Source: an uncultured Candidatus Peribacteria bacterium
GTDB taxonomy: Bacteria; Patescibacteriota; Gracilibacteria; Absconditabacterales; Absconditicoccaceae
Direction: 5' to 3'
Assembly (NCBI GenBank): GCA_964418415.1
Contig: CAYQLB010000003.1
Span: forward strand, 12,618-76,617
Length of the DNA stretch: 64,000 nt
Part shown: positions 1 through 64,000 of the stretch, one piece after another
How the letters are laid out: every line of letters begins with the position of its first letter
Numbering within the stretch: the stretch's first letter is position 1
Notes under the pieces: generated by a model
Told to the model about the DNA's origin: nothing
The model's database searches: none
Seen by the model: only the letters and a program-made list of their open reading frames with translations
Made by a program: the position numbers and the translations under genes

Positions 1-2
1 TT

Positions 3-521
3 ATTGAAGATATTCAGTCGCAGTATCCCATGATAACTGATGTTGGTATCGAATATCGTTCATCCAATACCGTCTTTGTAAAATTAGAATTTAGACCTAT
101 AGATATGGTGATCAGAAATCAGGAAGCGAAATTTGCGCTCATCTGAAGTACAATATTGCCGATCTATTCGGGTAATGCTATCTCGAACGGAATAAAAATT
201 TTAGATATGCCATCATATCTTAGCGGTCAAAATGCTATGACATGATTGTTTTATAGACTATCTGCTACAGGATTGATACAACAGATAGAGATGATTTATC
301 AGGGATTCCCATGACTTCATCATATCGAATATCTCGCTTGAGGAGAAAGATCTATTATCTATCTTGATGGTAAAAAATATTATATAAATAATCTTTGAGA
401 TATCCCTACACAGATAAGAAATTATCAGCTACTCAAGAAATACTATAAAGATTTTGCTGCACTATCTGAGGTTGATCTGTGAAGCTTGGAGAAAGACAAA
501 GTAATCGTAAGAAAATTCTAA
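3..521 (+). CDS. FtsQ/DivIB-like cell-division protein, C-terminal part (5' end outside window)
   Basis: Frame 3 is open from the window edge to TAA 519-521 once 5 in-frame TGA are read as Gly. The tail ...SEVDLGSLEKDKVIVRKF and the strand-like hydrophobic pattern resemble the FtsQ C-terminal domain. Similarity is weak. Confidence 0.35.
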
Positions 522-542
522 ATTAAAAAACTAAAAGATGTT

Positions 543-648
543 CCTCCTTTACTGGAAGGAGGGGGACCGGAACGGTGGAGGATTTTGTAACTTAAGTGAA
601 ATCTCCCATCCGTAAATACGGATACCTCCCTCTTTGAAATAAAGAGGG
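543..648 (+). repeat. ~105-nt five-helix structured element, copy A
   Basis: Helices cctcctt/aaggagg, accg/cggt, ggaggattt/aaatctccc, atccgta/tacggat and ccctcttt/aaagaggg. Confidence 0.75.
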
Positions 649-692
649 TACATAATAAAAAATAGACTTTAGACTTTAAGACTTTATAGACT

Positions 693-1886
693 ATGTTTAA
701 AAAAGACTTTCCTATTTTCGATAACAATCCTGGACTAATCTTTCTCGATAATGCTGCTTCGACACAGAAACCGCACTATGTCATAGAGGGTGTCTCTGAA
801 TTTGTTGCTTCATCTTATGCAAACATTCATCGTGGAGTATATTCTTTGTCAGAAAAATCAGAAGAAGCATATCATCATTCCAAAACATTGGTCGGCGAAT
901 TATTAAATGCTAAAGCGAGTGAAATCATCTATAGCTACAATTCTACCTATGCGATAAATCTAATGGCTCAATCGCTGGTGATTTCAGATATACTTAAAGC
1001 CTGAGATGTGATTCTTCTCTGAATTCGAGAGCATCATGCAAACATTCTTCCGTGGCAAGTATTGGCGGAGAGAAAATGATTTACGATAGAATTTTTTAAT
1101 ATTGACGAACAGTTCGAGATAGATCGAAATGACTTCGAAAAGAAATATACTGACAAGGTTAAAGTTGTTTCCGTAGCCCACGTTTCCAATGTCACCGGAA
1201 AGATCTATGATGTCAAAAAAATCAAATCCAAACTTCGTGATGAAACCTTTTTCTTGGTAGACGGATCACAATCAGTTCCGAATTTTCCAGTCGATGTGCA
1301 GGATATTGGATGTGATTGTTTAGTGTTTACGTGACACAAGATGATGGCGTACACGGGAATCTGAGTAATCTATCTTAAAAAAGAATGGATTAAGAAACTG
1401 GATCCTCTCATTCGCGGAGGCGGAACTATCGAGGATGTAGATATTTCAGGACATACATTAGCGACGAATTCCGACAAATTTGAAGCGGGAACTCCAAATA
1501 TCATCTGAGCGGTTTCCTTACTCAAAGCACTCGAATATATCAAATCTATCTGATGAATGAAAATGATCCGAGAGCATGAACAGAAACTTGTGAAACTATG
1601 TTTGGACGGATTCACAAAATTAAAAGGCAAGGTTGAAATTGTAGGACCGATGAATTCAGATAGAGTAGCAGTATTCTCGTTTGTACTTCCAAATAATAAA
1701 AACTTCAACAATATTGGCGAAAAATTTTCTGAATACAATATCGCAGTTCGTTGTGGTGGTCACTGTGCATATCCACTTCACAAACATTTCGATAAACTAT
1801 GAACATGTAGGATGAGCGGGTATATCTATAACGATGAATCCGACATTAAAGCTTTTTTCGATGTTCTCGAAGGACTTGTGAAATAA
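693..1886 (+). CDS. sufS: cysteine desulfurase, SufS/class V aminotransferase
   Basis: ATG 693 to TAA 1884. Motifs LDNAASTQKP, ANIHRGVY, EHHANILPWQ, FTGHKMMAYTGIG (PLP-Lys) and RCGGHCA. About nine in-frame TGA fall on Gly-compatible positions. Confidence 0.9.
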
Positions 1887-2283
1887 CGATGTAATGTGTC
1901 CACTATCAGGAGGAATCCGTTCTCACCCCATCACGTCATTCCCGTGCCAAGTGTTTGAAGAGGGAATCTATAGCGATATAGCTTTTTAGCATGGATTCCG
2001 GCTGCAAAACTTATCGCCGGAATGACGTCCAATAGTTTTGATATGGATTCTCACAGAGTTTATCCCGCAAAATGGGGTTCGTATAATGTATCGTAAACCA
2101 TTACCATCCATTACGGGCGGAAGCCCTCATTACATGAGCATTAGCGAATAAATTATTATTTAAAAGTATTATAGTATATATGTCAAGTCTTCCTAGCCGT
2201 TTAGGAGGGCTTTTTTTGTAAAAAAAGGGCTTTTGGAATATAATCTTTATATAGTACGACCTTTAGATTTTAGATTATATAGC

Positions 2284-4032
2284 ATGACTAATATCGAAAC
2301 ATTAAAAACTGAGGTGGATCAGGTAAAAATCGATCTGGATGCTTGTAAAGCAGAAACCTCTGAAGAAATCAAGAAATCCAAAGCGGAGGCAGCTGTTCTT
2401 AGAACCGAAGTTATAGAAAAGAAAGTAAAAGCCGCCAAAGAAGAGATCATCGCAAAGATTACGGCGCTTGAAGCCAAGACTGATGCGACCTCAAAGGCAG
2501 AAGTTATCGCATACAAGGCTGATCTTGCTACGATTGAAGAACGGTTGACAAGCATAGATGCTTCAAAAACGGAACTTGCTACGCTTCAGGCTACGGTTAC
2601 TACGCCAGAGCCTGCTATAACCGAAACCACAGATAAAAAAGATGAAACAAAAACGGATGATACCGATAAATCATGGATCAGGAAACAGCGGGATGGTGTG
2701 ACGAGCAAAGAAGAATGGAAGACAAATACCTGAGCGAATGTCGCCCGTATAGCATGAGGAATCGGGATAGTAGCATTAGGTGTTCGAGGGATCAAAAAGC
2801 TTTTTGGTATAGGTAAAGATAAAGAAAAGAAAGATAATTCATGAGACGAAAAGAATACAGAAGAAACAAAAGAAAAAAAATGAAATTCGTGGCGGAAATG
2901 GCTACTTGGTGGATGAATATTGGCGGCAGGGTGATATGGTCTCTATAATCTATTGAAATGAAAATGATTGAGTTTCGAAGATTCGCTTATCGCAGCAGAA
3001 GCTGATCTTGGAACTATTTCTGAATCAGATGAAATAAATATCGATAGATGAAAAATCAGCTATGAAGAATCAGTTAAACAAATAAAATCATATGGATTGG
3101 GTACAAAGATAGATAAATGAGGGTTGTTTAGTGCAAAAAAGATAGAAGGATTGGATATAAAATTCTCAGACTATAAACAGCTTATTCACGCTGCAAATCT
3201 TGTAAATTATATCAAACATAAATATACATGAAGATGTGAAACAGATACGCCTTTTTACACCAAATCATCTACATGAGATATTTATATCAAAATTAAAGAT
3301 TGAGAAAATAATACCAAAGAAGAAGAAATTATTAGTGGTGGTATTCGATCTACATTATCAAGTATATGCCCTGATGTTCTTAATGGCATATTTACCGATA
3401 CGAAGAATAAAGATAAATTTCTTGCTTATTTAAACAAACAAGGTGTTTGGAAAGAATGAAATGTAGTTGCTCCTGATGCTAAATGAGACAAGATACAAGA
3501 AAAAATGAATGAGGTTTGGCAAGAAATAGTCGATACACCAACCGAATTTGATCCATTATGAAAAGAAAGAGGACAAATAATTGCTACAGCAAATACTACG
3601 GATAAGACTGAGTATACGATTAAGAGTCGATGAACCCCACAACAGGAAACAGAAGTGAAAATGGAGGCTAATACTGATGGTACAATTACTTCATGAAAGA
3701 TAGATGGTTTGTCGATAACATTCACTACTGTGGAAGAATTATTAAGAACCGCAAATTTGATCAATAAATTAAAATATCAATACCATGTCGTAACACCATT
3801 ATTATTGGGACCAAATGAAGAAGCATTTTATCGAACGAGTTCATTTTGAATAGTATGATGACATCCATGAATATATGTTGATAATTCAACAACGTGGACT
3901 TTGGATGATAGAGTTATCAAAAAAGAGACATTAGAAAATATATTCCCTACGATTCTGAAAAACAAAGAAATATTTATTAAATATTTAAATGGATTGAAAG
4001 ATGAAAATGGTAAGGGATTGCGAGAAAAATAA
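2284..4032 (+). CDS. coiled-coil membrane protein (582 aa), short paralogue of the next gene
   Basis: ATG 2284 to TAA 4030, with more than 20 in-frame TGA. It has a ~110-aa heptad-rich N-terminus. A TM hairpin follows (ANVARIAGGIGIVALGV / Lys-Glu linker / SWWKWLLGGGILAAGGYGLY, with CGA/CGG read as W). The ~400-aa C-terminal domain has no motif I recognise. Confidence 0.7.
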
Positions 4033-4190
4033 TACAAAAAGTAAAAAAACCTTTTAAATACATATAAAGTATATATATCGTAATATGTCAATAAATATTC
4101 GTTATCAGACGGGTATTTTTTTGTTTTAAAAGGCACTTTCGGGTATAATAATTATAGAGTATATGACCTTTAATTTTGAGACCAAAGAGT

Positions 4191-7100
4191 ATGACTCCAA
4201 CAACAACTATTGAGACATTACAGAAAGATGTAGATTTGATAGCTACAGATTTGGCTGATCTCAAAAAATTGACCGATGAAAAACTCAAAGAGACCAAAGC
4301 TGAAGCAGCTGCAGATAAAGTAAAGACCGTTAAAGAAACAATCAATAAAAAGATTGAAGCGCTCAAAGGACTTACTGATGCAACTTCAAAAGCAGATATT
4401 ATTAAGCTCGAAACGATGCTTACGACATTGGAAGCTTCAAATAAAGAGCTTGAAACGCTCAAAACTGCTATTATGACTCCCAAGATAGATATCGATATCC
4501 CGGATACCAAAGTAGAGACGATGGACAATAGTGCAGACCTTGCTACCATCAAAACTAATATCACGGAAATTACCACATTGGCGACTACATTACAATCAGA
4601 GATAGATGCCTACAAACTAGCGAAAGCCAAAATGACGGCAGCAGAAATCACTGCCAAAGACAAAGATATCGTAGACAAAAAAGCAGCTATCGAAACCAAA
4701 AGGAAAGAAACCCAAGCGCTCATAGATAAAATCAAAGCAGCACGGAAAGCGCTCAAGATAAAAGATATGGAAGAAGGTGTACCCAAAACCGCATTAGAAA
4801 AACTTCAGACTGCAGATTTAGCAGTGCTTACTGCAGATCAGACAGCACTCGATAAAATACTGACTCCCGGAAGGACATTGTTTGAAAAAGTAGGTGATTG
4901 AGTTGGTAAAGTTCGAGGGAAAGTCAAAAACTGAGCTGAGAAAACACGAGAATGGGCAAAAGAAAATCCCAAAACCGCAATTGCTGCTACTGCAGGAATC
5001 GGATTTTTAGTTCGATGAATTTCCAGATTATTCAGGAAAAAGAAAAAAAGCGAAACAGGAGACGAGTGAGGAAAGAAAGAGAAGAAAAAAATGTCACGAC
5101 GAAAGAAAGCACTCTTACGATGATGAGGGATCTTGGGATGAATAGTTTTATTTAAAAATCGAGATAGAATAAGTAATCGGTTTAAAGGATTATTTGGTAA
5201 GAAAGAAGAAGATGCCGGAGGTGGTGCTACAGCATCTGAGACTATATCTTCTACCGAAGAAGCTGCAGAAAGCTTTGAAGTCTTAATGAAAGAAAAACCT
5301 GAATATGCAAACAAAATGAATACATTTTGAAATAATGTAAACGACTTTTATGATTCGATCTATAAATTTGATGACTGAACCATGCCTGAATGACTTACAG
5401 AATATACTCTTGGAACAGGGAAAGAAAAATATGTATGAGCAATTCCTCATGTACTCAATAATAGTTGTAAAGATTTAAATGATCTGAATAGCAAAGAATC
5501 TTTATTTAAACTTTGTGCTTATGGTAAAATAGCTGAAGTTCAAAAATGATTTGCTGATTTAATAGCAGGATGAGCTTGGAAAGTTGTAGGTGGTGTTATG
5601 TGAATGTTTGGTCTTTCATGACTTGTATCTGAAGAAAAGGTAAAGGGTGCTGTTTCTGGATTTCTTTGAACCAATGATATACCCGAAATCAATAAGGTCT
5701 TTAGAAAGATGCTTAAAGTTATGTCATATCTAAATTATGCAGAGAATTTAGTTGTAGCTCAACAAATAGAAAAAGCGATTGCCTGATGAGATAAGTTATA
5801 TAAAAAATCAGGTGATACATATGAAGAAATAGAATATCCAGCTGATAAAGAGGATGCTAAAGATCTGATAAATGATATCCAAAATTCTCCTAGTGATTAT
5901 AAACTTGGTGAAAAAGAATGTTCTGGTATAATAAGTGATATCAGAGGTAAAAAAATATATGATTTTGTGGAATATAATATCACTTCAGAGAAAATACGGG
6001 AATATAATCCCGATATCAAAGAGAGTATGAAAGATATCAATAAAGAAAGAGATGAAATAAGGAAAAAATTGGATAAGGATCCTGTTGGTACTTTAGAAAA
6101 AATGAAATGAGAAGCTGAGGATAAGATCGCTAATGGTATGTTTGAATCTATAAGAGACTTTATGCCTGCTTTGCATTTGGCAGAAAATATCGGTATAGGA
6201 CAAGATGCGAGTATCGAGAGAATGATCAAAGAAAGTGCTTGATTTAAAGATAATCTCGCAAAATATAAAGAAAAATTCGATCAATTGAAAACAGAAAAAG
6301 ATTTGAATAAGGTAAAAAAAGAGATAGATAATTACTATGCTACATTGAAAGAACTTCGTACAACCCAGAATGCTATGATAGAGACGTCTGATGAAAACGG
6401 AAATTTTATGCTGACCTTATGAAATTCTGCCAAGGATTTTTTTGTCTGAAGCGGTCAAAACATTACGTATGGGATTTCACTTATCCGGACAGGTAATGTA
6501 TGGAAGATTATTGAATGAACTGGATATGCTGTAACATGAGCGGGACCTTTTGTAATGGGACTGGGTATGTTTTTGAAATCAAAAAACATTATTTGTGCAT
6601 GAGCAAAAATGACTGTTGCTCCTGTCTATTATCCTATAAAATGGTGAGCAAAATTGTTCGGTAAAAATATCGAAGCAGAGTTTACTAATCTTTTGTGATG
6701 ACGTTTTATGAGTAGATTTTATCGTACTACTGATTCTCTTATTGATTGAATAGGAAAATGAATGTCCGTGAAAACTGCATATACTATTTTCAAATCCAAT
6801 GCAAAGGTTACAACATCAGTTGCAGAAAATTTTGCTTTCAAAGTATTATGAGCTACTGAGGATAATGCTAAATCTATTTGATCTCTTATTGAATCATGAA
6901 GATTTGATGTTGTGCAAAAAGCTCTTTCAAAAGATGTCTCTATACTCACGTGAGGTAAACGAATCAAAACTACTATTGGTATAGAGAAAACAACACTTGA
7001 AAATCTGACTGCTATCCAGAATATTTTGAAACAATGAGGAAATGCTTGAACAAACATGGAAAAATTTGGTTATGAACTCCTTGCAAAGTCCAATGTTAAT

Positions 7101-10100
7101 AATCGATCTAAAGTAAAGGATATATTATCAAGGGCTGATATAATGGATGATGTTAAATCTCTATCTTCGGTAGATGATGTAAATTTGCTTGCCAAAAATT
7201 TATGATCTTCTCTCGATAATGTTGAAGTTATTGATGATATTTTTGCTCAAAATTGTAAAAATGTAATTGCTTCTTTGGATGAACTCAAAAAATCATCTGG
7301 TACATGATTTAATGGTGTTATGAACTGATTGTTAGAAAAAATAGGAATTTCAAAAAAAGTGTTGAGTACTACAGAAATTACTGATGAAGCAAAAATAATT
7401 AGTGAACAGATGACTAAAATTTCTGGAGTTGCTGCTTTGGATGATGCAGCAAAAGCTAGTTTAAATATCGAGGTAAATGCAACGGCATATAGTCATCTTC
7501 TAGAAGGTACAGATAATGTAGATGATTTGACAAGAAAAATTATAGAAGAATGTAGTTTTGCAGATCATAAAGATTATTTTATAGATACACAAAAAATAGC
7601 TGAAGCAAAAGCATATGCACAATTTCTTATGGATAGTAGAAAAGTAGGTACAGCAATAGAATATACAAAAGACTTAACGCCGATAAGTAGTGTACTGAAT
7701 ATGGGAGATTATAATAAGTTAGCAAAACTCATCAATAAAGGAAAATCAGATGATATAGTAAAATTCTTAACAAAAAGGTTGGATAAAGAATGAGTAGAAA
7801 ATGCTTGAGAATTAGCACAAAAATTTGCCGATCAGACAAAAGGTATGCAAAATGCAGACAAAACAGAAGTTGCCAAGATAATAGGATTGAGTGAAAAAAA
7901 TACAGAGAAAGCAATCATCGCTATCACCAAGTCTCTTGCACAAGATAAAGTATTTGTTACTAGTATTTTAGCGCTTAATTGAGATGCAAAAGCAATTACT
8001 GAGGCATTAAATAAAAAATGCTGATTGATTTGAACTAATGTTACTATAACAGAAGAGTCTGAAATTGTCCAGAAGCTTGTTAATTGTGAAAAAGCTCAGG
8101 ATGTGGAAAAAACATTAGAATATACTTCCAAGGGATTAAAGCGAAGAATTGGTATTTCAGGTGTAACTGCAGCTCTTGCTATAGCAGGGGCAGTGATGTC
8201 TATCGTAGATACCGTACATGCATTCAATATGATAGAAACCACCAATAATGAAGATCTTAAAGATGTATATAGACAAAGAGGGTATGTAAGTGCATGATTT
8301 GCAGCTTTGGATACTTTAGTGGCAGTAGATGCTACCTGTGAATTGGCTTATTTAGCTTTCAGTGTAGGTCAATGAGCATTTATGTCTACAGGAGTAGGAG
8401 CAGTAATAATTATTGCAATACAAGGAGTTAGATATATGTATGATCAATATTCCTTGTGAGCGGAATTCCAAGCAAAAAATGCAGAAGATCGAAGAAAAGA
8501 ATGACTTTGATTATATTTTATATGGTATTATAGAAGTGGAGGAAAAACATCTTGAGAAAACGTGAAGGATTTTTTTGGTTCAGCTACAGATATGCCATTA
8601 GAAAAAATAGTAGAGTGATTGATAGATCAGACGTTATGAATACAGGAATGAGCAGGGACTCCAGATCAGCAGAGAGTGAAATGATATATGAAAGAATATA
8701 TGACAAAAAAATATGACAATAAATTAGATCATATGGAATCTGCTTTTTCTATGATGTCAGAAGCTTTGGAATATGCAACGTTTGCAGAATATATAAACAA
8801 TATCAAAAATTGAATAGTGAAACAAGATCAGATAACATGAGATATGGCAGATTTTATGTCAAAATATCCAGTAGCAAGCAATCAAGATAATCTTATAGCA
8901 TATTTCAATAAATACAAGGATTTCGTTAACGTACAACAGACACAGAACTTAGAGAAATATAGAGGTAATTTGCAGAAATATTCTGACCAAGAATTGACGT
9001 TTATCTATGAACAATTAGGAAGATATAATGATTATTATATACTTTCAGTAGAGTGAGTTAGTCTATTAACCGCAGTAAGAACACTATTAAAAGAAAAAAA
9101 TATAGATACATCAAAATTACAATTAAATTTTGAAGAACCACCAATCAATAGAGAACAGATAGAAAAATTTATTGCTACGTTAGGAGCAGAAGGAAATCTT
9201 CAAGAATCCATTGGAGATGCTAGTGAAGTGAAAGGAAAAATAGATCAAGTTATCATCAGTGATGAAGATCTTATAGAAAAATATTGAGCGGTACCGACAT
9301 TAGAGATATATACTTTTCTTAAGATAGCGAGAATATTTGGATATGCAGGAGAAGCTGATTTAGATGGAATAAAAATATTTCTCTCTGAAGAGAGTAAAGA
9401 TAAACAAGGGATCTACCGAGATTGAAATGAATGGAGGATAAATAATACGGCATTTTGGTCAGGATTTCGAAATAGATTTGGAAGAGATAGAGCAATATGA
9501 ACATGAGATAATGCAGTAAAAAATCTGAAAGATAATATAGATAAGATGGATTTTGATGATAAATATCTCTGAGCATTTGATTCTGCTGGTATCAAAACAA
9601 AATTAAATCAATTAAGGGAAGATATAGATAAAAAGATAGAAGTAGATAAAATGCAGAGCATTGCGCCTGTAAGCAAAAATGAGATAGTTGAATATCTCAA
9701 AAACAATAATTGAAAATATACCTTATTATCTATACAATTATTAAGCAGACTTTTGCAAAAGAATGCTGTTAAAAATTCAGGACATTATCTTTTTAAATAT
9801 GAAAACAATAAGATAATAGCTCTTCCATTAGATACACATGCAAAAGAAAAATTATTTTTTGTAGATGAAATAGATACATCATCGGAATCAAAATTTAAAT
9901 ATGAAATAATGACTGAATTGGATGCTAAGCCAATGTTCAATCAATTACAAGATCTCAGAAAAATCATTAATCTGGATGATGACGAATTCGATGTAAAACA
10001 AAATCCTGCGATAGAAAAGATTATTGCTGACAAGGAAATGGAAATCCAGATATTCATGAGTAATCTCAATAATTATGATAAACCGAAACAAAAAGAGTTA

Positions 10101-10601
10101 TATTATAAAAAATTAGAAGAGATTGAGGCATTTCATCAATCATTTTTGATTTCATTCTTATCACAATCTGCTGATAATACATTCTCGAACGATGTTGACG
10201 AGGAAAATGCAGATGAAAAAATACTCCAATCAACCAAATACGGTGAGTGGCAGAATTTCAACAGTGTTATTGTTAATAAATACAAAAAAGAATATAATGT
10301 TTTGCAATTATCTGATGAAATTTTAGCTAAATTAAATGGATTAGAATGATGATTTGATTATGTTAATTATTATTATAGAGGCATTTCATTAGCTATGTTT
10401 AAATCATATGTATTATATCAAGAAAATGGTCAATTCCACGCACAAGGAGATCAAAATCTGGAAATAAACGAGTTAGAAAAGAATTTATGAGAGATAAAAT
10501 CCTATAAGGAGTATATGAAACAATTCAAATGAAAAGAAACAACTGACGATATTGCATTAAATTTTAGTGGTAAAATACAACAAATAAAGACAATAGAATA
10601 A
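4191..10601 (+). CDS. giant polytopic membrane protein (2136 aa) with N-terminal coiled coil
   Basis: I checked codon by codon that frame 3 has no TAA/TAG from ATG 4191 to TAA 10599. Five track ORFs (4176, 7329, 8103, 8844, 9753) are all in this frame and are joined only by TGA. The N-terminus is paralogous to gene 2284. There are several hydrophobic helix clusters (about 4950-5150, 5560-5640, 6480-6640, 8150-8440). Confidence 0.75.
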
Positions 10602-10622
10602 TTTTATTCTTTATATTTTATT

Positions 10623-11573
10623 ATGTCCGGAGATCAAGAAACAACGCAAGAAAATTCAGAAGAAACCACACCAGAAGACGAGTCATCAGAGATGACGATT
10701 GAAGATACAAAAGAGCAATTGGCTAGCATGTATCTCAAATTTCTCGATGAGAAAAAATGAGGGATATTGGGTACTACAGCATGATTGGGTGTTAATCTCA
10801 ATCCGCTTCAAAAAGACGCGGTAGAATATTTGACTACGGATAAAACAGTCCCAGATAAAAAAGATTTTTTCTCAAACATAGGGAAAAACATCAAAAAGAA
10901 ATTTGTAGAAAAGTTTACCGGATGAACTATGTTGGAATATAATAAAGCAAGTCTGAATAAAATGAAAGCTCTGATTACTCAATATAAAGATGATCAGACA
11001 AAATTGCAGGAGCTTATGACACAGATAGAAGACGGTATAGATCCTACCATAGCAGCAGTAGCTGCTACTACACCAGTCGTCGCTGATGCTGTTACACCAG
11101 ATACCAAAGTGGAATATGACGACAAAACCAATAGAGAGAAGGTATTAACCCAATTAAATAAGGTAATAGAAGAAGATAAGAAGGACCCTATCAATTATCT
11201 CTGGTGAGGAAAAAAGGATCCCGAAGGCTGATTAGATTGTTCGTGATTGATTTATTATACACTAGATCAGGCATGATTGAAGACGTCACTCGATTCTAGA
11301 TCGATGTTTAATGATTTCGATACCAAGAAATTGGAGCTCAAGGAGTGAACACATGAGGTAACTACCGATGTTTCTGATATCCAGGAAGGCGATATCATCC
11401 GATGGAATAGTACAAATAAGGACTATAGCCGAAGGACATGAGCATTTTATGCAGAGAACGGAATCAATGATGTAGATATTATCGACGATGATACAGTAAA
11501 ATCAAAATTCAGTCGATTATCGTCTGAAGCTAACCAGACAACATTCCTTAATTTCGTAAATGCTATGAAATAA
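10623..11573 (+). CDS. NlpC/P60-like cell-wall peptidase (catalytic His not evident)
   Basis: ATG 10623 to TAA 11571. Motif YLWGGKKDPEGGLDCSGLIYYTLDQAGL is the NlpC/P60 Cys box, with 4 of its Gly encoded by TGA. GDII follows downstream, but I found no HVG-type His. Confidence 0.65.
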
Positions 11574-11604
11574 TATCTTTTATCTTTTTCTCCACTAATC
11601 GTCA

Positions 11605-12687
11605 ATGACAGAGTGAGGCCCAATAGAAAAGAATCTATGATTGGATAATCTCCTTCAGGGTATCACCGGATCAACATCCGAAGAGGTTTTGGCATTGAAA
11701 GAAGAAATAGCTGAAAAATATATCGAAAAACTCAAGACAGAGAAGGGGGAGTGATTATGATCTTTGATTATTGGTGAAGGTAAATCATTGAAAGATTATT
11801 TGGTATCCAAAAATATAGGAGATAAAGTACGAGATAATATAAAAGGAGTGTTCCTCTGAGGACTATTTACCGCGGTTGATCAGAAATCATTCGAAATAGA
11901 TGGAGTAAAATATAATTCTATCTTCGATTATCTCAAACCAATGAAAGAAGAATTGGATGCAGCAAACACCAAGGAAGCTTTGGAAGAGTTAAAAGATAAA
12001 ATACTGAATTGAGTGACAATAGTAGATGATGATAATCAACAAGAACAACCACAAGACACAGAAAACACTACAGATATATTGCCTATATATACAAAGTATA
12101 AATATTTGAAGGTCGGGGGTATTGTTGCTAAAGAAGATATTACATATGTTGAAGCTAATGCTGAGAATATTGTAGAACATTTACAAACAAAGGGATCATT
12201 GAGTAAGATTGAGGAAATAAAGGATGTTGATGGTAATGTTGTATTAGAGTGTAGATGAAAAACTCCATATATTCATTCCAAGGCTGCTTCAGATCTTATT
12301 TGACTCTCTTTGTTATATTACAAAAAAACATGAAAAAAATTTCTTTTGGAAAGTGCATATAGGACAATAGATCATCAAGAAGAGCTTAAAGAAAAAAATG
12401 CGGCTACATGAGTACCTACAGCAGATCCATGATATAGTTGACACAATTTATGATATTCTATAGATCTTAGTCAAGAAACAAGGTATGATGTAAAAATCGG
12501 TGGTGTTGCTTGATTAAAAAAATTAGCCGAAATGTTTGATTTTCATCCAATATCGTCAGAAGATTGGCATTTTGATTATTCAGAATTTGTAGATAAATAT
12601 TATAACGACAAAGAAGCAAGGCTTCCAGAAGCACAGAAGTTAGATGATTTATTTGAAAATGAACAGGAATATCGTCAAGCAGCCTAG
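11605..12687 (+). CDS. peptidase M15 (VanY-type D-Ala-D-Ala / LD-carboxypeptidase) with N-terminal extension
   Basis: ATG 11605 to TAG 12685. C-terminal motifs are SAYRTIDHQEEL, PGYSGHNLGYSIDL (SxHxxGxAxD) and SSEDWHFDY (ExWH). Confidence 0.8.
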
Positions 12688-12713
12688 ATATCTTTAATGA
12701 TTTTCTTTACTAC

Positions 12714-13301
12714 TCAGATCACTTTGGTTTCATCATATTTCGTTATTTCTACATTATCAAAAAATCTGTTCACGGACTCTAGATAGAGTTTACCATCTTG
12801 TTTCACTATTTTTTTCAGTTTAGGTAGATCATTGTGGATGATAAAGACATAATCATTCACATCATAGCTTGGTTGTTGTTTAATCAAGACGAGATCTCCA
12901 TCTTGGATCTTTGGTTCCATACTATTCCCTTTCGCTCTAACGAAAAAACATTTATTGACATCTTTTACTCCCAACATCGCTATCGTTGCGGGAATTTTTT
13001 CCTGGGTGTATTCATCAAGGATATGTTTTCCTTTATTTCCACATTGAGCGAATCCGTAGATAGGAAGCTGGACAATGTCATTTAAACTGTCCGTGATACT
13101 TTCTCTGATTAATCTATATCCTTGTTCATCTTTTACGAAATACCCTTTCAATACTAATTGATTTAATTTATTGAGCACGGTCTGTGGGTGACTTGCTCCG
13201 ATATTGTGGGCGATTTCTCTTAGGGTAATTCACTCCTGGTTCGTATTCTTTTTGAAGAAAGCTATCAATGCCTTTTGTACGTTATCAAGATCTTTTTGCA
13301 T
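12714..13301 (-). CDS. lexA: LexA-like repressor (wHTH + S24 peptidase)
   Basis: ATG at 13301 (MQKDLDNVQKALIAFF..), stop at 12714-12716. C-terminal S24 motifs are AKGNSMEP and LPKLKKIV. It is divergent from recA. There is one in-frame TGA. Confidence 0.8.
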
Positions 13302-13383
13302 TATACTATAATTAAAAGATTAAAAGACAGTAATGTTTTGTAATGTATAGTAATGAATTCGCTACGCTCATGTAATGTATTGT

Positions 13384-13752
13384 TTAATTTTTTGTTAGGA
13401 TTTTTTTGGCTTTAGTTATGAAATTATTGAGTTTAACTGAAAGAATATCTAAATTATGTATAAATTGGGTATATTCATATTCGGATAATAGATTCCTATC
13501 GTGTAACGTTTCTATCCAATGTTTGCTTTCCTGTAAAGATCATCTTGCAGTATAATAGAATTTTATAGAATCTAAATAATGAAACCTTCCAAATCATTCA
13601 GCAATATTTGCTCAAATACTATCAATAGCCCTTACAAATTGACTTCACAGTATCTTTTTGAGATCAAAGTTAAGTCTCTTATAGATATGTCGTGCTTTTT
13701 TTCCTAATGTACGAGCGATACTATAAATTTCCAGATCAGCGATTCATTTCAT
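13384..13752 (-). CDS. four-helix-bundle protein (TIGR02436 / 23S rRNA IVS protein family, Avd-like)
   Basis: MKGIADLEIYSIARTL..SQFVRAIDSIGANIAEGFGRFHY..YTARGSLQESKHWIETL matches the family signature (SxxSNIAEG, ARGSxxE). Five in-frame TGA. Confidence 0.75.
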
Positions 13753-14172
13753 TCTACAATTCATTACACGAAGTAAATTACAATTCATTACATCCGCGTC
13801 AGCGGATACATTACATATCCAATTTCGATGTCAGTATAATGTTTTCCTTGACAGTGTCAAATCATTTTTGACAAAATCAATCATATTTTTGACAAGCATA
13901 GAGAATGTAGTTCTCCATATAACAAAAATCTCTTGATTTTCTAAAATAATTCATTAAAATTGATTTTGTTGATGAGAAAGAACTCAAAAAAACGATTTGC
14001 TTGTCATGTACGATTGATGTCGTAATCGGTGAATCGATAGAGGAATTTGCTCGTAATGCATTGTAATGATTCCTTCGGAATGTAATGATTAGTAATGTTC
14101 ATTACGCCGTAGGCACATTACGCTGCAAGCACATTACCGTAAATTAGTTTTATACTATTATAATAAAATATC

Positions 14173-15261
14173 ATGACAACCAAGAAGCAAGAGTTACAGG
14201 AAGCGTTCAAAAGTATTGAGAAGCAATTTGGAAAAGGTGCTATTATGAGAATGGGAGACAATGCCAACGTAGGATTAGTGAATACATTCCACAGCGGATC
14301 CTATGTATTAGACTTGATTTTGGGAGGATGATATCCTGAAGGAAGAGTCGTAGAAATTTACGGACCGGAATCTTCAGGTAAGACTACTATTGCATTACAC
14401 GCGATTGCAGAGATTCAAAAGAGAGGAGAGACATGTGCATTTATCGATGCAGAGCATGCACTCGATCCACAGTATGCAAGAAAACTCGGTGTGGATGTTG
14501 ATAATTTATTACTTTCACAACCAGATTTCGGAGAACAAGCTTTGCAGATCGCTGAAGAATTAGCAAAGACAGGCGCAATTAGATTGATTGTCATAGATTC
14601 TGTAGCAGCTTTGGTTCCTAGAGCTGAAGTGGAAGGTGATATGGGAGATTCTTATATGTGATTACAAGCAAGGATGATGTCACAATGACTCAGAAAATTA
14701 TCATGAGTATTAGCAAAGACATGAACTACATGTATCTTCATCAATCAGATTCGTATGAAAATTGGTGTGATGTTTGGTAATCCAGAAACGACTCCTGGAG
14801 GTAATGCACTCAAATTCTTTGCATCTCAGAGGGTAGAGATTCGTAGAGGAGATAAATTATTGCAAGACAAAGAACAAATAGGGTATTTAGCTAAAATCAA
14901 GATAGCAAAAAACAAAATATCTGCACCGTTCAAGACAGCAGAATTGCCTGTGAAGTGGGGGATAGGATATGATAAAACCGCAGATATTGTAGAATCAGCG
15001 ACAGCACTTAAGTTGATAGATAAATCATGAGCGTTCTATACCTTTGGTAAACAAAAATTCCAAGGGAAAGAAAAGTTTATAGCTGCTTTGGATTCTGATG
15101 AAAAAACAAGAAGTAGTATCGAAAAAGATATTCAGAATAAAATCAAAGAAATGAGAATGGGTAAAAAAGTTCTCGATGATGAAGCATTGATCGCTGTAGA
15201 AGCAGAAGTAGAAGAAAATGCAGCTGAAGCATTAGCTGAAGCTGGTGAATTAATAGCTTAA
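14173..15261 (+). CDS. recA: recombinase RecA
   Basis: [29 protein letters not shown].., Walker [34 protein letters not shown] 14329-14331 is the third Gly of LGGG-YPEGR. Six in-frame TGA, TAA 15259. Confidence 0.97.
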
Positions 15262-15325
15262 TAAATTTCTTACATAACAATAATATTCTTTGCTACTATG
15301 ATACATATATACCAGCTATAAAAAA

Positions 15326-15351
15326 ACCTCTGCAGCAACCAGAGGTTTTTT
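15326..15351. terminator. rho-independent terminator between convergent recA and CHAP genes
   Basis: Stem acctctg / cagaggt with an A-run upstream and a T-run downstream. Confidence 0.7.
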
Positions 15352-15371
15352 GTTATGTAAATATGTTACTA

Positions 15372-16682
15372 TTATACTTCGAGACTAAATTCACCTATTT
15401 TTGTTTCATCAATAGTGATAATAATGGATGCTTTTCCTGCTTGTTGTGCAAGAATAGCGATATCCATTTTACCGTTATTGATGATCTTTATATTAGAGAT
15501 GTCCGGTTTAAAAGTATCATTTGTTGAAAGTACCGTGAATGCAAATGGTAGTAGTCCTGAATATTTTTCTCATGTTTTTTTATCAGTGACTTCTATAATT
15601 AAAGAAGCCATTTCGCCGAATTTTAGTGGTGAATTAGTGACTAAATGGATAATGAGATTATTTTGTGTGAGAAAATGTTGAGCGATATCACTGAGGTCTT
15701 CCAAATTAAGTATAAGATCTTTATTGATAGATGTCTGGGGTAATATAATCGGTGTAGTTGGTAAAGTTGGTGTTGTTGGTAAAGTTGGTGTGGTTGGTAG
15801 AGTTGGTGTAGTTGGTAGAGTTGGTGTAGTTGGTAGGGTTGGTGTGGTTGGTTGAATTGGTGTAGTTGGTAGGGTTGGTGTGGTTGGTAGGTTTGGTTTA
15901 GTTGATTGAGTTGATGTAGTTCCTGTATTTTGACTACCTGTATTAGTTATTGGATGTATAGTATCTTCATCATCTTCATCAGTAGAGGTGTTTTTATTGT
16001 TATAAATATAGCATTTCACCTGTGCTGTGGTAAGGTCATCTCGACGATCAGACATTTTTCCTCTACCTACCCAAGCCATATCTCTGACAATGATTTTTTT
16101 CATAGATTTGTCGTAGTGAAGAACTTTGCCTACATGTCCGTATACTCAAAATCTACCTCAAGCATCATAGACAATCAATGCTCATTGAACTGGAGTTGTA
16201 CCTATTTTATATCAGGTTTCAGCAGCATTTTTACATCGATCTACAGCATTCCCTCACCATGTTCTTTGTTGGGTATTGTCATCGATAAATGGAAAAAATT
16301 CAGGAGAAATTCTCGCTGCTCCGTAGGTACAATATCATTTGGTGAATGTATTTTCTATATCCATACTCATATCCCATATAGAGATAATATTTCCTTGTTT
16401 GAGTGAGGTGCCTGGGTTTTTCATAGCTTCCACTAATGCTTGTGATACTTCACTACTATTGTTTCTATAGAGTTCTTCACTATATCCGGTAAGATTAGCA
16501 AAAAGTCGAGATCAAGAGATTAAGGTTAATAGTACGACCCCCATAAGTTCACCAACATGTATCAGGTGATGATGGAAATATTGATGGATATGAAAAATCT
16601 TATGCACATGTCTGTGTATGTGTTTTTTGATATGATTATGTATTCTGTGGTGAAGAGCTACGTGCTTCTTTATTTTTTTCAT
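15372..16682 (-). CDS. CHAP-domain peptidoglycan hydrolase with His-rich N-terminus and PT-repeat linker
   Basis: ATG at 16682, TAA at 15372-15374. CHAP Cys box FTKGYCTYGAARI and His box GVYGHVGKVL. Eight TPTLPT repeats. The C-terminal ~110 aa is an unknown domain. Confidence 0.85.
15751..15895 (-). repeat. 8 x 18-bp in-frame tandem repeat encoding (TPTLPT)n
   Basis: ggtgtagttggtaRRgtt units read directly. They translate on the minus strand to PTTPTL repeats. Confidence 0.9.
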
Positions 16683-16808
16683 GGCACGATAAAGGCTAAA
16701 GCGAGTAAACGTTCAAACGCATAAATGATGCAATATTTGTGTATACAGTATCATTTAGTCGCTCTATCGTTTAGTCCTTAAGTAATTATAGTCACAGAAG
16801 TCAGTTTT

Positions 16809-17008
16809 GTCAAATTTCAAACGACTTTTTTAAAGGAATGAATTTGACTCATCATTCAATGAAAAATACTGAAACATATTTTTCAAGAATGAAGTAGTCA
16901 AATTTCAAGGGACTTTTTTAAAGGAATGAATTTGACTCATCATTCAATGAAAAATACTGAAACATATTTTTCAAGAATGAAGCAGTCAAATTTCAAGGGA
17001 CTTTTTTG
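16809..17008 (+). repeat. 88-bp intergenic tandem repeat, 2.3 copies
   Basis: Units start at 16809, 16897 and 16985 (gtcaaatttcaaRSgacttttttaaaggaatgaatttgactcatcattcaatgaaaaatactgaaacatatttttcaagaatgaagYa). Each unit contains the inverted repeat gtcaaatt..aatttgac. Confidence 0.9.
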
Positions 17009-17085
17009 TTTGAATTACTTGGGCAAAAAGTTACAAGTTAAAAGGTTAAAAAGTTAACCTTTCAAACTTTCAAAACGTGTAACCT

Positions 17086-18213
17086 ATGAATAAACATATC
17101 CTCTTCGTCTTGGACTATTATCTTCCTCATAAAGGCTGATCAGAAACAGTGTTTGAAGCTATTATTTCTCGTTTACTAACAAAAGGATATACGGTATCTG
17201 TTTTGACGAGTCACTTCGATTCAGCATTGCCGCGTGAAGAAAAGAAAGAGAATTTTCATATATATAGGATCGGCAAAGGAAGAATCAGTTTTATGGTTGG
17301 GGCGTTGAGTAAAGGAATAAAAATTTTAAGAAAACATAAAGATATTGCACTTATCCATACGAGTACCTATGGAGGAGCAATCCCTGCTTCATTGCTCGGA
17401 AAATTGTTTCATAAGAGAGTGATTTTGACCGTTCATGAGGTGTTTGGGAAACTTTGGAATCAATATAAAGGATGGCGAAAAGCTTGGTTGTATAGGATAT
17501 TCGAACGTGCTGTGTTTCGATTCCCGTATAGCACGTATCATTGTGTATCGTATTATACTATGAATGCACTCAGAATGATGTACGGCATTCCAGACAAGAA
17601 GATCAGGATGATTCACAATGGCGTAGATACGGCATTCCGAAATCCCGATGAAGTTCCTGCTTTTGATGGTAAAACACGAAGAAATGAACATGGTCGAAGT
17701 AATCGTTTCGTGGTAACCTATTATGGTCATGCAGGCAAATCAAAATGACTCGATTATTTGGTTCGTGCCTTACCTGAGTTGGTTACTGTAGATGCTCAGC
17801 TCCTTTTTGTTTTCAATCTCATAGATTCCAAAAGAACACAATATATCAAAGAAAAAATAAGGAAATATCATCTCTGATCTTCTGTTCAGATATTTGATGG
17901 TTTCGAGAAAGAACAGCTCCGCACATTGATTTCAGCTTCTGATATGATCGTGGCGCCATCTATCTCTGAAGGATTCTGATCCGTACATACCGAAAGTGTT
18001 GCGATGAAAAAACCGTTATTGACAACCTATATAGCATCTATTCCAGAAGTTGTACGAGGAAATGTAAGATTTATCTCACCTACATCCAAAAGAGACATAA
18101 TCCAGGCTATCCTTGAACGTGAGGAATGGATTGATAATCCGGACTACTTCATTCCGCACAAGGAATTTTCACGAAATGAAACGGTAAAAGAACTGATTAC
18201 ACTCTATCGTTAA
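17086..18213 (+). CDS. glycosyltransferase family 4 (GT-B, Glycos_transf_1)
   Basis: MNKHILFVLDYYLPHKGG.. N-terminus. C-terminal E-x7-E region is APSISEGFGSVHTESVAMKKPLL. Track ORFs 17149 and 18004 are in one frame, joined by TGA. Confidence 0.85.
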
Positions 18214-18274
18214 AAAAAAAACTAGGTACGAGGCATAAGGAACAAGGTCCAATATGTACGTCCTAGTTTTTTGA

Positions 18275-21200
18275 TTATTTTTTGTTGCTGTTATAAATAA
18301 ACTCTTTTACATCATCTAAACTGCTGAAATATCTTTCACTAGTGAATGTATAAGATGAATATCTACCATTAATATCCTTGAAGAAATAGAAAACCTTTTT
18401 ATTCGGTGCAGTGAATGGTGATGTTTGCCATATTCCATCGATGCGCGCATTTTTCCATCGAGCTAAGATAGGTTTAGCATTCGCATATTGTGATCCTGCA
18501 GGATTATTGATATCGATGATATATTTTAATGTATCCAAGGTAGGGAAATATTTAGGCACTACGAAATTCGTCGAAGTGAACCGTTGTGTTGCGCTATCAT
18601 AGGTGATAGTGTATCTTTTACCATTAGGCGCGGTATAGACACCATTATTGATTCGATCCATAATATCTATTCCTTCTTCGCCGAATTCATCGCTTTCATA
18701 ATATTCGTCAGCGAGATCATAGAGGTATTTCAATGCTTGCCATTCTGTATCATCTTCATCGTCGATATCATCCATTTTCTCTTCGAGCATAAGCATAAGG
18801 GTATTGAAGAATTCTTCTTCTTTGTCTCCTGCATAGAGATCTCTTAATGTTTCGAAGAGATAGACAACAATAAGTTTCTCAGTGTTTGAAAGATCAGTAT
18901 CGATATCGTCATAATCATCATCTACATCATCATCTTCTTCTTTGGTGGTAACTTTGAAAGTATCTGACTTACTATCGATAGTCAGCGTGCTTTCCACGGA
19001 ATCATCATATTCATCGCTTGAGATAAGCTCTATTTTTACTGTCCATCCATTCTGTACATATCACGTAGTTCCTACAGCATTTCCGCTGATGTAGAGCATT
19101 CCTCTATTAATGATTGCAAGTACTTGTGTTCCTGTAGAAAGACCACTGATAGTAATAGTATTAGACATATACGTTTCATCAAGGTCAGCATCATCGATAT
19201 CATTGAATGAAAATGTATTTGGTGTTGTATCCAATATTCCGCTATAGATAAATGATGATGTTGTGGAATATCATGAGTTTCCAAGATTATCTGTCGCTGT
19301 GACATACCGGTAATATACTCAATTGCTGAGAGTAAGGTTAGGTATGGTAGCTTGAGTAGTTGTTGTTGTAGATCACGATCGTCTGATAATAGTGAATCCT
19401 GTAGTATCTGATACATAATATCTATATCAAGAAATTCCCACCGCATCACCAACACCTGATCGGCTGAGAACAACATTTCCACTTACACTAGCTCAACTGA
19501 GTGGACTGCTAAGTGTAGGAGAGATAACCGTAGTGTCTAGATATACAGAGAGAGATGGAAGAGTTACCGTATCTCCAGAAGTATTCTCTAGAGAAAGCTG
19601 TACGGTTTTAAGTCCATCATTTCCCGTAAGTTGTGGATTAACAATAATATGTCAGGAGATAAGTCCTCCAGTAATACTATTTACTATATCAGATCATGTG
19701 ACTAGATATTTGTATGGTTGATTAGCTCGAAGATCTATTGAAGCATATGCTTTGACATATCGGTATGGCGTAACGTAATAACGATTTGTTCCTGTCAGTA
19801 CTGCTTGTCCTGAAAGTGGTGTGGTGATCATAAACGGTAAGATTTGGCTCATACCTGTGTTTCCTGCACGATCTGTGATAATAACATATCGGGTATAATC
19901 CAAAGCATTATTCATAGTATGTATAGTATATCCTGTATTTGTTGTTGTGATAGTGTGTTGATAACTTCAGGTTACATACAAAGTATACCCAGAAATTGCT
20001 GTTTCATCGAAGCCTGTCCATGAAAACGCAATATTGTTAGTTCCGGTGATATTGAGTCCGCTCGTAGGATAATTTGCCGTAACTGATGGATTCGTCATAT
20101 CTATAGTAAAGATCATCCCCGTAGAATTATCAGCAAGATCGTAGACAGTAAATATATAGGTTCATTCTGAACTCACTATTTCCCCATCAGTAAAGTTTCC
20201 ACTATAATAGGAAATATTCATTCCACTAACTATAGCTCCAGAAATATACAAATCATTAAAATTGATAGTAATTCATGTGTTGTAGTAACCTCCACTGATG
20301 ACATTACCGGATATTAATGACCCTAATGTAGTGCCGGTAAATACAGGTTTAATTTTATCTATAGTAAAGGTTATTCCTGTGGTATTTCCTTCATTATCTT
20401 CCAAAACGAAAGTATAGGATCCATCTCAAGTAATGAGGGCATTATTAGTATATGGAGTACTGTTTAATAGAGCTCATGAAATATTAAGTCAGGTGAACGC
20501 TATCCTGATTCCGGTATTATAATATCCACCATTAGTAATAATAGTTCCTGATTGTGTTGTTCCTGTAAAGTATAATCATGGTGTTCAAAATGAGAAGAGT
20601 TTAAGTGTTCCATTGGTAGAGAAAATACATTCAAGAGATGTATTTAATATACATCAAGAATCTATTGTATTTGGTGACCATGTGTTTCCGTCGATTGATT
20701 TTAATATACTAAGATATTGTCCTATAGTTCATGATAAGACTTGATAATATATCGTTCCTGTTCCTTCATTCATAGTAAGATAGGTTGATCCAGAAATTAC
20801 CTCTATAGTATCAAAAAATGTTGTAATCAATTGTGCTGATCATACATCTCATGTTGTTGCTAATTTGATTCCTGTAGTTATTTTTGTCGGTATATATACT
20901 GTACCATCTCGGTTAGCTCCAGAAATAGTAAATGAAGTACTTCAGTGTATTTCAAAATTTGTTGCTAAACGTAGATGATCAAAATAGATAGGGAATGTTC
21001 ATCCTATAGATAAAATGTTTCATGTTAATTTTGCAGAATTTAATCCTTCAATTCGTATATCATTATTTTGTGTGTAAGTGTCATAAGTAGTATATTGAAA
21101 AGATCAGTAGGCATTAGATTCAATAATGCCATTATCTCATGAAAAATAAATTATTCTATTTCACGTGGAATTTTGCATTAATATATTCCATCATCAAATT

Positions 21201-22909
21201 CAATAAACGATAGAATTCATAATGTTGTTATTATTGCTATTATCCAAGAATATTCATTGACCGCCGTTTCATGATAATATGCTTCAAGAGATAATATTTG
21301 CACTTGATCATGTAAAGACTATTCCTTCATTATAATTGCTGTTTATGACAGAATTTATGATTTGGGTATTGTTTGAGGTGTCTAATGTTATTCAATTATC
21401 TTCATTACTTGATAAATTACATGAATCAATAATAGTTCAAGAAGAAAAAGAAAGTAAAATACCATTACCATTAAAACCAATAAGTCCATTATTATTGAAG
21501 GTTGAATACATGATATTATTACTTGTTCATGTTTCAATCACTATTCAGACTCTACTGTTATATGTACTAGTAGAATGAGTGATGGTATTGTAATCACTAT
21601 ATGACATATATACTCCATGTCCCATATTTCCTGAAATTATTGCTCAGCTTATCGTATTATCAGATGAATTGGAAGTGAATACGATTCCATTTTTGGAATT
21701 GTTACTGATGTTTATAGATGTGAAGATATTGTCCATTGAATCATCAAGATATAATCATCCTTCATTGCTGTTTGAGACGATAATCATTCATGTATTGTTG
21801 TTTGAGTTATAGAAATGTACTCATGCATAATAATTTCCGTAGACATAGATTCACATCAAATTATTACTTGAAGAATTGTTGAAATATACTCACATAGCAT
21901 TTGCACTATTATTGGCAGTGATATCAATAAATGTATTATTGTTGGAATTATACGTAGATACATTGTGGTCTGTGTTGTTATAGGAATCTACATTAGTGAA
22001 TGAACTATTACTTATTCATTGTAAGGATACCCCTTTTCATATGTTTGATGAAATATCTATATCAAGAAAATTGTTATAGGATCATGTTAATAGTGATACT
22101 CCATGGGTATTATTGTTGCTATTTATACCACTAAATACGCTGTAGTTTATATTGTTAAATGCAATTCCATATACACTATTTTGATATGTTTGTACATTAT
22201 TCATGAAAATGTTGCTTACATTAAGACCCACTATTCCATTTGAATTATTGTGGAGTTGTGTATTTATAATATCCATATAAGATACTCCAGAAATGAGAAT
22301 GCCATATGCATTATTTGATCATGTCGTATTTTTATACGCTTGGAAATCTCTTACGGTTGTATTCATGCCGCCATCGAGGTAGATTCAGAAATGTCATTCG
22401 TTGTTCCCGTCTACTCTTATTTTTTCAATAATGATATGTTTGTTTCCATTACCTTTGATGATGGCTGGATTGGTCGTATTACCTGAAAGTGTGACTATTC
22501 CCGAACTAATCAATGCTACACAATCGTTGAGTGTAATCGGAGCTGTTACATCATAAATGTCAGAATCTATCACATAGATAGTGTTTGCTACGGTTGAAGT
22601 GGGAATCGTTCATGTGAATTCTACTGTCATTCATCCGTTCAAGCATGAACCAGAATTGTATCCTGTCCAATGCTGTGTATATGCGGTGTTTTCATCACCG
22701 CTTCCATAGAGCGCTCGGATGATATCATCATCAGTCGGTGCATTATCCCAAAATAATCAGCTGAGATAATTGGAATTATCTCGTGTGATAGTTCCTACCG
22801 TCCGTGTTGCTGCATTCGCGAAGAATGCATAGATTCACAAGAAAATCCCCATAGCGATAAAGAGGATGCTCATGAATTTTGAAACGGTTGATTGTTGTGT
22901 GTGTTCCAT
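18275..22909 (-). CDS. giant surface protein (1544 aa): signal peptide, Asn-rich parallel beta-helix repeats, Fn3/Ig-like modules, acidic tract, C-terminal domain
   Basis: ATG at 22909 (MEHTQQSTVSKFMSILFIAMGIFLGIYAFFANA). There are ~20 repeats of the type NNxxNGIxxxxSxNNxI (pectate-lyase/NosD-like). Fn3 signatures are VVLSWSGVGDAVGISGYRYYV and GVYYWYVTATDNLGNSG. An acidic run EEDDDVDDDYDDIDTD is present. Track ORFs 18275, 19694, 22082 and 22835 share the frame. I checked 18995-19500 codon by codon. Confidence 0.8.
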
Positions 22910-22949
22910 GATATGGTTGAAATGATAAATGATAATTTGGGCTACGCCC

Positions 22950-23083
22950 GTAATGAGACTTTGTCGGTAATGTGTCCTATCGGACGTAATGAATTGTAAT
23001 AGACCTTGAGTCGTAATTGGTAATTGATTACGCGACCAAAGGGAGCAAATTACGCGAAGCTCATTACATCGAAGATTTGTTAC
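22950..23083. repeat. GTAATG...CATTAC mini-hairpin array in a divergent promoter region
   Basis: GTAAT(G/A/T) at 22950, 22967, 22986, 22996, 23013 and 23020. Orientation then switches to (C/A)ATTAC at 23027, 23048 and 23062. The spacers are small palindromes (gac ttt gtc, gtcc tatc ggac). Confidence 0.8.
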
Positions 23084-23309
23084 ACGAACGCAGTGAGTCA
23101 TATACTATTATATACGCAGAATTGAAAATTGCGAAATGTGTCCTATTCTGATATATATTCAACTTGCTTTTTTTATAAAAAGTTATGAAATATGTTAACA
23201 TACAAAACCATTGAAACGTCGAGGGAAAAACGTATTTACAATACAATACCATGTATGATGTGAAATACATAGTATAAAATATTTTTTTAGCATATGTAGT
23301 GATATTATT

Positions 23310-25676
23310 ATGGCTGATCAAGTACCGCAGATGCCGCAAACGCCGATGCAGCAAGATCCTCAAATCCCTGTACAAGCGCAACAACAAATCCCTGGGGCAC
23401 CACTCCAGCAGGCTCCTGTCGAACAAGCTCCTCTTCGTCCTCAACAAACGGCTAATGTCACGAAGCCTACATCCAAGATTTCCATGAAGGGAATATTGAT
23501 TTGATGTGGTCTTATCTTTATGTTCGTGGTCTGAGGATTGTCACTTGTGTTCTATAATCTTATGAACAATCCGACGCAGCTTTCGAGCGTAGGATTAGAT
23601 CCAAATACTACAAAGACCTTATTACAGACATTTTCTGTGTTATTTTTTGGTCTTTTGACCTTCCTTGGTATAGGACTCCTCATTGTCAATCTCTATAGAG
23701 TGATTACCGTAAAAAATAAATCGAAAATCTGATATATTTTTGGCGCTTTTCTTGGATTTATCGTATTTATTTTGGCTATCGTTCTCTGATCGAGAATCAT
23801 TACCCTCGTGAGAAATTTTTCTGTAGAAAATATTCTGGATAGTGATAAACTTATCATGCCGTATATTCAGCTCAAAGATAAGCCGACCTATACACGTGGT
23901 GATGTGGCACTGAAACTGATCGCTCCGGCAACGATGCGATATACACTCAATAGCAATTATTTTAATTCTCAAATAGTTCCTCCGCTCTGACAAGTAAATT
24001 TCCAGACCATAGTCTTGGATTGTGGTAATGGTCAAAAACTTAACCTAAATTTCACGACCTTCCAATTTGAAGGGTCATGTATCTACTTCAAAAAATGAGA
24101 ATATCCACTAAATCTCGAGACGAGCTATATCAATATTCCGACTTCGGAGAAAATAGAAAAAACCTTTCCAGCAGGATCTATTGTTTTCGATTCTGAGATC
24201 AATGTCGGACCGACAAAAGGCAAACTTACCTTCAATGATGCTAATACGGAGATGATTCTTGGAAAAACACCGAGCAAAGTAATGTTCGATGCAAGTGCAG
24301 TATTCAAGGATCTAAGTATGACAGATTATAAAATTATCTGGGATTTTAATGGTGATGGTGAGGCAGACAAACAAAATAATGCTTCTACAACCTATGTCTA
24401 CAATGAAGCAAAACTCTACAACGTATATGTAAGATTCCCTACGCTCAATAATTATATTTATACATTCCCTGTCAGAGTAGAACAATCTGATGTCCCTGTA
24501 TGTGAAGTGGTTGTTACTCAGGCGGAAGGAAAAAATTATACAGTCACAACCAATTTCTTCGACAAAACCGTAAATATCACTAATTATCAATTCGATATTC
24601 TTAATAGAAATAATAAAGATAAAGTTATCGAAACGATAAGAAATAATAATGGTAGTTTTACCTATATTTTCCAAAACGCTTGAACGTATGCTATCCAAAA
24701 CACTTTCCTTACAGAAGATGATAAGCAAGGGCAATGTGAAAGTGATGATATCCAAATAGGAGTGACAGATTTTCAAGTAAACTATGATAGCTATTTCAAA
24801 TCACCGAATTCTCCACAATTCAAAAAAGTAGGTAATGAAGGTATAGTATTTTGGAGTGGAGAAGAATTGATACTTACGGAGATCCCTACGGTCATAAAAT
24901 TACAAATCAATCAAATTATTCCAAATTCTACGACTGCAGTCAAAAAAGTGCAGATTGATGGAAAGCAAGTACTTTCTACTGATCCAAATAGTTTCGAATT
25001 CACTATTTCTGATAACGCAGACCATGAAGCAAAACTGCTTATAGAGGATACGCCGAGCGGTGCCAAGACAGAGATACTTATTCCTATCAAGATACATAGA
25101 CCAGATATTATCGGAAAGGTGATTGTTACTCCAGGGACCGTAGGTACAGATCCATTCAATGTCACTTTTGATGTTTCTACGACGGTTCTCAATACTACAG
25201 GAGATGAAATAGTATCCTTTACTTGGGACTTTTGAGATGGTAGTCCTGTGAAGAAAAATTTTTCTGAATCTATCATCACGCATACCTACAGATACGATAT
25301 AAACAACGAGAATGGGACATTCCATCCGCTTATCACCATAAAAACGAAGAAGGGTCGTGAAGTGACCATTACCACGGAAAATGATATTATCGTCAAAAGA
25401 GCTAATCAGACATTAAATATCTTTATAGATTCTCATCCTGCACAAGTAGCGAATATTGGCGATAGAGTAGGATTCTCCTTAGAATTCAACGGCTTGCCTA
25501 CAGAAATAGCACGAGATTTTTGAGATGGTAAAACACTGACATGCAATACTAGGCAAGAATGTGGTACAACGAATCATGTCTATGTATCGCCAGGAACATA
25601 CCTTATCAGAGCATCAGTTTCTTATGAAAATCAACCGACAATTGACGGCACAATTACCTTAAAAGTAAATCCATAA
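23310..25676 (+). CDS. membrane protein with Gln/Pro-rich N-terminus, 3 TM helices and PKD-type repeats (788 aa)
   Basis: ATG 23310 to TAA 25674. Six track ORFs share one frame and are joined by TGA. PKD signatures are IIWDFNGDGEAD, FTWDFGDGSPV and IAWDFGDGKTL..NHVYVSPGTY (the last W is CGA). Confidence 0.85.
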
Positions 25677-25692
25677 AAGAATATATAGAGAT

Positions 25693-25725
25693 CAAAAAAA
25701 ACTTCGCATTTGCGAAGTTTTTTTA
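25693..25725. terminator. bidirectional rho-independent terminator
   Basis: aacttcgca tt tgcgaagtt flanked by an A-run and a T-run. It overlaps the stop of the convergent minus-strand gene. Confidence 0.75.
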
Positions 25726-26463
25726 TTTAACAAGATGAGTTATGGTATACAATCATAGTTCATCAAGCTTTTTCATAATACCCATGACATACCCTCTAAA
25801 TTCTTTGGTTGTCGGGGTATAGGTTGTCATAATGTTGAGTTTTTTTATCGCATTCATATGTTTCGTATATCGGTCAAAAGTAGGAAAGATGTTGATCGGA
25901 ATTCCTGTTGCTATCTGTATGTTCATAAGCGAATGAATAAAAAAATTTTTTACTCTTATCCCAAATCATAATTCTCATGGATGTATGTTGTAGGTATGTC
26001 CAAAAAGGATCCTTGAGAGTATCGTTACTAATTGATCTCTCGTAAGTACATAGTCAGGATTGAAGGTGGAAACAGGGTTTCCATAATAATCACGTCCCAT
26101 GATACCGAGTTGACAAGAAAGGAGTATGTATTTTTGTACTTCTGCGATTTCATTGCCTATATCATTGAAACTGCAGTTTGCATGTTCATCAGGGATAATA
26201 TTAAACACCTTGATGGCAAATACTGACATCATCTTGGCTGCTGATTTTCTGTAAATAGGACCATCCATATTTGCCTTATTGATATCAGGAATAGTTGTTA
26301 TTCCCAAAGAATACGCCCATGTATAGAGAGGAGTCCAATCATTTTTATGTGTGGGTGTTTCATCATAGCTTTGTCTCATAAATACAGAAATCATTACGAA
26401 CATAACTATTGTTATGCAGAAGACGATAAGAAAAATATATATAGGTGAGAAAGTTTTTTTCAT
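25723..26463 (-). CDS. membrane-anchored protein with SLH-like repeats
   Basis: MKKTFSPIYIFLIVFCITIVMFVMISVF anchor. FNDIGNEIAEVQKYILLSCQLGIMGRDYYGNPVSTFNPDYVLTRDQLVTILSRIL resembles an S-layer-homology repeat. It reads through TGA 25975 to TAA 25723. Confidence 0.6.
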
Positions 26464-26652
26464 AGTATGATGTATACTGTTTTAGTAAATAAAATCCATA
26501 TTTTTTTATAGTTTGACTCATAGTTGTACATAAAAAAATACCCGCTCATGTCGGAACAGAGAAATATATCGTAAAAGAAATACATAAGATTTTTTTGTTG
26601 AAAAATCAGCAGGTTTTGATATAATAGGAGAGATTTATATTATTCTTTACCC

Positions 26653-26937
26653 ATGACTGTTTCCGAATCAGAAATCAGACGTCTACAAAAACTTTCTTGT
26701 ATTGCGCTTACCCCGGAAGAAGAAAAAAAACTCTGAAAACAACTTAACGATATCATAGGATTCTTGGGACAACTCCCTCAAATTAAGGGAGATATTTCTT
26801 CCAAATCCAAAGAAAATGCATTGGTTCTTAGGACCTTGAAAGGAGTAAAAATGGATGCAAACATCAAGAAAATCATGGAAAATGTGAAACATCCTGTTAT
26901 TAACAATTCTATCGTGATTAAGTCCGTATTAAATTAA
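26653..26937 (+). CDS. gatC: Asp/Glu-tRNA amidotransferase subunit C
   Basis: 94 aa, MTVSESEIRRLQKLSCIALTPEEEKKLGKQLNDIIGFLGQL.. This is the typical GatC N-terminal pattern. One TGA (Gly). Confidence 0.75.
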
Positions 26938-27222
26938 TATGCTTTTTGTGGATAAATAATTGCCTAACGGTTGTCGAAAGGTAGCTGTTTATTAGTTTTG
27001 GCAATTTTAGGCAACTATTGGTCAATCTTTAGTTTATTTTTGGTCGCGAAGCGTTTGTTTATAAGAAATAGAGTGAATAAAGTAGTTTTTACTTGAAATA
27101 AAGTCGCGATTTCGTATACAAAGTCTCGAAAAGAGATTTTTTTTATTCAACAAAAAAATCGACGCTTAAACTAACATACATTGTTTAATCGTTTTTACCA
27201 TTTTATCATTTTATCAATTAGT

Positions 27223-29328
27223 ATGGCCGAGCGAAAAAGCCTAGACAAAGTGAGAAATATTGGAATTATGGCTCACATCGATGCAGGAAAAACAACCTTT
27301 ACAGAAAGAGTCTTATATTACACAGGGAAAAAGCATAAGATCTGAGAAACTCATGATGGAGAAGCAGATATGGATTGGATGGAACAAGAAAAAGAGAGAG
27401 GAATTACTATTACCTCCGCTGCTACTACCTGTTTTTGGTATGATTGTCAGATCAATATTATCGATACTCCAGGACACGTAGACTTTACGGTTGAAGTAGA
27501 GAGATCTCTTAGAGTGTTAGATGGTGCTGTTGCTCTTTTGGATGGATCTCAGTGAGTAGAACCTCAGACAGAAACCGTTTGGAGACAAGCAGATAAATAT
27601 GGAGTTCCAAGAATCATTTTTGTAAACAAGATGGACAAACTTGGAGCTGATTTTTATATGTCCGTAGATTCTATCAAATCTAGAATTACAGACAAAGGAG
27701 TTGTTCTTCAACTTCCTGTAGGACAAGCCGATGAATTCAAAGCTATCGTAGATTTGATAACCATGAAAATGTATACGTTCTCATGAGAAAAAGGTATCGA
27801 AATACACGAAGAAGAAATGCCAGCCAATATGCTCGAAAAAGCAAAGACATACAGAGAAGAAATGATCGACAAGATATCTATGTTTGATGATGAATTAGCA
27901 GAAAAATTCCTCGCTGGAGAAGAACCATCTATTGAACTTATCAAAAAAGCAATCAGAAATGGAACAATAAATAATAATTTATATCCTGTACTTTGTGGAT
28001 CTGCACATCAAAATATTTGAGTGCAATTATGACTCAATGCAGTCATTGATTTTTTACCAACTCCGTTGGATAGAGGAGCTATGAAGGGAATAGATCCAGA
28101 TGATGAGACAAAAATTCTTGAAAGATTACCAAAAGATAGTGAACCAGTTTCAGCAATTGCATTCAAAATTGCTACTGATCCATTCGTTGGAACCCTTACT
28201 TTCGTAAGAGTGTATTCAGGTATCATAAAGACATGAGACACATTGCTCAATCCACTTACCAGACAAAAAGAAAGAGTAGGAAGATTGTTGCTTATGCATG
28301 CCAACAAGAGAGAAGAAATATCAGAAATACATGCTGGTCATATCTGCGCCTTCCTCGGACTCAAAGATACGAGAACAGGACATACGCTCTGTGATATGAA
28401 AGATCCTATTATTCTTGAAAAAATGACATTTCCTGCACCAGTTATCGATATCGCTATCGAACCAAAATCAAAAGGTGATCAGGAGAGAATGGGTATCGGA
28501 CTTTCCAAACTCGCATACGAAGATCCTTCATTCAAATATTACTCAGATCCAGAAAGTAATCAGACGATCATCGCAGGAATGGGAGAGTTACATCTAGAGA
28601 TTATTGTAGATAGATTGAGAAGAGAGCACAAAGTCGAAGTGAACACAGGAAAACCTCAAGTCGCCTACAGAGAGACTATCCAGCAGGATGCAGATGGAGA
28701 AGGAATATTCAAGAGACAGACAGGAGGTAGAGGACAATTTGGACACGTATTGCTTCACCTACAAAAAAACATGGAGAAAGATTATGAGTTCAAGGATGAG
28801 GTAACAGGAGGTACTATCCCGAAAGAATTCATTCCAGCTATCGATAAGGGAGCGAAGGAAACGGTTGCACAGTGAGTTCTTGCAGGATATCCTATTATCA
28901 ACGTAAGAGTAGTTCCTTACGATGGATCGTATCATGATGTAGATTCCTCTGAAATCGCGTTCAAAATTGCTACCTATAGAGCGTTCAAGGATGCCTTCAT
29001 GAAGGCAGGTCCATGTATCTTGGAACCTATCATGGATGTAGAAGTTGTTACGCCAGAAGATTATGTCGGAGATGTGATGGGAGATCTTTCTTCTAGAAGA
29101 GGAATGATCCAAGGACAAGACAAGAGAGGAAATGCAGCAGTGATCAAAGCTAAAGTTCCATTGTCTGAGATGTTCGGATATACGACTGATTTAAGATCAA
29201 ATACCCAATGAAGAGCGCAGTCATCTATGCACTTCTCATCATACGAAAAGGTGCCAGACAATGTTGCTAAGAAGATCATAGAAGAAAGAGTTGGAGCTGG
29301 AAAGATCAAAGCTATGGATGCTGAATAG
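27223..29328 (+). CDS. fusA: translation elongation factor G
   Basis: [24 protein letters not shown] (TGA 27343-27345 = Gly), [31 protein letters not shown] (TGA 27553-27555). 701 aa, TAG 29326. Confidence 0.97.
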
Positions 29329-29365
29329 TAATTAGATCTTAGAACTTAGTTCTTAGACTTTAGAT

Positions 29366-29397
29366 AAAAAAAGCTTCGCTTTGGTGGAGCTTTTTTG
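29366..29397 (+). terminator. rho-independent terminator after fusA
   Basis: aaaagct..agctttttt hairpin followed by a T-run. Confidence 0.5.
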
Positions 29398-29571
29398 CTT
29401 GCAAACTTTTTGGACATGAATATCAAGATAAAAAGCAATTAGAGATGATAAATGATAGATGTTAGATGAAGGATTTTGTTTGTATATAGACTATAGTAAT
29501 GTTACAATAGTTTATTTTAGTAAGTCATACATTTATCATTTCTAATTTATCATTTATCATTACAATTTATC

Positions 29572-30075
29572 ATGCATAAAAAAGTCGTCGTCAATGACAT
29601 CATGCAGAAAAACTATACCTATTATCTGACTGAACCGATGGGCAGGAGTTTTTCTCCAATGTTTCATCCGGAATTAACACCGCAGGAGATGCTCGAGATG
29701 GGCGTATTTTGAGGAAAATACATGACAGATTGTCAGAAAGAATTTCCTTTATCGCGATTCAAAAAAGCGAAATTATGCTCGATCAAACACGATCCAAAAC
29801 TTAATTTCTTCGGTGTGAATGCTTCGCAATCACTTAAAGTCTGGCAAGAGAAATGACGAATTAATGAAGAAGATCCTCGTGGTCGATTTCAACGATATTG
29901 TAGATATTATATGGGGAGGAGGGGTTCAGATGATGAACGTCAAATTAAACGTTGGAGAGCGATCAAGAGACATATTGTTCAAATAAAGAAATGATGTTAT
30001 CCTCTAGATCGAGACTGTAGAAAAAGACAGAGGCAAGCAGTATTACATCGAGCGTATGATAGCAGGAAATTGTAG
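29572..30075 (+). CDS. conserved hypothetical protein (MGVFGGKYM / GWFQWY-type motifs)
   Basis: ATG 29572 to TAG 30073. With CGA=W it reads ..KGWINEEDPRGWFQWYCRYYMGRRGSDDERQIKRW..LHWAYDSRK. I recall this W-rich pattern from a widespread uncharacterised family, but I cannot name the family. Confidence 0.6.
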
Positions 30076-30079
30076 ATTA

Positions 30080-30952
30080 TTATTTCTTCTCTATGGGTAG
30101 AGAAACTACCGTTCCATCTTTTTTTCATAGTGCAAATAACAAAGAAAAATCGTCATTATCAATTCCTTGTCATAAAATATATTCAACAGCATCATTGGGG
30201 GAGACATATAATCTTCCTAATATTGAACTCTTGAGGGTTAATGTTATTCCTATTTTTTTAAGTGATTCATAGATAAGTTCTGAACAATAGAGAGTACTAG
30301 TATCTTCGGTGATAAGGTCAAAATCATAGTTTTTTCCAAGATTATTGAGTGTATGATGTAAGAATATTTCAAGATTGCCCGTATTGGTGAGTATCCTAAA
30401 AGCGATAATCGATTCTAAGTAAGAATTTTCTTCATTCTTAATGTTTGCTACATCCATGAGATTTCTGATATGAACACCTTTGGATGTACTATCTATTATG
30501 AGCTCTTCTATATCATTGGTAAAATACGGTGCTAATGCTAGATATATATCTCCTGTTTCACTAAATTTTTCGACGAGCTTTGGACGAGTACCGATATAAA
30601 TGATAGAATGTTGTCGTTTCCCCGGTATAAAAAAACTGCTTACATATCTACTATCGGTGAAAAAGATATCGCCAGGCTGTAATTGTGATATAGAATTTTT
30701 TATATCTGTCCGTGTCAGTGATGCTCATGGGTCGGTTACGATATTGTAATCATCATCCAAAGTAAAATCTCTGATGGCTATATGACTAATACTTGCCATG
30801 AGTACCGACTGAATAGGAAGTCTGATGGTGCTATCTATGATAGGAATGGTTTTTGGAAATATCAAGGAAAATACTATAAATACCAAAAAGATTCAACCAA
30901 TGGTGGATAATATCAGTACACAGATGTTTGTTATGATTTTCATTTTTGCCAT
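30080..30952 (-). CDS. YiiX/YaeF-type permuted papain-like (C92) amidase, membrane-anchored
   Basis: N-terminal anchor MAKMKIITNICVLILSTIGGIFLVFIVF. Motifs QPGDIFFTDS and STLYCSELIYESL. It reads through TGA 30170 to TAA 30080. The start could instead be 30943. Confidence 0.6.
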
Positions 30953-30978
30953 ACAGCTTAGTAGGTGGTAAATAAGCT

Positions 30979-32049
30979 CTATTTCATACTTTCTGCCAAT
31001 AATCTCGATTGGTTTTCCATAATGAGCGCATCGATCATATCTTGAATATCGCCGGTCATAAAGACAGGTAGATTGGACCATGATTGATGAATACGATGAT
31101 CAGTAACTCTATCTTGAGGAAAATTATAGGTTCTAATTTTTTCTGATCTATCGCCGTTTCCAATTTGGTCACCCCTAAGTGTTTTTGTCTCTGCGTTTTT
31201 TTTGTCGAGCTCTACTTGATACAATCTTGCTTTGAGAATTGACCAAGCTTTTTCTTTATTATGCATTTGAGATTTACTATCTTGGATATTAACAATTACT
31301 CAACTTGGAATATGACGTAATCTTACTCCCGTTTGATTCTTATTAGCATTTTGTCCTCCTGCTGTCGATCATGCATAAGTATCTATTTCTACATCTTGAG
31401 GATTGATATGAAAATCTATATCTTCGGCTTCAGGCATAATTGCTACGGTTACTGTTGAGGTATGTACTCTTCATTGGCTTTCTGTTGCTGGTATTCTTTG
31501 TACTCTATGAACTCCGCTTTCAAATTTCATGATAGAGTATACACTACTTCCACTGATTTTTACCATCACAAATTTGATGCCTCCGATATCAGAAAGCTGT
31601 TCTTCTACGATTTCTGTTTTTCGTCATTTTTTCACTGCATATCCAAGATACATTTTCAAGAGTTCTGTTGCAAACAATCCCGCTTCATCACCACCAGCTG
31701 CTGGTCTGATTTCTAAAAAAATATTTTTGTCATCATTTGGATCTTTTGGGAGGAGTTCAATCTTAATCTTCTGTTCGAGTGTTTCCAATTGTATTTCTCC
31801 TTCTTTCAATTCTTCTTTGGCCATCTCTACCATCTCTACGTCATTTTCATTGTTCAATAGTTCTTTGGCGCCTTTTACTTGTTCATCATATTTTCTATAT
31901 GTTTGAATAAGATCGTAGATGTCCTGTAAAGATGATATCTCTTTATTGACAGCGATAGATTTTTTAGTATCAGAAATAATTTCAGGATTCATTGATTGTT
32001 CCCTGAGTTCAAGATATCTTTTTTCTATATTTGCTAATTTATCTAACAT
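30979..32049 (-). CDS. prfA: peptide chain release factor 1
   Basis: [14 protein letters not shown] (the RF1 PxT tripeptide context) and [17 protein letters not shown] (GGQ). TAG stop at 30979-30981. Confidence 0.92.
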
Positions 32050-32104
32050 ACTAATGAATGAATAATTAAAAATGAAAAATGAAAAACGATGGTATCATTT
32101 TTAA

Positions 32105-32464
32105 CTAATATCCATCTTTCTTTTTAGATGTTTTTATACTTGCTACAAGTATTTTCAATAATTCTTCTCATAAATGATATAATGATATGTATTCGTTTTT
32201 GTTGATATATTCTGTTTCTAAAAGAATATCTAATCGATATAAGGTTTCATTAGCTTCTTTGAGTGCAATACTCATTTTATTTATAAAGTCAGCTCTGGAT
32301 TGTCCAAATTCAGCTTCACGAACTAAAGCTCAAATACTTGTTCATGATCTTATCAATTGTTTGCTTAGAATAAATTCTTGTTTTTTCTGAGAAAGATGCT
32401 GATAAAGTCTTACGATTTTAATGCTGAATTTATAACTCTTTGTTTTAAGAATATTCTCAGTCAT
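32105..32464 (-). CDS. four-helix-bundle protein (TIGR02436 / Avd-like), second copy
   Basis: SKQLIRSGTSIGALVREAEFGQSRADFINKMSIALKEANETLY[CGA]LDIL matches the family signature, ending in the ETxYWLxLL box. Confidence 0.8.
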
Positions 32465-32525
32465 ATAATTAATAAATAGTAAATTCCTACATTTTTCATT
32501 ATTCGTTATTCGTTTTTCATTATAT

Positions 32526-33161
32526 TTAGTAAAAAACTTGTCCGATGATCGTAAAGAGAAAATTGAAAATTGCGGTGGCGACTTTTACAAAAATAGGACT
32601 TGCGATATACACCAGTGCTATAACGAAAATTATACCGAAACGTGCATTTTGTTCCATCCATGCTGCTGCATCATACCATCGGATTTTGATCAGTCTATAG
32701 CCATCAAGTGGCGCAATGGGGATAAGATTGAAGATAGCAAGTGCTATGTTGAGAAAGCTGAAATTGATCCAGAAACTATTCATAATGTCGATATTATTGA
32801 GAAAAATATCATTGGGAGTTCCTCCGATGAGTTTCGTATAGATGAGGATAACAAGGATACCGATAATTGCTAATATCAAATTCGTAGCTGGTCCTGCGAG
32901 CGCTACCATCAGCTCTCATTTGCGGGGATTTTTATAGTACATAGGGTTGACTTGTACAGGTTTACCTCGTCAGAAATGTGCGACAAATACCATAAGAAAT
33001 CCTATAGGATCGAGATGTTTTAGTGGATTGGGAGTTAGTCTTCATTGTAATTTAGGTGTAGGATCTCCCAGACGATAGGAAACATATGCATGAGCATATT
33101 CATGCATTCCTATAGATACGGCAAGAATAATCGCCAATTGTACAATTTCAAAGATATCCAT
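32526..33161 (-). CDS. site-2 protease family (peptidase M50) membrane metalloprotease
   Basis: HEYAHA zinc motif, HFG[CGA]GKPVQVNP (= FGWxKPV box), NLIPIAPLDGY. Confidence 0.88.
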
Positions 33162-33259
33162 AATTAAAACCAATATATAAAGACAGATTAGATGAAATAG
33201 GCGGATTAGACGTGATAGGACTTAATCTGTCTAATCTATCTCAAAATCAGTCTAATAGT

Positions 33260-35251
33260 TTATTTTATTGCATTAGTGAGAAAGTTCGAGAAGTTATTGA
33301 AGTTCCAAACTCTTTTTCCATCGATATGGATATTGTTGACAAGTTGAAGATTTTTATAAATATACTCCCTCCAGTTGTATTCATCGATCTCTATTGTTCA
33401 GGTGCCGAAAAGTTTTTCCATAAGTGTAGGTTTGATATTGAGATTGAGATATTCTTTTCCGAGAATAACAAATGGCATATCCTTAGAATAGATGCTGTTG
33501 ATTTCAATCAATGGTTTCCTTTTGCCTTTTTCATCAGCAGCGATATATTGCTTCAAAAGCGTAGTAAGTTTTTGGTTTTGATATTGAGATGGATTGATTT
33601 CTGATTTGTCAGTGCTAAAGAGTTTAGTGAGATCTTGTTTGAGTCCCATATCTACAGCACTGATAAGAATATCATAATCACCGACCATGAGTTTGCCTTG
33701 TAATTCTTCAGGGGTTGCTATTTTTTTGAATTCGAAATTTTCTGTAATGTTTGCTTGTTGGAAAATATCTTGCATCCTTGCTACAACAAAATCGTTGATA
33801 TAATTGCTATAGTAAATAACAGTGAGTTTGACAGGTTGACCTTCATAATCTTCGGGTTGTGGTTCTGAGATAACATTATAAATATCGAGTGAAGCAAGTA
33901 AGTTTTTTTTAGCTCCGACATAACCATAGAGAGAATATTTATTTATTCCTGATCAGAAATTTTTTTCTCCGAAACCAAAGGTATACCATCCGGACTTTCC
34001 TCATTTAGTGAAATGTAATGGAGTATAGGTTTTGCCTTTATATTCTATCGTGATTTTATCATAGCCTGGATCGAAGACCAGCTCTACAGGAAATGATGTT
34101 CAGGTATCTACGAAGTAAACGAGTTTTTTGTTTCCTCCTTGAAGAAAAAGCGATTTGGGTAATGATTGAATATTTATGTCGATAAGATCATCTTTGGTTA
34201 TAGCATTTTCACTGTATTCACGATTGAGGAGATTCTTTACATCGAGTCCGGTGGATTGAAACACATCGAAGAGTCCGTCATCATTTTTTTTGAAATATTC
34301 TTCATATCCACTGCTATAAAAATTATGTTTAATGAGTCATCCAAGCACTCTTCTTCCTCTAACGCGGAGTTTTTCAGAGTTAGTATTGAAGAAGGTCATA
34401 ACGAGTTGATTAGTAAGCAATTTTTTTGCTTCATATCCATATAATGTCTCTTCTCCGAGATAAGCGTCAATAATAGATTTGCCTCAATTTTCAATCGATC
34501 TTTTGAAGTTATCAAATGTCGTAGTATTTTTGACTTGATAGAAATTGAGATTACTTTGATTACAATTAACGAGATTGAAGACAAGAGAATATTCATCATT
34601 GGATTGACCGATGAGATTGGCACAATTTGTATAGACTGGCTTAAACGCGAACATAGATTTGTAATCATTTAATTCTGCGTTGATTAATATATGTTTAGGA
34701 AGTATATAGTTGGTGAAAAAGAGAATATTGTCAGATGATGGGGTAGAAAAGGTCACTTTCAAGGTATTGTTGATGTCTTTGGATATAGTGATATCATTGT
34801 ATTGAGTAAGAAGTGTTAACTTCCACATATTATTGCGCAAAATTTCGTCGTAGGTAAAAAAGACATCTTCCAGTGAAACAGGTGTGCCGTCAGATCGTAT
34901 AAATCATTTATTGAGATGTATAGTGTAATTTTGATTGTCTTCAGTGGTTACCGTACATAAATCAGGGATATATGAAACAGTATGGGAATCATATGTCGGC
35001 TTAAGACATCCATTGAAAAGTAATCCTTGATAGAAATTACTCTGAATATCGTTACGGAGATAGGGGAGATATGATGTATTGCCAAATATTCCTTCTACAA
35101 AAGTTCCTCCCTTGGTGCTTATCTGAGTAGAAGAAAATTCTACATATTGATATCCCACATAAATACTTATCAGTATCCGAAAAAATAATGATAAGAAAAA
35201 GACATCTCTCAGAATATCCCTTACGAGTTTAGTCTTGATCGATAAAATCAT
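33260..35251 (-). CDS. ABC transporter substrate-binding protein, family 5 (peptide/nickel type), membrane-anchored
   Basis: 663 aa. Track ORFs 33398, 34484 and 34904 share one frame. I verified codon by codon that the gap 33776-34483 contains only TGA. Family assignment rests on general SBP_bac_5-like length and pattern only. Confidence 0.6.
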
Positions 35252-35254
35252 AGA

Positions 35255-35479
35255 TTATTTGGAATACGGTAAAATAAGCGAAACGAGCAAGAAAATGATA
35301 CCAGTAACGAGAGCAACCTTCTTGAGCTTATTTTCGAGGGTTTTTTTGCTTCCGTATTCGTTCCCTCCTGCCATACCACCGATACCTAAACCGAGACCTC
35401 CTTTTGGAGACATAAGTAGGACAGATCCTATGAAGGCAATTCCTGCGAGGATAAGTACGATAACCAATAATGTATGCAT
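35255..35479 (-). CDS. secG: preprotein translocase subunit SecG
   Basis: 74 aa with two TM helices and a Gly-rich loop: LLMSPKGGLGLGIGGMAGGNEYG. Confidence 0.8.
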   Translation of the reverse strand: MHTLLVIVLILAGIAFIGSVLLMSPKGGLGLGIGGMAGGNEYGSKKTLENKLKKVALVTGIIFLLVSLILPYSK

Positions 35480-35633
35480 TTTTTTATAACAAAAAATAAA
35501 GTGGCATAACTATATATATATAGCTTGGAAATTCAACCACAATTAAAAAAGATGCAAGATACAAGATACGAGACATAAGATGTTTTTTTGTCTAATATCA
35601 TGAATCATGCATCGTGTATTAGGAAACGTATGT

Positions 35634-38276
35634 TTAGTTGATAATCGCGAAGTTGACAATGAGATACCCAGTTCCAAGTACAAGTATTCATAACAACATA
35701 TAAAATAAGCTATTTTTGATGTTTTTGATTTGAGCTGGATCATCTGGCTTGGTAAGTAATTTGACGGTTTGGATAATGATAATTACCAAAATAACCAATG
35801 ATGCTATTCCCAAAGCATAGTTGATGATTTGGTAGAGAATAGGGATATTCTTATCAGCCAATATTCCCGATCAAATCTCTCAGAGATTTGTAATACCATT
35901 TGGATTAATTACATCGCTCTGTTTTCCATATATCGCTTGGACTATTTGTTTTGCTCCGATGATAATAAACATAGAGATAACATTCCGTCCGATCAATGTT
36001 CATGCTTTCTTTTGAGCATCACTATCGCTTCCAAAAAGGAAGGTGATGACGCGACTTACGAGAATGACGAACATCGCACCCAAGACAAGGTAGATAGCAA
36101 ATTTGATAAACGGATAGATAATTCTATCGTAGAGTCAGGTTGCTATATTGGTACCTACAATTTCTCCCGTGGTGAGCATATCGTAGACGTTTTGTCCAAT
36201 AAACTTAGCACTCATGATGACAATGATACCTACGATACCAAATACTATATATCTTGTTCCTTCTTTGACTGCATTTTCATCGCTCGAGAACATGAGTTTA
36301 TAAAATCCGAGGATAGCAGAAAGGATACCTATGATGATGATAAGGGGAACAAGGACGTTCATGATTTTGTTGAAAAGAAAGTTTTGGAGTCCTTGAGTTC
36401 CTATTGCGCCTTCCGCAGCTTCGAGGTTTTGATTAACTCCTTCTATACTCCTACTGAGTGCAAGATCAAATCTCCTTGCTTCTACAATTTCAAAGGTTCC
36501 CGATCGTGTATTATTAGTACCAGTTACATCAGTAATGCCGACACTTCCCGGATTGATACTACATACCATAATTTTGGTACCGAGTGCTTGTGTGAAGATA
36601 GGTTTGATCCTGATGTTTACACCGACTTTTGTTCAAGCATTCAGAATGAATTGTTCAAGGATATTAGAACTATATACATTAATATCTCCTCCTTGAGCTT
36701 TCCATACACACGTTAAGAATCCTGCTGCGAGATTGGTTCCATTTACTGGTGTATCTCCTTTATTCTTAAACAGTATACTAAGTTCTGGGCTCGATCCTTG
36801 AGCAATCAGATATCCACTACGTACAGGAGATTCATTGATAGCGATATCTACACCAGCAACCAATCCTCCGATATCTGTACAACCAGGGTATTTGTAGGTT
36901 TGTCGATTACCATTGAGTATACCTCCACTACAGGATAAAATGGTAGAAAAATCATTACAGCTTTTTGGATATTCTACTCCAGTAGAAGAATAGGCTCATA
37001 TCTGCGTTCCTTCCGCTAATGGTGCTCATCGAGGAAGTACACATCCACCACAACTTGGATAGAGTCCAGCTTGTGAAGTAACGATTCCTCAGGTAGTGTA
37101 TCGTGAACTATTTGTACACGTGAGTTTTATTTTGACACTTTCACATCACAAACTTGCTGTAGGAGTATTGGAAGTATATCCATAGATAAATTGCATATGA
37201 GGGACATATGACCCTCGGATATTAGGACATGATCCCGAAGCAACATTTTGACATCCAGTATATAGGGCACCAATATTTCCTGATCGTGTGCCATTGGTAC
37301 ATTGGAGTAAGTGAGAAAAAGCATTACATGATTCGTTGAGTGCTGCGAAAGCATGTGGTTGTGTATATTTAGTTACATAGGTTCCGTGAGGCAAGGTACC
37401 CGAACCAGAGATGATATTTGTACATGGAGTCTGTCCTACGGGAGTACATCCACTATAGAGGGAAAGTTGATTTCCTCAACTTCGCTGTCCATTGATACAA
37501 GTAAGTGGAGTAAGTAGTCCAGTACATATCCCTGATGGGGCAGTATATGCAGGGAGCTGATATCCATGAGCAGTCATTTGGTTGGTCCATATATTCAAGC
37601 ATCAAGCATATGTTCCTGTTTGGATACATCAACTAACCAGACCAGCTTGTCCAGCGGTACCATTTCCTGATCGCGTGCTATTAGTACAGGTGAGTGTTTT
37701 TTTTAATGTGTTGCAAGTTTGTCATGGTCATGGAGTATTAGCTGTATATCCTATGATCGTTTCTCCATGATCTTTGATCGTATTAGTCCAGACATCCAGA
37801 CATTGCATCCGTGCTTGATCTGTACATTTTCGGTATTGGTAGAGTGATGGAGTAATACCTCACGTAAAAACACCATTCAAACACTGTAAGTTTTGACTGA
37901 GTTGTTGACAGGTCTGGGTATAGGTATTCGTAAGTGATTTGTACAAGATTTTATATTCCAGATGGTTTGCTCCTGTTGGTGTTGTACAATTTGCCCATGT
38001 ATGGGGAATACATGATGGGTATTTGTACGTATTGATATTTGCTATGCTTCAGCTGATGCAAGTAACAAGCGCTTTGGATCAGGTACAGCTCTGGGTATAG
38101 GTAGCTTCAGCTATTGAATAGCCAGTCTTAGATTGTCCATCAGCAAGCATAGAAGGATTCCGTCCCATAGGCAGAATGCAGTTCTGTGCATACGAAATGG
38201 CAGCTAATGAGAAAATCATGATCAAGATGGCTCCGATCCATTTACTTACCGTGATAGAAAGTGTTCTTGTATTCAT
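35634..38276 (-). CDS. fusion protein: signal peptide + 7 Cys-rich ~55-aa repeats + three tandem T4SS-pilin-like TM hairpins
   Basis: I checked codon by codon that the frame is open down to TAA 35634. The start is either ATG 38276 (MNTRTLSITVSKWIGAILIMIFSLAAISYAQ) or ATG 38324. 38276 avoids overlapping the upstream gene's stop at 38281. Repeat and hairpin motifs are given in the finding for this gene. Confidence 0.75.
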
Positions 38277-38280
38277 CGTA

Positions 38281-39309
38281 TTATTGATGTGATAAAACAG
38301 TTTTTTTAGCAAAGAACGATCCAATCGCCTTACCGAGGAGAAGAAGTTCTCTCGCGATAGGGAGATGAGGAAGATGTTTCAGCTGTATCGCCATAATAAG
38401 ATATCTCGTACTTATGAGACCAAGTCATACATAATATGTCCATACGGTGAAATCAGGTTTGAGAAGATAAGAGAGTAAGATAATTATTCCTATCCCAAGT
38501 ATATATTCTATAATGAGTAGAGTATTGTTGTGAATATCTATAATGCGACTATAGACTTCTTTTTCTTTGGCGATATCACCGGATAGCGTATATTCGTCTC
38601 CATTGAAGAAGAGACGACCGATTGTTTTTCCCAAGTACGTAATGAGTCAAGTGATGTATCATCGAAGCTCTTCAGGATTTTTAGTAAATAATATATTGAG
38701 ACGTTGTTTTATGGTTATAGTGAAAACATCAATATCGGACATAAGTGAAGCAACTCTTAAAATAATGATAATGAGAATCGTAGTACAGATCATAATATTA
38801 CCTGACATACATCCTATCATAAATATGATTCGTCGAAGGAGTGACTCTTTGATCCATCGATTTGGGTTCTCGAAACTATGTATGTTATACCAGAGATGAA
38901 TATTATATATGGGGAGATATTTGAGAAGAATATCTTTTTTGTTACCTTCGATAGTGTATTCTTCGGTAGTTCATCCCGTTCATTTCATAAGACTGATATC
39001 TGAAAGAATACTCACTACACTGATAATGAGCAATGTAATGAGGATAAATATACTTACAGTATACGTTACACTCAAGAGTTTAGTAACGAAGAGATAATTT
39101 AATATGCCTGCAGTAACTGTAATAAGACCAAAGAGTAAGGTAATATATCCAAATTTGATGTAACCACGAATAAATGCTTTATCGCTATCAGAAATGTCTC
39201 GATTGTTCTTTTGGAGTATATTTTGCACCAACGGAGAAAAAAATAACGCTGCTGCAAGCGAAAGCTGTGTTTTGGTGTTTGTATCAAATGCTTTCGTTTC
39301 TTCGACCAT
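38281..39309 (-). CDS. polytopic membrane protein in the T4SS-like module (function unknown)
   Basis: 342 aa. Track ORFs 38425 and 38980 share one frame. Hydrophobic helices include GYITLLFGLITVTAGILNYLF, VSIFILITLLIISVVSIL, GNIMICTTILIIIILRV and ILGIGIIILLSYLL. Stop TAA 38281. Confidence 0.65.
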
Positions 39310-39451
39310 CTAAATAAATGAATAGTTAATAATTAAAAGTTAATAATATTGGTAGTATCTCTTGATGAACTGTTGTAAAACATGGTAGAGAATAGTGATA
39401 CAGGTCTTTCATTTTTTATTTTTCATTATTCATTATTAATTTTTCGTTAGG

Positions 39452-41500
39452 TTATTGTACATCCGTTGTAATGAATGCTCTTTCTTCCGGAGATGCTAAT
39501 ATTTTTACTCCGACATGTTGACTTCCTGCAAAGATAAGACCTTCTCCAATTCCTGATGCAACGAGTCTTCTCTGTTCTGCTTCCGACAATCAAAGAAGTT
39601 CATTCAATGCTTTGATGGATGTTGTGGATTGTTTCAAAAGTATCTGTAATGCACAGTTAGAGATAATAGGTTTCCCGTATTTGCTTCTTACGAAATCTTC
39701 GATATCTTGAGATATTACTGTAATACCAAGTCCGTATTTTCTCGCTCTTTTCGTAAGTCCAAAAAGGAATTCTGCAGAGGTGTCGTTTTGGAACATGATC
39801 CATGCTTCATCGCAAGCGAGCATTCTTTTTTTCTTGTGTGATCTGACTTTAGTCCAGATCCGATTCAGGACGTTGAACATCGCAGGAGTCTTTAACGCAT
39901 CTTCCAAATCTCTAATACTAATGACGGTAAGCTTGTTGTTGATGTCGATATTTGTGTAGTTATTAAATACTTTTCCGAAAGTTCCATTTACATATTTACT
40001 CAATCTCAATGCTAATCTATCGCCACCATCCATACCTTCAAGTACATTCATGAGATCGCCCATGATCGGTGGTTGTTTGCCTTCATAAGTGTCATTATCC
40101 AAAGAGAATCATTTGAGTGAATAGGTACTCTGCAATGCTTTATCGAGTAATGCTTCTTCTTCTGGTGTACATCATCAGATAAGAATTTGAATCATTCATA
40201 TGAGACTCATGATATGAGATCTGAGAAGATCTCCCTTACCATATTCTACATCTTCGATTTTTGGTGGAATATCAAACGGATTGAGATATTGCTGTGAATT
40301 AGTTGCGATGTTTACATAGGTACCGCCTACTTTTTCGCAAAGTGCTTTATATTCATTTTCTGGATCGATAATGATGACGTCGATACCATTGATAAGATAT
40401 CTTAAAGTTTCTAATTTTACCGTAAATGATTTTCCAGCTCCGGAGGTAGCCAAAATAACACTATTCATGTTCGGTAACTTTTGATTGTATCTATCGAAGA
40501 TAACTAATCATCCGGTATGGAGATTTACCCCATAGAGTATTCCTGTTTCTTCGACCATATCGTTGGAGATAAAAGGGAATCCACCAGACAGTGATGAGGT
40601 TACCGAGCTTCTACTAATTCATAATTCATCTGAACAGATAGGCAATCCAGAAACGAATCATTCATCCATTCTTTGGATAGCGTTCTTGATTCTGATTCCG
40701 TATCCTGATATTTTTTGTTCCATTTTTTTTCAAGTTTCTTTTAGCTTATCTACATCATCATCATAGATATTGATATAGAAAGAATTTTCGAAATATCTCT
40801 CTTCTCTGGTAGTGAGTTTTTCTCTAATCATCTCTACGTCTCTGTACTGTTGTTCTATCTCAGTATCGAGCGTAATTCCTTTTTGCATAGCATCCTTCAC
40901 TTCCGCTTTCAATTGTGTTGCTCTGTTTTTGAGCATAGATTGAATCGCTGCATCATCCTCAGGATAGATAAACCAACTCATATCTCGCTTTGCGTGAAAT
41001 CCAAAAATATCTCTTGTCCGTAATGCATCGATATAGGATGGATAACTTTGAGCGTAATATGTTTTCCCCATGAGTCAGGAAACGTTATAATGCGTAGGAG
41101 TGAATTCTCGATAGGAAGGTGCAATATGTGTTTTGTAGTCACTCACGACAGTAGTATATTCTTTCTCTACATCAGCGATAAATTGTCTCAATTTGCTAGT
41201 AAGAAGCTTATCGTTGTATTCTTCATCAGGAAGTTCTAAGATATATTTTATCTGATCCCTCAATTCTTTGTCTTTGATTTCTCCATTTTCTGGCAAAACA
41301 TCTTTCGCTTTGTTTCCCAAGAGCGTTCATGATGTAGGAGTTCATTTTTTTTCAAAGAGACTAGGAAAGATTCCTGCGAGTAATTTATCAAAAAATCACA
41401 TCTTTTGATGTTTTGGTGTTTGAAATTCAGGAAATCCACCATCAGCAACATATCCGCTGTAGTTCGTATCATAGACGACATTCGAGATTATTTCGTTCAT
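39452..41500 (-). CDS. virB4: VirB4/TrbE-family type IV secretion ATPase
   Basis: 682 aa. Walker A NSVILATSGAGKSFTVK, IIIDPENEY, Walker B-like RMLACDEAWIMF, ITVISQDIEDF. Four track ORFs share one frame and are joined by TGA. TAA 39452. Confidence 0.88.
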
Positions 41501-41631
41501 TGTGCTAACAAAGCGATACTAAAAGGCGTTCTTTTCACCTTCTAAGTATACTCGGCAAACCACCAGAAGCAAAAAAAGAACCTTTTCTTCTACTATTTAA
41601 GGTTGACAAATAAAAAAATATCTATTAGTTG

Positions 41632-41660
41632 TTGACTTATATGTTTAATTTTATATAAGA
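41632..41660 (+). promoter_or_regulatory. sigma70-like promoter (TTGACT .. TATAAG)
   Basis: ttgacttatatgtttaattttatataaga lies ~20 nt upstream of ATG 41679. Confidence 0.45.
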
Positions 41661-41678
41661 ATAAAAAAAATACACCCC

Positions 41679-42188
41679 ATGAAAACAAAAGAAGAAATAC
41701 ATGTGTACCTACAAAAATTCGAAGCCAACAGGAAACGATTGATGCGGGCATTCCTTACTGTGATAACTATCGCGATCGGTTGTGGAGTACTCTTATGCTT
41801 TGCTCCGAATTGGATAGTGATATCCTTGTGTGTATGTTATGCCACTTTCAGTTTAGGTTTCGGGATATTTCCTGCTATAGAACATCTGAATATGGAGTGG
41901 GAAGCAACGAAAAATAGAAATACTCGTTTGAATAAACGGCATGCGTTGGAGTATTTCGAAAAGCAGTATCGCAATAAGGAATACGATTTTTCCTCGTTTC
42001 AGTCCATACCTTCGGAACTGCAGGATATCTCACACCTTCTGATCAACAATCCTAAAAAATCATTCCAGGAGATGGTTGAGATAATCACCACATCCATGGA
42101 AGAGGATGAAATATATGCTACCATCTGTACAGAGGCAAAAGAGCGGACCTTATGGCAATATTTCAGAAGTGGTAAGTGGATCAGATAA
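41679..42188 (+). CDS. small membrane protein, TGA-free, higher G+C
   Basis: 169 aa intact in both codes, with a TAA stop. It has a two-helix hydrophobic core, its own promoter and a hairpin-rich 3' region. Confidence 0.6.
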   Translation: MKTKEEIHVYLQKFEANRKRLMRAFLTVITIAIGCGVLLCFAPNWIVISLCVCYATFSLGFGIFPAIEHLNMEWEATKNRNTRLNKRHALEYFEKQYRNKEYDFSSFQSIPSELQDISHLLINNPKKSFQEMVEIITTSMEEDEIYATICTEAKERTLWQYFRSGKWIR

Positions 42189-42245
42189 CATCCCTCTTAT
42201 CAATCTTCGATCCTTCGGTATTCCGGAGGATTTTTTTAAACTATA

Positions 42246-42275
42246 TTGACTTTATAAAGTAAATATATATAAAAG
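42246..42275 (+). promoter_or_regulatory. conserved promoter cassette TTGACTTTATAAAGTAAATATATATAAAAG
   Basis: Nearly identical to 43904-43933 and related to 49693-49722. It lies ~25 nt upstream of ATG 42298. Confidence 0.5.
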
Positions 42276-42297
42276 TAAAAATTAAAAAAAAAGAAAA

Positions 42298-42648
42298 ATG
42301 AAAAAATTTGTAGTTTTATGTATTGTAGTAATGATGATTGCTATTGTTGGATGTGTAAACAATACATCCAAGTCAGCTGTTCAAAATGAGCAAACCGTAA
42401 AGACGGCCGATGGTATAAAAAATTACGGTAATGGTGTGTATTATTTCGACTATACCAAAAGTAATTTTGGAGAACAATTATCTTTATTTATCGGACAACA
42501 TCCAGAATTACGTATGGTGTCTTTTGCTCCTTATAACGCTGGGTCAATTGCACTTCCAAGCGGTGGAACAGATGGTTACTTTGTAAAATTTGAAAAAACA
42601 ACCTCTTGTCCTTGTGACACTATCAAAAAATGAAAAAACAATATCTAA
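42298..42648 (+). CDS. lipoprotein (lipobox IVGC)
   Basis: MKKFVVLCIVVMMIAIVGC. No internal TGA. The standard-code stop TGA 42631 becomes Gly, which adds 5 codons up to TAA 42646. Confidence 0.6.
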
Positions 42649-42732
42649 TATTTCCCTGGGTTTTCCCTGGGTTTTTTTAATTGAGACCCAATAAAAATCC
42701 GAGATGAAATAAGGTTTTTTATAAGGTCGAAA

Positions 42733-43848
42733 TTATACAATACTTTGAGCCATCCGATCGATTTTGAATCCTTTTTTTGCAAGGTTCAATTTGGTGAAAA
42801 CGATATCCATAAATTGTCTGACATTCGGTCATTTCAAAATAATATTGTATCTATATTTTCCAAACATTTTATAAATCAACGGAGGAGTGGAGTAAATTTC
42901 TATATCTTTCAACTGATATTTTTCTTTCAAATAGAGAAGATCTTTATGTAAGGTATCGACCTTCGTATACAAACTTTCTTCAATCTCATTCTTATATAAA
43001 ATTACACATAATTCCCCAAAGGGCGGATATCCATTCGTTTTTCTGAAGATATTATCTTCTTCGTAAAATTTTTCTTTACTCATTCTGCACGCATTACGAA
43101 TACTATAGTGATCGGGGTTAAACGATTGTACAATAAAACTTCCCGTTTGGTGTTTTATAAATGTTTCATACAGAAAATAGAAATTTCTTTCTGCTGATGT
43201 GTAATCGGGAATATTTAATCACAAATCTGCATTCAAAAAAATAACAAGGTCGAAATCATATCATTGTATAGGTGTGGCGAGTAATGATGTTCAAATAATT
43301 ATAGGGTTGCTCTGTAAAGTCTTAAAGTCCAAGGTCTGTAAGGTCGAATCTTCTGACTTTATGGGCTTTTGACATGATAGACTTTCGACTAATCTTTTGA
43401 TTTTATTAGGAGAATTTACAGTTTCAGACTCGATAATCAGCGAGTCTTTTCCGTATTCATTTTTCAAAAATTCAGCGACCTTTTGTGTTCAAAGTCAAAA
43501 TTCTTTGATTTTTTTTCCATGACAAGCAGGGCAGTTCATTGGTACTGAATATTGCGTTTTACAAATATGACAGAGTCCGATAGTCTCTCAGGATGGTATT
43601 TTATGATAACTAATACTGACATCGCAGTTCTTGCATTTTGGGATATGTCCGCAGTCGTGGCAGATGATTCATCAGGAGTAGCCTTTCTTGTTGACAAGGA
43701 TTCAGATTTTTTTTCCTTGCTTGAGATATTTTTCTATTCATTGTAAGGCTAATTGGGAAAAGTGCGGAGTGAGCTCCTTGGTCATATTTACCAGGAAGAT
43801 GGACTTCTTGGTACCTTGTATGTCGTGATCAAAACGTTCGTAATTCAT
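42733..43848 (-). CDS. priA: PriA-like protein, C-terminal half only (Zn-finger insert, helicase C-lobe, CTD); no Walker A/DEAH lobe
   Basis: ICHDCGHIPKCKNCDVSISYH..CHICKTQYSVPMNCPACHG (Cys-rich region), GTQKVAEFL, IIIGTSLLATPIQGYDFDLVIFLNADLGLNIPDY, GYPPF, MFGKYRYNIILKG. Upstream there is an in-frame TAA at 43912-43914 and no room for the N-terminal ~400 aa. Confidence 0.7.
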
Positions 43849-43903
43849 ACATAATATGGTACGTATTGGAAAAGCGGAAAAAAGTCTAAGTCATAAGGTG
43901 AGA

Positions 43904-43933
43904 TTGACTTTTTATAGTAAATATATATAAGAA
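43904..43933 (+). promoter_or_regulatory. conserved promoter cassette TTGACTTTTTATAGTAAATATATATAAGA
   Basis: Lies ~25 nt upstream of ATG 43957 and is near-identical to the cassette at 42246. Confidence 0.5.
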
Positions 43934-43956
43934 TGGTATTTATTTTTCATATTTTC

Positions 43957-45444
43957 ATGGGAGAATCATTCAATAAAACATTTGAAAGACATATGAAAAA
44001 ATTAGAAAAAAAAGCTCAAGCATATTGTCTCGAATGACCATACGCTCATTTTATCGTAACGCCGGAATGTATCAAAACATACAAGAAAGAATTGATGAAT
44101 ATTTTTCAGATGCCAAAGCATACTATCCAAGGACTACAATCCGAAAACTTTTATCATATCATAGCTGATACCGATGACTATCCAATCATAGATAGACCGT
44201 ATTCCAACATTGTGAATCAAATTATCAAAGGAGAAGATAAAGATAATCCCTATTCGGTACTTACAGAAGTTGCTCCATTCTATAAAAAACTGGCGGGATT
44301 GCTCCAATATGGTGTAGATATTCAACCGATAGATAAGCATACCATCTATGTTCATCATCATAATCGTTTAGTACATAGTTTCGATACAGCGTGCAATATC
44401 GAACTCATTATGAGAAATAATGGATTCTCTGAAGAAGATATTAAAAAAGCAGTAATTGCTTGATGTTTGCATGATGTTGCTACACCATCTTTCGGTGATT
44501 TGACGATGAAAGCTTTTCCTCAATTAAAAGAAGAACAATGATTTTCCGTATATATGGCTCATTATCCAGAAATATCTGAGTATATAGAAAAACATTTTAC
44601 TGTTTCATTAGAAGATCTACAATCTTGGATCAAAAATGAAGGCATAGTAGGCAAAATTATTGATATAGCGGATAGATTAGCATACACCGCAAGGGATGTA
44701 TCTGCTATCGGCAATGGTATGTTTCTTGGAGATGATGATTCAAAATTGATGTATGGGAAAGCTGCACAAAAAATCATCAAAAAAGATCCTACGGTATTCG
44801 ATATTATTATGGAGATTACTGTCAAAGATGGTCAGATAGTATTCGAAAATCCAGAAAGATTGGAAAATGTCATGACCGTAAGAGCTAATATGCATAATTT
44901 TATTTATCTCAATCCATATTTACGAACGAGAGAGGAATATTTCGGTTTGATGCTTCAATATCTCGTAGAAGAAGAATATTTGACCTTGGAACAATTACAA
45001 AAATGAGCGACCGATCAATGATTACCTATCAACGAATTCGTTATCGAAGCATATTGTAATAAAGGTATTCTCGATTACAATCCTGTGACGACATATGAAT
45101 TTTTTGATACGCATATGTATGATACTAAAGAAGAGGCGATATCGGATATAGAGACACTTAAACAACAATTTGGTCCTCATGTTCCTGTACATTATCTCAA
45201 GACACCACCATTCAAACCGGGAACACATTATCTCACGAGACATGAAGGACAGGTGAAGCCGTTAGCAGAGGTTATGGATTCCAAAGCATTACAAGAACTA
45301 CAAAAACTTTCTAAAGCGACTGATAAATATCTGGTACTCTATCCCAAAAAAGAGTTTCACGAAAGATATAAGAAATATCCAAAATTATATGCATTCTTGT
45401 GTAGAAAAGCAGATGAAGCGTATCAGGATTTATTAAAAATATAA
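43957..45444 (+). CDS. HD-domain phosphohydrolase, dNTP triphosphohydrolase (Dgt/SAMHD1)-like
   Basis: HHHNRLVHSFDTA.., AGCLHDVATPSFGD (HD motif; the G before C is TGA), IADRLAYTARDVS. Track ORFs 44092, 44554 and 45085 share one frame. Confidence 0.7.
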
Positions 45445-45806
45445 TGATGGAACAGCAGAGTATTAGAGAAATATCTATCAAAAAATTTAATGGCAGAATC
45501 CCTATTACGAGTGATCTTTTTGAGGTATTAAAAAACGAAGATGTGGTGTTTCTATATCACAGAAAAAACGAAGTGCATATTATGAATAAAATAAGATATG
45601 TCGAACTTTTGCAAGATACTAAGAAAAAAAGCTGACATCCAGATGGATGGTTCGATTGGACAACAGAAGGTAGAGATTATATGCGCAAATTATGTGCTTG
45701 CGCTTGTTCGATAGCGGTCAACAAAAGGTATATGGCTCTGGAATGAGGCGATAGATTGAAAAAAAAATTACTCTGACAAGAACTGAAGATAAAGATATTT
45801 TCCTAA
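45444..45806 (+). CDS. small hypothetical protein, start overlaps the upstream stop (TAATG)
   Basis: 63 aa up to TGA 45633. Under TGA=Gly it runs through two hairpins to TAA 45804 and abuts the dus stop. Confidence 0.4.
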
Positions 45807-46817
45807 TTACGTAAAAAACTCCTGAATCGCTTTGACGAGCGGTGTGTATTCTATGATACTGCTCAATTTCTGCTTCAGATCCTTGGATCATGGGATTCAT
45901 TTGAGATATTGAAATAAGTGTTTTCTGAATTCTACGACGACCATCTGCGGTACATTTTTTTTTGACATTCTCGGCGTATTCGGCATTTCCAATATACCAT
46001 TAAATATTTTTTTTTGTTTTTGAAAAAACTGTTCATAAGCGACAGTATAGTTTAGATGTTTCAGTATCGTTTCTTTGATTTCTTCTCTATTTGGTATATG
46101 TGGGGTAAAGATTCGTGGGTTTCCGATAGCAGCTTGTCCGATCATGATTCCGTCAAGATTTCACTTTACTGTTTCGATATCTTCGTACTGCTTAATTCCC
46201 CCATTTCCGATAATGATACATTTTTTGTTCGCTTGTTTTTTTAATTCGTAAATGAATTTCCAATCCACATCGCCTGAATAGATTTGTTTGGTTGATCTGC
46301 CGTGCACGGAGATCATATCCACATAATTGCTCGCTTCGATAAGGAATTTCATTTGTTCGTTTCTGTCTTTTTCATGAAGTCCTATTCTTGTCTTGATGCT
46401 AAATGGCATTTTCACTGCTTTGTGTAATACTTTCAATATTTCCAAAGATTTTTTTCTGTCCTTCATCAACGCGCTTCCTCATCAGGTGTTCATCACATTC
46501 CTCGCCGGACAACCCATATTCAATTCGATATACGAAAAGACTTTCTTATACTTTTTTTCTATATCCTTGAAGCATTTGGTCAGCATCTTTTCATCCGATC
46601 AGAAAATCTGCATCGTTACATTCTTTTGATCTTTGTCCGTCAAAAGGTGTTTCGCGACGCCGATGGGATTGATGACGTAACCGTCTGCATTCATAAATTC
46701 GGTCCGAAGTCATAATTCATATATGTTCTTTTCTCAATATTTGTCAAAAACTTCTTTCACGATCTGGCGGAAAGCACAATCCGTATATCCATCCATAGGA
46801 GCGAGACCCAATAACAT
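45807..46817 (-). CDS. dus: tRNA-dihydrouridine synthase
   Basis: LAPMDGYTDCAFRQI, IELNMGCPA, SIKTRIG, ISVHGRS, IIGNGGI, DGIMIGQAAIGNP. Confidence 0.9.
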
Positions 46818-46838
46818 AATTAAGAATTAAGAATTAAG

Positions 46839-46869
46839 TTCCGGCTGCAAGACTTAACGCCGGAATGAC
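46839..46869 (+). repeat. 31-bp REP-like hairpin element (copy 2 of 3)
   Basis: ttccggctgcaagacttaacgccggaatgac. The same element occurs at 1996-2026 and 63643-63673. Confidence 0.85.
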
Positions 46870-46971
46870 GAAAATTAGAATGTAGGATTAAGAATTAATG
46901 TAATGAAAGTATAGAAAATTTCCAGCCGGAAAAAACATTGTTTTTGTGTTTATAAAGTGTATAGGTCTGAT

Positions 46972-47715
46972 ATGTCTAAATTACGTCGAAAGATTAACAA
47001 TTTTTTTTGGAAGCTGGAAGGACGATTAAGATCGTCACTGTTTTTTCTATTCATTTTTTCTCTATTTCTTTTATTTCAATATAAATGGCAGAATCCTGGA
47101 ATGACCCCACTCATGCCGATTAGATTTGTAGATCAAATCATAGATAAAAGGCAGATAGTACTCAAACACACCCGGGTGCCAATCGAACAGATTTCCAATA
47201 ATATGATTTACGGTGTCATTGCTTGAGAGGATCAGAGGTATCTTGAACATCGAGGGATAGATATGGAGGCACTACGAGCTGCTTTGAAAAAAAATATCAA
47301 ACATCAGTCATTGAGTATTGGTGGGAGTACTATCACCCAACAGACAGCGAAGAATCTCTTTCTCCGGCCAGATCGTTCACTCTTCAGAAAAGCCATAGAG
47401 TTCTATTTCGCTATTATGATGGAGCTTTTATGGAGTAAAGAAAGAATTATGGAAATCTATCTCAATATTATAGAATTCTGAGATTGAATATATGGAGTCG
47501 AACAAGCTGCACAATATTACTTCGACAAACACGCAGCAGATCTTACACAGAGCCAAGCGAGTTTCCTTGTTGCTATTATGCCGAATCCGAGATATTACCA
47601 GCTCCACAAATATAATGGATGGATATCTTTCAGAAAAGGAGTCATTAATAGAGCTATCTCTAGTATGAAAAGGAATAAGGAAATGAAAATATTTGTAGAA
47701 GCAACAAAAGAATAA
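46972..47715 (+). CDS. mtgA: monofunctional biosynthetic peptidoglycan transglycosylase
   Basis: [28 protein letters not shown][CGG], [39 protein letters not shown] 46972 (a GTG at 46957 is also possible), TAA 47713. Confidence 0.9.
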
Positions 47716-47775
47716 GTTGATAACGGATTCAGTATTCCTATAGTTTTTGTATTTTATTTTTTGTAAATTTCGTAT

Positions 47776-48396
47776 ATGTTCGAATTTTTGCATCCGCTTA
47801 TAGACCGATATATGGTTCATGTTAACTATCGAAGCATAGCTGCATTAATGACGATAGAAAGTTCCTTTATACCTTTTCCTTCAGAAGTGATAGTTCCTCC
47901 GGCATGATGGAAAGTCGCTCAAGGATTGCTCAATGGATGGTTAGTGATGCTATCTGCAACCATAGGAGCATTATTGGGGGCTTTGGTTAACTATTATTTG
48001 GCTCTACGATTGGGAAGAAAAATTATCTACAGACTTGCAAACACGCGTCGAGCACATATGATTTTTATTACCAATGAATCTATAGAAAAATCTGAAACAT
48101 ATTTTCGTAAACATGGTAAAATCTCCACTTTTATTGGACGTTTGATTCCAGCTATTCGCCAATTGATCTCTATTCCAGCAGGATTAGCGAAGATGAATAT
48201 GAAACAATTTATTCTCTATACTTGTTTGTGAGCATGAGTATGGAATCTCGTACTTTTTGTAGCTGGATACTTGCTTGGGCAACATCGAGATAAGGTAATC
48301 GAATATAATCATATTTTCAAAATCATTATATACGCAATTATAGCAGCTGTGATTGTGTATTTCATCCTTCGTTACGTTTTTCGCAGAAGGAAATAA
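47776..48396 (+). CDS. dedA: DedA family membrane protein
   Basis: IAALMTIESSFIPFPSEVIVPPAG, YFRKHGKISTFIGRLIPAIRQLISIPAG, LLGQH[CGA]DKV. Confidence 0.85.
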
Positions 48397-48434
48397 CTAT
48401 ATATATCATGCTGTTTTATCTTTAAGAGAATGTT

Positions 48435-49172
48435 ATGGACAAGAAAGATTCCTTGAAGAAATTATATGAGAAGAAATATTTCGATACGACCCCTCATGCG
48501 AGAAATAGTAGGGTGGCACCACAAACACCAGGGACAAAAGTTCTGGAGATTTTTGGTTTTAAAAAAGAATGAAACATCTATCCGGAATTCGAGAACAAGA
48601 ATGTGACGGATATCTGATGAGGTTTGAGTAATTTTGCTTTCGAGCTAGCGCCGAGCGTCAAGAAGATTATTGTGGTGGATCCTACCTATCAGTATGATCT
48701 CAAGCAATGTATGGAAGATCAACACCAGAAAGCAGAGAGAAGATTAGCAAAAACAGCGGAATTACAGACAACTTGCGAAAAAGATCTTACCGAGATATTG
48801 AGTCTCGAAAAAGAAGTAGCTGAATGAATAAAGAGATGGAAAAATAATCTTCTCAATCCAGATGCCAAAATAGAACTCAATGATTCGTTTGCCCAGAATA
48901 TAGTTGGTATACCTGACAACAGCCAGGATGCGGTATTCTTTAATTTTGTCTTACATACGCTTAATGATGATGGTCCTTTGGAAGAGGATGTGCTAGTTGC
49001 AGTGAAGAATGCATATCGCATCACAAAACTAGGAGGGAAGATTTATGGTATTCACGATTCCATTTCCAAAGAAGATGAAATTATCAATGCATTGAGCAAG
49101 ACGGACTATAAACGAGATGCATGGCACAAGGATAATAAGAAATACACAGTTTTTATTATAGATAAAGAATAA
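48435..49172 (+). CDS. class I SAM-dependent methyltransferase-like protein
   Basis: VTDIGGGLSNFAFELA (motif I), IIVVDP, AVFFNFVLHTL, KLGGKIYGI. Track ORFs 48624 and 48978 are in frame. Confidence 0.55.
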
Positions 49173-49175
49173 TCT

Positions 49176-49622
49176 ATGAATATCGTTATTCTCGAAAATA
49201 TCCGTTCCGCCTACAATGTGGGAAACATTATTCGTACTGCAGATGCACTTGGATGGCAGGTCCGATTGACGTGATATACACCATCTCCGGAAGATACACA
49301 GAAAGTTGTAAAGACATCATTGTGAGCTGAAAAGAATGTATGATTGAAACAATTTGATCATACGCCAGAGGCGATCAAATTTGCAAAGAAAGAGTGAATG
49401 ATTGTCATCGCTGCAGAAATCACTCAAAATTCAATTTCTTTGGATACTTTCAAAAAAACGACTTCTAATATCGCTATCATATTTGGTAACGAAGTCGATG
49501 GGGTACTCGATTCTACCTTAAAACTCGTTGATCATATAGTTCATATTCCGATGCAATGAGTGAAAGAATCACTCAATGTTGGCCAAACATCAGCTATTTT
49601 TATGCGAGAATTAAATAACTAA
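49176..49622 (+). CDS. SpoU/TrmH-family RNA 2'-O-methyltransferase
   Basis: ENIRSAYNVGNIIRTADALG, IIFGNEVDGV, IPMQGVKESLNVGQTSAI. Confidence 0.8.
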
Positions 49623-49692
49623 AAGACAGATTGGATGAGAGAGATGTAAGAGAATCTTATTTGTCTTTATTATCTCATCTATCTTTTTAATG

Positions 49693-49722
49693 TTGCTATT
49701 TTATAGGAAATATATATAGTAT
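49693..49722 (+). promoter_or_regulatory. promoter cassette variant TTGCTATTTTATAGGAAATATATATAGTAT
   Basis: Related to the cassettes at 42246 and 43904. It lies ~40 nt upstream of ATG 49759. Confidence 0.4.
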
Positions 49723-49758
49723 AAAAACAAAAAAACAAAATCTCTAATTAAAAATTTT

Positions 49759-50625
49759 ATGGAAGAAAAAAATGTGAAGTATCCAATTATTTTGGAAAAA
49801 CCAACCACGAGAGTGGTTGTAGAGTTCTTACTGAAGCAGTTTGGCATAAGAATTTCAGGAAGCACAAAAGTGTTTCTCTGTCAAAAAGAAACCTGCGAAG
49901 TGGACTTAGATGTCCCTGTGACCAATTACGGTGCAAATGCCGCATCAGAGCATTTTATCTGTGTTTTTTCTTTGGATAAGCAAAAAGGTATCGTACCTTT
50001 GCTGCCATTCAAGGAGATGTCAGAGAAACTTGTCTCCGGAAGCTGGCCCGAAGCAGACCAGACCATCAGAGATGTAGTGAAAGAATGTACCATTAAACCG
50101 GACTTCATAATCACCTATGGGAGATTACAGATGCCGAGCGGTATCAGTGAAATGTGTTGGTGTATCCATGAGGTTTTGCAAGACAACGAAAGTGGTATTT
50201 TCGACAGTAAAGCAACGGTCCCGGAAGTAGTCCAATTGTTCACGGAATATTTGTGGACATTAGCCAATTTGTCGAAGCTATCGCCTGAGACCGCAAAGAA
50301 ATCTTGCGATGAAATTGTGGATGAAAATGCCGAACCCGCAGAAATTGCTGATGTATTCAGAGTTGAGGATGTAGTTCTCTATGTTCTGAATCAGGTACCG
50401 TTTGAAAAGCAAAAGAAATTGTGTAAATGCTTTTGCCAAAAAAAGCCGGAGTTCGAAGAATATGCAGCCAAAATCGATGATTGGGACTCGAAAACATTGA
50501 GAACGTTTATACTTCAGCATGATGTGCTCAATCATTTTGAAAGCTATCGCGAAATGATTGTTGAAGCAATGCAGCAAATGATGCCCGATGAGGGGTTAAT
50601 AGACCCCATTGGCGACGAAGTATAA
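49759..50625 (+). CDS. hypothetical cytoplasmic protein (288 aa), TGA/CGA/CGG-free, higher G+C
   Basis: Uninterrupted in both codes, with its own promoter and a strong terminator. I recognise no motif. Confidence 0.6.
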   Translation: MEEKNVKYPIILEKPTTRVVVEFLLKQFGIRISGSTKVFLCQKETCEVDLDVPVTNYGANAASEHFICVFSLDKQKGIVPLLPFKEMSEKLVSGSWPEADQTIRDVVKECTIKPDFIITYGRLQMPSGISEMCWCIHEVLQDNESGIFDSKATVPEVVQLFTEYLWTLANLSKLSPETAKKSCDEIVDENAEPAEIADVFRVEDVVLYVLNQVPFEKQKKLCKCFCQKKPEFEEYAAKIDDWDSKTLRTFILQHDVLNHFESYREMIVEAMQQMMPDEGLIDPIGDEV

Positions 50626-50643
50626 TCAGAAGTATTTTACAAA

Positions 50644-50672
50644 AGTCCCGGTTGTTTGCCGGGATTTTTTTT
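50644..50672 (+). terminator. rho-independent terminator
   Basis: tcccgg ttgtttg ccggga followed by T8. Confidence 0.8.
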
Positions 50673-50708
50673 ATCATAGAAAAAGAGAACTATTATGGCG
50701 TATAAGAT

Positions 50709-51290
50709 TTATTGTATTTCGAAGGTTGAAATCATCTCATCTATGGTCTGTGCAAATTCATCAAAAGTAGATTGTAGTGCTGTATATGTTATAATATAGA
50801 CTATCTTATCTTTGATGATATAGATTGTTTCTTGCTGAAGTTTTGTGTCACCTTGGGTTAATGTATAGATAATCTTTTTTGCTTCGATGTTATTGATGGT
50901 GATAGTTTCATTACTCACTTCGGTATAATCAGGAAATATCTTGATAATATTTTGCTGATGATGTAGTGTAGAATAATCATCCAATGAATAGGATCTTTCT
51001 AGTTCTTTTTTTGCGATACCGACATTTTCTTTGAGAGTATCACCTTCGCCAAGGGGAGAGAGAAACATAACCAAAGATCCATAGACATTTTCTTCAAATG
51101 TCCGGGTATCAGGATATTGGAGAGTGAATTTATGAGAAGTGGCTTCGTAAGTCTGCCATGTAATAGTATCTTGTACATCTGTAGTGGTTACTTCCGTTAG
51201 AGATTGATTTTTTGTACATCCAAACATCACGAGGAGTGACGTAAATAAGACTAATGAGATGATTTTTTTCATGTATTTCTGTTTAAACAA
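50709..51290 (-). CDS. lipoprotein (lipobox MFGC)
   Basis: MFKQKYMKKIISLVLFTSLLVMFGCTKNQ. 193 aa, TAA stop at 50709. Confidence 0.65.
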   Translation of the reverse strand: MFKQKYMKKIISLVLFTSLLVMFGCTKNQSLTEVTTTDVQDTITWQTYEATSHKFTLQYPDTRTFEENVYGSLVMFLSPLGEGDTLKENVGIAKKELERSYSLDDYSTLHHQQNIIKIFPDYTEVSNETITINNIEAKKIIYTLTQGDTKLQQETIYIIKDKIVYIITYTALQSTFDEFAQTIDEMISTFEIQ

Positions 51291-51308
51291 TAAAAAGTAA
51301 ACGAGGTA

Positions 51309-52106
51309 TTATAGAGATGATAATCAATCCGTTTCGTTTTTCAAGAAAACGCTCTTACTAGCTATGAGAAGAGAATTTTGTGATGTTTTCCATCATGTGA
51401 TTTTTTTTCACTTAGCTACATAACCGATATGCTGTAGAGTAAATCCACTGAGTGAAAGTAATTTTTGTAATTCAGATAGAGTAAATATATGGTAAAATCT
51501 CCATGCTATGGTTTTGCCGTTTTTTCGTGGGATCATAAGATCGTTTCGTTTGTACTTACCAAAAGAACTAATAAATCTTCGGCATGAACGTAAGAGATCT
51601 ATTTTGAATTTTTTTAGAAATCGTCGAGAAAAGGATCGATTGTTCATCATAAATTTTCCGTCATATTTCAATATTCTATAGATGTTTTTGATCAGAAAAA
51701 ATCTTTCTTTGATAGTTGGTAGATGTTGAAAACTCGCTATACCGACAACAAAATCAAAGGATTCTTGTTTCAATGTTTGTATATAATGAACGATGTCGTC
51801 GTGTACGAATTCTGCAGAAATATATTTCGGAATATTTTTCCCGCTTACCTGTTTCTTCGCGAACTTTAATAATTCCTTGGAAAGATCGACCCCGATGTAG
51901 TGGATATTCATTCCTTTGAGCTCTGTAAGGTGAGTAAGAAATCTACCGCTTCCGCAGCCAAATTCTAATATTTTGATTATTTTCTTATTGCAATTTTGTA
52001 GTTCGTCGAGAAAAATATCTGCATCAGCTCGATGTTTGTTTCTTGTATGATAGTACTTTTCAGCTTCTGTATCGTAGAAGCGAGTTAAGGATTTCTTGAT
52101 ATCCAT
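51309..52106 (-). CDS. class I SAM-dependent methyltransferase
   Basis: ILEFGCGSGRFL (motif I), IGVDLS, DFVVGIASFQHL. The standard-code stop TGA 51408 is read through for 33 codons to TAA 51309. Confidence 0.75.
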
Positions 52107-52159
52107 ACTAAAAAACTATAATTTTAAATTTCTAATTTTTAATTTCTAAAACCTAAAAG

Positions 52160-53161
52160 CTAAGAACTAAAGTCTAGTTGTTGTCAGACCATGCGTTCGG
52201 TTTCCTTAATCTCTTTACAAGATTTCTCTATCAGTTCGTCTAGAGTGAAAGTGATTTCTTCTCCCTCGATGAAAAGTTTTTTGAAATGCATGAGATAGAG
52301 AAAAATAAGCATCGTCATTCTAACATCATTCTTACAATATTTTTTGAATTCTTCCAGTGCATCGAGATCGTTTTCTTCCAGATATTTTTTGTAGAGAATT
52401 TCTCATTCTGCTCATGAACTCAGTGTTTTACTGATATTGACAAGCGCTTCAGCAATTTTATTTAATCATAGCCTTTTACCGGTCATAGCTCGGACAAAGA
52501 GAAAGAGGTCGATGCTTTTTTCATTGATTTTTTTGATATCATCTTCATTGCCTCAGATGTTATATACAGAGACGATATTGTCGAACGCTATGCTGTTGAA
52601 TCCTACAATATATCAGTCGAAGTCCAGCATCTTTTGTACAAATGTTCTAAGTTCTTCTTGATCAATATATTCATAGGTCATCCTGTTGCCATCAGTAGGG
52701 TGCATCGCATATGCTAAAAGGAATTTTGTTTCTTTGAGATTTTCGATGTTGGTATCTGTTTCTATATCGTAGACCATATATTTTTTTCCTCAGATGGTAG
52801 AATATTTTCCTGTATGGAATTCGTCGAGAAGAATCTGTTCGATGGATTTCTGTCCAGTAACTCTTTCTTTTTTTATGAAAAAGTTTTTGACCATAGTTTG
52901 GAACTCTCTTTTACCTTGATCGTCGAGAATGAGTTGTATTTTTTCTCTTTCGTCCATGAGGATATATTCGTTACCGGTATCTTGGAATCTGAAGGTAAAA
53001 TCTCACCTATTCATATAGTAAATTTCTTTCCCTTCCTTGAATATCTTTTTGAATAAATCACTTGCTATCATACAATGCTCCTTTTTGAGAATACCATAAA
53101 AGTTTACAAGAAAATTGTTCTGTACTGTCTTGAGTTCGTTGATAGTGAATCTTTTGTACAT
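52160..53161 (-). CDS. DEDD-type 3'-5' exonuclease (RNase H-like fold, YprB/PolB-exo-like)
   Basis: Exo I MVYDIETD, Exo II IVGFNSIAFD, Exo III YCKNDVRM. I checked the 5' part codon by codon. TAG stop at 52160. Confidence 0.65.
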
Positions 53162-53169
53162 ACTTTCAA

Positions 53170-53247
53170 AACAATTTTAAATTTTCAATTTCTAATTTCT
53201 AAACATAAGAATATGTTTGAAAATTGAAAATTAGAAATTAGAAATTA
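53170..53247. repeat. AT-rich imperfect inverted repeat built from aattttMaattt / agaaatt units
   Basis: caattttaaattttcaatttctaatttctaaacata agaa tatgtttgaaaattgaaaattagaaattagaaatt, between two minus-strand genes. Confidence 0.8.
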
Positions 53248-55416
53248 CTCCTTTTTGAGTCGTTCCTGGTAATTCTGCCATGCCGTGAGATCCGAATTTT
53301 TGATTGTTGCTAACGGATCTATGACAAAAGAATTTATAGTGTTTTGGTGTTCATCATCAAGCGGTAAATTGAGATTCTGTATGATATATGGAGTAGTGTT
53401 AGCCAGAATATCTTTGAAATATAAAGGTCAAAGAGTGTTTGTACTTAGCGTATAGTTTGCTATAAAATTGATAGTACCGATACTAAAATCAACGAAGATT
53501 TTACCCTCTTGATCAGCAATATCATTTGCTTTGATTCCGAGATATTGCTGTATTTTTTCAAAAACAACAATAGCATTGGTTGTTCCTTCATGGGTTTGAG
53601 TAGGTTTCTTATATTTAAGGATAGCTTTGATGATGTCTTCCAATGAAGAACTATTGGCAACAATTTCGCTGTAAGAAGTTTTGATTGAATTTTCCAATGC
53701 TGTATCAGAAGAAGTGATATTCTCAAGTCAACCATCTTTAAACGTAAAGGTGTAACGGATAGATTTTTGTTCTATGGTAGTACCTGTATTGGTGCAAGAA
53801 TGAATGATAAGTGTTTTTATTTCATTCAATGATGGACAAAGATCGCTGGATGCAGAGACAGGTGCGTTTTCTTGCTCATAGAAAACAAGATTTTTGGAAA
53901 TATAACTATAGAGCTCTCCTATAGAAAAGTCTTTGATGAGGAGAAGATTCTTGATGACATCATTGATTTCCGCTCTATTCTGGAGATTGATGCTTTTGAT
54001 CAAAAGCATATCATTCGTATAGGTCATGATGATGTGTGTTTTGATAGTTTCATTACTTTCTGGCGAAAAGAACTTAAGATAACCAATAATATCAATGGTA
54101 TCTATAGATATACTCTTTTTTTCGATAGTGAGATAAGATAGTGCTTTAAGTTTTTTATTGATTTTATCTTCCATACTCATGATTGCAGTAGTTCCTGTAC
54201 TATTGTTTTTTTGTGTAAGCAATGCTGTATTGTGTATCTCGCTATTTAGTCACGAAAAACCAAGCATAGGTTCTCATTCATTGATCGTTTTGATAGCAGT
54301 GAGTAATCATGCTATTTTACTACTTCCCAAATTTTGGGTAAAGATTGTGGTTTGGTAAGCTGCCTTTTCAAGTGATAGAGAAAGATATTTGTTATTATAT
54401 CGATAGATTTCATCTTTGTAGAATGGAGCAATACTATCTTTCTGGAGAATTTCTCTTACAAAATCTAAATATATGTTTATTTTGTAGGTATCAATTTTGT
54501 TGATGAGGAAATCCTGATAAAGTTGTTGTTGATAAGAAAGGAGTTTGTATTCATTGAGTAGGGGATCCTTATAGCTGAGTTTTTCAAATGATTGATTTTC
54601 TAATCCACGTTGAATCTCCATAAAAAGCGTTGTTCTTTTGAAAATATCAAAATATTGATCTCAGCAAAGGGTAAATAAGTTTTCTATGATAGTACTTTGA
54701 TCGTTGGAATAGAGAAGATATTTAGATAATCCATCACAGAATTGAGTTTTATTTGTTGTATTGTTTTTGATGGCACCGAAAACATTTTGAAGTCCAGTAT
54801 AGTCCTTGGAAATCATATAAACGAAAAAGCTGTCTAAGAAATTGTCTAGATAATAGTCGCAAGTTTTTTTGGAGAGTTTGCTTTCGAAAATACAGGAAAG
54901 ATTGAAACTCTCTATTATATCTTTTGTAAGTGGTAATTGTACACGAGTAAATGGCTTATTAATAGTGATTTTTTTGGTGAAAATGAATGTATTGATAAAA
55001 TTTTCTAGTTCTTCTATATCATATTCGCTTCCAGAAAAATAGGTTATATGCTTGATAGGAAGTGTACTATAGAAGTAAAAATATCTCGGTATGACAAATC
55101 ATTTATAACTAATGAGATTATTGACGGATTTTATAAATCATTCTTCGGTCTGAAAATCTCATTGAAGGATATGGATATCTATGTCGTTATTCTTGATATT
55201 TTGTTTCATGAATTTACTGAATTCTGCAATGAGTTTCGTCTTTTCAATTAATAAAGAATCATCTCCTTGAAATACGACTACGCGTGTTGATTTGGAGAGA
55301 ATACTTTGAAAAAGGAAAAATCCTACGATGATGGCAACGAAAAAAATAAGATAGTGAAAGAAAAATCTAGATATACCTTTGTAGGTGGTTATGATTTTTG
55401 TTTTTTGTTCTTCCAT
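53245..55416 (-). CDS. hypothetical membrane-anchored protein (723 aa)
   Basis: N-terminal anchor FFFHYLIFFVAIIVGFFLF. Track ORFs 53428, 53728, 54307 and 55159 share one frame. I checked the gap 54900-55160 codon by codon. No motif recognised. Confidence 0.65.
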
Positions 55417-55653
55417 ATATAAGAATCTTTGGATAAAGGGGTATTTATAGGAGTAAGTATACTGTTTTTGGCTTCATTTGTCAACGTTAATGCGAAGATA
55501 GAGAACGAATACCACTATGTCTTGAAGTACCTAAATATTCAGAACAATAAGTTTTTATGTGAAAATTGTCAATAATGCCCTTGCAATTAGTGCGTTTTTT
55601 TTTATACAGCGGGTGCGTTAATCGTATTTTTTATATAATAAAGCTATAGTACT

Positions 55654-55860
55654 ATGAAGAAATTACTTACTCTAGCAGCTCTTGTAGCTGGTGTAGCTCT
55701 TTTCGCTGGATGCATGAATAAACCAGTAGAAGAAGAAACTATCGTAGAAGAGACACCAGTAGTAGAAGAAGTTACAACTGAAGAAGTAACTCCTGCAGTA
55801 GAAGAAACTACTACAGAAACTACTACAGAAGAAGCAGCTCCAGAAGCTACAGCAGAATAA
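55654..55860 (+). CDS. small acidic lipoprotein (lipobox FAGC, E/T/V-rich tail)
   Basis: MKKLLTLAALVAGVALFAGCMNKP followed by EETxVEE low-complexity sequence. TAA stop, then a terminator. Confidence 0.6.
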   Translation: MKKLLTLAALVAGVALFAGCMNKPVEEETIVEETPVVEEVTTEEVTPAVEETTTETTTEEAAPEATAE

Positions 55861-55902
55861 TTCCCTACATAGATAGGTTGAAATCCTCTGTAAAACAACT
55901 AA

Positions 55903-55927
55903 AAAGAGTCGAAAGACTCTTTTTTTA
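55903..55927 (+). terminator. rho-independent terminator
   Basis: aagagtc gaaa gactctt followed by a T-run. Confidence 0.75.
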
Positions 55928-55941
55928 TATACATAATAAAC

Positions 55942-56625
55942 ATGCGTTTAACTGCTTACATCCAAAGTAACCATCAGATATCCCGTAGAGCTTTTGTTGA
56001 TATGATCAAACACGGCTATGTTTTGGTGAATACCAAAAAAGTAGAATCATATGCAGAGGAGGTCAAATCAGGTGATATTGTTGAAATTACCGCACCCAAT
56101 TTTAAACTCAAGGATACAGTAAAAGGAGAAAAAACAAGTTCGACTATCATCCTGTTTAATAAACCAAAAGGATATGTTACTTCCAAATCTGATCCACACA
56201 ATGAAACAATTTACGATATTTTACCACCGGAATTTAAAAAATATTATTATATCTGAAGACTGGACAAAGATTCTCATTGACTACTTCTTTTGACCGATGA
56301 TCCAGGATTGGTCAATTCTTATGAGCATCCCAAAAACGGTATCGAAAAAGAGTACGACATCGAGTTAGACAAAGACCTTGCTCCAAGAGATCGTATTCAG
56401 GCAATCCAGGGAGTGAAGGATGGAGAAGATATGTTGAAAGCACTCAAAATTATCCAGATAAAAAGATATCACTTTAGAGTGTTATTGAACGAAGGAAAAA
56501 AGCGCCACATTCGCAGATTATTTCAAGTGTTATGATATCATGTCTTGGATTTACAGAGGATACGTGAAGGACAATATAGATTAGATAATATCAGGATCGG
56601 AGAACGGAGAATTGTAGGAAAATAA
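55942..56625 (+). CDS. RsuA/RluB-family rRNA pseudouridine synthase (S4 domain + catalytic domain)
   Basis: YYIGRLDKDSHGLLLLTDD (catalytic Asp box; two of its Gly are TGA), EKEYDIE, EGKKRHIRRLF, IGE[CGG]RIV. Confidence 0.85.
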
Positions 56626-56630
56626 AAAAA

Positions 56631-56651
56631 ACTGCTGGAAAATCCAGCAGT
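56631..56651. terminator. hairpin terminator shared by convergent genes
   Basis: ctgctgga aaa tccagcag with an A8 run on the plus side, which is a T-run for the minus-strand gene. Confidence 0.7.
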
Positions 56652-56670
56652 AATAATGAAGATAATAATA

Positions 56671-57159
56671 TTATTTCCTTGTTTTCAGGTGTTCACTAAC
56701 AGCATGCATCAATGTATTTAACTCACTCGTTTCTGAGCAGAGTCTCTTGGGGATGCTGAGAGGACGAGTTCCTCCCATAAATGACCAAGTACCCTGATAT
56801 TCGAGTGTGCTTTGACCTTCGATATGGATACAGGATCCTTTGGGGATTCCTTTGTAGTCCTCAGTCGTCCAGACTTCTTTGGGTAAAGAAGCAGTAGAAT
56901 TATTATCTTGATGTTTTAGAACTTCTGCTTGGAATCTTTCATAAAATTCCGTCAGGATATTGGCCTCATTTTTTCCTTGTGCCCGATTGGAAATCGTAGT
57001 TATCCTATTGGATAGCGTATGGTACGATGGATCAGATTCCGCGAGCTTTTGCATCATTTTTTTGAGACTAAGGAGCTCTGATTTACTGATATAGGTCTGC
57101 TTCATGATCTTTGCGAGAAACGTAGCAGCATTATCAAAAAAAGAATTGTTCGTTTTCAT
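56671..57159 (-). CDS. hypothetical protein (162 aa), TGA-free, higher G+C
   Basis: Intact in both codes, TAA stop, own terminator. No motif recognised. Confidence 0.55.
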   Translation of the reverse strand: MKTNNSFFDNAATFLAKIMKQTYISKSELLSLKKMMQKLAESDPSYHTLSNRITTISNRAQGKNEANILTEFYERFQAEVLKHQDNNSTASLPKEVWTTEDYKGIPKGSCIHIEGQSTLEYQGTWSFMGGTRPLSIPKRLCSETSELNTLMHAVSEHLKTRK

Positions 57160-57201
57160 ACTATTTTGTTTTTGGATGAGTATATGAGATTTTTATTTTG
57201 C

Positions 57202-59877
57202 TTATTTTAGTTCGTCTTTGATTTTGTCTAAAATTTGTAATGCTTGCAGAGGAGTGATATTGTTGAGATCGTAGGTGTCGAGCAGTGATTTCAATTTCTC
57301 GTATTTTATTCAATATTCGGGATTTGGTGAAAGGTCGAAGGTCGAAGGTAGAAGATTCTTATTTTTGTTGCCTTGTCCCTTGTCCCTTGTCCCTTTTTCC
57401 TGTTCAAGTTCATTTAAATGCCCTTTTGCTCTTTCTACTATTGTAGCAGGAATACCCGCTAATTTAGCGACATCGAGACCATAGCTTTTATTGGCTCATC
57501 ATTTCACTATTTTTTTCATGAAGATAACTTCTTTATCGGTTTCATAGACACTTACGGAATAGTTTTTCACACCCGGGTGTGTTTCTTCCAACTGAATCAA
57601 CTCATGATAATGAGTTGCTATCAATGTTTTCGCTTTGATAGTGATGACGAGATATTCTAAGATTGCTTTGGTCAATGCGAGACCATCATAGGTCGCTGTT
57701 CCACGACCTAATTCGTCGAAAATAATGAAACTATTTTTCGTCGCATTATTCAAAATATTTGCAACTTCAATCATTTCTGTCATGAAGGTAGATTGATTTT
57801 TTGCAATATTATCTCCGCTTCCTATACGCGCAAATAATGCATCCATCAGCGGAAGCTGACATTCCTTCGCCGGTACGAATAATCCACAATGCGCCATCAA
57901 GACGATCAATGCATTCTGTCTGAGATAGGTCGATTTACCTCACATATTCGGTCCTGTAATTATATGGAGAAATCAGTTGTCTGTAGTGGTTCATCATGTA
58001 TCATGTATCATATATCATGCATCAAGCTGTAAGTCATTTGGTATAAACTGCTGATCGCGTGGTAAAAATTCTTCGATAACCGGATGTCTTCCTTCGATGA
58101 TATGTAGTGTATCGTTTTTCACAAACAGTGGTTTGATATATTTCTTTTCCTGTGCTAATATCGCTTGCGAAACGAAAAGATCCAATTGTGAAATCTTCTC
58201 AGCAAATTCGTGCAATTGTTTCATATTATCGTGTATCTTTGTTTTTGCTTGCTCGAGGAATTCGTATTCCATCTTACTCAAAATATCTTTTGCTTCCAAT
58301 ATCTTTCATTCCAAATTCTCAAGATACGGAGAAGAATATCTCTGACCTCACTTCAGCGTATTCCTACGAACTATTTCAAACTTTCCATCTCATTCTCCAT
58401 TCTCAATTTTAAATTTTCAATTAATATTTTTTTCGAAATTTTCTATGTCTTTATTCGTTACTTCCAAAAAATATCCTTGATTTAGTACATACTTTACTTT
58501 GACGGTCGGTATGCCTGCGGCTTGTGCCAATTCTTGCTGGTATTGTAAAAGTAGTTCATCACTATGATAAGCAATTTTTCTGAGTTCATCTATTTTTTCA
58601 TGGTATCCATCACGGATATAGTCGATATCGTTTTTGTATTCTTCATCGTTTTTCAAAAGCTGTTCCAAATAATTATACAGATGCTGGAGATAATTATTAC
58701 TTACTTCAGTCAATCATAATATTTTCAATTCATCGAGCAAAAATGTATTTTCGAAGAAAATTCTCAGGGTTGATCTAAGTTTGATAAAGGTATTTGGTAA
58801 TAGTTTTTTGTATAATATCGTTGTTACGAGTTTTGGTATATCGCGTACATTACATAGAAAATGGTGAATGTTTTTGCTTTTTTCTTGGTCAGAAAAATAT
58901 TTCTCTATCATATCCAATCTTCGCTGTAACTGCTCAAGATTTTTGATAGGATTCGTAAGTGTATGGTGGAGAAGTCTAGAACCACCAGCTGTTTGTGTAG
59001 TATTCAAAATATGGAAGAGACTATATTTTTCACTTCATTCATAACTTGAAGATAATAATTCCAGATTTTTAATCGTGACTTCATCCAGGATGAGATACGT
59101 ATCCTGTGAATGAAAGGAGATTTTCGTAATATTGGTCAGTGAAGATTTTTGGGTATGGTTCAGATAGGAAAATAATAGGGCTATCGTTGCTAATCTACCG
59201 TTCTCGAGCGCTTTTCCATAGCTTGAAATCTGTTGAACTCCCGTTATTCATGAGATAAATTTTTCTGGATCTGGTGGAATATCCCATATCGAAATCAATG
59301 CTTTCATAGCTTGTTGTACGGGTACGGAGATACTTTCTTTTTCAGGAAAATCGATGTCAAAGACTAATTCAACAGGTTTAACCGCGATGATAAATTTCTG
59401 TAGTTCTTGGATATCTGAAAAGCTTTTGGTTCGGTATTCACCGACACTAAAATCTCATCGAGCAAGATGATAACTATTTCCGTTGGTATACGGGATAAAG
59501 GTCATTGCCATCGTATAAGTATACGATTTTTTTGCTTCTTGGATATAGGTTCATGGAGTGATGATACGTACGACTTCTCTTTCCACTATTTTTCCGGGGA
59601 TAGGTTCGCTCGTCTGTTCGGCGATAGCGACTTTATAGCCATTATTGATTAATTTCGTAATATATTTGTCGGCACTATGGTAGGGAATGCCAGCCATGGG
59701 GACGGAATTCTCTGAATTTTTATTCTTGCTCGTGAGGACAATATCGAGCACTTTACTGCAGATTTTTGCGTCTTCAAAGAAGGTTTCATAAAAATCTCCC
59801 ATACGAAAAAATAAGATACAATCTTCATGTTCTTTTTTGATATCAAGATACTGGATAATCGCTGGAGTAAATGCCAA
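57202..59877 (-). CDS. mutS: DNA mismatch repair protein MutS
   Basis: [49 protein letters not shown] (TGA 57940-57942 = Gly), [35 protein letters not shown]. Five track ORFs share one frame. I checked the tail codon by codon to TAA 57202. Confidence 0.95.
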
Positions 59878-59907
59878 AACTAAGAATCAAAATGACTAAA
59901 ATTCTGA

Positions 59908-60011
59908 CTCCCTTTGTAAAAGGGAGAAACCCGAAGGGGAGAAGGATTTAAGTCGTAGACACGAAATCCTCCATCCGCATCGGCGGATACCTCCTCCTTT
60001 TATAAAGGAGG
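59908..60011 (+). repeat. ~105-nt five-helix structured element, copy B
   Basis: Same architecture as copy A with different stem sequences: ctccctt/aagggag, ccc/ggg, gaaggattt/aaatcctcc, atccgc/gcggat and cctccttt/aaaggagg. Confidence 0.75.
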
Positions 60012-60168
60012 ACAATAGCTATCTCTAATATTTGTATAAATTAGTTTTTAAAATTCAACTATAAATAAAAATTACAATTTGTCTGTTAATTCTATATAAA
60101 GTATTGAAAATGTAAAGTATTTGAGTATAAGTAAGCAAAATAAAAATATAAACGTAAAATTAATAATT

Positions 60169-60540
60169 ATGAAAGAAATAGATATTTTAAAAAAAATTTG
60201 CGAAAGATTTGATTCTAATGATAAAAACTCTTTTGAATCATGTAATGTGGATGATTTATTGAATTTTATTTTGGAAGATGAGTCCATTGAAATACAATCA
60301 ATAAATGAACTTCCAAAAAAATGTAGATTACTCGTACACAGGCGATTATCTTGTGAGTCATATCTTACGATAACAAACCAACCTGCCTATACTACTGGTG
60401 AAAATGGTAAAGAATATTTATATATTCGTATAAATCCAAAAAACCAAACTACAGAATATTATTATGTATATAAAAAATTTCACAAAGAAGACTGATTATC
60501 TATTCCCAAGAGCTGCCTTGCATTAAGGCGGCTTTTTTAA
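60169..60540 (+). CDS. small hypothetical protein
   Basis: ATG 60169. The standard-code stop TGA 60493 sits directly before a terminator hairpin. Under TGA=Gly it reads through the hairpin to TAA 60538. Confidence 0.45.
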
Positions 60541-60582
60541 AAATTCTACAATACTTTAAGTTTTTTCCCCATCTCAATTAAA

Positions 60583-60612
60583 AAAAACTCCGGATATACC
60601 GGAGATTTTTTT
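60583..60612. terminator. bidirectional rho-independent terminator
   Basis: A7 ctccgg atata ccggag a T8. Confidence 0.8.
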
Positions 60613-60624
60613 TGTAACAAATAA

Positions 60625-61452
60625 TTAGCTGAAGGTACCATACCTTCCTGTTTCTTTTGTTTTGGTTAGGATTACTGGTTGAGCGTAAGTATCTATACTC
60701 AACAATGTTTCGATATTCTGTTTGACAACACTGGGAATTTTTCCCGGATCGACTTCGATGACAAGAGCATCAGCATTTTTCGCTGAATACTTACAAAAAT
60801 GTTTTGCAAAATTTTTTGTTTTTCTGGCAGTTTCTATAGTATAGTTAATACCATATTTCTGCAGGTGTTTGGTCGTATTGTCTTTGACCTTGTAGATAAT
60901 AAATTGTTCATCCGTGTTTTTGGTTTCAGCATTTTCGACGAAGATATGTATCGTTGCATCAAATGCTTTGGCAAGCATATACACGGTATTGAGTTTTTGT
61001 ACTTTTCTTTCGCCGTCCACAGCAATGGTGATGCGTTTTAACGGAGTAAATACTGCGTTATTCGGCAGAAGAATCGTAGGAATGGTCATATTCTGCGGAG
61101 TAGTCCAAGCGGTTTTTCCAAAAAAGAGGAGAGATGATCTATCCAAGGTCATGACAATAAATGCTGCACGTTCTTGTTCAGCAATATCTTGGATGGATGA
61201 GAAGATACTGAGAGGATTAATCTTGAGTTTAGAGATACGGACCTCTGTAGTAGAAATCTTCCTTGCGGCATTGATGACTCTACGAAAGGGGAGAGCACTC
61301 ATTTTGCCATCTCTTTTGGGATAGAGTACGACGGGCATTCCTAAATGATTTGCCAAGTTTGTAGCATATTTCGCTACAGTTTTTTGTTGAGTGTAGGTGT
61401 TTGCAAGATCGATTATCGCAAACAAGGTTTTTTGTGAATAGGTTTTCGTCAT
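60625..61452 (-). CDS. tandem universal stress protein (UspA-like) domains, TGA-free, higher G+C
   Basis: MTKTYSQKTLFAIIDL.., a second module ITIAVDGERKV..ADALVIEVD. TAA stop at 60625. The in-frame upstream ATG 61536 seems less likely. Confidence 0.65.
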   Translation of the reverse strand: MTKTYSQKTLFAIIDLANTYTQQKTVAKYATNLANHLGMPVVLYPKRDGKMSALPFRRVINAARKISTTEVRISKLKINPLSIFSSIQDIAEQERAAFIVMTLDRSSLLFFGKTAWTTPQNMTIPTILLPNNAVFTPLKRITIAVDGERKVQKLNTVYMLAKAFDATIHIFVENAETKNTDEQFIIYKVKDNTTKHLQKYGINYTIETARKTKNFAKHFCKYSAKNADALVIEVDPGKIPSVVKQNIETLLSIDTYAQPVILTKTKETGRYGTFS

Positions 61453-61611
61453 TTTTGTTATATATTTTGGTTTGGAGGAAGACCATAAGTATTTCATAAA
61501 TAAAGTCAAGTCCAAAATATCAGGAAGAGTCATCAAAACTTTGAAAAATCAGCATTCCGGGATATACTTATATTGTGGTGCGAGGATTTACTTCAGAATT
61601 ATGAAGAATAT

Positions 61612-63195
61612 ATGCCAAACGAAATCACTAAAAGTATTTTGGAAATCGATGATTTGCAGGGCATAAGCCCCAATTTTGAGCAACTCAAGATTCTTCCTCA
61701 AGAAACGGCTGAAAAGATTGAGACGCTAATTTTCTCCAAAGAAAAAAATACCTTGAAAATACTTACGACAAATAATTTTTCCGACGGACTCGCACAATTA
61801 CTCAAAAGCTTAGAGGAAAAGTGATATACATACGAAGTATTTTATACATCTCCAACAGGATTTCATTATGCATTGAGTCGATATACTGATATGGAAGGTA
61901 TCGCTGAACAAAAAAGAAAATCCGAAACAGAACAGAAACAGGCCGCAGGCAAGTGAGCTATTGCTATGATACAGAAAATTTTTGAAACGAGAGATGCTAT
62001 GGAACCGGGAGATTTTATTATGGAGCTTATTAGATTAGCATTCCAGACATGAGCATCTGATCTCCACTTTCAACCACAGGAAGATGGAGTAATTGTGAGA
62101 ATCAGAATTGATGGTGTGTTACAGGAATTGCTTGAATTTACTCATCAAGACTTCATAAAATATCTTCAGAAGATGAAGTTTATCTCAGGGACTAAGATGA
62201 ATATCGACTACTTACCGCAGGATGGAAGATTCTCTTTCGAGGCGACGGATGTTCATGGAGAAAAGAGAAAGGTTGATGTGAGAATTAATTTTATGCCGGG
62301 GGTAGAATCTGAAAGTACCGTCATTAGATTCTTGGATCCGACCAAGGGTATCTCTACGTTTGAAAATATCGGATTTACAGAAAGAACTTATGAAATATTA
62401 AAAAGGAATCTCGAAAAAAATACGGGAATTACTATTTTTACCGGACCTACAGGTTCGTGAAAGACAACAACGCTCTATACAATCCTAAATACCTTGAATG
62501 ATGGAAAAAGAAAAATCATCACCCTTGAAGACCCCATCGAATATGAAGTGAACGGTATCCAGCAATCACAGATCAATTATAGTAAATGATATACTTACGA
62601 GATCTGACTCAAAGCTATTTTGAGACACGATCCAGATATTATTCTAATCTGAGAAACGAGATCACAGGAAACCGCAGAGATTGCAATCAATGCAGCGTTG
62701 ACCTGACATTTGGTATTTACTACTTTACATACGAATTCTGCTATAGAATCTATCCCAAGACTTACAAGTATGGATGTCAAACCATATATGTTGGCGCCAT
62801 CCTTGAATCTAATTGTAGCACAGAGGTTGGTCAGAAAAGTATGTCCTCATTGTGGAACTAAGAGGGATGCAAATTATAGTGAACAAGCTGAAATCAAGGA
62901 GGCACTCAAAAAAATGAAGGATCTCGACCCAAAATTGGATATTCCATTTGATGGAAAAATTCCTGAGGTGGTAGGGTGTGATCAGTGTAATGGTAGCGGA
63001 TATCAATGAAGAATAGCAATCATCGAAACATTCGAGATTACTGATGATATTAAGAAAATGATTGTGGATAATAAAATCGGTATTGATCTTTATGCCAAAG
63101 CAAGAGAGGAGTGATTTTTGACACTCCAAGAAGATGGTATTATCAAAATGCTCAAATGAATTACCACGTTGGATGAATTGAGAAGGGTTTTATAA
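61612..63195 (+). CDS. GspE/PilB-family type II/IV secretion (type IV pilus assembly) ATPase
   Basis: [16 protein letters not shown], Walker A FTGPTGSGKTTT (TGA 62458-62460 = Gly), [26 protein letters not shown], tetracysteine [16 protein letters not shown]. The start is ATG 61612 or TTG 61573. Confidence 0.9.
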
Positions 63196-63206
63196 ATTAT
63201 GTGTAT

Positions 63207-63623
63207 ATGCATATGACATGACAAATAAAATGAGTTATTCCAACTACCTGAGAGGCTGTTCTGAAAACGAACACTGTCGTTAGTACAGAAGAAATTATAA
63301 CGGTAACCAACGATCAGGTCGGTGATGTATTGTATATTTCAGAAAAAATACATATGCCAGAAACAAAAGATATCAAGCGTGTTTATCGATCTGATTTTGA
63401 ACTAAAATCTAGGAAAGATGCTGAAGAATTAGTAAAACAGAAAAAAGCAATATTTTATCACAAGGACAAAGAAAGTGATTTTTTCGTCTACAATGAAAAG
63501 GCAGGAGAATTGATTGCATTCAAAAAAAATGATTATCTGATCTACCCTCAAGGATATCTTACATTCGATGGAAGGGATTATATTTCTTATGATGATCTCG
63601 GAGATGAAATCGGAAGATTTTAA
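63207..63623 (+). CDS. hypothetical protein
   Basis: The track ORF 63330-63623 extends upstream through three TGA to ATG 63207. TAA stop at 63621. The start is uncertain. Confidence 0.4.
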
Positions 63624-63804
63624 TGGAGAGATAGAAATTTAGTTACGGCTGCAATACTTAACGCCGGAATGAGAAACAGAAGAATAGAGAAATAAGAATG
63701 TTCGTTGCTTCGGTAGCGGATTTTTTTATTTGATTTTTTCTCTACTAAGCATAGTATTGCAAAAGACTTTACAGACTTTCGATTTTATAGATTTTACAGA
63801 CCTT

Positions 63805-64000
63805 ATGGACCGTTTGATTATCTATATAGATGAAGCAGGAAGATGACCGCTCGCATGACCAGTCTATGTATGACTCGTTGCTTTGAAAAAAAGAATAGTC
63901 CTCAAAGCATACAAAGATTCCAAAATTTGTAGTCCAAAATTGAGAGAAGAATTATATCACAAAGCAACAACCCACAAGCATATCTATTGGACGACAGCGA
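63805..64000 (+). CDS. rnhB: ribonuclease HII, N-terminal part (3' end outside window)
   Basis: MDRLIIYIDEAGRGPLAGPVYVG. Both Gly of GRG-PLAG-P at 63844 and 63859 are TGA. Confidence 0.85.

Follow-up and report, generated by a model that had tools for sequence, protein, structure and literature searches.

A three-gene VirB4 locus with a triple-pilin fusion in the chromosome of an SR1 (Absconditabacteria) bacterium

Three adjacent genes of an SR1 bacterium encode a VirB4-family ATPase (g35), a polytopic membrane protein (g34) and a fusion of three VirB2-like pilin domains (g33). We consider that, on balance, they represent a chromosomal, vertically inherited type IV secretion system (T4SS) core of the Patescibacteria type in its Absconditabacteria form, not a conjugative element, and give this reading, together with the pilus/adhesin mechanism proposed below, somewhat better than an even chance. 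The general system is not new: published work describes it as essential to Saccharibacteria (Wang 2023; Quinonero-Coronel 2025).

The genes become visible only with the appropriate genetic code. With translation table 11, the region contained only short ORFs, and the longest ORF anywhere in the window (the whole 64-kb stretch of DNA that was analysed) was 307 aa. When TGA was read as a sense codon, the window turned out to be 93% coding, with ORFs of up to 2147 aa. TGA was found at conserved glycine sites, including the Walker A motif of PilB (GPTGS-G-KT), the corresponding MutS motif (GPNM-G-GKS) and sites in RecA, EF-G and RF1. Since these glycines are universally conserved, TGA stands for Gly (genetic code 25). 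The source is an uncultured SR1 (Absconditabacteria) bacterium. On the basis of the GTDB placement, we take SR1 to be a member of class Gracilibacteria. SR1 members are known as epibiotic predators (PMC8080830). Under code 25, genes of 682, 342 and 880 aa lie on the minus strand exactly where an earlier note on this DNA had placed them (Table 1), separated by gaps of 142 nt (g35–g34) and 4 nt (g34–g33). The note was thus correct about three closely spaced, co-directional genes, but it did not state that the gene calls depend on code 25; we confirmed that the trio exists as long genes only under this code (TGA = Gly). The three genes are probably co-transcribed.

Table 1. Features of the locus (positions in the window; amino acid numbering under code 25)
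Feature	Position	Strand	Basis
g35, VirB4-family ATPase, 682 aa	39452..41500	-	code 25; Pfam, NCBIfam, PDB matches
g34, polytopic membrane protein, 342 aa	38281..39309	-	code 25; AF2 topology
g33, pilin fusion, 880 aa	35634..38276	-	code 25; T4SS_pilin PF18895 at C-terminus
g33 signal peptide, aa 1-30, ...AISYA/QN	38187..38276	-	sequence reading; hydrophobic aa 8-26; AF2 helix aa 4-29
g33 ectodomain part 1, seven tandem 4-Cys repeats, aa 33-466	36879..38180	-	Cys spacing, repeat alignment
g33 ectodomain part 2, CARDB-like Ig-fold beta sandwich, aa ~470-600	36477..36869	-	AF2, Foldseek
g33 VirB2-like hairpin 1, aa 622-699	36180..36413	-	hairpin HMM domain E 1.2e-27; AF2 helices 628-663, 667-701
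g33 VirB2-like hairpin 2, aa 707-786	35919..36158	-	hairpin HMM 7.4e-27; AF2 helices 708-748, 754-784
g33 VirB2-like hairpin 3, aa 800-880, and stop codon	35634..35879	-	hairpin HMM 3.4e-25; Pfam T4SS_pilin

The assignment of the 682-aa protein to VirB4, already made in the note, was borne out by matches to the Pfam families P-loop_TraG (1.1e-26), DUF87 and AAA_10 and, in PDB, to the C-terminal domain of VirB4 (4ag5, 1.5e-48) and to TrwK (1.7e-5). Both the Walker A (GAGKS, aa 354–358, nt 40427–40441) and Walker B (DEAW, aa 564–567, nt 39800–39811) motifs are intact, and the protein has no TM segments. Its N-terminal ~117 residues are SR1-specific and include a conserved amphipathic GFFDKLL motif. 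Against NCBIfam NF045971 (conju_CD1110), g35 scores 346 bits and so passes the curated cut-off (325), in keeping with the suggestion of a monoderm-style apparatus; judged by sequence, it is a monoderm CD1110/MPF-FATA-type VirB4. Relatives were detected at no fewer than 511 places in genome contigs, and nearly all of the best 80 are labelled Patescibacteria. What is known of the family suggests that g35 would be an active hexameric ATPase working on the cytoplasmic side of the membrane.

We then asked whether the trio could be part of an ordinary or decaying ICE that has lost its relaxase, T4CP and remaining Mpf genes or keeps them beyond the window. The family whose cut-off g35 passes is one of conjugal-transfer ATPases, and a parallel is found in mycoplasmas. 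Like SR1, these are genome-reduced bacteria with TGA as a sense codon, which they read as Trp; their ICEs carry a DDE transposase. Mycoplasma ICEs use a similarly small adjacent set of a hairpin protein, a polytopic protein and VirB4 (CDS15, pilin/VirB3-like; CDS16, 8-TM VirB6-like; CDS17, VirB4; Mbov_0395–0397; PMC12857230). The pilin end of g33 (aa 806–878) resembles the Mbov_0395 pilin-like family and g35 resembles VirB4_plasma, but both scores are below the respective cut-offs (32.7 against 40 bits; 260 against 590 bits). Moreover, the gene order differs, and the SR1 pilin is triple and has an ectodomain. Finally, the Mycoplasma elements are mobile, conjugating ICEs with a T4CP (CDS5) (PMC12857230), whereas the SR1 locus has a fixed chromosomal place.

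The surroundings of the locus point away from an ICE. As the note had described, secG, an SBP_bac_5 protein and an M50 peptidase follow at the 3′ side of the trio, and the wider setting is one of housekeeping genes on both flanks (secG, prfA, a priA-like gene, dus, recA, fusA, mutS). The order priA-like, virB4, g34, g33, secG, SBP, M50, prfA is common to about 15 SR1 genomes. The G+C content stays within 0.30–0.40 along the entire window, with no sharp island boundary. At Pfam sensitivity, none of the 51 window ORFs scanned (secG and, apart from mutS and g58, all those with 116 aa or more; other short ORFs, some inside genes, were left out) encodes a relaxase, T4CP/VirD4, VirB8/9/10, VirB11 or lytic transglycosylase, in agreement with the note, and no integrase or transposase is found among them. 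The sole T2SSE-family ATPase in the window is a 527-aa PilB/GspE-type protein (61612..63195), 20 kb from the trio. All three genes are intact, and g33 is under purifying selection (omega about 0.05–0.27 where dS, which is saturated, could be estimated). VirB4 divergence tracks lineage, and the tree of a recent survey shows a single, vertically inherited Patescibacteria clade (PMC12102498). The housekeeping setting, the synteny across SR1 and the lack of conjugation-specific genes nearby thus argue against an ordinary ICE, in line with the note's view that this is probably not a conjugation system; no adjacent conjugative gene set was found within the 64-kb window, and we regard this origin as highly improbable. 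Seen from 64 kb, the term "minimal" used in the note is provisional, since T4CP, TrsD and VirB3 components may have their genes in other parts of the genome.

The association of the three genes is itself conserved. The order virB4–g34–triple pilin was observed among SR1 genomes in 27 of the 28 loci carrying g34, with g34 immediately following virB4, and 36 loci have a triple pilin adjacent to virB4 or in its vicinity. Such an arrangement across about 28 to 36 independent genomes is more than chance. In one SR1 subclade, g34 is absent beside virB4.

The 342-aa g34 protein showed no similarity to any characterised family. Domain searches of Pfam and NCBIfam, as well as a profile search against PDB sequences, returned zero matches, and a Foldseek search of PDB with its AF2 model gave nothing below E = 5. 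Comparison with other VirB4-adjacent families by hhalign yielded probabilities below 1%. Thus, neither an unrelated transporter nor the VirB6 relationship that the note had proposed to look for emerged: no homology to VirB6, VirB3, CedA or any other family was detected by profile search against PDB, Foldseek or hhalign. Clustering of the family gave 93 clusters at the 90% identity level and 238 representatives at the 50% level; the members listed are at most 377 aa long, and among the few with a name given by the source none has a functional one. Judged from these searches, the family is restricted to SR1 and lacks recognisable homologues. The AF2 model (pLDDT 68, pTM 0.52), which derives from a database copy translated with TGA as Trp and hence bears 5 Gly-to-Trp substitutions, is all-helical, with three TM hairpins (41–108, 151–190 and 263–308) and soluble helices. 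Two motifs, KNPEE (210–214) and HLPHLP (312–317), are invariant. According to the survey, class Gracilibacteria has no VirB6 homologues; it does have homologues of TrsD and VirB3, whose genes are mostly not close to virB4 (PMC12102498). By position and topology, g34 is a candidate VirB6/VirB3-equivalent membrane platform, possibly a lineage-specific replacement of both. As an SR1-specific membrane partner in a class with VirB6 reported absent, it appears to be undescribed so far.

The note had recognised T4SS-pilin-like hairpins at the C-terminus of the 880-aa protein, and Pfam T4SS_pilin (PF18895; 36.1 bits, cut-off 26.6; best stretch aa 813–876) supports this. It had not recognised that there are three tandem VirB2-like domains, or that the commonest form among related genomes is short (~310 aa), without the ectodomain. 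The hairpins, delineated with an HMM built in the present analysis, are mutually homologous by hhalign (hairpin 1 vs 2, 95%; 2 vs 3, 92% probability); hairpin 3 is the most canonical pilin copy. Some g33 homologues also match PF04956 (TrbC/VirB2). Like VirB2/TrbC/TraA pilins, each C-terminal unit is a helix-loop-helix with a short charged loop and a pilin-profile match, and the mature part follows a signal peptide. The single-hairpin pilins of related loci and database matches have 121–169 aa, more than classical VirB2/TraA pilins; g33, by contrast, comprises three tandem hairpins (6 TM), and proteins of its type carry ectodomains of up to ~700 aa. In the ectodomain, each repeat spans ~55–60 aa with 4 Cys and is modelled as a small beta module (pLDDT 70–85); the repeats had no family match in the Pfam scan, and their Cys columns are nearly invariant across 40 homologues. 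The best Foldseek match of whole g33 was a 116-residue CARDB domain (3idu_A, E 3.6e-5, TM-score 0.66 on target). We placed it at aa 470–600 because only there does the g33 model have a compact beta sandwich of that size (pLDDT 80–88). Full-text literature searches did not find fused VirB2 pilins, and the accessible text of the survey does not mention pilin fusions or the genetic code; the only fusion discussed in it is VirB3–VirB4, none of which was found there (PMC12102498). The covalent triple-pilin fusion therefore appears undescribed so far.

With six TM helices and a ~600-aa head, g33 is an unusual substrate for pilus polymerisation. It is conceivable, though clearly the less probable outcome, that g33 is instead a static 6-TM pore or platform doing the job of VirB6 (an "extended VirB6" of three VirB2-like hairpins), with the ectodomain as a fixed surface adhesin, g34 as an accessory and no pilus. 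The six TM helices span ~270 aa, a size comparable to that of VirB6 proteins. VirB6-like CedA has six or seven TM domains, and Beltran et al. found that VirB6 and CedA share homology with VirB2 and CedA1 pilins in their N-terminal regions (PMC9905601); extended forms of VirB6 that carry large hydrophilic domains are also known (PMC12857230). The reported absence of VirB6 in Gracilibacteria implies that another protein must fill its role, and pili are normally absent from monoderm T4SSs (PMC12102498; PMC10633639). Furthermore, no bridges between parasite and host were seen by TEM in Vampirococcus (PMC8080830), and the g33 hairpins are 79–84% identical, like core machinery. On the other hand, g33 gave no Pfam TrbL/VirB6 or NCBIfam VirB6 signal and no PDB sequence match to TrwI/VirB6, while each hairpin matches pilin families (PF18895; PF04956 in some homologues). 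The predicted helices are 30–40 residues long, as is typical of VirB2 pilins, whereas helices of ordinary TM bundles have ~20 residues; the AF2 confidence of this region is low (pLDDT 45–64), and the model comes from a database copy with TGA translated as Trp (18 Gly-to-Trp substitutions). Finally, a polytopic candidate for the VirB6 position, g34, is already there.

The composition of the locus also recalls the archaeal Ced/Ted systems (CedB/TedB, CedA/TedA, CedA1/TedC), domesticated chromosomal T4SSs cut down to a VirB4-like ATPase, a 6–7 TM polytopic protein and a two-TM VirB2-like pilin, without a relaxase (PMC9905601). By analogy, a VirB4-powered channel of polytopic protein and pilin could import host or prey DNA for nucleotides or recombination. 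CPR bacteria lack de novo nucleotide synthesis (PMC10633639), a PriA-like gene is conserved just upstream of virB4 in 22 to 26 SR1 loci, and in class ABY1 comF, recG and radA adjoin T4SS loci. Similarity of g35 to CedB (42 bits) and CedD (25 bits) is weak, however: the CedB cut-off is 700, and g35 is closer to bacterial monoderm conjugal ATPases, its best match being a family of these. The Ced/Ted polytopic protein is detectably VirB6-like and g34 is not, and Ced/Ted pilins are single hairpins without an ectodomain. For taking up DNA, at least one member of SR1 (Vampirococcus) can already rely on ComEC, ComEA and type IV pili (PMC8080830), and a PilB-type ATPase is present in the same window as the trio. 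Southlakia cannot grow as an epibiont without its T4SS, and comEC is dispensable there, so the essential role of this T4SS is not ComEC DNA uptake (PMC10633639; PMC12857230). DNA import by the SR1 trio thus seems unlikely to us.

The closest relative of the locus remains the Patescibacteria T4SS (Southlakia epibionticum SEML1_0006–0019; Quinonero-Coronel et al. 2025). It is relaxase-less and nested in the MPF-FATA clade, with T4CP homologues in most genomes, far from virB4 (PMC12102498); it shares with the SR1 trio a monoderm MPF-FATA-related VirB4, a chromosomal locus without relaxase or T4CP, PF18895 VirB2-like pilins encoded beside virB4, which is unusual for monoderm bacteria, and a presumed non-conjugative, host-related function. 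Saccharibacteria loci have at least 10 genes (TrsD, PrgI/VirB3, VirB6, cell-wall hydrolases), compared with three clustered genes here. They encode arrays of 2–11 separate single-hairpin pilins, whereas in g33 a variable ectodomain, Cys-rich and CARDB-like, is followed by three pilin domains of the same chain, and the polytopic partner g34 belongs to an unrelated, SR1-only family.

For the Patescibacteria-type T4SS that we favour, we propose the following mechanism. The signal peptide suggests that g33 is exported by Sec; together with VirB2 topology, it points to insertion with the N-terminal ectodomain outside and the three hairpins in the membrane. VirB4 would then extract the pseudo-trimeric pilin units and polymerise them into a short pilus or stub. 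On its outer surface, this structure would expose the ectodomain with its disulfide-rich repeats and CARDB-like part, which would act as an adhesin towards host or prey cells. An exposed location fits the signal peptide and the Cys-rich ectodomain. The ectodomain (~50% identity) changes at about three times the rate of the hairpins (dN 0.29–0.40 vs 0.11–0.14), and in genomes with VirB4 59–92% identical it can be anything from 49 to 701 aa long. This plasticity, which appears undescribed so far, would be as expected of a host-recognition surface.

Taken as a whole, the observation made in the note is confirmed and its interpretation partly supported. The part in host interaction or uptake that the note suggested is also what the literature presumes for the phylum. 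Since the T4SS of Saccharibacteria is essential for epibiotic growth, the SR1 trio may, by analogy, have a host-contact or transport role, in which the structure would serve contact-dependent attachment and/or the passage of macromolecules between epibiont and host.

Under the standard bacterial code (table 11), the region at 35.6-41.5 kb contains only short ORFs, and the longest ORF anywhere in the window is 307 aa. When TGA is read as a sense codon, 93% of the window becomes coding and ORFs reach 2147 aa. TGA falls on universally conserved glycines, including those in the Walker A motif of PilB (GPTGS-G-KT), in the MutS motif GPNM-G-GKS and at sites in RecA, EF-G and RF1. The genetic code here is therefore code 25, in which TGA encodes Gly, and this recoding, not pseudogenisation, is why long ORFs are missing under table 11. 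RF1 (prfA) is encoded within the window. The reassignment is seen window-wide (for example, in the genes at 61612..63195, 57202..59802 and 14173..15261), with 369 in-frame TGA codons in window genes of at least 150 aa, some on the invariant Gly of Walker A motifs. In public databases, many copies of these proteins have Trp at TGA sites (code 4) or are broken into fragments. As a practical warning, without code 25 these genes go unseen or are mistranslated. With it, the VirB4, membrane protein and pilin fusion genes lie exactly where the earlier note had placed them, separated by gaps of 142 nt and 4 nt.

Features of the three-gene locus; genes in window positions, parts of g33 in residues
Feature	Position	Strand	Remarks
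g35, VirB4-family ATPase	39452..41500	-	682 aa, code 25
g34, polytopic membrane protein	38281..39309	-	342 aa, code 25
g33, pilin fusion	35634..38276	-	880 aa, code 25
g33 signal peptide	aa 1-30		
g33 seven tandem 4-Cys repeats	aa 33-466		~55-60 aa each; AF2 small beta modules, pLDDT 70-85
g33 beta sandwich	aa ~470-600		AF2 pLDDT 80-88
g33 hairpin H1	aa 622-699		helix-loop-helix
g33 hairpin H2	aa 707-786		helix-loop-helix
g33 hairpin H3	aa 800-880		helix-loop-helix

The ATPase g35 matches the Pfam families P-loop_TraG (1e-26), DUF87 and AAA_10, as well as the solved VirB4 C-terminal domain (PDB 4ag5, 1.5e-48). Its Walker A (GAGKS, aa 354-358) and Walker B (DEAW, aa 564-567) motifs are both intact, and no TM segment was found in it. 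In NCBIfam it scores 346 bits against conju_CD1110, the monoderm 'CD1110 family' conjugal ATPase (curated cut-off 325); the Mycoplasma-ICE, F-type and VirB4/CagE models score below CD1110, and archaeal CedB very low. By this best match, g35 may belong with the Patescibacteria VirB4 clade nested in MPF-FATA. The genome contigs that match VirB4 best belong to MAGs labelled SR1, Absconditabacterales or 'Gracilibacteria' (up to 92% identity). Among the best 80 of at least 511 related loci, homologues are 40-92% identical to g35 and almost all belong to Patescibacteria-labelled records (SR1, Gracilibacteria, Saccharibacteria, Doudnabacteria, Berkelbacteria and others). The three-part composition of the trio is also like that of the Ced and Ted systems (PMC9905601), and DNA import of that kind is a conceivable function. 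It has the weaker sequence support, however: CedB reaches 42 bits against a cut-off of 700, and g34 is neither CedA- nor VirB6-like.

The C-terminal part of g33 consists of VirB2-like hairpins, and a conserved NLEAAEGA motif stands just ahead of H1. H3 scores above the cut-off for Pfam T4SS_pilin (PF18895; 36.1 bits, cut-off 26.6) and matches the NCBIfam Mycoplasma 'Mbov_0395 pilin-like' model below its cut-off. The HMM that we built detects all three hairpins at 1e-25 to 1e-27, and profile-profile comparison indicates that they are mutually homologous (probabilities 95%, 92% and 63%). Some g33 homologues also match PF04956 (TrbC/VirB2). Their helices are predicted to span 30-40 residues, as in VirB2 pilins, in a region where AF2 confidence is low. 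A profile of the C-terminal module had no match among PDB sequences (VirB2, TraA, TrwI). Thus, g33 is a VirB2-like pilin gene adjoining virB4. Unlike VirB2/TrbC pilins, single small hairpin subunits that polymerise with lipid into a pilus, its predicted product combines three fused hairpins with an ectodomain. The AF2 models of g33 and g34 are of modest confidence and took as input database copies with Trp at TGA sites. The 4-Cys repeats matched no family. A Foldseek search with the whole g33 model returned as top match a 116-residue CARDB domain (3idu_A; E 3.6e-5, TM-score 0.66 on the target), which we assign to the modelled beta sandwich. Together, family matches, motifs and domain architecture bear out the three gene identities proposed earlier: a VirB4, a multi-TM protein and a protein ending in pilin hairpins.

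How variable is this architecture? A triple hairpin in one polypeptide is universal among the SR1 loci examined and common to more than 100 database clusters; none of the named clusters has a functional name except for one evident mislabel, 'Na+/H+ antiporter MnhB subunit'. In its commonest and also shortest form (~310-345 aa), the protein consists of the signal peptide and three hairpins, joined by a short linker. Ectodomains are inserted ahead of H1 and differ widely in length (49 to 701 aa) and in Cys content (0 to 35). Even where VirB4 is 85-92% identical, g33 homologues measure 312, ~503, 572, 880-902 or 957 aa. Full-length homologues are 79-84% identical in the hairpins and ~50% in the ectodomain, and ectodomain dN is about three times hairpin dN. 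Since dS is saturated (above 1.4), a dN/dS test for diversifying selection in the ectodomain leaves relative dN as the usable measure; omega, indicative only at this saturation, is well below 1 in every g33 region where it could be estimated. Such an overall pattern is what one would predict for a surface module that is exposed and determines specificity, mounted on a conserved membrane or pilus core. The ectodomain, with its length shifting between close relatives, is an obvious candidate for a host-recognition module.

The family of the membrane protein g34 comprises 93 clusters (90% identity) or 238 representatives (50% identity). Relatives among the matches listed do not exceed 377 aa, the shorter ones being fragments; they have no Pfam domains on record, and the few source names are all 'hypothetical protein'. 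The AF2 model (pLDDT 68) is helical, with three TM hairpins and soluble helices, and the loop motifs KNPEE and HLPHLP are strongly conserved. Pfam, NCBIfam, a profile search of PDB sequences and Foldseek of the AF2 model against PDB were all negative for g34 as a VirB6, a VirB3 or a transporter; together with hhalign, they also gave no similarity to TrbL, PrgH or CedA. The earlier note had allowed that the protein might be an unrelated transporter; no known transporter was matched. Moreover, hhalign against 16 other gene families from the 80 related loci, VirB4-adjacent ones included, revealed no relative, and an internal triple repeat or kinship with the pilin hairpins was rejected (probabilities below 5%).

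These results bear on which component, if any, takes the place of VirB6. The main text of a survey of 3,035 genomes (Quinonero-Coronel et al. 2025; PMC12102498) reports that VirB6 homologues are absent in Gracilibacteria and that TrsD and VirB3 are mostly unlinked to virB4. Two things follow: the complete machine may comprise more than the trio, and in this class it is the membrane components that are least understood. We found no VirB3/PrgI or TrsD among the scanned window proteins using Pfam, nor in the trio and the ORFs g36 and g37 using NCBIfam. The main rival to a polymerising pilin draws on the same absence of VirB6: g33 itself might stay unpolymerised and do the work of VirB6, as pore or platform in a monoderm machine that has no pilus. 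A relationship between VirB2 and VirB6 has been noted by Beltran et al. (PMC9905601), and extended VirB6 proteins exist (PMC12857230). No VirB6 signal was detected in g33, either in the whole protein (Pfam and NCBIfam) or with the C-terminal module profile against PDB sequences. A functional analogue of the VirB6-type channel subunit is possible even so, and g34 is a candidate for the "missing" subunit of this type in Gracilibacteria.

The genomic context was assessed with a Pfam scan of 51 window ORFs (secG and every ORF of 116 aa or more, with mutS and g58 left out). The scan yielded no relaxase (MOB), T4CP (VirD4/TcpA), VirB8/9/10, VirB11 or VirB1-type lytic transglycosylase, in line with the earlier note, which had seen none of these beside the trio. 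A PF00912 protein at 46972 is a biosynthetic glycosyltransferase and not a lytic enzyme. The only T2SSE ATPase, a PilB/GspE-type protein of 527 aa (61612..63195, +), lies 20 kb from the trio; it presumably serves type IV pilus assembly and is distinct from the trio and not VirB11. No integrase or transposase was found in the 64 kb. The flanking genes are housekeeping: secG, SBP, M50 peptidase, prfA, a PriA-like gene, dus, recA, fusA and mutS. Among the 80 loci used for synteny counts, the order priA-like, virB4, g34, g33, secG, SBP, M50, prfA is kept in ~15 SR1 genomes. The g34 gene directly follows virB4 in 27 of the 28 loci that carry it, and of the 36 loci with a triple-hairpin gene, 33 have it as the first or second gene after virB4. 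With these flanks and a gene order shared across SR1 genomes, the locus is a fixed chromosomal feature of the lineage rather than an ICE. The view that it is probably not a conjugation system is thereby supported.

Several loci depart from this arrangement. In one SR1 subclade (L030, L031, L036, L039, L041, L042), g34 is missing at the locus and the triple pilin directly follows virB4. About five genes upstream, L039 and L045 encode a single-hairpin pilin and a ~5-TM protein of 205-281 aa, and L036 and L041 have an extra single-hairpin pilin nearby. These neighbourhoods suggest that the membrane partner may be interchangeable. An apparent VirB3-VirB4 fusion in this subclade was rejected, its N-terminal TM segments being start-choice artefacts or internal hydrophobic stretches. 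In more distant Patescibacteria, VirB4 is 40-45% identical and has other neighbours, and the pilins are separate single-hairpin genes of ~130-150 aa, often in tandem. Three standard-code loci (L054, L061, L066; VirB4 41-44% identical to g35; labels include Gracilibacteria and Altimarinota) encode a polytopic protein of 505-539 aa before virB4 and two tandem single-hairpin pilins 4-6 genes downstream; by hhalign, this polytopic family is unrelated to g34. A one-to-one mapping of sister-lineage single-hairpin pilins to H1, H2 and H3, in the manner of a Rosetta stone, failed because the pattern was inconsistent, most of them matching H3 best.

Other genes of the window deserve mention. Shortly upstream of virB4 in 22 to 26 SR1 loci is a PriA-like gene (here 42733..43848, -), whose 371-aa product has CxxC zinc-finger motifs and a sub-threshold PriA_C match and corresponds to the PriA C-terminal half only. 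In this lineage priA may have been truncated or split; the alternative is a separate protein that derives from PriA and is tied to the T4SS locus. Divergent from virB4 (41679..42648, +) are a 169-aa TM protein and a 116-aa lipoprotein; as neither has a homologue in the 80 related loci, they are strain-specific insertions at the locus boundary. Promoter and terminator scans gave counts at or under shuffle expectation. Farther away, a block at 2284..12687 (+) comprises two large coiled-coil/TM proteins (582 and 2136 aa, no Pfam match), after which come an NlpC/P60 peptidase and a VanY-like D,D-carboxypeptidase; a predatory epibiont may use such a module to attack cell walls or to interact with its host. 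There is also a CHAP-domain protein with PTTPTL repeats (15372..16754, -). A 1608-aa beta-helix/NosD protein with Ig-like domains (18275..23101, -) and a 788-aa membrane protein with PKD domains (23310..25676, +) look like the large surface proteins reported for Vampirococcus (PMC8080830). The N-terminal TM hairpin of the PKD protein gave a weak, non-significant match to the pilin-hairpin HMM (domain E 0.008). Two genes (13384..13899, - and 32105..32464, -) encode four-helix-bundle proteins of the '23S rRNA-intervening-sequence' family (PF05635), although no rRNA or tRNA gene was found in the 64 kb.

At the level of the phylum, the system has already been published. In a Saccharibacterium, a T4SS that has pilins and lacks any recognisable relaxase or T4CP was shown to be essential for growth as an epibiont (Wang et al. 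2023; PMC10633639), and a 2025 FEMS review highlights Patescibacteria T4SSs (PMC12857230). According to the main text of the survey (PMC12102498), Patescibacteria VirB4 proteins form a monophyletic clade within MPF-FATA, VirB2-like pilins occur near virB4 in 1,135 assemblies, pilin arrays have 2-11 genes, and relaxases are almost absent. It is likewise known that this T4SS is the first shown to be essential for its carrier bacterium and the only monoderm type with pilin genes. Since the system is already in the literature, the general interpretation in the earlier note, a reduced apparatus for host interaction or uptake, coincides with a published inference. On the other hand, fused multi-hairpin pilins, ectodomain-bearing pilins and the g34 family are not mentioned in the main text of the survey or in the available sections of the Vampirococcus paper, nor did full-text searches of the searchable literature for PF18895 and T4SS_pilin return any mention. 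The SR1 architecture thus appears to include two undescribed components.

Gene identities and motifs, three-gene linkage, chromosomal context and domain architecture provide the frame for the most likely mode of action. VirB4 hexamers supply the energy both for putting the membrane complex together and for pulling VirB2 pilins out of the membrane. Membrane VirB2 pilins have both termini outside and the loop inside, and in assembled pili the termini point outward. In SR1, Sec would export g33, which would expose its ectodomain and span the membrane with six TM helices, and g34 would be the platform on which VirB4 acts. VirB4 would then build a short pilus or a stub by polymerising the pseudo-trimeric pilin, and the H1-borne ectodomain would decorate the exterior as an adhesin for host or prey. 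The linkers, of ~25-30 residues, would connect termini that are both on the outside, so that the fusion should be geometrically compatible with a helical strand. A further-reaching reading would be an SR1 T4SS surface organelle of a kind not seen before. It would be made of covalently fused pseudo-trimeric VirB2 pilin with a modular, rapidly resizing disulfide-rich adhesin on H1, and assembled by VirB4 with a new g34-family platform replacing VirB6 and VirB3. Such an organelle would decide which prey cell the predator docks to and open a feeding or transfer route. We hold this further-reaching reading tentatively and consider it rather unlikely to be correct.

Among the loci examined, the SR1 version is the most reduced arrangement, and its compact core of three genes lends itself to modelling or reconstitution. 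It is also a natural fusion that locks three pilin domains at 1:1:1. If the further-reaching reading is true, the fusion would also mean that, in other Patescibacteria, the pilins of a tandem array assemble together into a single heteromeric structure and are not alternatives to one another.

Follow-up and report, generated by a model that had tools for sequence, protein, structure and literature searches.

The gene at positions 35634..38276 of the window (the whole 64-kb stretch of DNA analysed here), which lies on the minus strand as do all features given with coordinates below, encodes an 880-residue protein in which a Cys-rich ectodomain is fused to three tandem pilin-type hairpins. Profile comparisons show the core to be a conserved six-helix module, consisting of three mutually homologous T4SS_pilin hairpins behind an 'RFD' helix; before this core, comparison of the SR1 proteins shows an added ectodomain of 4-Cys, predicted β-rich modules and an Ig-like sandwich, with a putative Sec export signal. 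We lean towards the reading that the gene specifies a VirB2-like subunit of a chromosomal, monoderm-type T4SS in Absconditabacterales (SR1), the ectodomain of which would be directed outwards for host contact. The T4SS_pilin family and the T4SS of Patescibacteria are already known; what is new is the ancient covalent triple core and the fusion of the ectodomain to it in SR1.

Gene, locus and integrity of the fusion

The ORF (880 codons plus a TAA stop; supported by full-length homologues) had been delimited exactly in an earlier note on this DNA, which omitted both its strand (minus) and its genetic code (25). The start ATG is at 38276, 4 nt past the stop of the upstream gene. The frame is intact only with code 25, in which 18 in-frame UGA codons are read as Gly, while table 11 breaks it; a homologue with 97% identity and Trp at the UGA sites (P0001) stood in for the window protein in remote analyses. 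Scans of the window recovered no tRNA-Gly(UCA), and nothing informative as to promoters or terminators. Residues 1–30 (38187..38276) are a predicted Sec signal peptide ending ...AAISYA|QN; the earlier note had also proposed a signal peptide, and the prediction follows from hydropathy and from an A-x-A-like end kept in the alignment of homologues.

The second gene upstream, on the same strand, is virB4 (39452..41500), encoding a 682-residue T4SS ATPase (Pfam P-loop_TraG, DUF87, AAA_10) of the monoderm CD1110 type (NCBIfam NF045971, conju_CD1110; 346.3 bits, cut-off 325). Between virB4 and the pilin gene lies a gene for a conserved 342-residue polytopic membrane protein (38281..39309), homologous to the protein encoded at the equivalent place in loci L001 (E 7e-128) and L002 (E 1e-30); it matches no family in Pfam or NCBIfam and is a candidate VirB6 analogue. 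The fusion protein itself gave no match to TrbL/VirB6 or PrgH profiles (Pfam, NCBIfam, E ≤ 1). Linkage to virB4 was found in 6/6 SR1/Gracilibacteria loci examined (including L001, L002/L003, L004, L020 and L021), usually with the polytopic protein gene in between, while virB4 is missing within 8 kb at the sole Peregrinibacteria locus examined (L019). Among the part of the window's ORFs that was scanned for relaxase and coupling-protein (T4CP) genes, the neighbours are housekeeping genes, i.e. secG and those for an SBP_bac_5-domain protein, an M50 peptidase (assigned by synteny with L001/L021) and a PriA_C-like protein. Narrow hairpin profiles, which divergent pilins would escape, revealed no second pilin gene in the 64-kb window.

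The fusion is kept in about 33 full-length homologues (45–97% identity), which come from independent samples, and a single-sequence locus scan found 14 close relatives. One copy (L021) is split, by a frameshift that lies within the β-sandwich and away from any module boundary. The possibility raised in the earlier note that the ORF is a chimera is thus not borne out, and the comparative genomics it proposed finds the fusion conserved, as is the order of the genes (virB4, then that for the polytopic membrane protein, then the fusion). Identity across the family is 78–84% in the hairpins and 71% in linker 2, compared with 54% in the repeats and 51% in the β-sandwich; the number of repeats per SR1 species ranges from 1 to 9, with seven in the window protein. 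As judged from these alignments, the SR1 ectodomain is shown to evolve faster than the pilin core.

The triple-hairpin core

The core begins with a conserved helix, residues 601–626 (36399..36476), recognised in the alignment and the AF2 model, in which R602, F603 and D604 are invariant; in stand-alone relatives this RFD helix is at the mature N-terminus. A signal-peptidase site at the V-E-A|RRFD junction was rejected, since no hydrophobic segment precedes this junction. Behind the helix, the three TM-loop-TM units described in the earlier note are present, each of the loops that it quoted being flanked by two hydrophobic helices. Hairpin 1 (36171..36398; residues 627–702) has AF2 helices at 627–663 and 667–702 and the loop MFSSDENAVKEG (662–673); hairpin 2 (35928..36155; residues 708–783) has helices at 708–748 and 753–783 and the loop LFGSDSDAQKKAG (747–759); and hairpin 3 (35637..35843; residues 812–880) has helices at 813–841 and 847–879 and the loop LLTKPDDPAQIKNIKNS (840–856). 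The six helices are 29–41 residues long.

The VirB2/TrbC-like assignment given earlier is supported by the Pfam T4SS_pilin profile (PF18895; curated cut-off 26.6 bits), which the whole protein matches at 36.1 bits, and by homologues. Hairpins 1 (28.2 bits) and 3 (29.1 bits) each exceed the threshold singly, by only 2–3 bits; hairpin 3 also has a sub-threshold match to the NCBIfam Mbov_0395 pilin-like family, and hairpin 2 alone gives no Pfam match at threshold. The TrbC profile (PF04956; cut-off 27.9 bits) scores 17.5 bits on the window protein, in hairpin 1, and is thus below its cut-off. Scores in relatives are higher: PF18895 gives 77.6–89.6 bits in P0211, P0220 and the L019 paralogue and 53.1 bits in P0078, with three stretches in each, and PF04956 passes its cut-off in P0078 (28.8 bits) and P0220 (32.3 bits). 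In P0078, a collinear homologue, hairpin 2 is the best PF18895 stretch, and hairpin 2 of P0211 alone scores 44.7 bits. Within the protein family, hhalign relates hairpin 1 to hairpin 2 with 96.2% probability (E 2e-9), hairpin 1 to hairpin 3 with 97% and hairpin 2 to hairpin 3 with 95.4%. Deeper alignments are required for this, as from 19 SR1 sequences alone the comparisons of hairpins 1 and 2 with hairpin 3 are weak (~16% probability). These relatives and the profile–profile comparisons establish hairpin 2 as a homologue of pilin domains; 'pilin' is used here as a statement of homology.

The predicted topology of each hairpin, i.e. two long hydrophobic helices with a charged loop inside and both ends outside, is consistent with hydropathy, the AF2 helices and the distribution of charge: in both families, K/R residues sit in the loops and their flanks, and the linkers have a net negative charge. 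For the full-length protein, the AF2 model has a mean pLDDT of 54.7, with only 35–45 in the hairpin part; that of the stand-alone relative P0078 reaches pLDDT 71.7 and pTM 0.59. With the P0078 model, Foldseek matches in the PDB were confined to helical bundles and GPCRs, none of them significant (E ≥ 0.1), and included no pilin, so that this comparison did not confirm the pilin fold by structure; a PDB sequence search with the triple-hairpin profile likewise recovered no solved pilin.

The earlier note described the triplicated pilin as an unfamiliar arrangement; the fusion is real, but the triple pilin itself is standard in a whole clade. At E ≤ 1e-3, 752 representative proteins match the full-length profile, some solely via the Cys-repeat part, and dozens of them are proteins of 300–340 residues in which the triple-hairpin part is matched in one stretch; a further 127 Peregrinibacteria clusters have the triple pilin. 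Gracilibacteria, SR1 and Peregrinibacteria commonly have stand-alone triple pilins of ~300 residues. Those of Gracilibacteria and Peregrinibacteria (~300–340 residues) align end to end with residues 599–880 of the window protein and share its RFD helix, its virB4-linked position (L019 apart) and the positional orthology of its hairpins, but they are without Cys repeats and usually without the β-sandwich. Some triple-pilin paralogues carry other N-terminal extensions, unlike that of the window protein, and one bears a different ectodomain. In cross-family hhalign comparisons the diagonal scores are 78, 92 and 101 and the off-diagonal scores 38–58; since hairpin n pairs with hairpin n across families, the three positions are non-equivalent and the triplication must be ancient. 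On this profile evidence, the triplication is shown to predate the split of Gracilibacteria/SR1 from Peregrinibacteria, with each hairpin having kept its identity. Databases already label the triple-hairpin proteins of the clade simply 'pilin' or 'hypothetical protein'; we found no published description of the triple pilin core, and no mention of intragenic tandem pilins was found in PMC10633639, PMC12102498 or PMC12857230.

The ectodomain

The seven Cys-rich repeats reported earlier are real. They contain 28 of the 30 Cys residues of the protein, in 4-Cys units with the pattern C-x(25-32)-C-x8-C-x(15-21)-C (n = 7), and occupy residues 33–89 (38010..38180), 97–151 (37824..37988), 159–217 (37626..37802), 226–277 (37446..37601), 285–342 (37251..37424), 350–409 (37050..37229) and 412–466 (36879..37043). 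In leave-one-out tests, profiles of six repeats find the seventh at 30–46 bits (E 2e-8 to 3e-13), compared with a top score of 4.7 bits among 200 composition shuffles. The second example quoted in the earlier note was misread; CVLPRGAPL, not CVLPWGAPL, is correct. A tandem-repeat scan found none at the DNA level in the fusion gene, and the Cys repeats are therefore old and not an assembly artefact. Homologues of the whole protein contain 6, 10, 18, 30, 34 or 38 Cys residues, in every case 4n+2, a rule which favours an extracytoplasmic location for the ectodomain.

Pfam searches with residues 31–466 (E ≤ 10) gave no match of note, and a PDB sequence search with the repeat profile gave none; by profile or solved structure, the repeats match no described Cys-rich extracellular module (Sushi/CCP, TSP1, EGF-like and others). 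A Sushi/TSP1 identity was dropped, having zero profile support. Other large secreted proteins share the Cys repeats, alongside PG_binding_1, Kre9_KNH Ig-like and DUF5722 domains. A distant repeat protein of 2688 residues carries a sub-domain TSP1_CCN signal, the sole hint of a known module.

Between the repeats and the hairpins, the modules listed in the earlier note, are two elements that it had overlooked, the RFD helix and an Ig-like β-sandwich at residues 467–600 (36477..36878) with the Cys pair C523/C572 and AF2 strands of pLDDT 57–78. This sandwich (~135 residues) is also present in relatives of 420–460 residues without Cys repeats, which match profile positions 565–954. With the full-length AF2 model, Foldseek finds it to resemble FnIII, PapD-like and MG domains, matches that define the modelled domain no further than as an Ig-like sandwich of generic type. 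Pfam and profile searches of the ectodomain recovered no ligand-binding family.

Proposed role and alternatives

In the VirB2-like reading, cleavage of the signal peptide would leave the ectodomain outside the cell, and the six helices would cross the membrane out-in-out three times, so that each hairpin would adopt the VirB2 topology with its ends outside and a short charged loop on the inner side. Protomers would be extracted or organised by the VirB4 machine into a conduit or pilus-like structure that would make up the extracellular part of the T4SS, with the three non-equivalent hairpins acting as one covalent building block. Against this, solved conjugative pili are five-fold layered lattices, to which a covalent trimer is not an obvious fit. 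The ectodomain would project outwards and provide host contact (as an adhesin), a function for which Patescibacteria T4SSs seem otherwise to have no element; what suggests an adhesin role is solely its location, modularity and faster evolution.

Binding domains attached to a filament or secretion apparatus have precedents in the VirB5 tip protein, PrgB of pCF10 and the type IV pilus minor pilins with large domains. The window protein shares this logic, but no relation in sequence or fold to these subunits was found, and its binding candidate is fused to a VirB2-type unit. Canonical VirB2/TrbC/TraA pilins (PF04956) resemble it in their helix-loop-helix, Sec-dependent insertion, outside ends and virB4-adjacent gene; they are, however, single hairpins of ~70–120 residues from diderm systems with VirB5, VirB6–10 and similar components, whereas the window protein has 880 residues, three hairpins, a monoderm CPR source and just 17.5 bits to PF04956. 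The T4SSs of Patescibacteria are chromosomal and MPF-FATA-derived (PMC12102498) and of monoderm type, with arrays of VirB2-like pilins and no PrgB-like adhesin found (PMC12102498, PMC10633639, PMC12857230). In Southlakia, the only species in which this has been examined, epibiotic growth requires the T4SS (PMC10633639); Southlakia epibionticum ML1 has six essential pilins, and pilin arrays of 2–11 genes occur in 383 assemblies (PMC10633639, PMC12102498, PMC12857230). These arrays are like the window protein in PF18895 membership, a monoderm-type VirB4 neighbourhood, a probably chromosomal location and the grouping of several divergent pilin units, but they consist of separate genes, whereas here three domains in a fixed, ancient order share one polypeptide with a ~600-residue exported ectodomain. 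The extended VirB6 proteins of Rickettsiales are likewise polytopic T4SS membrane proteins with large hydrophilic extensions (PMC12857230); the window protein differs in having no TrbL/VirB6 profile match and a TM part of pilin-type hairpins.

A non-polymerising role in the membrane, in which the core is a part of the T4SS translocon built of pilin-like hairpins and standing in for VirB6 or VirB3, and the ectodomain a surface receptor or anchor, is possible, though we do not think it probable. Six TM helices in a core of ~300 residues come near VirB6 in size, the fixed order and high conservation of the hairpins would be expected of a part with one particular place in the structure more than of a subunit repeated along a filament, and the pTM of P0078 suggests defined intramolecular packing. 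Gracilibacteria are reported to have no VirB6 and rarely a VirB3 near virB4 (PMC12102498), and Gram-positive T4SSs are normally without a pilus (PMC12857230). Against this, the homology is to the pilin families PF18895 and PF04956 and not to TrbL/VirB6 or VirB3, the separate conserved polytopic protein beside virB4 is a more obvious VirB6 analogue, and the helices, at their length, exceed plain TM spans and resemble those of pilins.

It is improbable that the protein is a polyprotein precursor from which proteolysis frees three pilins of ~80 residues and a secreted Cys-rich protein. Canonical VirB2 and TraA are indeed made as propilins and then processed, and in stand-alone relatives a signal-peptide cut would leave RFD as the mature N-terminus. 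Pilins are, in addition, separate array genes in other CPR lineages (PMC12102498). The check for processing sites proposed in the earlier note, however, finds neither of the two inter-hairpin linkers to hold a conserved A-x-A or another motif recognisable as a cleavage site; their conserved residues are hydrophobic or structural (L715, Y716, P722–K725, N797, L798), and linker 2 is as well conserved as noted above. The order of the fusion is also older than the Gracilibacteria/Peregrinibacteria split, and no linked protease gene was found. Least probable of all, and close to refuted, is that the pilin similarity is a spurious match of hydrophobic low-complexity sequence in a six-TM surface-protein anchor, or that the ORF was produced by faulty assembly or annotation. 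TM helices do draw weak profile matches, the hairpins of the window protein are barely over the Pfam threshold, and the gene is split in two in one MAG; but relatives are far above the PF18895 threshold and reach that of TrbC as well, and virB4 linkage recurs in every SR1/Gracilibacteria locus examined, L019 of Peregrinibacteria being the one without. More than 30 independent full-length copies exist, the split copy has its frameshift inside a folded domain, and no DNA-level repeat could have misled the assembler.

Returning to the VirB2-like reading, a pilin subunit linked in threes, with three conserved, non-equivalent positions, constrains models of the extracellular part of the T4SS and offers a hint of how pilins encoded as multi-gene arrays in other CPR lineages could be assembled. 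The fast-evolving, module-variable ectodomain is a concrete candidate determinant of host recognition in SR1, a lineage with predatory bacteria. A more speculative extension, which we consider rather unlikely, is that a heteromeric-type VirB2 filament or conduit has the triple hairpin as its asymmetric unit, with a disulfide-stabilised adhesin radiating from each protomer, giving a 'bottle-brush' pilus that seizes or taps the host. If the bottle-brush arrangement were true, the array pilins of Saccharibacteria and other CPR would, by Rosetta-stone logic, co-assemble in fixed stoichiometry and not be alternative antigenic variants.

Across the homologues, the 18 UGA sites hold G in 156 of 324 alignment cells and W in 92 (28%), the latter because databases read UGA as Trp. 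Public protein sets for SR1-type genomes thus carry false tryptophans at glycine positions, which will worsen structure predictions and profiles of these lineages.

Reading frame and domain layout

Under table 11 the interval 35634–38276 yields fragments on both strands; its minus strand holds a single frame which is broken by UGA alone. Reading UGA as glycine (code 25) gives an 880-aa ORF, from ATG at 38276 to TAA at 35634–35636. The gene placed here by the earlier note is therefore confirmed, with the corrections that it lies on the minus strand and is intact as a code-25 reading. The recoding is directly supported by the residues of homologues which, at the 18 UGA positions of the gene, carry G in 156 of 324 aligned cells. 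Another 92 cells show W and stem from databases that translate UGA as Trp. The named homologues belong to the Absconditabacterales / candidate division SR1. Public protein collections hold SR1/Gracilibacteria contigs translated with UGA as Trp (homologues P0001–P0040 were compared), and false W in place of Gly will distort the profiles and structure predictions of code-25 lineages.

The protein begins with a hydrophobic segment (aa 1–30, ending ...SYA/QN), which we read as a signal peptide. Seven 4-Cys units of the form C-x(25-32)-C-x8-C-x(15-21)-C follow (aa 33–466), then an all-beta domain with one extra Cys pair (aa 467–600), a helix opening with an invariant R-F-D motif (aa 601–626), and, at aa 627–880, three hairpins of six long helices (H1, 627–663/667–702; H2, 708–748/753–783; H3, 813–841/847–879). 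The three loop strings quoted earlier are all found in this protein.

Pilin hairpins and their triplication

The whole protein matches PF18895 (T4SS_pilin) at 36.1 bits, above the curated cut-off of 26.6, and H1 (28.2 bits) and H3 (29.1 bits) pass it singly, in agreement with the assignment to pilins. H1 also gives a sub-threshold match to the TrbC/VirB2 profile. Among NCBIfam models, one is matched below its cut-off, that of the Mycoplasma ICE ‘pilin-like conjugal transfer protein’ family. The earlier claim of three pilin hairpins stands as regards their homology, although H2 alone has no match in Pfam: in profile–profile comparisons with deeper alignments the hairpins match one another at 96% (H1–H2), 97% (H1–H3) and 95% (H2–H3) probability, with E-values of 2e-8 to 1e-10, and all three are, judged by sequence, homologous. 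Among relatives, PF18895 is matched by all three hairpins, those of P0211 singly reaching 34.4, 44.7 and 29.0 bits, each above the cut-off. P0078, a stand-alone triple-hairpin relative, aligns over its whole length with the C-terminal part of the 880-aa protein, its best PF18895 stretch being hairpin 2; both it and a further relative, P0220, pass the canonical TrbC/VirB2 threshold.

Searching the full-length profile against 1.84 billion representative proteins gave 752 matches at E ≤ 1e-3. Dozens of these are 300–340 aa long and cover just the last ~280 profile positions in one stretch, comprising a signal peptide, the RFD helix and three hairpins; relatives of 420–460 aa have the beta-sandwich in addition, and others carry unrelated N-terminal extensions. 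A sister family in Peregrinibacteria consists of ~310-aa triple pilins (at least 127 clusters at 90% identity), labelled ‘pilin’ or ‘hypothetical protein’ in databases. One Peregrinibacteria-type locus (L019, 8001–10379) holds two adjacent triple-pilin genes of 311 aa and 480 aa, the longer with a helical N-terminal extension of ~230 aa; the pair is origin-proximal, near rpmH-rnpA-yidC, with no virB4 within 8 kb. Across the families, same-numbered hairpins score 78, 92 and 101, compared with 38–58 for differing pairs. Since hairpin n best matches hairpin n, the triplication is ancient and ordered, being older than the divergence of the lineages, with the three positions still distinct.

In the literature on the Patescibacteria T4SS, pilins are encoded by arrays of 2–11 separate genes, and intragenic tandem pilins go unmentioned; full-text searches on the Pfam family and these lineages add nothing. 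The 880-aa protein is a member of the T4SS_pilin family in profile, hairpin architecture and gene context, but departs from its pattern of ‘one small hairpin per polypeptide’. The architecture of the triple-pilin core is widespread, and we found no description of it in the searchable literature; the fusion to an ectodomain elaborates on this core in the SR1 lineage specifically. Of the covalent triple pilin bearing a display domain that the earlier note called unfamiliar, the fusion is real, whereas the triple pilin itself is common in the clade, as the profile matches and the Peregrinibacteria family attest.

The Cys-rich ectodomain and the conserved fusion

The seven Cys-rich repeats reported previously are not a chance pattern: a profile from any six recovers the seventh at 30–46 bits, compared with a best score of 4.7 bits in 200 shuffles of the repeat region. 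Because their pairwise identity is 19–46% and a DNA-level tandem repeat is absent from the region, the repeats are old, and an assembly artefact is excluded. Neither Pfam families nor PDB sequences match them. The Cys count of homologues is always 4n+2, namely 6, 10, 18, 30, 34 or 38 in proteins of about 505, 573, 697, 880, 960 or 1032 aa, respectively, which fits 1 to 9 modules and the one pair of the beta-sandwich, the pattern expected if the modules are extracytoplasmic and disulfide-bonded. Identity within SR1 is 78–84% for the hairpins and 51–54% for the ectodomain; the modular ectodomain is a lineage-specific addition evolving faster than the core. The 4-Cys module is a mobile one: other giant secreted proteins of these lineages contain it without a pilin part, next to PG_binding_1, Kre9_KNH Ig-like and DUF5722 domains. 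Proteins with the ectodomain repeat include P0066 (2688 aa), P0143, P0147, P0166 and P0185, with up to 16 matched stretches.

About 33 full-length homologues (865–1032 aa, 45–97% identity) come from independent metagenomes and MAGs. At three homologous loci (L001, L020 and L021) the recurring order is virB4, a 336–342-aa polytopic membrane protein, the fusion gene, (secG) and an SBP-like gene; the VirB4 is of the monoderm CD1110 type, over the NCBIfam cut-off. Stand-alone triple pilins adjoin virB4 too (L002/L003, L004). In the window the polytopic protein (342 aa; 38281–39309, minus strand) matches no Pfam or NCBIfam family and has relatives in the same position (E 7e-128 and 1e-30), the latter at a distant locus; the VirB6 analogue missing from the Gracilibacteria-type T4SS may be this protein. 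In the SR1 MAG GCA_026397515.1 (L021, 5001–7696) the orthologue is annotated as two overlapping ORFs of 583 and 337 aa. The split stems from a mid-domain frameshift in the beta-sandwich (aa ~549–555), away from module boundaries, and is a sequencing error or a pseudogene, not a sign that the parts are separate. The independent homologues, the conserved gene order and this off-boundary break together dispose of the earlier concern that the fusion might be chimeric.

Predicted topology, proposed role and other genes

Overall confidence in the full-length AF2 model is low (pLDDT 54.7), with beta-rich repeats and beta-sandwich at pLDDT 57–78 and six long helices; Foldseek groups the sandwich with FnIII, PapD-like and MG-type Ig-like domains. 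The model of P0078 (40-sequence alignment) is better (pLDDT 71.7, pTM 0.59) and again contains three hairpins, with helices of 29–41 residues; it has no significant neighbour among PDB structures. With six TM helices, an even number, after a cleaved signal peptide, the C-terminus would lie outside along with the ectodomain and both inter-hairpin linkers, and the three short loops inside, i.e. the VirB2 topology three times over. The charge distribution agrees with this prediction, K/R residues being concentrated at hairpin loops and flanks, and the linkers net acidic, in both families.

Analogy with VirB2 would make the protomer the membrane-pool subunit that is organised by the VirB4 machine into the extracellular part of the T4SS, with the ectodomain projecting outward as a putative host-contact element. 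Such a role fits published findings on the Patescibacteria T4SS: epibiotic growth requires it, it possesses VirB2-like pilins in contrast to other monoderm systems, and a PrgB-like adhesin was undetected (PMC10633639, PMC12102498, PMC12857230). In the main rival reading, the six-helix module would be a fixed part of the translocon and would not polymerise. Cleavage into individual pilins is improbable, as the inter-hairpin linkers are conserved and carry no cleavage motifs. The earlier interpretation is supported with two reservations, the triple pilin being a widespread form in the clade and its polymerisation putative. To a T4SS specialist, a VirB2 made covalently trimeric and fused to a candidate adhesin would be surprising and useful; we infer all functional statements made here.

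Among other genes in the 64-kb window, in which ARAGORN detected no tRNA genes, a plus-strand group (2284–12687) encodes coiled-coil/TM proteins of 582 and 2136 aa, both very large, and immediately after them an NlpC/P60 peptidase (10623–11573) and a VanY-type D-Ala-D-Ala carboxypeptidase (11605–12687), a possible cell-wall-attack or surface module. On the minus strand lie a CHAP-domain protein (15372–16754), His-rich at its N-terminus and containing a series of tandem PTTPTL repeats, and a 1608-aa protein (18275–23101) in which Asn, Ser, Thr and Gly are highly abundant; by eye its repeats look beta-helical, and it is probably a surface protein of giant size. The plus strand also encodes a PKD-domain membrane protein (23310–25676) and a T2SSE/PilB-type ATPase (61612–63195; 357.7 bits), which indicate that a type IV pilus / T2SS-like system is partly present as well.

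Follow-up and report, generated by a model that had tools for sequence, protein, structure and literature searches.

Five single genes (g1 to g5; Table 1), each lying between conserved housekeeping genes in the slots virB4|priA, trmH|lipoprotein, rluB|mutS and mutS|pilB, make little or no use of codons that the surrounding genes use freely. They lie in the second half of the window, by which we mean the whole 64,000-nucleotide stretch of DNA that was analysed. Are these islets recent arrivals from an organism using the standard genetic code, possibly the host, as a preliminary description of this DNA proposed, or are they residents whose coding has remained different from that of their neighbours?

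Genetic code and coding of the islets

The window is written in code 25 (TGA = Gly). In genes called with our own greedy ORF caller, on which all gene counts are based, TGA makes up 27% of Gly codons genome-wide and 30% in clearly native genes, and not about one in six as previously estimated. In alignments of mutS, pilB and two further genes from 12 genomes, CGA/CGG (CGR) codons share columns with Trp 189 times and with Arg 3 times, and this sharing indicates that they are read as Trp in native genes. The tRNA set fits such a reassignment: Arg is served by a GCG anticodon, both CGR-reading tRNAs (UCG and CCG) look Trp-type (G73, A/G1:U72), and a search of the set for a tRNA able to read CGR as Arg found none. 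In this bacterium's native genes, TGA is thus predicted to encode glycine and CGA/CGG tryptophan, and the latter use in housekeeping genes of the genus agrees with an earlier report (PMC8629427).

The islets are coded unlike their neighbours, as if for the standard code, which agrees with the preliminary description. Pooled, they carry TGA at 1 of 41 Gly codons (P 6e-6), and their 1038 codons include 12 TGG and 5 CGA/CGG, for native expectations of about 4.8 and 7.8 (P 0.004). Informative codons are few, however: g1 has 0 TGA among 5 Gly codons, with four TGG and four CGA/CGG, and g4 has 0 TGA among 7; g5 has two TGG and neither TGA nor CGA/CGG; and g3, with four TGG, also lacks TGA and CGA/CGG and so reads the same under either code. 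The absence of in-frame TGA claimed for all five genes thus stands for g1, g3, g4 and g5, whereas g2 has one at 42631, five codons upstream of the true stop (TAA 42648) and within a C-terminal tail without conservation; it is read through, and the gene, given before as 42298-42633, is the only one of the five whose coordinates had to be changed. The islets are also not the only intact standard-code ORFs, as had been stated: the TGA-free lipoprotein gene at 50709 and a small ORF (55644-55898, minus strand) had been overlooked. Among genes of at least 100 aa in the window, only four islets and this lipoprotein gene have a positive class score (Table 1), and two ORFs of 84 aa are weakly positive.

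Orthologues extend these counts. TGA occupies 0 of 24 Gly codons in the g1 family, 3 of 53 in that of g2 and 0 of 44 in that of g4, and 4 of 177 in islets and orthologues together, against about 30% in native genes (P 1e-22 at the native rate; since orthologues are phylogenetically related, binomial P values of this kind are too small). One CGR column of g1 is aligned with Trp in three orthologues, and the CGG of g4 with Arg in two. The G017 orthologue of g3, in the same slot and 38% identical, is TGA-free and has CGG at an invariant Arg column. In the g5 family, CGR shares columns with Lys 24 times, with Arg 22 times and never with Trp, it keeps swapping with AGA, CGT, CGC, AAA and CAA across four species, and all 9 sequences have TGG at the Trp column.

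Table 1. Islet genes, their putative signals and an adjoining gene, in window positions. LLR, class log-likelihood ratio.
Feature	Position	Strand	Description or basis
g1 promoter	41632..41659	+	TTGACT-N17-TATATAAG; pattern match
g1	41679..42188	+	169-aa membrane protein, clade-specific; LLR +3.1
g1 terminator	42209..42232	+	intrinsic, 10-bp stem + T-run; hairpin scan
g2 promoter	42246..42275	+	TTGACT-N17-TATATA; pattern match
g2	42298..42648	+	116-aa lipoprotein, MKK...AIVGC lipobox; LLR -1.3, class ambiguous
g2 terminator	42655..42671	+	intrinsic; hairpin scan
g3 promoter	49693..49720	+	TTGCTA-N16-TATAGT; sequence match
g3	49759..50625	+	288-aa Cys-rich orphan protein; LLR +5.7, G+C 0.414
g3 terminator	50641..50669	+	strongest of region, 12-bp stem; hairpin scan
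Lipoprotein gene	50709..51290	-	PsbP_2/DcrB-like, TGA-free; LLR +1.6
g4 terminator	56631..56651	-	intrinsic; hairpin scan
g4	56671..57159	-	162-aa two-module orphan protein; LLR +3.0
g5 terminator	60588..60604	-	hairpin scan
g5	60625..61452	-	275 aa, predicted divergent tandem universal-stress-protein fold; AF2 + Foldseek
g5 promoter	61482..61509	-	TTGACT-N16-TATGGT; 57 nt upstream of ATG 61452

Signals, products and composition

The strong terminators ascribed to the islets were recovered: 27 terminator-like hairpins were found between 41500 and 61499 (9.4 expected), and the five best each lie just 3' of an islet. Two are bidirectional, that of g3 being common to the lipoprotein gene and that of g5 to an ORF at 60121-60540 on the plus strand, and g4 orthologues have equivalent hairpins 3' of the gene. 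Promoters of their own, claimed for all five, were found for g1, g2, g3 and g5, but none was found for g4, which starts 42 nt downstream of mutS. The g1 promoter motif recurs upstream of g1 orthologues in L038, the g3 promoter sequence is identical upstream of the G017 orthologue, and the g5 orthologues of G009 and G012 retain the g5 promoter. The ATG chosen as the start of g5 fits homologues of 271 to 284 aa and leaves space for this promoter.

As to the products, g2 has a lipobox (MKKFVVLCIVVMMIAIVGC) at its N-terminus, where the predicted signal peptide ends in Cys, and the hydrophobic leader and the Cys, as read from the sequence, are kept in four orthologues. The AF2 model of g3 is poor (pLDDT 49). 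That of g5 (pLDDT 80.6) suggests two USP-like alpha/beta domains; its top Foldseek matches are tandem USPs (3cis, 3mt0, 7mq5, 3ab7 and 5cb0), and the predicted two-domain fold resembles that of Rv2623, TTHA0350 and UspE (Foldseek E 4e-8, TM about 0.6). In sequence, g5 is 11 to 15% identical to them and matches neither Pfam Usp (PF00582) nor any other Pfam family at E < 0.01, and the USP ATP motif G-x2-G-x9-G(S/T) is not evident in it by eye. The tandem USP product proposed earlier is backed by the modelled fold but not by Pfam.

The higher G+C content attributed to the islets amounts to a mild rise. Their G+C is 0.396, 0.330, 0.414, 0.401 and 0.376 for g1 to g5 (gene mean 0.344, sd 0.038), with three of the five at 0.40-0.41, and their GC3 is 0.44, 0.24, 0.44, 0.40 and 0.37 (mean 0.307, sd 0.069). 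All lie within about 2 sd (G+C z-scores -0.4 to +1.8): three genes rank at the 92nd to 97th percentile, one at the 84th, and g2 is below the median. Codon-usage distances (23rd to 86th percentile) and tetranucleotide distances (46th to 92nd) are also inside the normal range of the genome, contrary to what a foreign composition would lead one to expect. Nor is raised G+C common to the orthologues of the islets, whose G+C tracks that of their own flanks.

Resident genes in variable slots

Homologues were searched among 5.8 billion proteins, 1.84 billion representatives (profile search), 41 relatives and 301 genomes of the phylum. All those found for the islets belong to one genus-level Absconditabacterales clade and, judging from the genome searches and from the contexts fetched for three database matches, sit in the same syntenic slots; nearest neighbours outside the CPR, envisaged in the preliminary description, did not turn up. 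For g1, g3, g4 and g5, the protein, representative and phylum-genome searches found no homologue outside the clade, and g1 had none in the 301 phylum genomes. Matches are rare, with 3 for g3, 7 for g4 (all within the mutS|rluB context) and 6 for g5 among the 5.8e9 proteins, and 6 for g3 in an exhaustive profile search of the 1.84e9 representatives. No viral relatives of the g3 and g5 profiles were found in IMG/VR, and PHROG gave only two, marginal matches (E about 1e-3), to families with no function assigned. The neighbours of the islets are housekeeping genes, without viral hallmark genes, and no integrase, transposase or tRNA was found in the window slots. On another contig, a Y1 transposase adjoins a g4 homologue.

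Within the genus the distribution is patchy, at 2 to 11 of 24 congeners (4 for g1 and for g2, 11 for g4 and for g5), and G003 and G006 lack an islet at the mutS|pilB site. The presence/absence polymorphism that had been anticipated thus exists, and because of it we regard the islet slots as variable accessory slots. The lipoprotein gene next to g3, by contrast, is kept in all congeners, at 38 to 55% identity. With a composition within about 2 sd, and homologues confined to the clade and to the same slots, the proposed recent acquisition from a standard-code donor or host is not upheld: the islets are resident genes, not recent imports, and their standard-code coding is maintained as a trait of the families and is not the remnant of a recent arrival.

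Across four species, g5 and mutS diverge in step at the protein level, g5 somewhat less at synonymous positions, yet between G000 and one cluster g5 is 35 to 39% identical where mutS is about 80%. Between species clusters generally, the islets, purA and guaB are 35 to 50% identical, against 65 to 90% for their flanks, and by eye the purA distance among congeners roughly equals that between G000 purA and Yersinia or E. coli purA. This excess divergence points to replacement events, through which horizontal flow would contribute.

A standard-code class that persists through speciation

The islets are not alone in this genome. About 56 genes (about 6% of genes and of codons) form a class without TGA, with Trp almost only as TGG and with strong terminators, and TGA-free genes of at least 200 aa number 34 genome-wide for about 5 expected. 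Per 1000 codons, the class has 11.4 TGG and 5.0 CGA/CGG, against 4.5 and 7.25 in native genes, frequencies which imply that all its Trp is encoded by TGG; outside the class, Trp codons are mostly CGA/CGG. A strong terminator lies within 80 nt of 39% of class genes and 10% of others (P 1e-11), and 14 of 36 class genes have TTGACT upstream, compared with 7 of 343 native genes. The shift in composition is modest (G+C 0.375 against 0.342), with more deviant tetranucleotide usage. Two TGA-free proteins bear the T9SS sorting domain PF18962, which we take to be a Bacteroidota hallmark.

The class includes purA. In 18 genomes it has TGA at 2 of about 800 Gly codons, its CGR codons share columns with Arg 503 times and never with Trp, and its Trp columns are TGG in 62 of 64 cases. 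At invariant Arg columns, one of which is the GATTGR motif as aligned to PDB 3hid, some congeners have CGA/CGG where others have AGA, CGT or CGC. Its G+C follows that of the flanks (r 0.89). Between G000 and G008, Gly codons of guaB and purA differ at 34 of 78 columns, none with TGA, whereas those of the native flanks differ at 51 of 100, 21 of them with TGA (P ~1e-8); orthologues of the islets likewise keep TGA out while adjoining genes gain it. A standard-code class therefore exists, and its trait persists through speciation. Judging from column sharing in purA and the g5 family, CGA/CGG seem to carry an Arg meaning in this class and a Trp meaning in native genes.

We consider it probable that the islets are resident accessory genes of this class, held readable in the standard code by purifying selection. 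They would be clade-specific genes of one Absconditabacterales genus, each a stand-alone unit in a variable slot with a strong intrinsic terminator and, for four of them, a native-type promoter; purifying selection would preserve standard-code readability across the whole class, about 56 genes, with Gly never TGA, Trp as TGG, and CGA/CGG absent or at Arg positions. We infer that selection against the reassigned codon meanings would act specifically on class genes. That class messages are at some stage decoded without the organism's reassigned tRNAs, for instance amid decoding factors of a prey or host, is a speculative extension, which we think rather unlikely to be correct.

Other scenarios were weighed. 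Chance, by which short, Gly-poor genes would just happen to lack TGA, is very improbable. Any one TGA-free gene could indeed arise in this way, as the preliminary description had conceded (P 0.16 to 0.41 per islet, given Gly count and GC3, with 5 to 10 Gly codons per gene), but 1.8 TGA-free genes of 100 aa or more would be expected in the region and 5 are present (P 0.03), and chance leaves aside the family-level deficit, the genome-wide excess of long TGA-free genes and three independent correlates, namely TGG usage, terminators and the promoter motif. Ordinary translational selection, with highly expressed genes shunning scarce or error-prone tRNA-Gly-UCA and tRNA-Trp-UCG/CCG, would account for the strong consensus promoters and terminators of the class, for the drop of TGA per Gly from 0.43 to 0.20 as GC3 rises across genes, and for the low TGA content of ribosomal proteins (about 18% of Gly; none in S9, S4, S10 and L24). 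However, EF-G (19 of 66 Gly codons), enolase (4 of 40) and RpoC (16 of 95) carry TGA, as do FtsZ, L2 and ribosomal proteins at large, and expression level alone therefore does not account for TGA avoidance. Avoidance also fails to explain why CGA/CGG are used, and turn over, at invariant Arg positions of purA and g5, and neither nucleotide-salvage enzymes nor orphan membrane proteins would obviously rank among the most highly expressed products, so that we hold this scenario to be distinctly unlikely.

The islets might also be imports from prey, a host or a phage with the standard code, not yet adapted and recurring into the same slots. The composition of the class, the empty slots, the T9SS domain, the transposase beside a g4 homologue and the existence of code-11-compatible phages of these bacteria (PMC10746230) would fit such a scenario, as would the divergence of g5 relative to mutS, the purA of G000, about as like that of Yersinia or E. 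coli as that of some congeners, and guaB/purA alleles only 42 to 88% identical among congeners with flanks at 65 to 90%. Nevertheless, the searches made for g1, g3, g4 and g5 gave no homologue outside the clade, in viral contigs or in PHROGs, the database homologues all occupy the same Absconditabacterales slots, and in four species g5 has diverged in step with mutS. Moreover, synonymous turnover of guaB/purA between G000 and G008 equals that of the flanks and yet has gained no TGA, purA and the islet orthologues follow the resident genome in their G+C, and the promoters are native-type. We therefore doubt that import is the main explanation.

Comparison with known systems

Codon reassignment in Absconditabacteria was reportedly inferred by Campbell et al. 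in 2013, with one code per genome. Shulgina and Eddy (eLife 2021, PMC8629427) describe the reassignment of CGA/CGG as Trp codons and of UGA as a Gly codon in this group, again with one code per genome. Native genes of the genus follow that code exactly, and the tRNA set matches it; unlike in that account, as far as its available part goes, where no such genes are mentioned, a minority class evolves here as standard-code. Liu et al. (mBio 2023, PMC10746230) report phages compatible with codes 11 and 25, predicted to infect Gracilibacteria/Absconditabacteria, and argue that their TGA-free state is retained rather than recent. Like these phages, the islets are tied to TGA = Gly bacteria, have genes without in-frame TGA and read the same in both codes; unlike them, they are chromosomal, scattered as single units at fixed inherited slots without viral neighbours or homologues, and the signal in islets and class extends to the CGA/CGG reassignment, which the phage study does not address.

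In the amelioration concept of Lawrence and Ochman, horizontally acquired islands are recognised while still un-ameliorated. The islets share with these a codon usage off the host norm, a patchy distribution and variable slots, but the base composition of the class tracks the resident genome while its code-specific codons stay unchanged, its synonymous turnover never yields TGA, and no donor lineage was found. In the bldA/TTA regulon of Streptomyces, the regulated genes contain the rare codon, whose meaning is unchanged. There too a gene set is marked by whether it has one codon with a special tRNA, an arrangement that could couple translation to physiological state; here, in contrast, the special codons are absent from the class, and CGA/CGG seem to be read differently in the two gene sets.

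Native genes and the TGA-free class

The assembly that holds the window is 1.04 Mb long, in 48 contigs, with 34% G+C (the window is C3:12618-76617), and ORFs of the window reach long lengths only if TGA is a sense codon. We called 977 genes under code 25, with a greedy longest-ORF caller made for this analysis, covering 89% of the sequence. TGA represents 27% of Gly codons genome-wide, and a tRNA-Gly(UCA) is present; the CGN box is read by tRNA(GCG), tRNA(UCG) and tRNA(CCG). In mutS, pilB and two more housekeeping genes, aligned between the window and 11 congeners, CGA and CGG stand in a column with Trp in 189 cases and with Arg in 3, and genome-wide CGA plus CGG reach 7.4 per 1000 codons, TGG just 5.3. 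By these alignments and counts, the use of CGA/CGG (CGR) in native genes, those with TGA for Gly, is the reassignment to Trp described in Absconditabacteria by Shulgina and Eddy (PMC8629427). As marks of Trp identity in CGR-reading tRNAs, that article gives G73, A1:U72 or G1:U72, and no A20; these were found in both CGR-reading tRNAs, parsed by hand, tRNA(UCG) having G1:U72 with G73. The acceptor stem of tRNA(CCG) is nearly identical to that of tRNA-Trp(CCA), which suggests that it derived from the Trp tRNA by duplication.

TGA-free genes are present in surplus: 17 were observed versus 4.3 expected at 200-300 aa, 11 versus 0.6 at 300-500 aa and 6 versus 0.1 above 500 aa, and this survives correction for the lower use of TGA at higher GC3. 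Per 1000 codons, they contain 11.4 TGG versus 4.5 in TGA-containing genes, and 5.0 CGA/CGG versus 7.25, so that the Trp-like totals of both sets agree only on the assumption that CGA/CGG has a meaning other than Trp in the TGA-free set. A strong terminator accompanies 39% of them (10% of other genes). Using a simple likelihood score, we assigned 56 genes, those whose log-likelihood ratio (LLR) exceeds 3, to a class. TTGACT lies upstream of 14 of 36 class genes versus 7 of 343 native ones; promoters of this type are the organism's own, since some native genes use them too. Promoters show a sharp consensus, TTGACTTTT-N8-AAATATATATA(R)T, which is highly enriched ahead of TGA-free genes and also serves a few native genes, and mutS in congeners. 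Upstream of the class, Shine-Dalgarno sequences were not significantly enriched (4% versus 2%), and the Bacteroidota-type motif TAnnTTTG was not enriched.

Named members include purH, purA, guaB, purB, pyrF, prs, fabH, a PhoH/PIN gene, a flotillin-like gene and two genes with type IX secretion (T9SS) sorting tails; Pfam supports the PhoH/PIN, flotillin-like and T9SS-tail names and PDB those of purA and purH, the others being read from sequence. The C-terminal sorting domain PF18962 occurs in 22 of 24 congeners (1-5 domains each), in 1 of 16 other genera and in none of 14 control genomes. A T9SS would not be expected in a candidate-phyla-radiation bacterium.

One of the named genes, purA, was found in 9 of the 17 genera of the taxonomic class. 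Over 18 genomes, TGA accounts for 2 of about 800 Gly codons; CGA/CGG coincide with Arg in a column 503 times and never with Trp, and Trp columns carry TGG in 62 of 64 cases. At alignment-invariant Arg columns, CGA/CGG swap with AGA, CGT and CGC among species of the genus; an example is the Arg in GATTGRxRRTGW, aligned with the same motif of a solved adenylosuccinate synthetase. In purH, 2 of 4 CGR codons align with Lys of the Campylobacter enzyme. In the family of g5, one of the five islet genes g1 to g5 of the window, CGR columns contain K (24), R (22), and also N, H and Q, never W, and conserved Trp is TGG in every sequence; among four species (G007, G008, G010, G015) the CGR codons exchange with CGT, CGC, AGA, AAA, CAA and CAT, as codons for Arg should. 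The few CGR codons of g3 and g4 fall at Arg columns, and one of g1 at a Trp column. Judged by these exchanges, the class behaves as standard-coded, and is more than TGA-poor; everything said here on decoding is drawn from substitution patterns of this kind.

The islet genes of the window

The islets lie between virB4 and priA, trmH and a lipoprotein gene, rluB and mutS, and mutS and pilB (see the table). Four islets and the PsbP_2/DcrB-like lipoprotein gene are the only genes of the window with a positive LLR at a length of 100 aa or more; two 84-aa ORFs are weakly positive, g2 is ambiguous (-1.3), and all others range from -3 to -249. Summed, the five islets contain 12 TGG and 5 CGR, where native genes predict 4.8 and 7.8 (P 0.004).

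Features in the window, elsewhere in the genome and on a JGI contig
Feature	Location	Strand	Remarks
g1	41679-42188	+	small membrane protein
g2	42298-42648	+	lipoprotein
g3	49759-50625	+	Cys-rich orphan
PsbP_2/DcrB-like lipoprotein gene	50709-51290	-	TGA-free
Small ORF	55644-55898	-	84 aa, Ser/Val/Thr-rich, TGA-free; between a 756-aa gene and rluB
g4	56671-57159	-	two-module protein
ORF in mutS-pilB slot	60121-60540	+	139 aa, 26% G+C, one TGA
Bidirectional terminator	60588-60604		common to the 139-aa ORF and g5
g5	60625-61452	-	predicted universal-stress-protein fold
Example of promoter consensus	43904-43931
T9SS-tail gene	C15:21059-22600		TGA-free, ends in PF18962
T9SS-tail gene	C17:18130-19584		TGA-free, ends in PF18962
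guaB-purA pair	C27:5788-10316		TGA-free; adjoins native IMPDH-like paralogue with 19 TGA
436-aa gene	C7:34871-36181		35 Gly codons, lone TGA five codons from the end
Y1 transposase gene (PF01797)	L082:6757-7170 (JGI contig Ga0502773_0001239)		between g4 homologue and rluB

The preliminary description had presented the islets as five genes without in-frame TGA, the only long ORFs intact in the standard code. The absence of TGA holds for four; in g2 the presumed stop is a TGA that is read through, located in a tail that orthologues vary or lack. Nor are they the only such ORFs, the PsbP_2/DcrB-like gene and the small ORF being TGA-free as well. Their higher G+C is borne out for three genes (0.396, 0.414 and 0.401, for a gene mean of 0.344, sd 0.038) and mildly for g5 (0.376), and not for g2 (0.330), and no islet stands out in codon-usage or tetranucleotide distance. 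The strong terminators attributed to them are real: of all terminator-like hairpins in 20 kb, the top five are the ones 3' of the five islets. Own promoters were recovered for g1, g2 and g5 (TTGACT-N16/17-TATAxT) and, as a variant, for g3 (TTGCTA-N16-TATAGT); g4, directly after mutS, has none.

Pfam gave nothing usable on the five proteins, g5 matching no Pfam, and PHROGs marginal matches at most. The proposed tandem universal stress protein is upheld by modelling: g5 is predicted to adopt a very divergent tandem fold of this type (pLDDT 80.6), with Rv2623, PA1789, TTHA0350 and UspE as best Foldseek matches. The AF2 model of g3 (pLDDT 49) was too poor for a structure search. The g4 family is built of modules: the N-terminal half and the C-terminal half are encoded by separate genes in some congeners.

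Congeners carry the small ORF in the corresponding position at 37-86% identity, and Rfam does not match it; it may encode a genuine small protein, or its conservation may have another cause. The 139-aa ORF, absent from 16 congener loci, may be a gene of recent origin or a spurious call. No RNA gene was found by Rfam in window 41000-64000.

Slots and their occupants

Synteny maps of 16 loci show backbone genes at 60-90% identity, amid which islet genes are 35-65% identical, missing, or swapped for other small genes; the islet sites are therefore variable accessory slots. Presence/absence polymorphism, which the preliminary description proposed to check, was found at the mutS-pilB site, empty in two congeners (G003, G006). 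In two others (G001 and G019, loci L042 and L043) this site, the g5 slot, holds a g4-like gene. With 41 related genomes searched, homologues were found among 24 congeners for g3 (2), g5 (11), g4 (11), g1 (4) and g2 (4), and none in 16 further genera of the taxonomic class; g1 had no match across 301 genomes of the phylum. Among 5.8 billion proteins, g3 had 3 matches, g5 6 and g4 7; an exhaustive search of 1.84 billion representatives with the g3 profile gave 6, and IMG/VR, scanned with the g3 and g5 profiles, none. Three database matches whose contigs were fetched keep their context (pilB-[g5]-mutS-[g4]-rluB; SpoU methylase-[g3]); where code 11 had been used for gene calling, they have an intact islet gene and a shattered mutS.

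A Y1 transposase gene lies beside a g4 homologue on another contig (L082), so mobile DNA does enter islet slots.

Residence, replacement and decoding

How such genes came to lack TGA can be considered in several ways. Contamination or chimeric contigs are rejected, because many independent assemblies join native to TGA-free genes at the same points. High expression is rejected as sole cause: TGA makes up 19 of 66 Gly codons in EF-G, 4 of 40 in enolase, 16 of 95 in RpoC, 3 of 42 in FtsZ and 11 of 31 in L2, and about 18% in ribosomal proteins. The preliminary description favored acquisition from standard-code donors, possibly the host, but no donor outside the clade was visible, and as the leftover of a recent arrival this is contradicted by gene turnover. 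Between this genome (G000) and a congener (G008), the guaB-purA pair, syntenic across the genus, equals its native flanks in protein divergence. Of 78 Gly columns in the pair, 34 have different codons, never with TGA; of 100 in the flanks, 51 do, 21 of them with TGA. Were the pair to evolve as its flanks do, this would have a P of about 1e-8, though all P values given here ignore shared ancestry. Likewise, among four species (G007, G008, G010, G015), g5 diverged in step with mutS as a protein (similarity 0.80-0.91 versus 0.78-0.87) and somewhat less in synonymous codons (codon differences at identical residues 0.29-0.38 versus 0.39-0.51). TGA remains rare among Gly codons of islet families (0/24, 0/44, 1/56 and 3/53), although from congener to congener it comes and goes rapidly where housekeeping genes have a conserved Gly (P(TGA|TGA) 0.54, P(TGA|GGN) 0.17). 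Finally, purA G+C follows that of its flanks (r 0.89, 17 genomes), and islet orthologues have the G+C of theirs, so that the G+C increase seen in three islets is a peculiarity of this genome.

Replacement in place may account for another part of the data. Between species groups, g5, purA and guaB are much more divergent than their flanks: purA is 42% identical between this genome and G024 (flanks 67-75%), and, judged from the alignment, about as near to that of Yersinia or E. coli as to those of some congeners. A genome-contig scan for a purA donor gave only three close relatives and named none. Because identity equals that of the flanks within a cluster and is far lower between clusters, slot occupants seem occasionally to be swapped for a divergent allele. 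Replacement alone, however, fails to explain guaB-purA turnover without TGA and the co-divergence of g5 and mutS, and replacement and selection may both act. On the sequence evidence, the islets are residents, and belong to a gene class under selection to stay readable by the standard code.

Codon reassignment is usually viewed as a whole-genome property and a barrier to gene exchange. Here, a resident selected minority evolves as if standard-coded, with respect to each of the two reassigned codon sets and through speciation; therefore, either a hidden constraint bears on the codons of particular genes, or decoding is non-uniform in the cell or life cycle. Arginine supply at essential purA positions is a paradox, because the only visible CGR decoders look Trp-type. 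It is conceivable, if rather unlikely, that two genetic codes share one chromosome: about 6% of genes (islets, purA, guaB, purH, T9SS-tail proteins) would read CGA/CGG as Arg with no need of TGA as Gly, and in the rest CGA/CGG would mean Trp and TGA would mean Gly. Such a system would need message- or stage-specific decoding, for instance by prey-derived factors taken up while feeding, or a host cell with the standard code in which these messages are translated. In practice, tools that assume one code per genome when calling genes or inferring codes (Codetta-type) will mistranslate one gene set or the other, and the residence time of foreign genes is not readable from TGA or CGR content in this lineage.

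Fossil TGA stops were also considered. Genes with a single TGA have it in the last 10 codons in 10 cases versus 5.4 expected, which is weakly supportive, and g2 is equally explained by ordinary stop-codon mutation. The TGA near the end of the 436-aa gene may be a former stop, now read through.

Follow-up and report, generated by a model that had tools for sequence, protein, structure and literature searches.

How do the same short repeats come to lie between genes and, in frame, within priA and mutS of one bacterium? The question is raised by a stretch of 64,000 nucleotides (the window) from an uncultured organism labelled SR1-type, whose genome (G000) has a G+C content of about 34% and reads TGA as glycine (code 25). 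A sequence-only reading had placed related repeats beside sufS, fusA and rnhB as well as inside priA and mutS, and had likened their behaviour to that of the Rickettsia palindromic elements (RPEs). The repeats are present where it had put them, the neighbouring genes are correctly named, and the Rickettsia-like interpretation is supported by families shared in and between genes and by the lineage specificity of the inserts. With a probability of roughly 0.7, the stretches in priA and mutS are members of a class of small DNA elements found across the genus, which are related to PF05635 cassettes and have been reshaped by slippage. All genomes compared below are metagenome bins, and the features of the window are collected in Table 1.

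Table 1. Genes, cassettes, in-frame elements and arrays of the window (positions counted from its first letter)
Feature	Position	Strand	Description
priA	42733..43848	-	C-terminal half of PriA only, 371 aa (translation under code 25)
priA in-frame two-arm element	43309..43392	-	aa 153-180, LVESLSCQKPIKSEDSTLQTLDFKTLQS
mutS	57202..59877	-	891 aa, all five MutS domains (code 25; domain matches; E. coli MutS alignment)
mutS site 1 (flagged by the sequence-only reading)	58384..58428	-	heptamer array AATTGAA AATTTAA AATTGAG AATGGAG ...
mutS site 2	57979..58023	-	heptamer array, ATCATGT x4.6 on plus strand; TRF 57993-58024
mutS C-terminal linker, two-arm element	57331..57395	-	TRF 57331-57354 and 57371-57395
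Cassette 1	32057..32523	-	(AATGAAA)x4.3 array 32057-32086; PF05635 gene 32105-32464; (CATTATT)x4.9 array 32490-32523
Cassette 2	13329..13815	-	GTAATG-type array 13329-13377; PF05635 domain ~13426-13737; CATTAC-type array ~13745-13815
Solo GACTTT-type array	664..692	+	up to sufS start codon; TRF, partial nhmmer match
GACTTT/GATTTT-type array, period 9	63764..63805	+	up to rnhB start codon; TRF
TAG-phased heptamer array	29332..29365	+	TTAGATC TTAGAAC TTAGTTC TTAGACT; directly after fusA stop codon; TRF
Gene-less two-arm intergenic hairpin	53162..53244	-	AATTGAA/AAATTAG type; fold z -3.2; holds mutS 19-mer (53172-53190)
One-armed array, period 14 (two 7-base units)	52119..52149	-	TRF; upstream of methyltransferase gene; related to 53162 element

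At this G+C content, chance similarity of A+T-rich, low-complexity sequence might be suspected, and even a third-order Markov genome of equal size contains 43 non-local repeated 19-mers, but the real genome contains 2571. Likewise, TRF reports 1034 arrays in G000 versus 343 in the Markov control genome, and 208 versus 34 with a period of 7, a six-fold enrichment. Within the window, GACTTTAAGACTTTAYAGA has two exact occurrences, one on the minus strand in priA (43311-43329) and one in the leader of sufS (672-690); with up to three mismatches allowed these remain the only two matches, against 0.06 expected, and two were reached in none of 100 shuffles. The 19-mer of mutS 58404-58422 is, as had been claimed, identical to intergenic 53172-53190, and three further window matches at three mismatches, among them 52116-52150, which had been called related, bring the total to five against 0.57 expected. 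Profile matches reach E values of 1e-9 to 1e-13, the further copies spanning 1e-7 to 1e-13. The nucleotide matches thus exceed the shuffle and Markov controls despite the low G+C, and chance, which both the shuffled controls and the profile search reject, retains next to no credibility. Nothing in the window matches Rfam. Period-7 arrays are about 12-fold denser in intergenic DNA, 162 of the 307 arrays of period 7, 14 or 21 lying in the non-coding 11% of the genome, and intergenic arrays occur as inverted pairs (fold z -3.2 to -3.9). As many as 92 canonical heptamer units are present in G000, the commonest accounting for 15 of 208 arrays.

The priA product consists of the Cys-rich region, helicase lobe 2 and the C-terminal domain; it matches TIGR00595 positions 165-492 as well as PF18074, and this short form (350-395 aa) is common to 14 same-genus genomes. 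Its insert has a left arm of AAAGTC-type units, a short loop and a right arm of GACYTT-type (GACTTT-type) units. The loop had been described as one without a canonical counterpart, and the extra residues do fall in an unaligned gap against Klebsiella PriA (4NL4, chain residues 513-550). The insert is also lineage-specific: in the orthologue alignment 11 of 14 PriA sequences of the genus lack the peptide CQKPIKSEDSTLQTLDFKTLQ (aa 159-179), and bases 43312-43374 correspond to 21 codons missing from priA of most congeners. At the same site the relative G011 has a homologous insert, made by an element of the AAAGTC family, while G018 has an unlike insert of 45 aa, made by a TCTGA/TCAGA element, and G014 has 4 aa. 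The hairpin is degraded in the G000 copy (z -0.5) and has a z of -3.1 in the G011 copy. The structure model of PriA is poor (mean pLDDT 60), and the position of the insert is not readable from it.

An nhmmer profile built from 13 copies in relatives scores the priA element at E 3.2e-10, which makes it a member of a dispersed two-arm family. In G000 the profile finds in-frame copies in priA (E 3e-10), uvrA (E 9e-13), uvrC (E 2e-9) and ileS (E 2e-7) together with intergenic copies; the same families stand between genes and in frame within them. The profile also detects the arrays that precede sufS and rnhB (the latter as a half-length match at C3:76381-76418), both of which had been thought akin to the priA insert. 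In relatives, the AAAGTC/GACTTT family lies in frame in at least 10 further long ORFs, and in-frame elements occur in uvrA, ileS, a probable mnmA and other genes. Unrelated long ORFs of G011, G032, G031, G004, G033 and G034 contain in-frame copies of the 102-base G011 priA element that are 74-81% identical over about 60-90% of its length. Folding energies of 49 in-gene elements range from -9 to -38 kcal/mol on the sense strand, with a mean of -22.6, and are comparable on the antisense strand. Family abundance is specific to the genome, with 32 matches to the TCTGA/TCAGA element in G018, 26 in G009 and 3 in G000, and, at one threshold, 10 matches to the AAAGTC element in G032, 8 in G011 and 1 in G000. 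The hot spots in priA, mutS and uvrA are occupied by different families in relatives; uvrA alone has two such spots with at least four families in 24 genomes, distributed in a manner that departs from the MutS tree.

Three sites in mutS are indel hot spots among relatives. Site 1 encodes a 15-aa peptide (aa 484-498, with two glycines specified by TGA codons) in a loop of domain IV, within a stretch of 17 residues that are extra to E. coli MutS. No other site varies as much in length among 32 orthologues, and two MutS proteins sharing 94% identity differ in internal length only here, in keeping with the lineage-specific insertion that had been proposed. The array is one-armed in G000 and changes by local slippage as well; in other species the site holds related heptamer arrays or, at loci L092, L093 and L099, a TCTGA/TCAGA two-arm element. 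AATTGAA-type arrays are found at about 10 intergenic loci and in one other CDS. Two further sites had escaped the sequence-only reading. Site 2 encodes DAGYMIHDTGGTTTD (aa 619-633), immediately ahead of the Walker A motif, with three TGA-encoded glycines; it accounts for 13 residues extra to E. coli MutS and varies among congeners. The C-terminal linker, which varies in all congeners, reads in gene sense (GGGACAA)x3.6, perfect, followed by an A-rich loop and (CTTCGAC)x3.4; it encodes a 25-letter peptide and folds into 4-bp helices every 7 nt (z -1.7). Its GGGACAA unit is found also in other CDS and at one intergenic site. Predicted confidence drops below a pLDDT of 50 at residues 490-496 (site 1), 621-632 (site 2) and 829-852 (linker), the surrounding domains being better modelled, and all three inserts may occupy structurally tolerant places.

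Inserts of this kind could be selected protein modules, that is, flexible SD-, KS- or GT-rich functional linkers for which the palindromy of the DNA and the intergenic look-alikes are incidental. They are kept in essential genes across species, and some sites, among them uvrA site B and the C-terminal linker of mutS, are filled in nearly all congeners. We nevertheless consider this explanation very improbable: at a given site neither peptide sequence nor length is conserved and families swap, many congeners do without the priA insert, and the same DNA stands untranslated between genes and around PF05635 genes. What is conserved is the layout of the DNA in two complementary arms and not a peptide.

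The gene-bearing form, which the sequence-only reading did not see, is a cassette in which arrays flank a gene of PF05635. This family, a relative of Avd, is that of the '23S rRNA intervening-sequence protein' and is not known to mobilise DNA. G000 has seven PF05635 genes, two of them in the window, and all are flanked by short-unit arrays, about four of them convincingly inverted. For cassette 1 (Pfam E 3.9e-24; arrays from TRF), aligning the left flank with the reverse-complemented right flank gives a score of 38, above the 99th percentile of 891 control genes. For cassette 2 (gene 13384-13899; Pfam E 3.3e-23) the score is 43, in the top 0.1% of controls. Taken together, the seven differ from the controls with a Mann-Whitney p of 3e-4, four lying at about the 95th percentile or above and three having weak flank scores. 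The 26 cassettes of five relatives have a median score of 26 versus a control 95th percentile of 25, where the controls are G000 genes with a slightly longer flank. Genomes carry 5-13 cassettes, each with its own unit.

The cassettes are tied to the gene-less elements at one locus in particular. At L230 of the relative G031, an AAAGTC array, a PF05635 gene and a GACTTT array precede sufS, which is 79% identical to that of G000; the sufS-leader array of G000 corresponds to the right terminal array of this cassette at the orthologous place, and, when joined, the arms of the G031 cassette are collinear with in-gene copies, the priA element of G000 among them. The array beside fusA is of the CTTAGA/TCTAAG unit type, which flanks PF05635 genes in G018:C81 and G011:C2.

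Might all of this have arisen where it stands? Under local simple-sequence evolution, slippage of 7-base units and template switching in quasi-palindromes would suffice, nothing would move, and the families would reflect mutational or coding bias, not dispersal. Heptamer over-representation through polymerase slippage has been described in other bacteria (PMC4679880, PMC4692102). In many species the mutS site 1 arrays repeat a single unit, rotated or altered at single positions (AATTGAA, AATTCAG, CAGAATG), in differing copy number, and a local slippage origin fits this site because its conserved flanks contain the unit GAAAATT. Further points in its favor are a 15-base tandem duplication in G011 priA and the G000 in-gene period-7 arrays, which as a class show no excess of inverted partners, a strict inverted-repeat scan finding almost none within genes. 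Some similarity among copies could also be convergent, given identities of about 70-80% and simple units. Among the compared sites neither a transposition event nor a clean empty-versus-filled pair was found at the DNA level, and uvrA alleles that look empty could be collapsed elements because they retain a K-rich remnant; the junctions compared in uvrA and priA showed no target-site duplication. Local evolution nonetheless fails to explain the composite copies, 74-81% identical, in which left arm, loop and right arm are collinear in more than 12 unrelated genes. It fails equally on the genome-specific abundance of families, on the occupation of single sites by different families off the MutS tree, and on the recurrence of the same arm families at the borders of a PF05635 gene. 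As a full account it is therefore unlikely.

The dispersed-element reading can be cast as a mechanism. Each arm is a degenerate tandem array of 5-9-base units, mostly of 7, and is roughly reverse-complementary to its partner; the loop between them is short and often A-rich, and an element spans 60-140 bases in all. Families are set apart by their units (AAAGTC/GACTTT, TCTGA/TCAGA, GGGACAA/CCTTSGAC, AATTGAA). The full-length form is a PF05635 gene between two arrays, and the gene-less two-arm and one-arm forms would be its derivatives, as MITEs are of transposons. Spread would be by copy-and-paste, driven perhaps by the PF05635 protein or by another factor. Most copies lie between genes as long hairpins, and only those would survive within genes that are free of in-frame stops, have a length divisible by three and are lodged in a tolerant loop or linker. 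To judge from the open reading frames, their peptides are probably made, as hydrophilic and probably disordered segments. Because TGA is read as glycine, more units would be readable through, and in-frame TGA is present in many in-gene copies. After arrival, change would continue by replication slippage and perhaps by template switching from arm to arm, with possible decay to a single arm, as at mutS site 1 and the sufS leader.

A bolder proposal, which we regard as speculative and rather doubtful, is that PF05635 proteins are the specificity or mobility factor of transposase-less hairpin-array elements, each paralogue recognising its own array unit and driving the copying of gene-less derivatives into new sites, coding DNA included. 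If so, where TGA codes for glycine, essential proteins would have their surface loops continually remodelled by such elements.

To our knowledge, palindromic repeats that have colonised essential genes in frame are known essentially from Rickettsia, and full-text searches of the literature returned no description of it for CPR or SR1 bacteria. The gene-bearing form offers a handle on RPE-like spread and on the role of the PF05635, or rRNA intervening-sequence, protein, and the reassignment of TGA to glycine would loosen the filter on selfish DNA surviving in genes. When conserved SR1 proteins are annotated, hypervariable loops encoded by repeats are to be expected and should not be taken for misassemblies.

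Several known systems share part of this behavior. As with MITEs and REP/RAYT systems, short non-coding, hairpin-forming derivatives with inverted repeats greatly outnumber the gene-bearing form, but that form carries PF05635 only, without a recognisable transposase; Y1 transposase genes are present in 16 of 30 genus genomes and absent from G000. Heptameric repeats are represented by the cyanobacterial STRR, the TAACTGA repeats of Beggiatoaceae and the GGGAATC repeats of Xanthomonas (PMC4679880, PMC4692102). These repeats resemble the present arrays in forming period-7 tandem arrays that are strongly intergenic and often abut start codons, in having one strand with stops in all three frames and occasional stop-free copies in ORFs, in the inverted pairs reported, and in fast length change between relatives. 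They use one or few units where 92 occur here, and they differ from the present elements, which form composite two-arm copies in many essential genes and are linked to a specific gene family.

The intervening sequences of 23S rRNA, which carry an S23p/PF05635 ORF in Coxiella, Leptospira and others and are regarded as selfish and horizontally acquired (PMC4990558), likewise place a PF05635 gene between inverted repeats able to pair in a long stem, with tandem heptamers beside the ORF that vary in number between strains (PMC4990558). Those sequences lie in helix 25 or 45 of the rRNA, whereas both window cassettes and the L230 cassette sit between protein-coding genes, and the gene-less derivatives within coding genes must be translated, not cut by RNase III.

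The closest behavioral parallel is with the RPEs (Ogata et al. 2000, 2002, summarised in PMC10969869), several families of small palindromic repeats of about 150 bases, intergenic and also in frame in unrelated housekeeping genes, where each adds a peptide typical of its family and leaves the host protein intact. The RPE-type traits of a recognisable consensus, hairpin folding and in-frame copies in intact priA, uvrA, uvrC, ileS and mutS are present here. Both systems comprise several families of small palindromic repeats, intergenic and in frame in unrelated genes, and both add a family-typical peptide to an intact host protein. The likeness is one of behavior, with no sequence relation claimed, so these elements are not classed as members of the RPE families, and the host phylum differs. 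By comparison, the elements described here are shorter (60-140 bases), and their arms consist of 5-9-base units in tandem where those of RPEs are unique sequence; one site can be taken over by family after family, there is a form that carries a PF05635 gene, and read-through often relies on TGA as glycine.

Every string quoted in the sequence-only reading, which had placed the same repeats between genes and in frame within priA and mutS and likened them to Rickettsia palindromic elements, is present at its position. GACTTTAAGACTTTAYAGA is matched exactly both by priA 43311-43329 (minus strand) and by the sufS leader at 672-690, while shuffles gave 0.06 matches even with 3 mismatches allowed. 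The 19-mer at 58404-58422 in mutS is indeed identical to intergenic 53172-53190 and, with three near-copies elsewhere in the window, five occurrences were found against 0.57 expected. Genome-wide, non-local repeated 19-mers number 2571, compared with 43 in a third-order Markov genome, and chance similarity is thus ruled out by shuffles and Markov control alike. The gene names sufS, fusA and rnhB were also correct. For the window to read as protein-coding, TGA must be taken as glycine, and all translations here follow plain code 25; the window corresponds to C3:12618-76617 of the source bin, which comprises 1.04 Mb in 48 contigs, with ~34% G+C and 93% completeness.

Both inserts are lineage-specific, as had been proposed. 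Residues 159-179 of PriA are absent from 11 of 15 same-genus sequences; at the same point one congener (G011) carries a homologous insert, another (G018) a different insert of 45 aa and a third (G014) 4 aa. In an alignment with 4NL4 the extra residues fall within an unaligned gap (chain residues 513-550), and the PriA structure model was too poor for placing the loop. The flagged segment of MutS (aa 484-498, site 1) varies more than any other part of the protein among 32 orthologues compared; it is the sole internal length difference between two MutS that are 94% identical, and forms part of a stretch of 17 clamp-domain residues that are extra relative to E. coli MutS. Two further insert sites in MutS had gone unflagged, and an AlphaFold model based on 28 sequences has pLDDT <50 at 490-496, 621-632 and 829-852, which are the three insert sites. 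One-unit slippage in the (GGGACAA)n array of the third site would shift the frame and remove the C-terminal domain, making this array a possible mutator switch. In sufS of the relative G031 (L230:1950-3167) a G/K/D-rich segment (NKLREKGRGTSDKDSP) is 8 residues longer than its counterpart LDGFTKLKGK in this genome (693-1886), and is probably another repeat-derived loop. A metagenome scan for conspecific strains, in search of population-level indels, found none closer than ~80% identity.

Features of the window discussed in the text (aa, residue numbers of the encoded protein)
Feature	Position	Strand	Description
priA	42733-43848	minus	371 aa; matches only C-terminal two-thirds of PriA models
mutS	57202-59877	minus	complete MutS
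mutS second insert site	aa 619-633		before Walker A motif; ATCATGT x4.6
mutS third insert site	aa 828-850		C-terminal linker; (GGGACAA)x3.6 perfect, A-rich loop, (CTTCGAC)x3.4
(GGGACAA)n of third site	57371-57395	minus	perfect, 3.6 copies in gene sense
PF05635 ORF between inverted arrays	32105-32464		E about 1e-23; AATGAAA/CATTATT units, cassette 32057-32523
PF05635 ORF between inverted arrays	13384-13899		E about 1e-23; GTAATG/CATTAC units, cassette 13329-13815
27-base conserved hairpin motif CGGCTGCAAnACTTAnCGCCGGAATGA	1999-2025, 46842-46868, 63646-63672		3 found, none expected by chance
G+C-richer structured element (..ctcccatccgtaaatacggatacctccctc..)	~531-660		upstream of sufS
G+C-richer structured element (..ctcccatccgtaaatacggatacctccctc..)	59900-60011		upstream of mutS

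The PriA that hosts the insert is itself short, consisting of the Cys-rich region, helicase lobe 2 and the C-terminal domain, without the 3'-DNA-binding domain, winged helix and Walker A lobe. Since a form of 350-395 aa with an MNYERF start is common to 14 of 14 congeners, the short form is conserved rather than newly truncated. A search of the rest of the bin, which is 93% complete, did not find the N-terminal half; the best candidate, C16:5030-7168 on a contig outside the window, was rejected as RecG-like by its motifs. This RecG-like gene contains an in-frame (AATGATG)x4.9 array encoding EKEMINDEGGMMNDGEP, and besides it some 54 coding sequences carry arrays of period 7, 14 or 21 (TRF score at least 38). 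At the PriA C-terminus (~42745-42760; loci L002-L015) this genome and part of the congeners have R immediately before MA(E/Q)SIV, where others have W (KIDRMAQSIV vs KVDWMAESIV), an alternation that would fit the CGA/CGG-to-Trp reassignment reportedly present in the clade of this genome.

The priA and mutS inserts are best read as members of dispersed families of two-arm elements, in which two arrays of more or less complementary units are separated by a short loop. A clear example is the G011 insert in priA, with AAAGTC arrays, loop and GACTTT arrays; this architecture recurs in the insert that G018 carries there, but is built from another unit (TCTGA...TCAGA). The latter element also occurs in frame at mutS site 1 in three loci of relatives (L092, L093 and L099), and its matches, several of them within ORFs of 560-760 aa, number 32 in G018, 26 in G009 and 3 in this genome. 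Copies of the AAAGTC element in six relatives (G011, G032, G031, G004, G033, G034) are 74-81% identical over ~60-90% of the 102-base query and lie nearly all in frame within long ORFs, encoding peptides such as ESVKSVKSKV..TGGLDGPEDL. These ORFs include uvrA (named from the RFTDKMYC motif and UvrA comparison), ileS (flanks like IleRS of this genome) and probable mnmA (named by motif). In the genome of the window a 13-copy profile matches uvrA (E 9e-13), priA (3e-10), uvrC (2e-9) and ileS (2e-7), as well as one full intergenic copy and half copies, among them those in the leaders of sufS and rnhB; here uvrA, uvrC and ileS were named from characteristic motifs in their translations, uvrA also being matched over its full length in 29 genomes. 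A comparison of 24 genomes shows two hot spots in uvrA, which are occupied by different two-arm families according to species or left short, and whose occupancy departs from the MutS tree. Many copies contain in-frame TGA (e.g. ..ACC TGA TGA CTT.., giving T-G-G-L), so that their read-through depends on this genetic code.

With one family present in frame in priA, uvrA, uvrC and ileS, and also between genes, the Rickettsia-like reading is supported; the analysis adds to it the unit-array anatomy of the arms, family turnover at hot spots and a link to cassettes. Selection for an mRNA hairpin was ruled out as the source of the palindromy, the antisense strand folding slightly more stably than the sense strand (mean -25.1 vs -22.6 kcal/mol; Wilcoxon p 0.007). 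Because the in-gene elements fold about equally on both strands, the palindromy was attributed to the DNA itself and not to selection on mRNA structure.

The cassettes consist of a gene of the PF05635 ('23S rRNA intervening-sequence protein') family between two arrays, and the gene-less hairpins would be derivatives of them. All seven PF05635 genes of this genome are flanked by short-unit arrays, each cassette with its own unit. Local alignment of the left flank with the reverse-complemented right flank scored 19-43, three of the seven cassettes being weak, against a median of 18 and a 99th percentile of 28 for 891 other genes (Mann-Whitney p 3e-4); it was used in place of a cruder 6-mer test that discriminated poorly (p 0.013). 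Five relatives have 5-13 PF05635 genes each, with a median flank score of 26. In G031 an AAAGTC array, a PF05635 gene, a GACTTT array and the sufS start codon follow one another; that sufS is 79% identical to the one in this genome, where the leader (664-692) has the GACTTT array only. Joining the two arms of this G031 cassette gives a sequence that aligns collinearly with the elements lying in frame in priA, uvrA, uvrC and ileS. Movement of the elements, a role for PF05635 and translation of the inserts are offered here as proposals.

The main rival is pure local heptamer slippage, by which arrays would arise in place. Short-period arrays found by TRF number 1034 in the genome and 343 in a Markov control, with 208 vs 34 at period 7, 79 vs 11 at period 14 and 20 vs 1 at period 21. 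Those of the period-7 family number 162 in non-coding DNA (11% of the genome) and 108 in coding sequence. The heptamer units fall into 92 canonical types, some few of them favoured; most of the genus shares the abundance of heptamer arrays, which also occur in certain other families of its class. Taken alone, this genome-wide background matches published heptamer simple-sequence repeats. The intergenic arrays are inverted pairs that fold strongly (z -3.2 to -3.9), with stop-rich units after the stop codon and their complements before the next start codon. As a class, the in-gene period-7 arrays of this genome showed no excess of inverted partners over random coding segments, and a strict inverted-repeat scan of it gave 32 intergenic clusters and seven classed as in-gene, of which at most four are genuine and three are runs of N. 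Slippage clearly acts in addition, and it is kept as the main rival because mutS site 1, which is one-armed, may have arisen by it alone. Unrelated genes that share collinear two-arm copies, and a PF05635 cassette with arms of the AAAGTC/GACTTT family, argue against slippage as the whole account, which is downgraded for these reasons relative to dispersal of two-arm elements.

A REP/RAYT model, invoking Y1 transposases, was also ruled out: these genes are patchy in the genus (16 of 30 genomes) and absent from this genome, and the ORFs adjoining mutS are not transposases. Next to mutS here are a pseudouridine synthase gene and an unassigned ORF of 162 aa, at the place where three congeners have a Y1 transposase-like gene at most 2.5 kb from mutS (G007:C4:15599-15889, G008:C25:6070-6402 and G018:C4:16991-17254).

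A search of the window against Rfam returned no known RNA family, including none for the ctcccatccgtaaatacggatacctccctc element. Further copies of the CGGCTGCAAnACTTAnCGCCGGAATGA motif occur at C11:12451-12570, on another contig. Within the window, at 46818 and 63620, heptamer arrays such as AATTAAG x3 enclose the motif, an arrangement that resembles the one in Nostoc, where small dispersed repeats lie within heptamer arrays. Full-text literature searches turned up no account of hairpin-array elements lying in frame within genes of CPR/SR1 bacteria, nor of a link between hairpin-array elements and PF05635 cassettes. Heptamer repeats as such are already known from several phyla, and in-frame palindromic repeats with this behaviour from Rickettsia (PMC10969869). 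The cassettes have their counterpart in the 23S rRNA intervening sequence of Coxiella, a selfish element whose PF05635 ORF has beside it, within the RNase III stem, heptameric tandem repeats of variable number (PMC4990558), as the PF05635 genes here have short-unit arrays.
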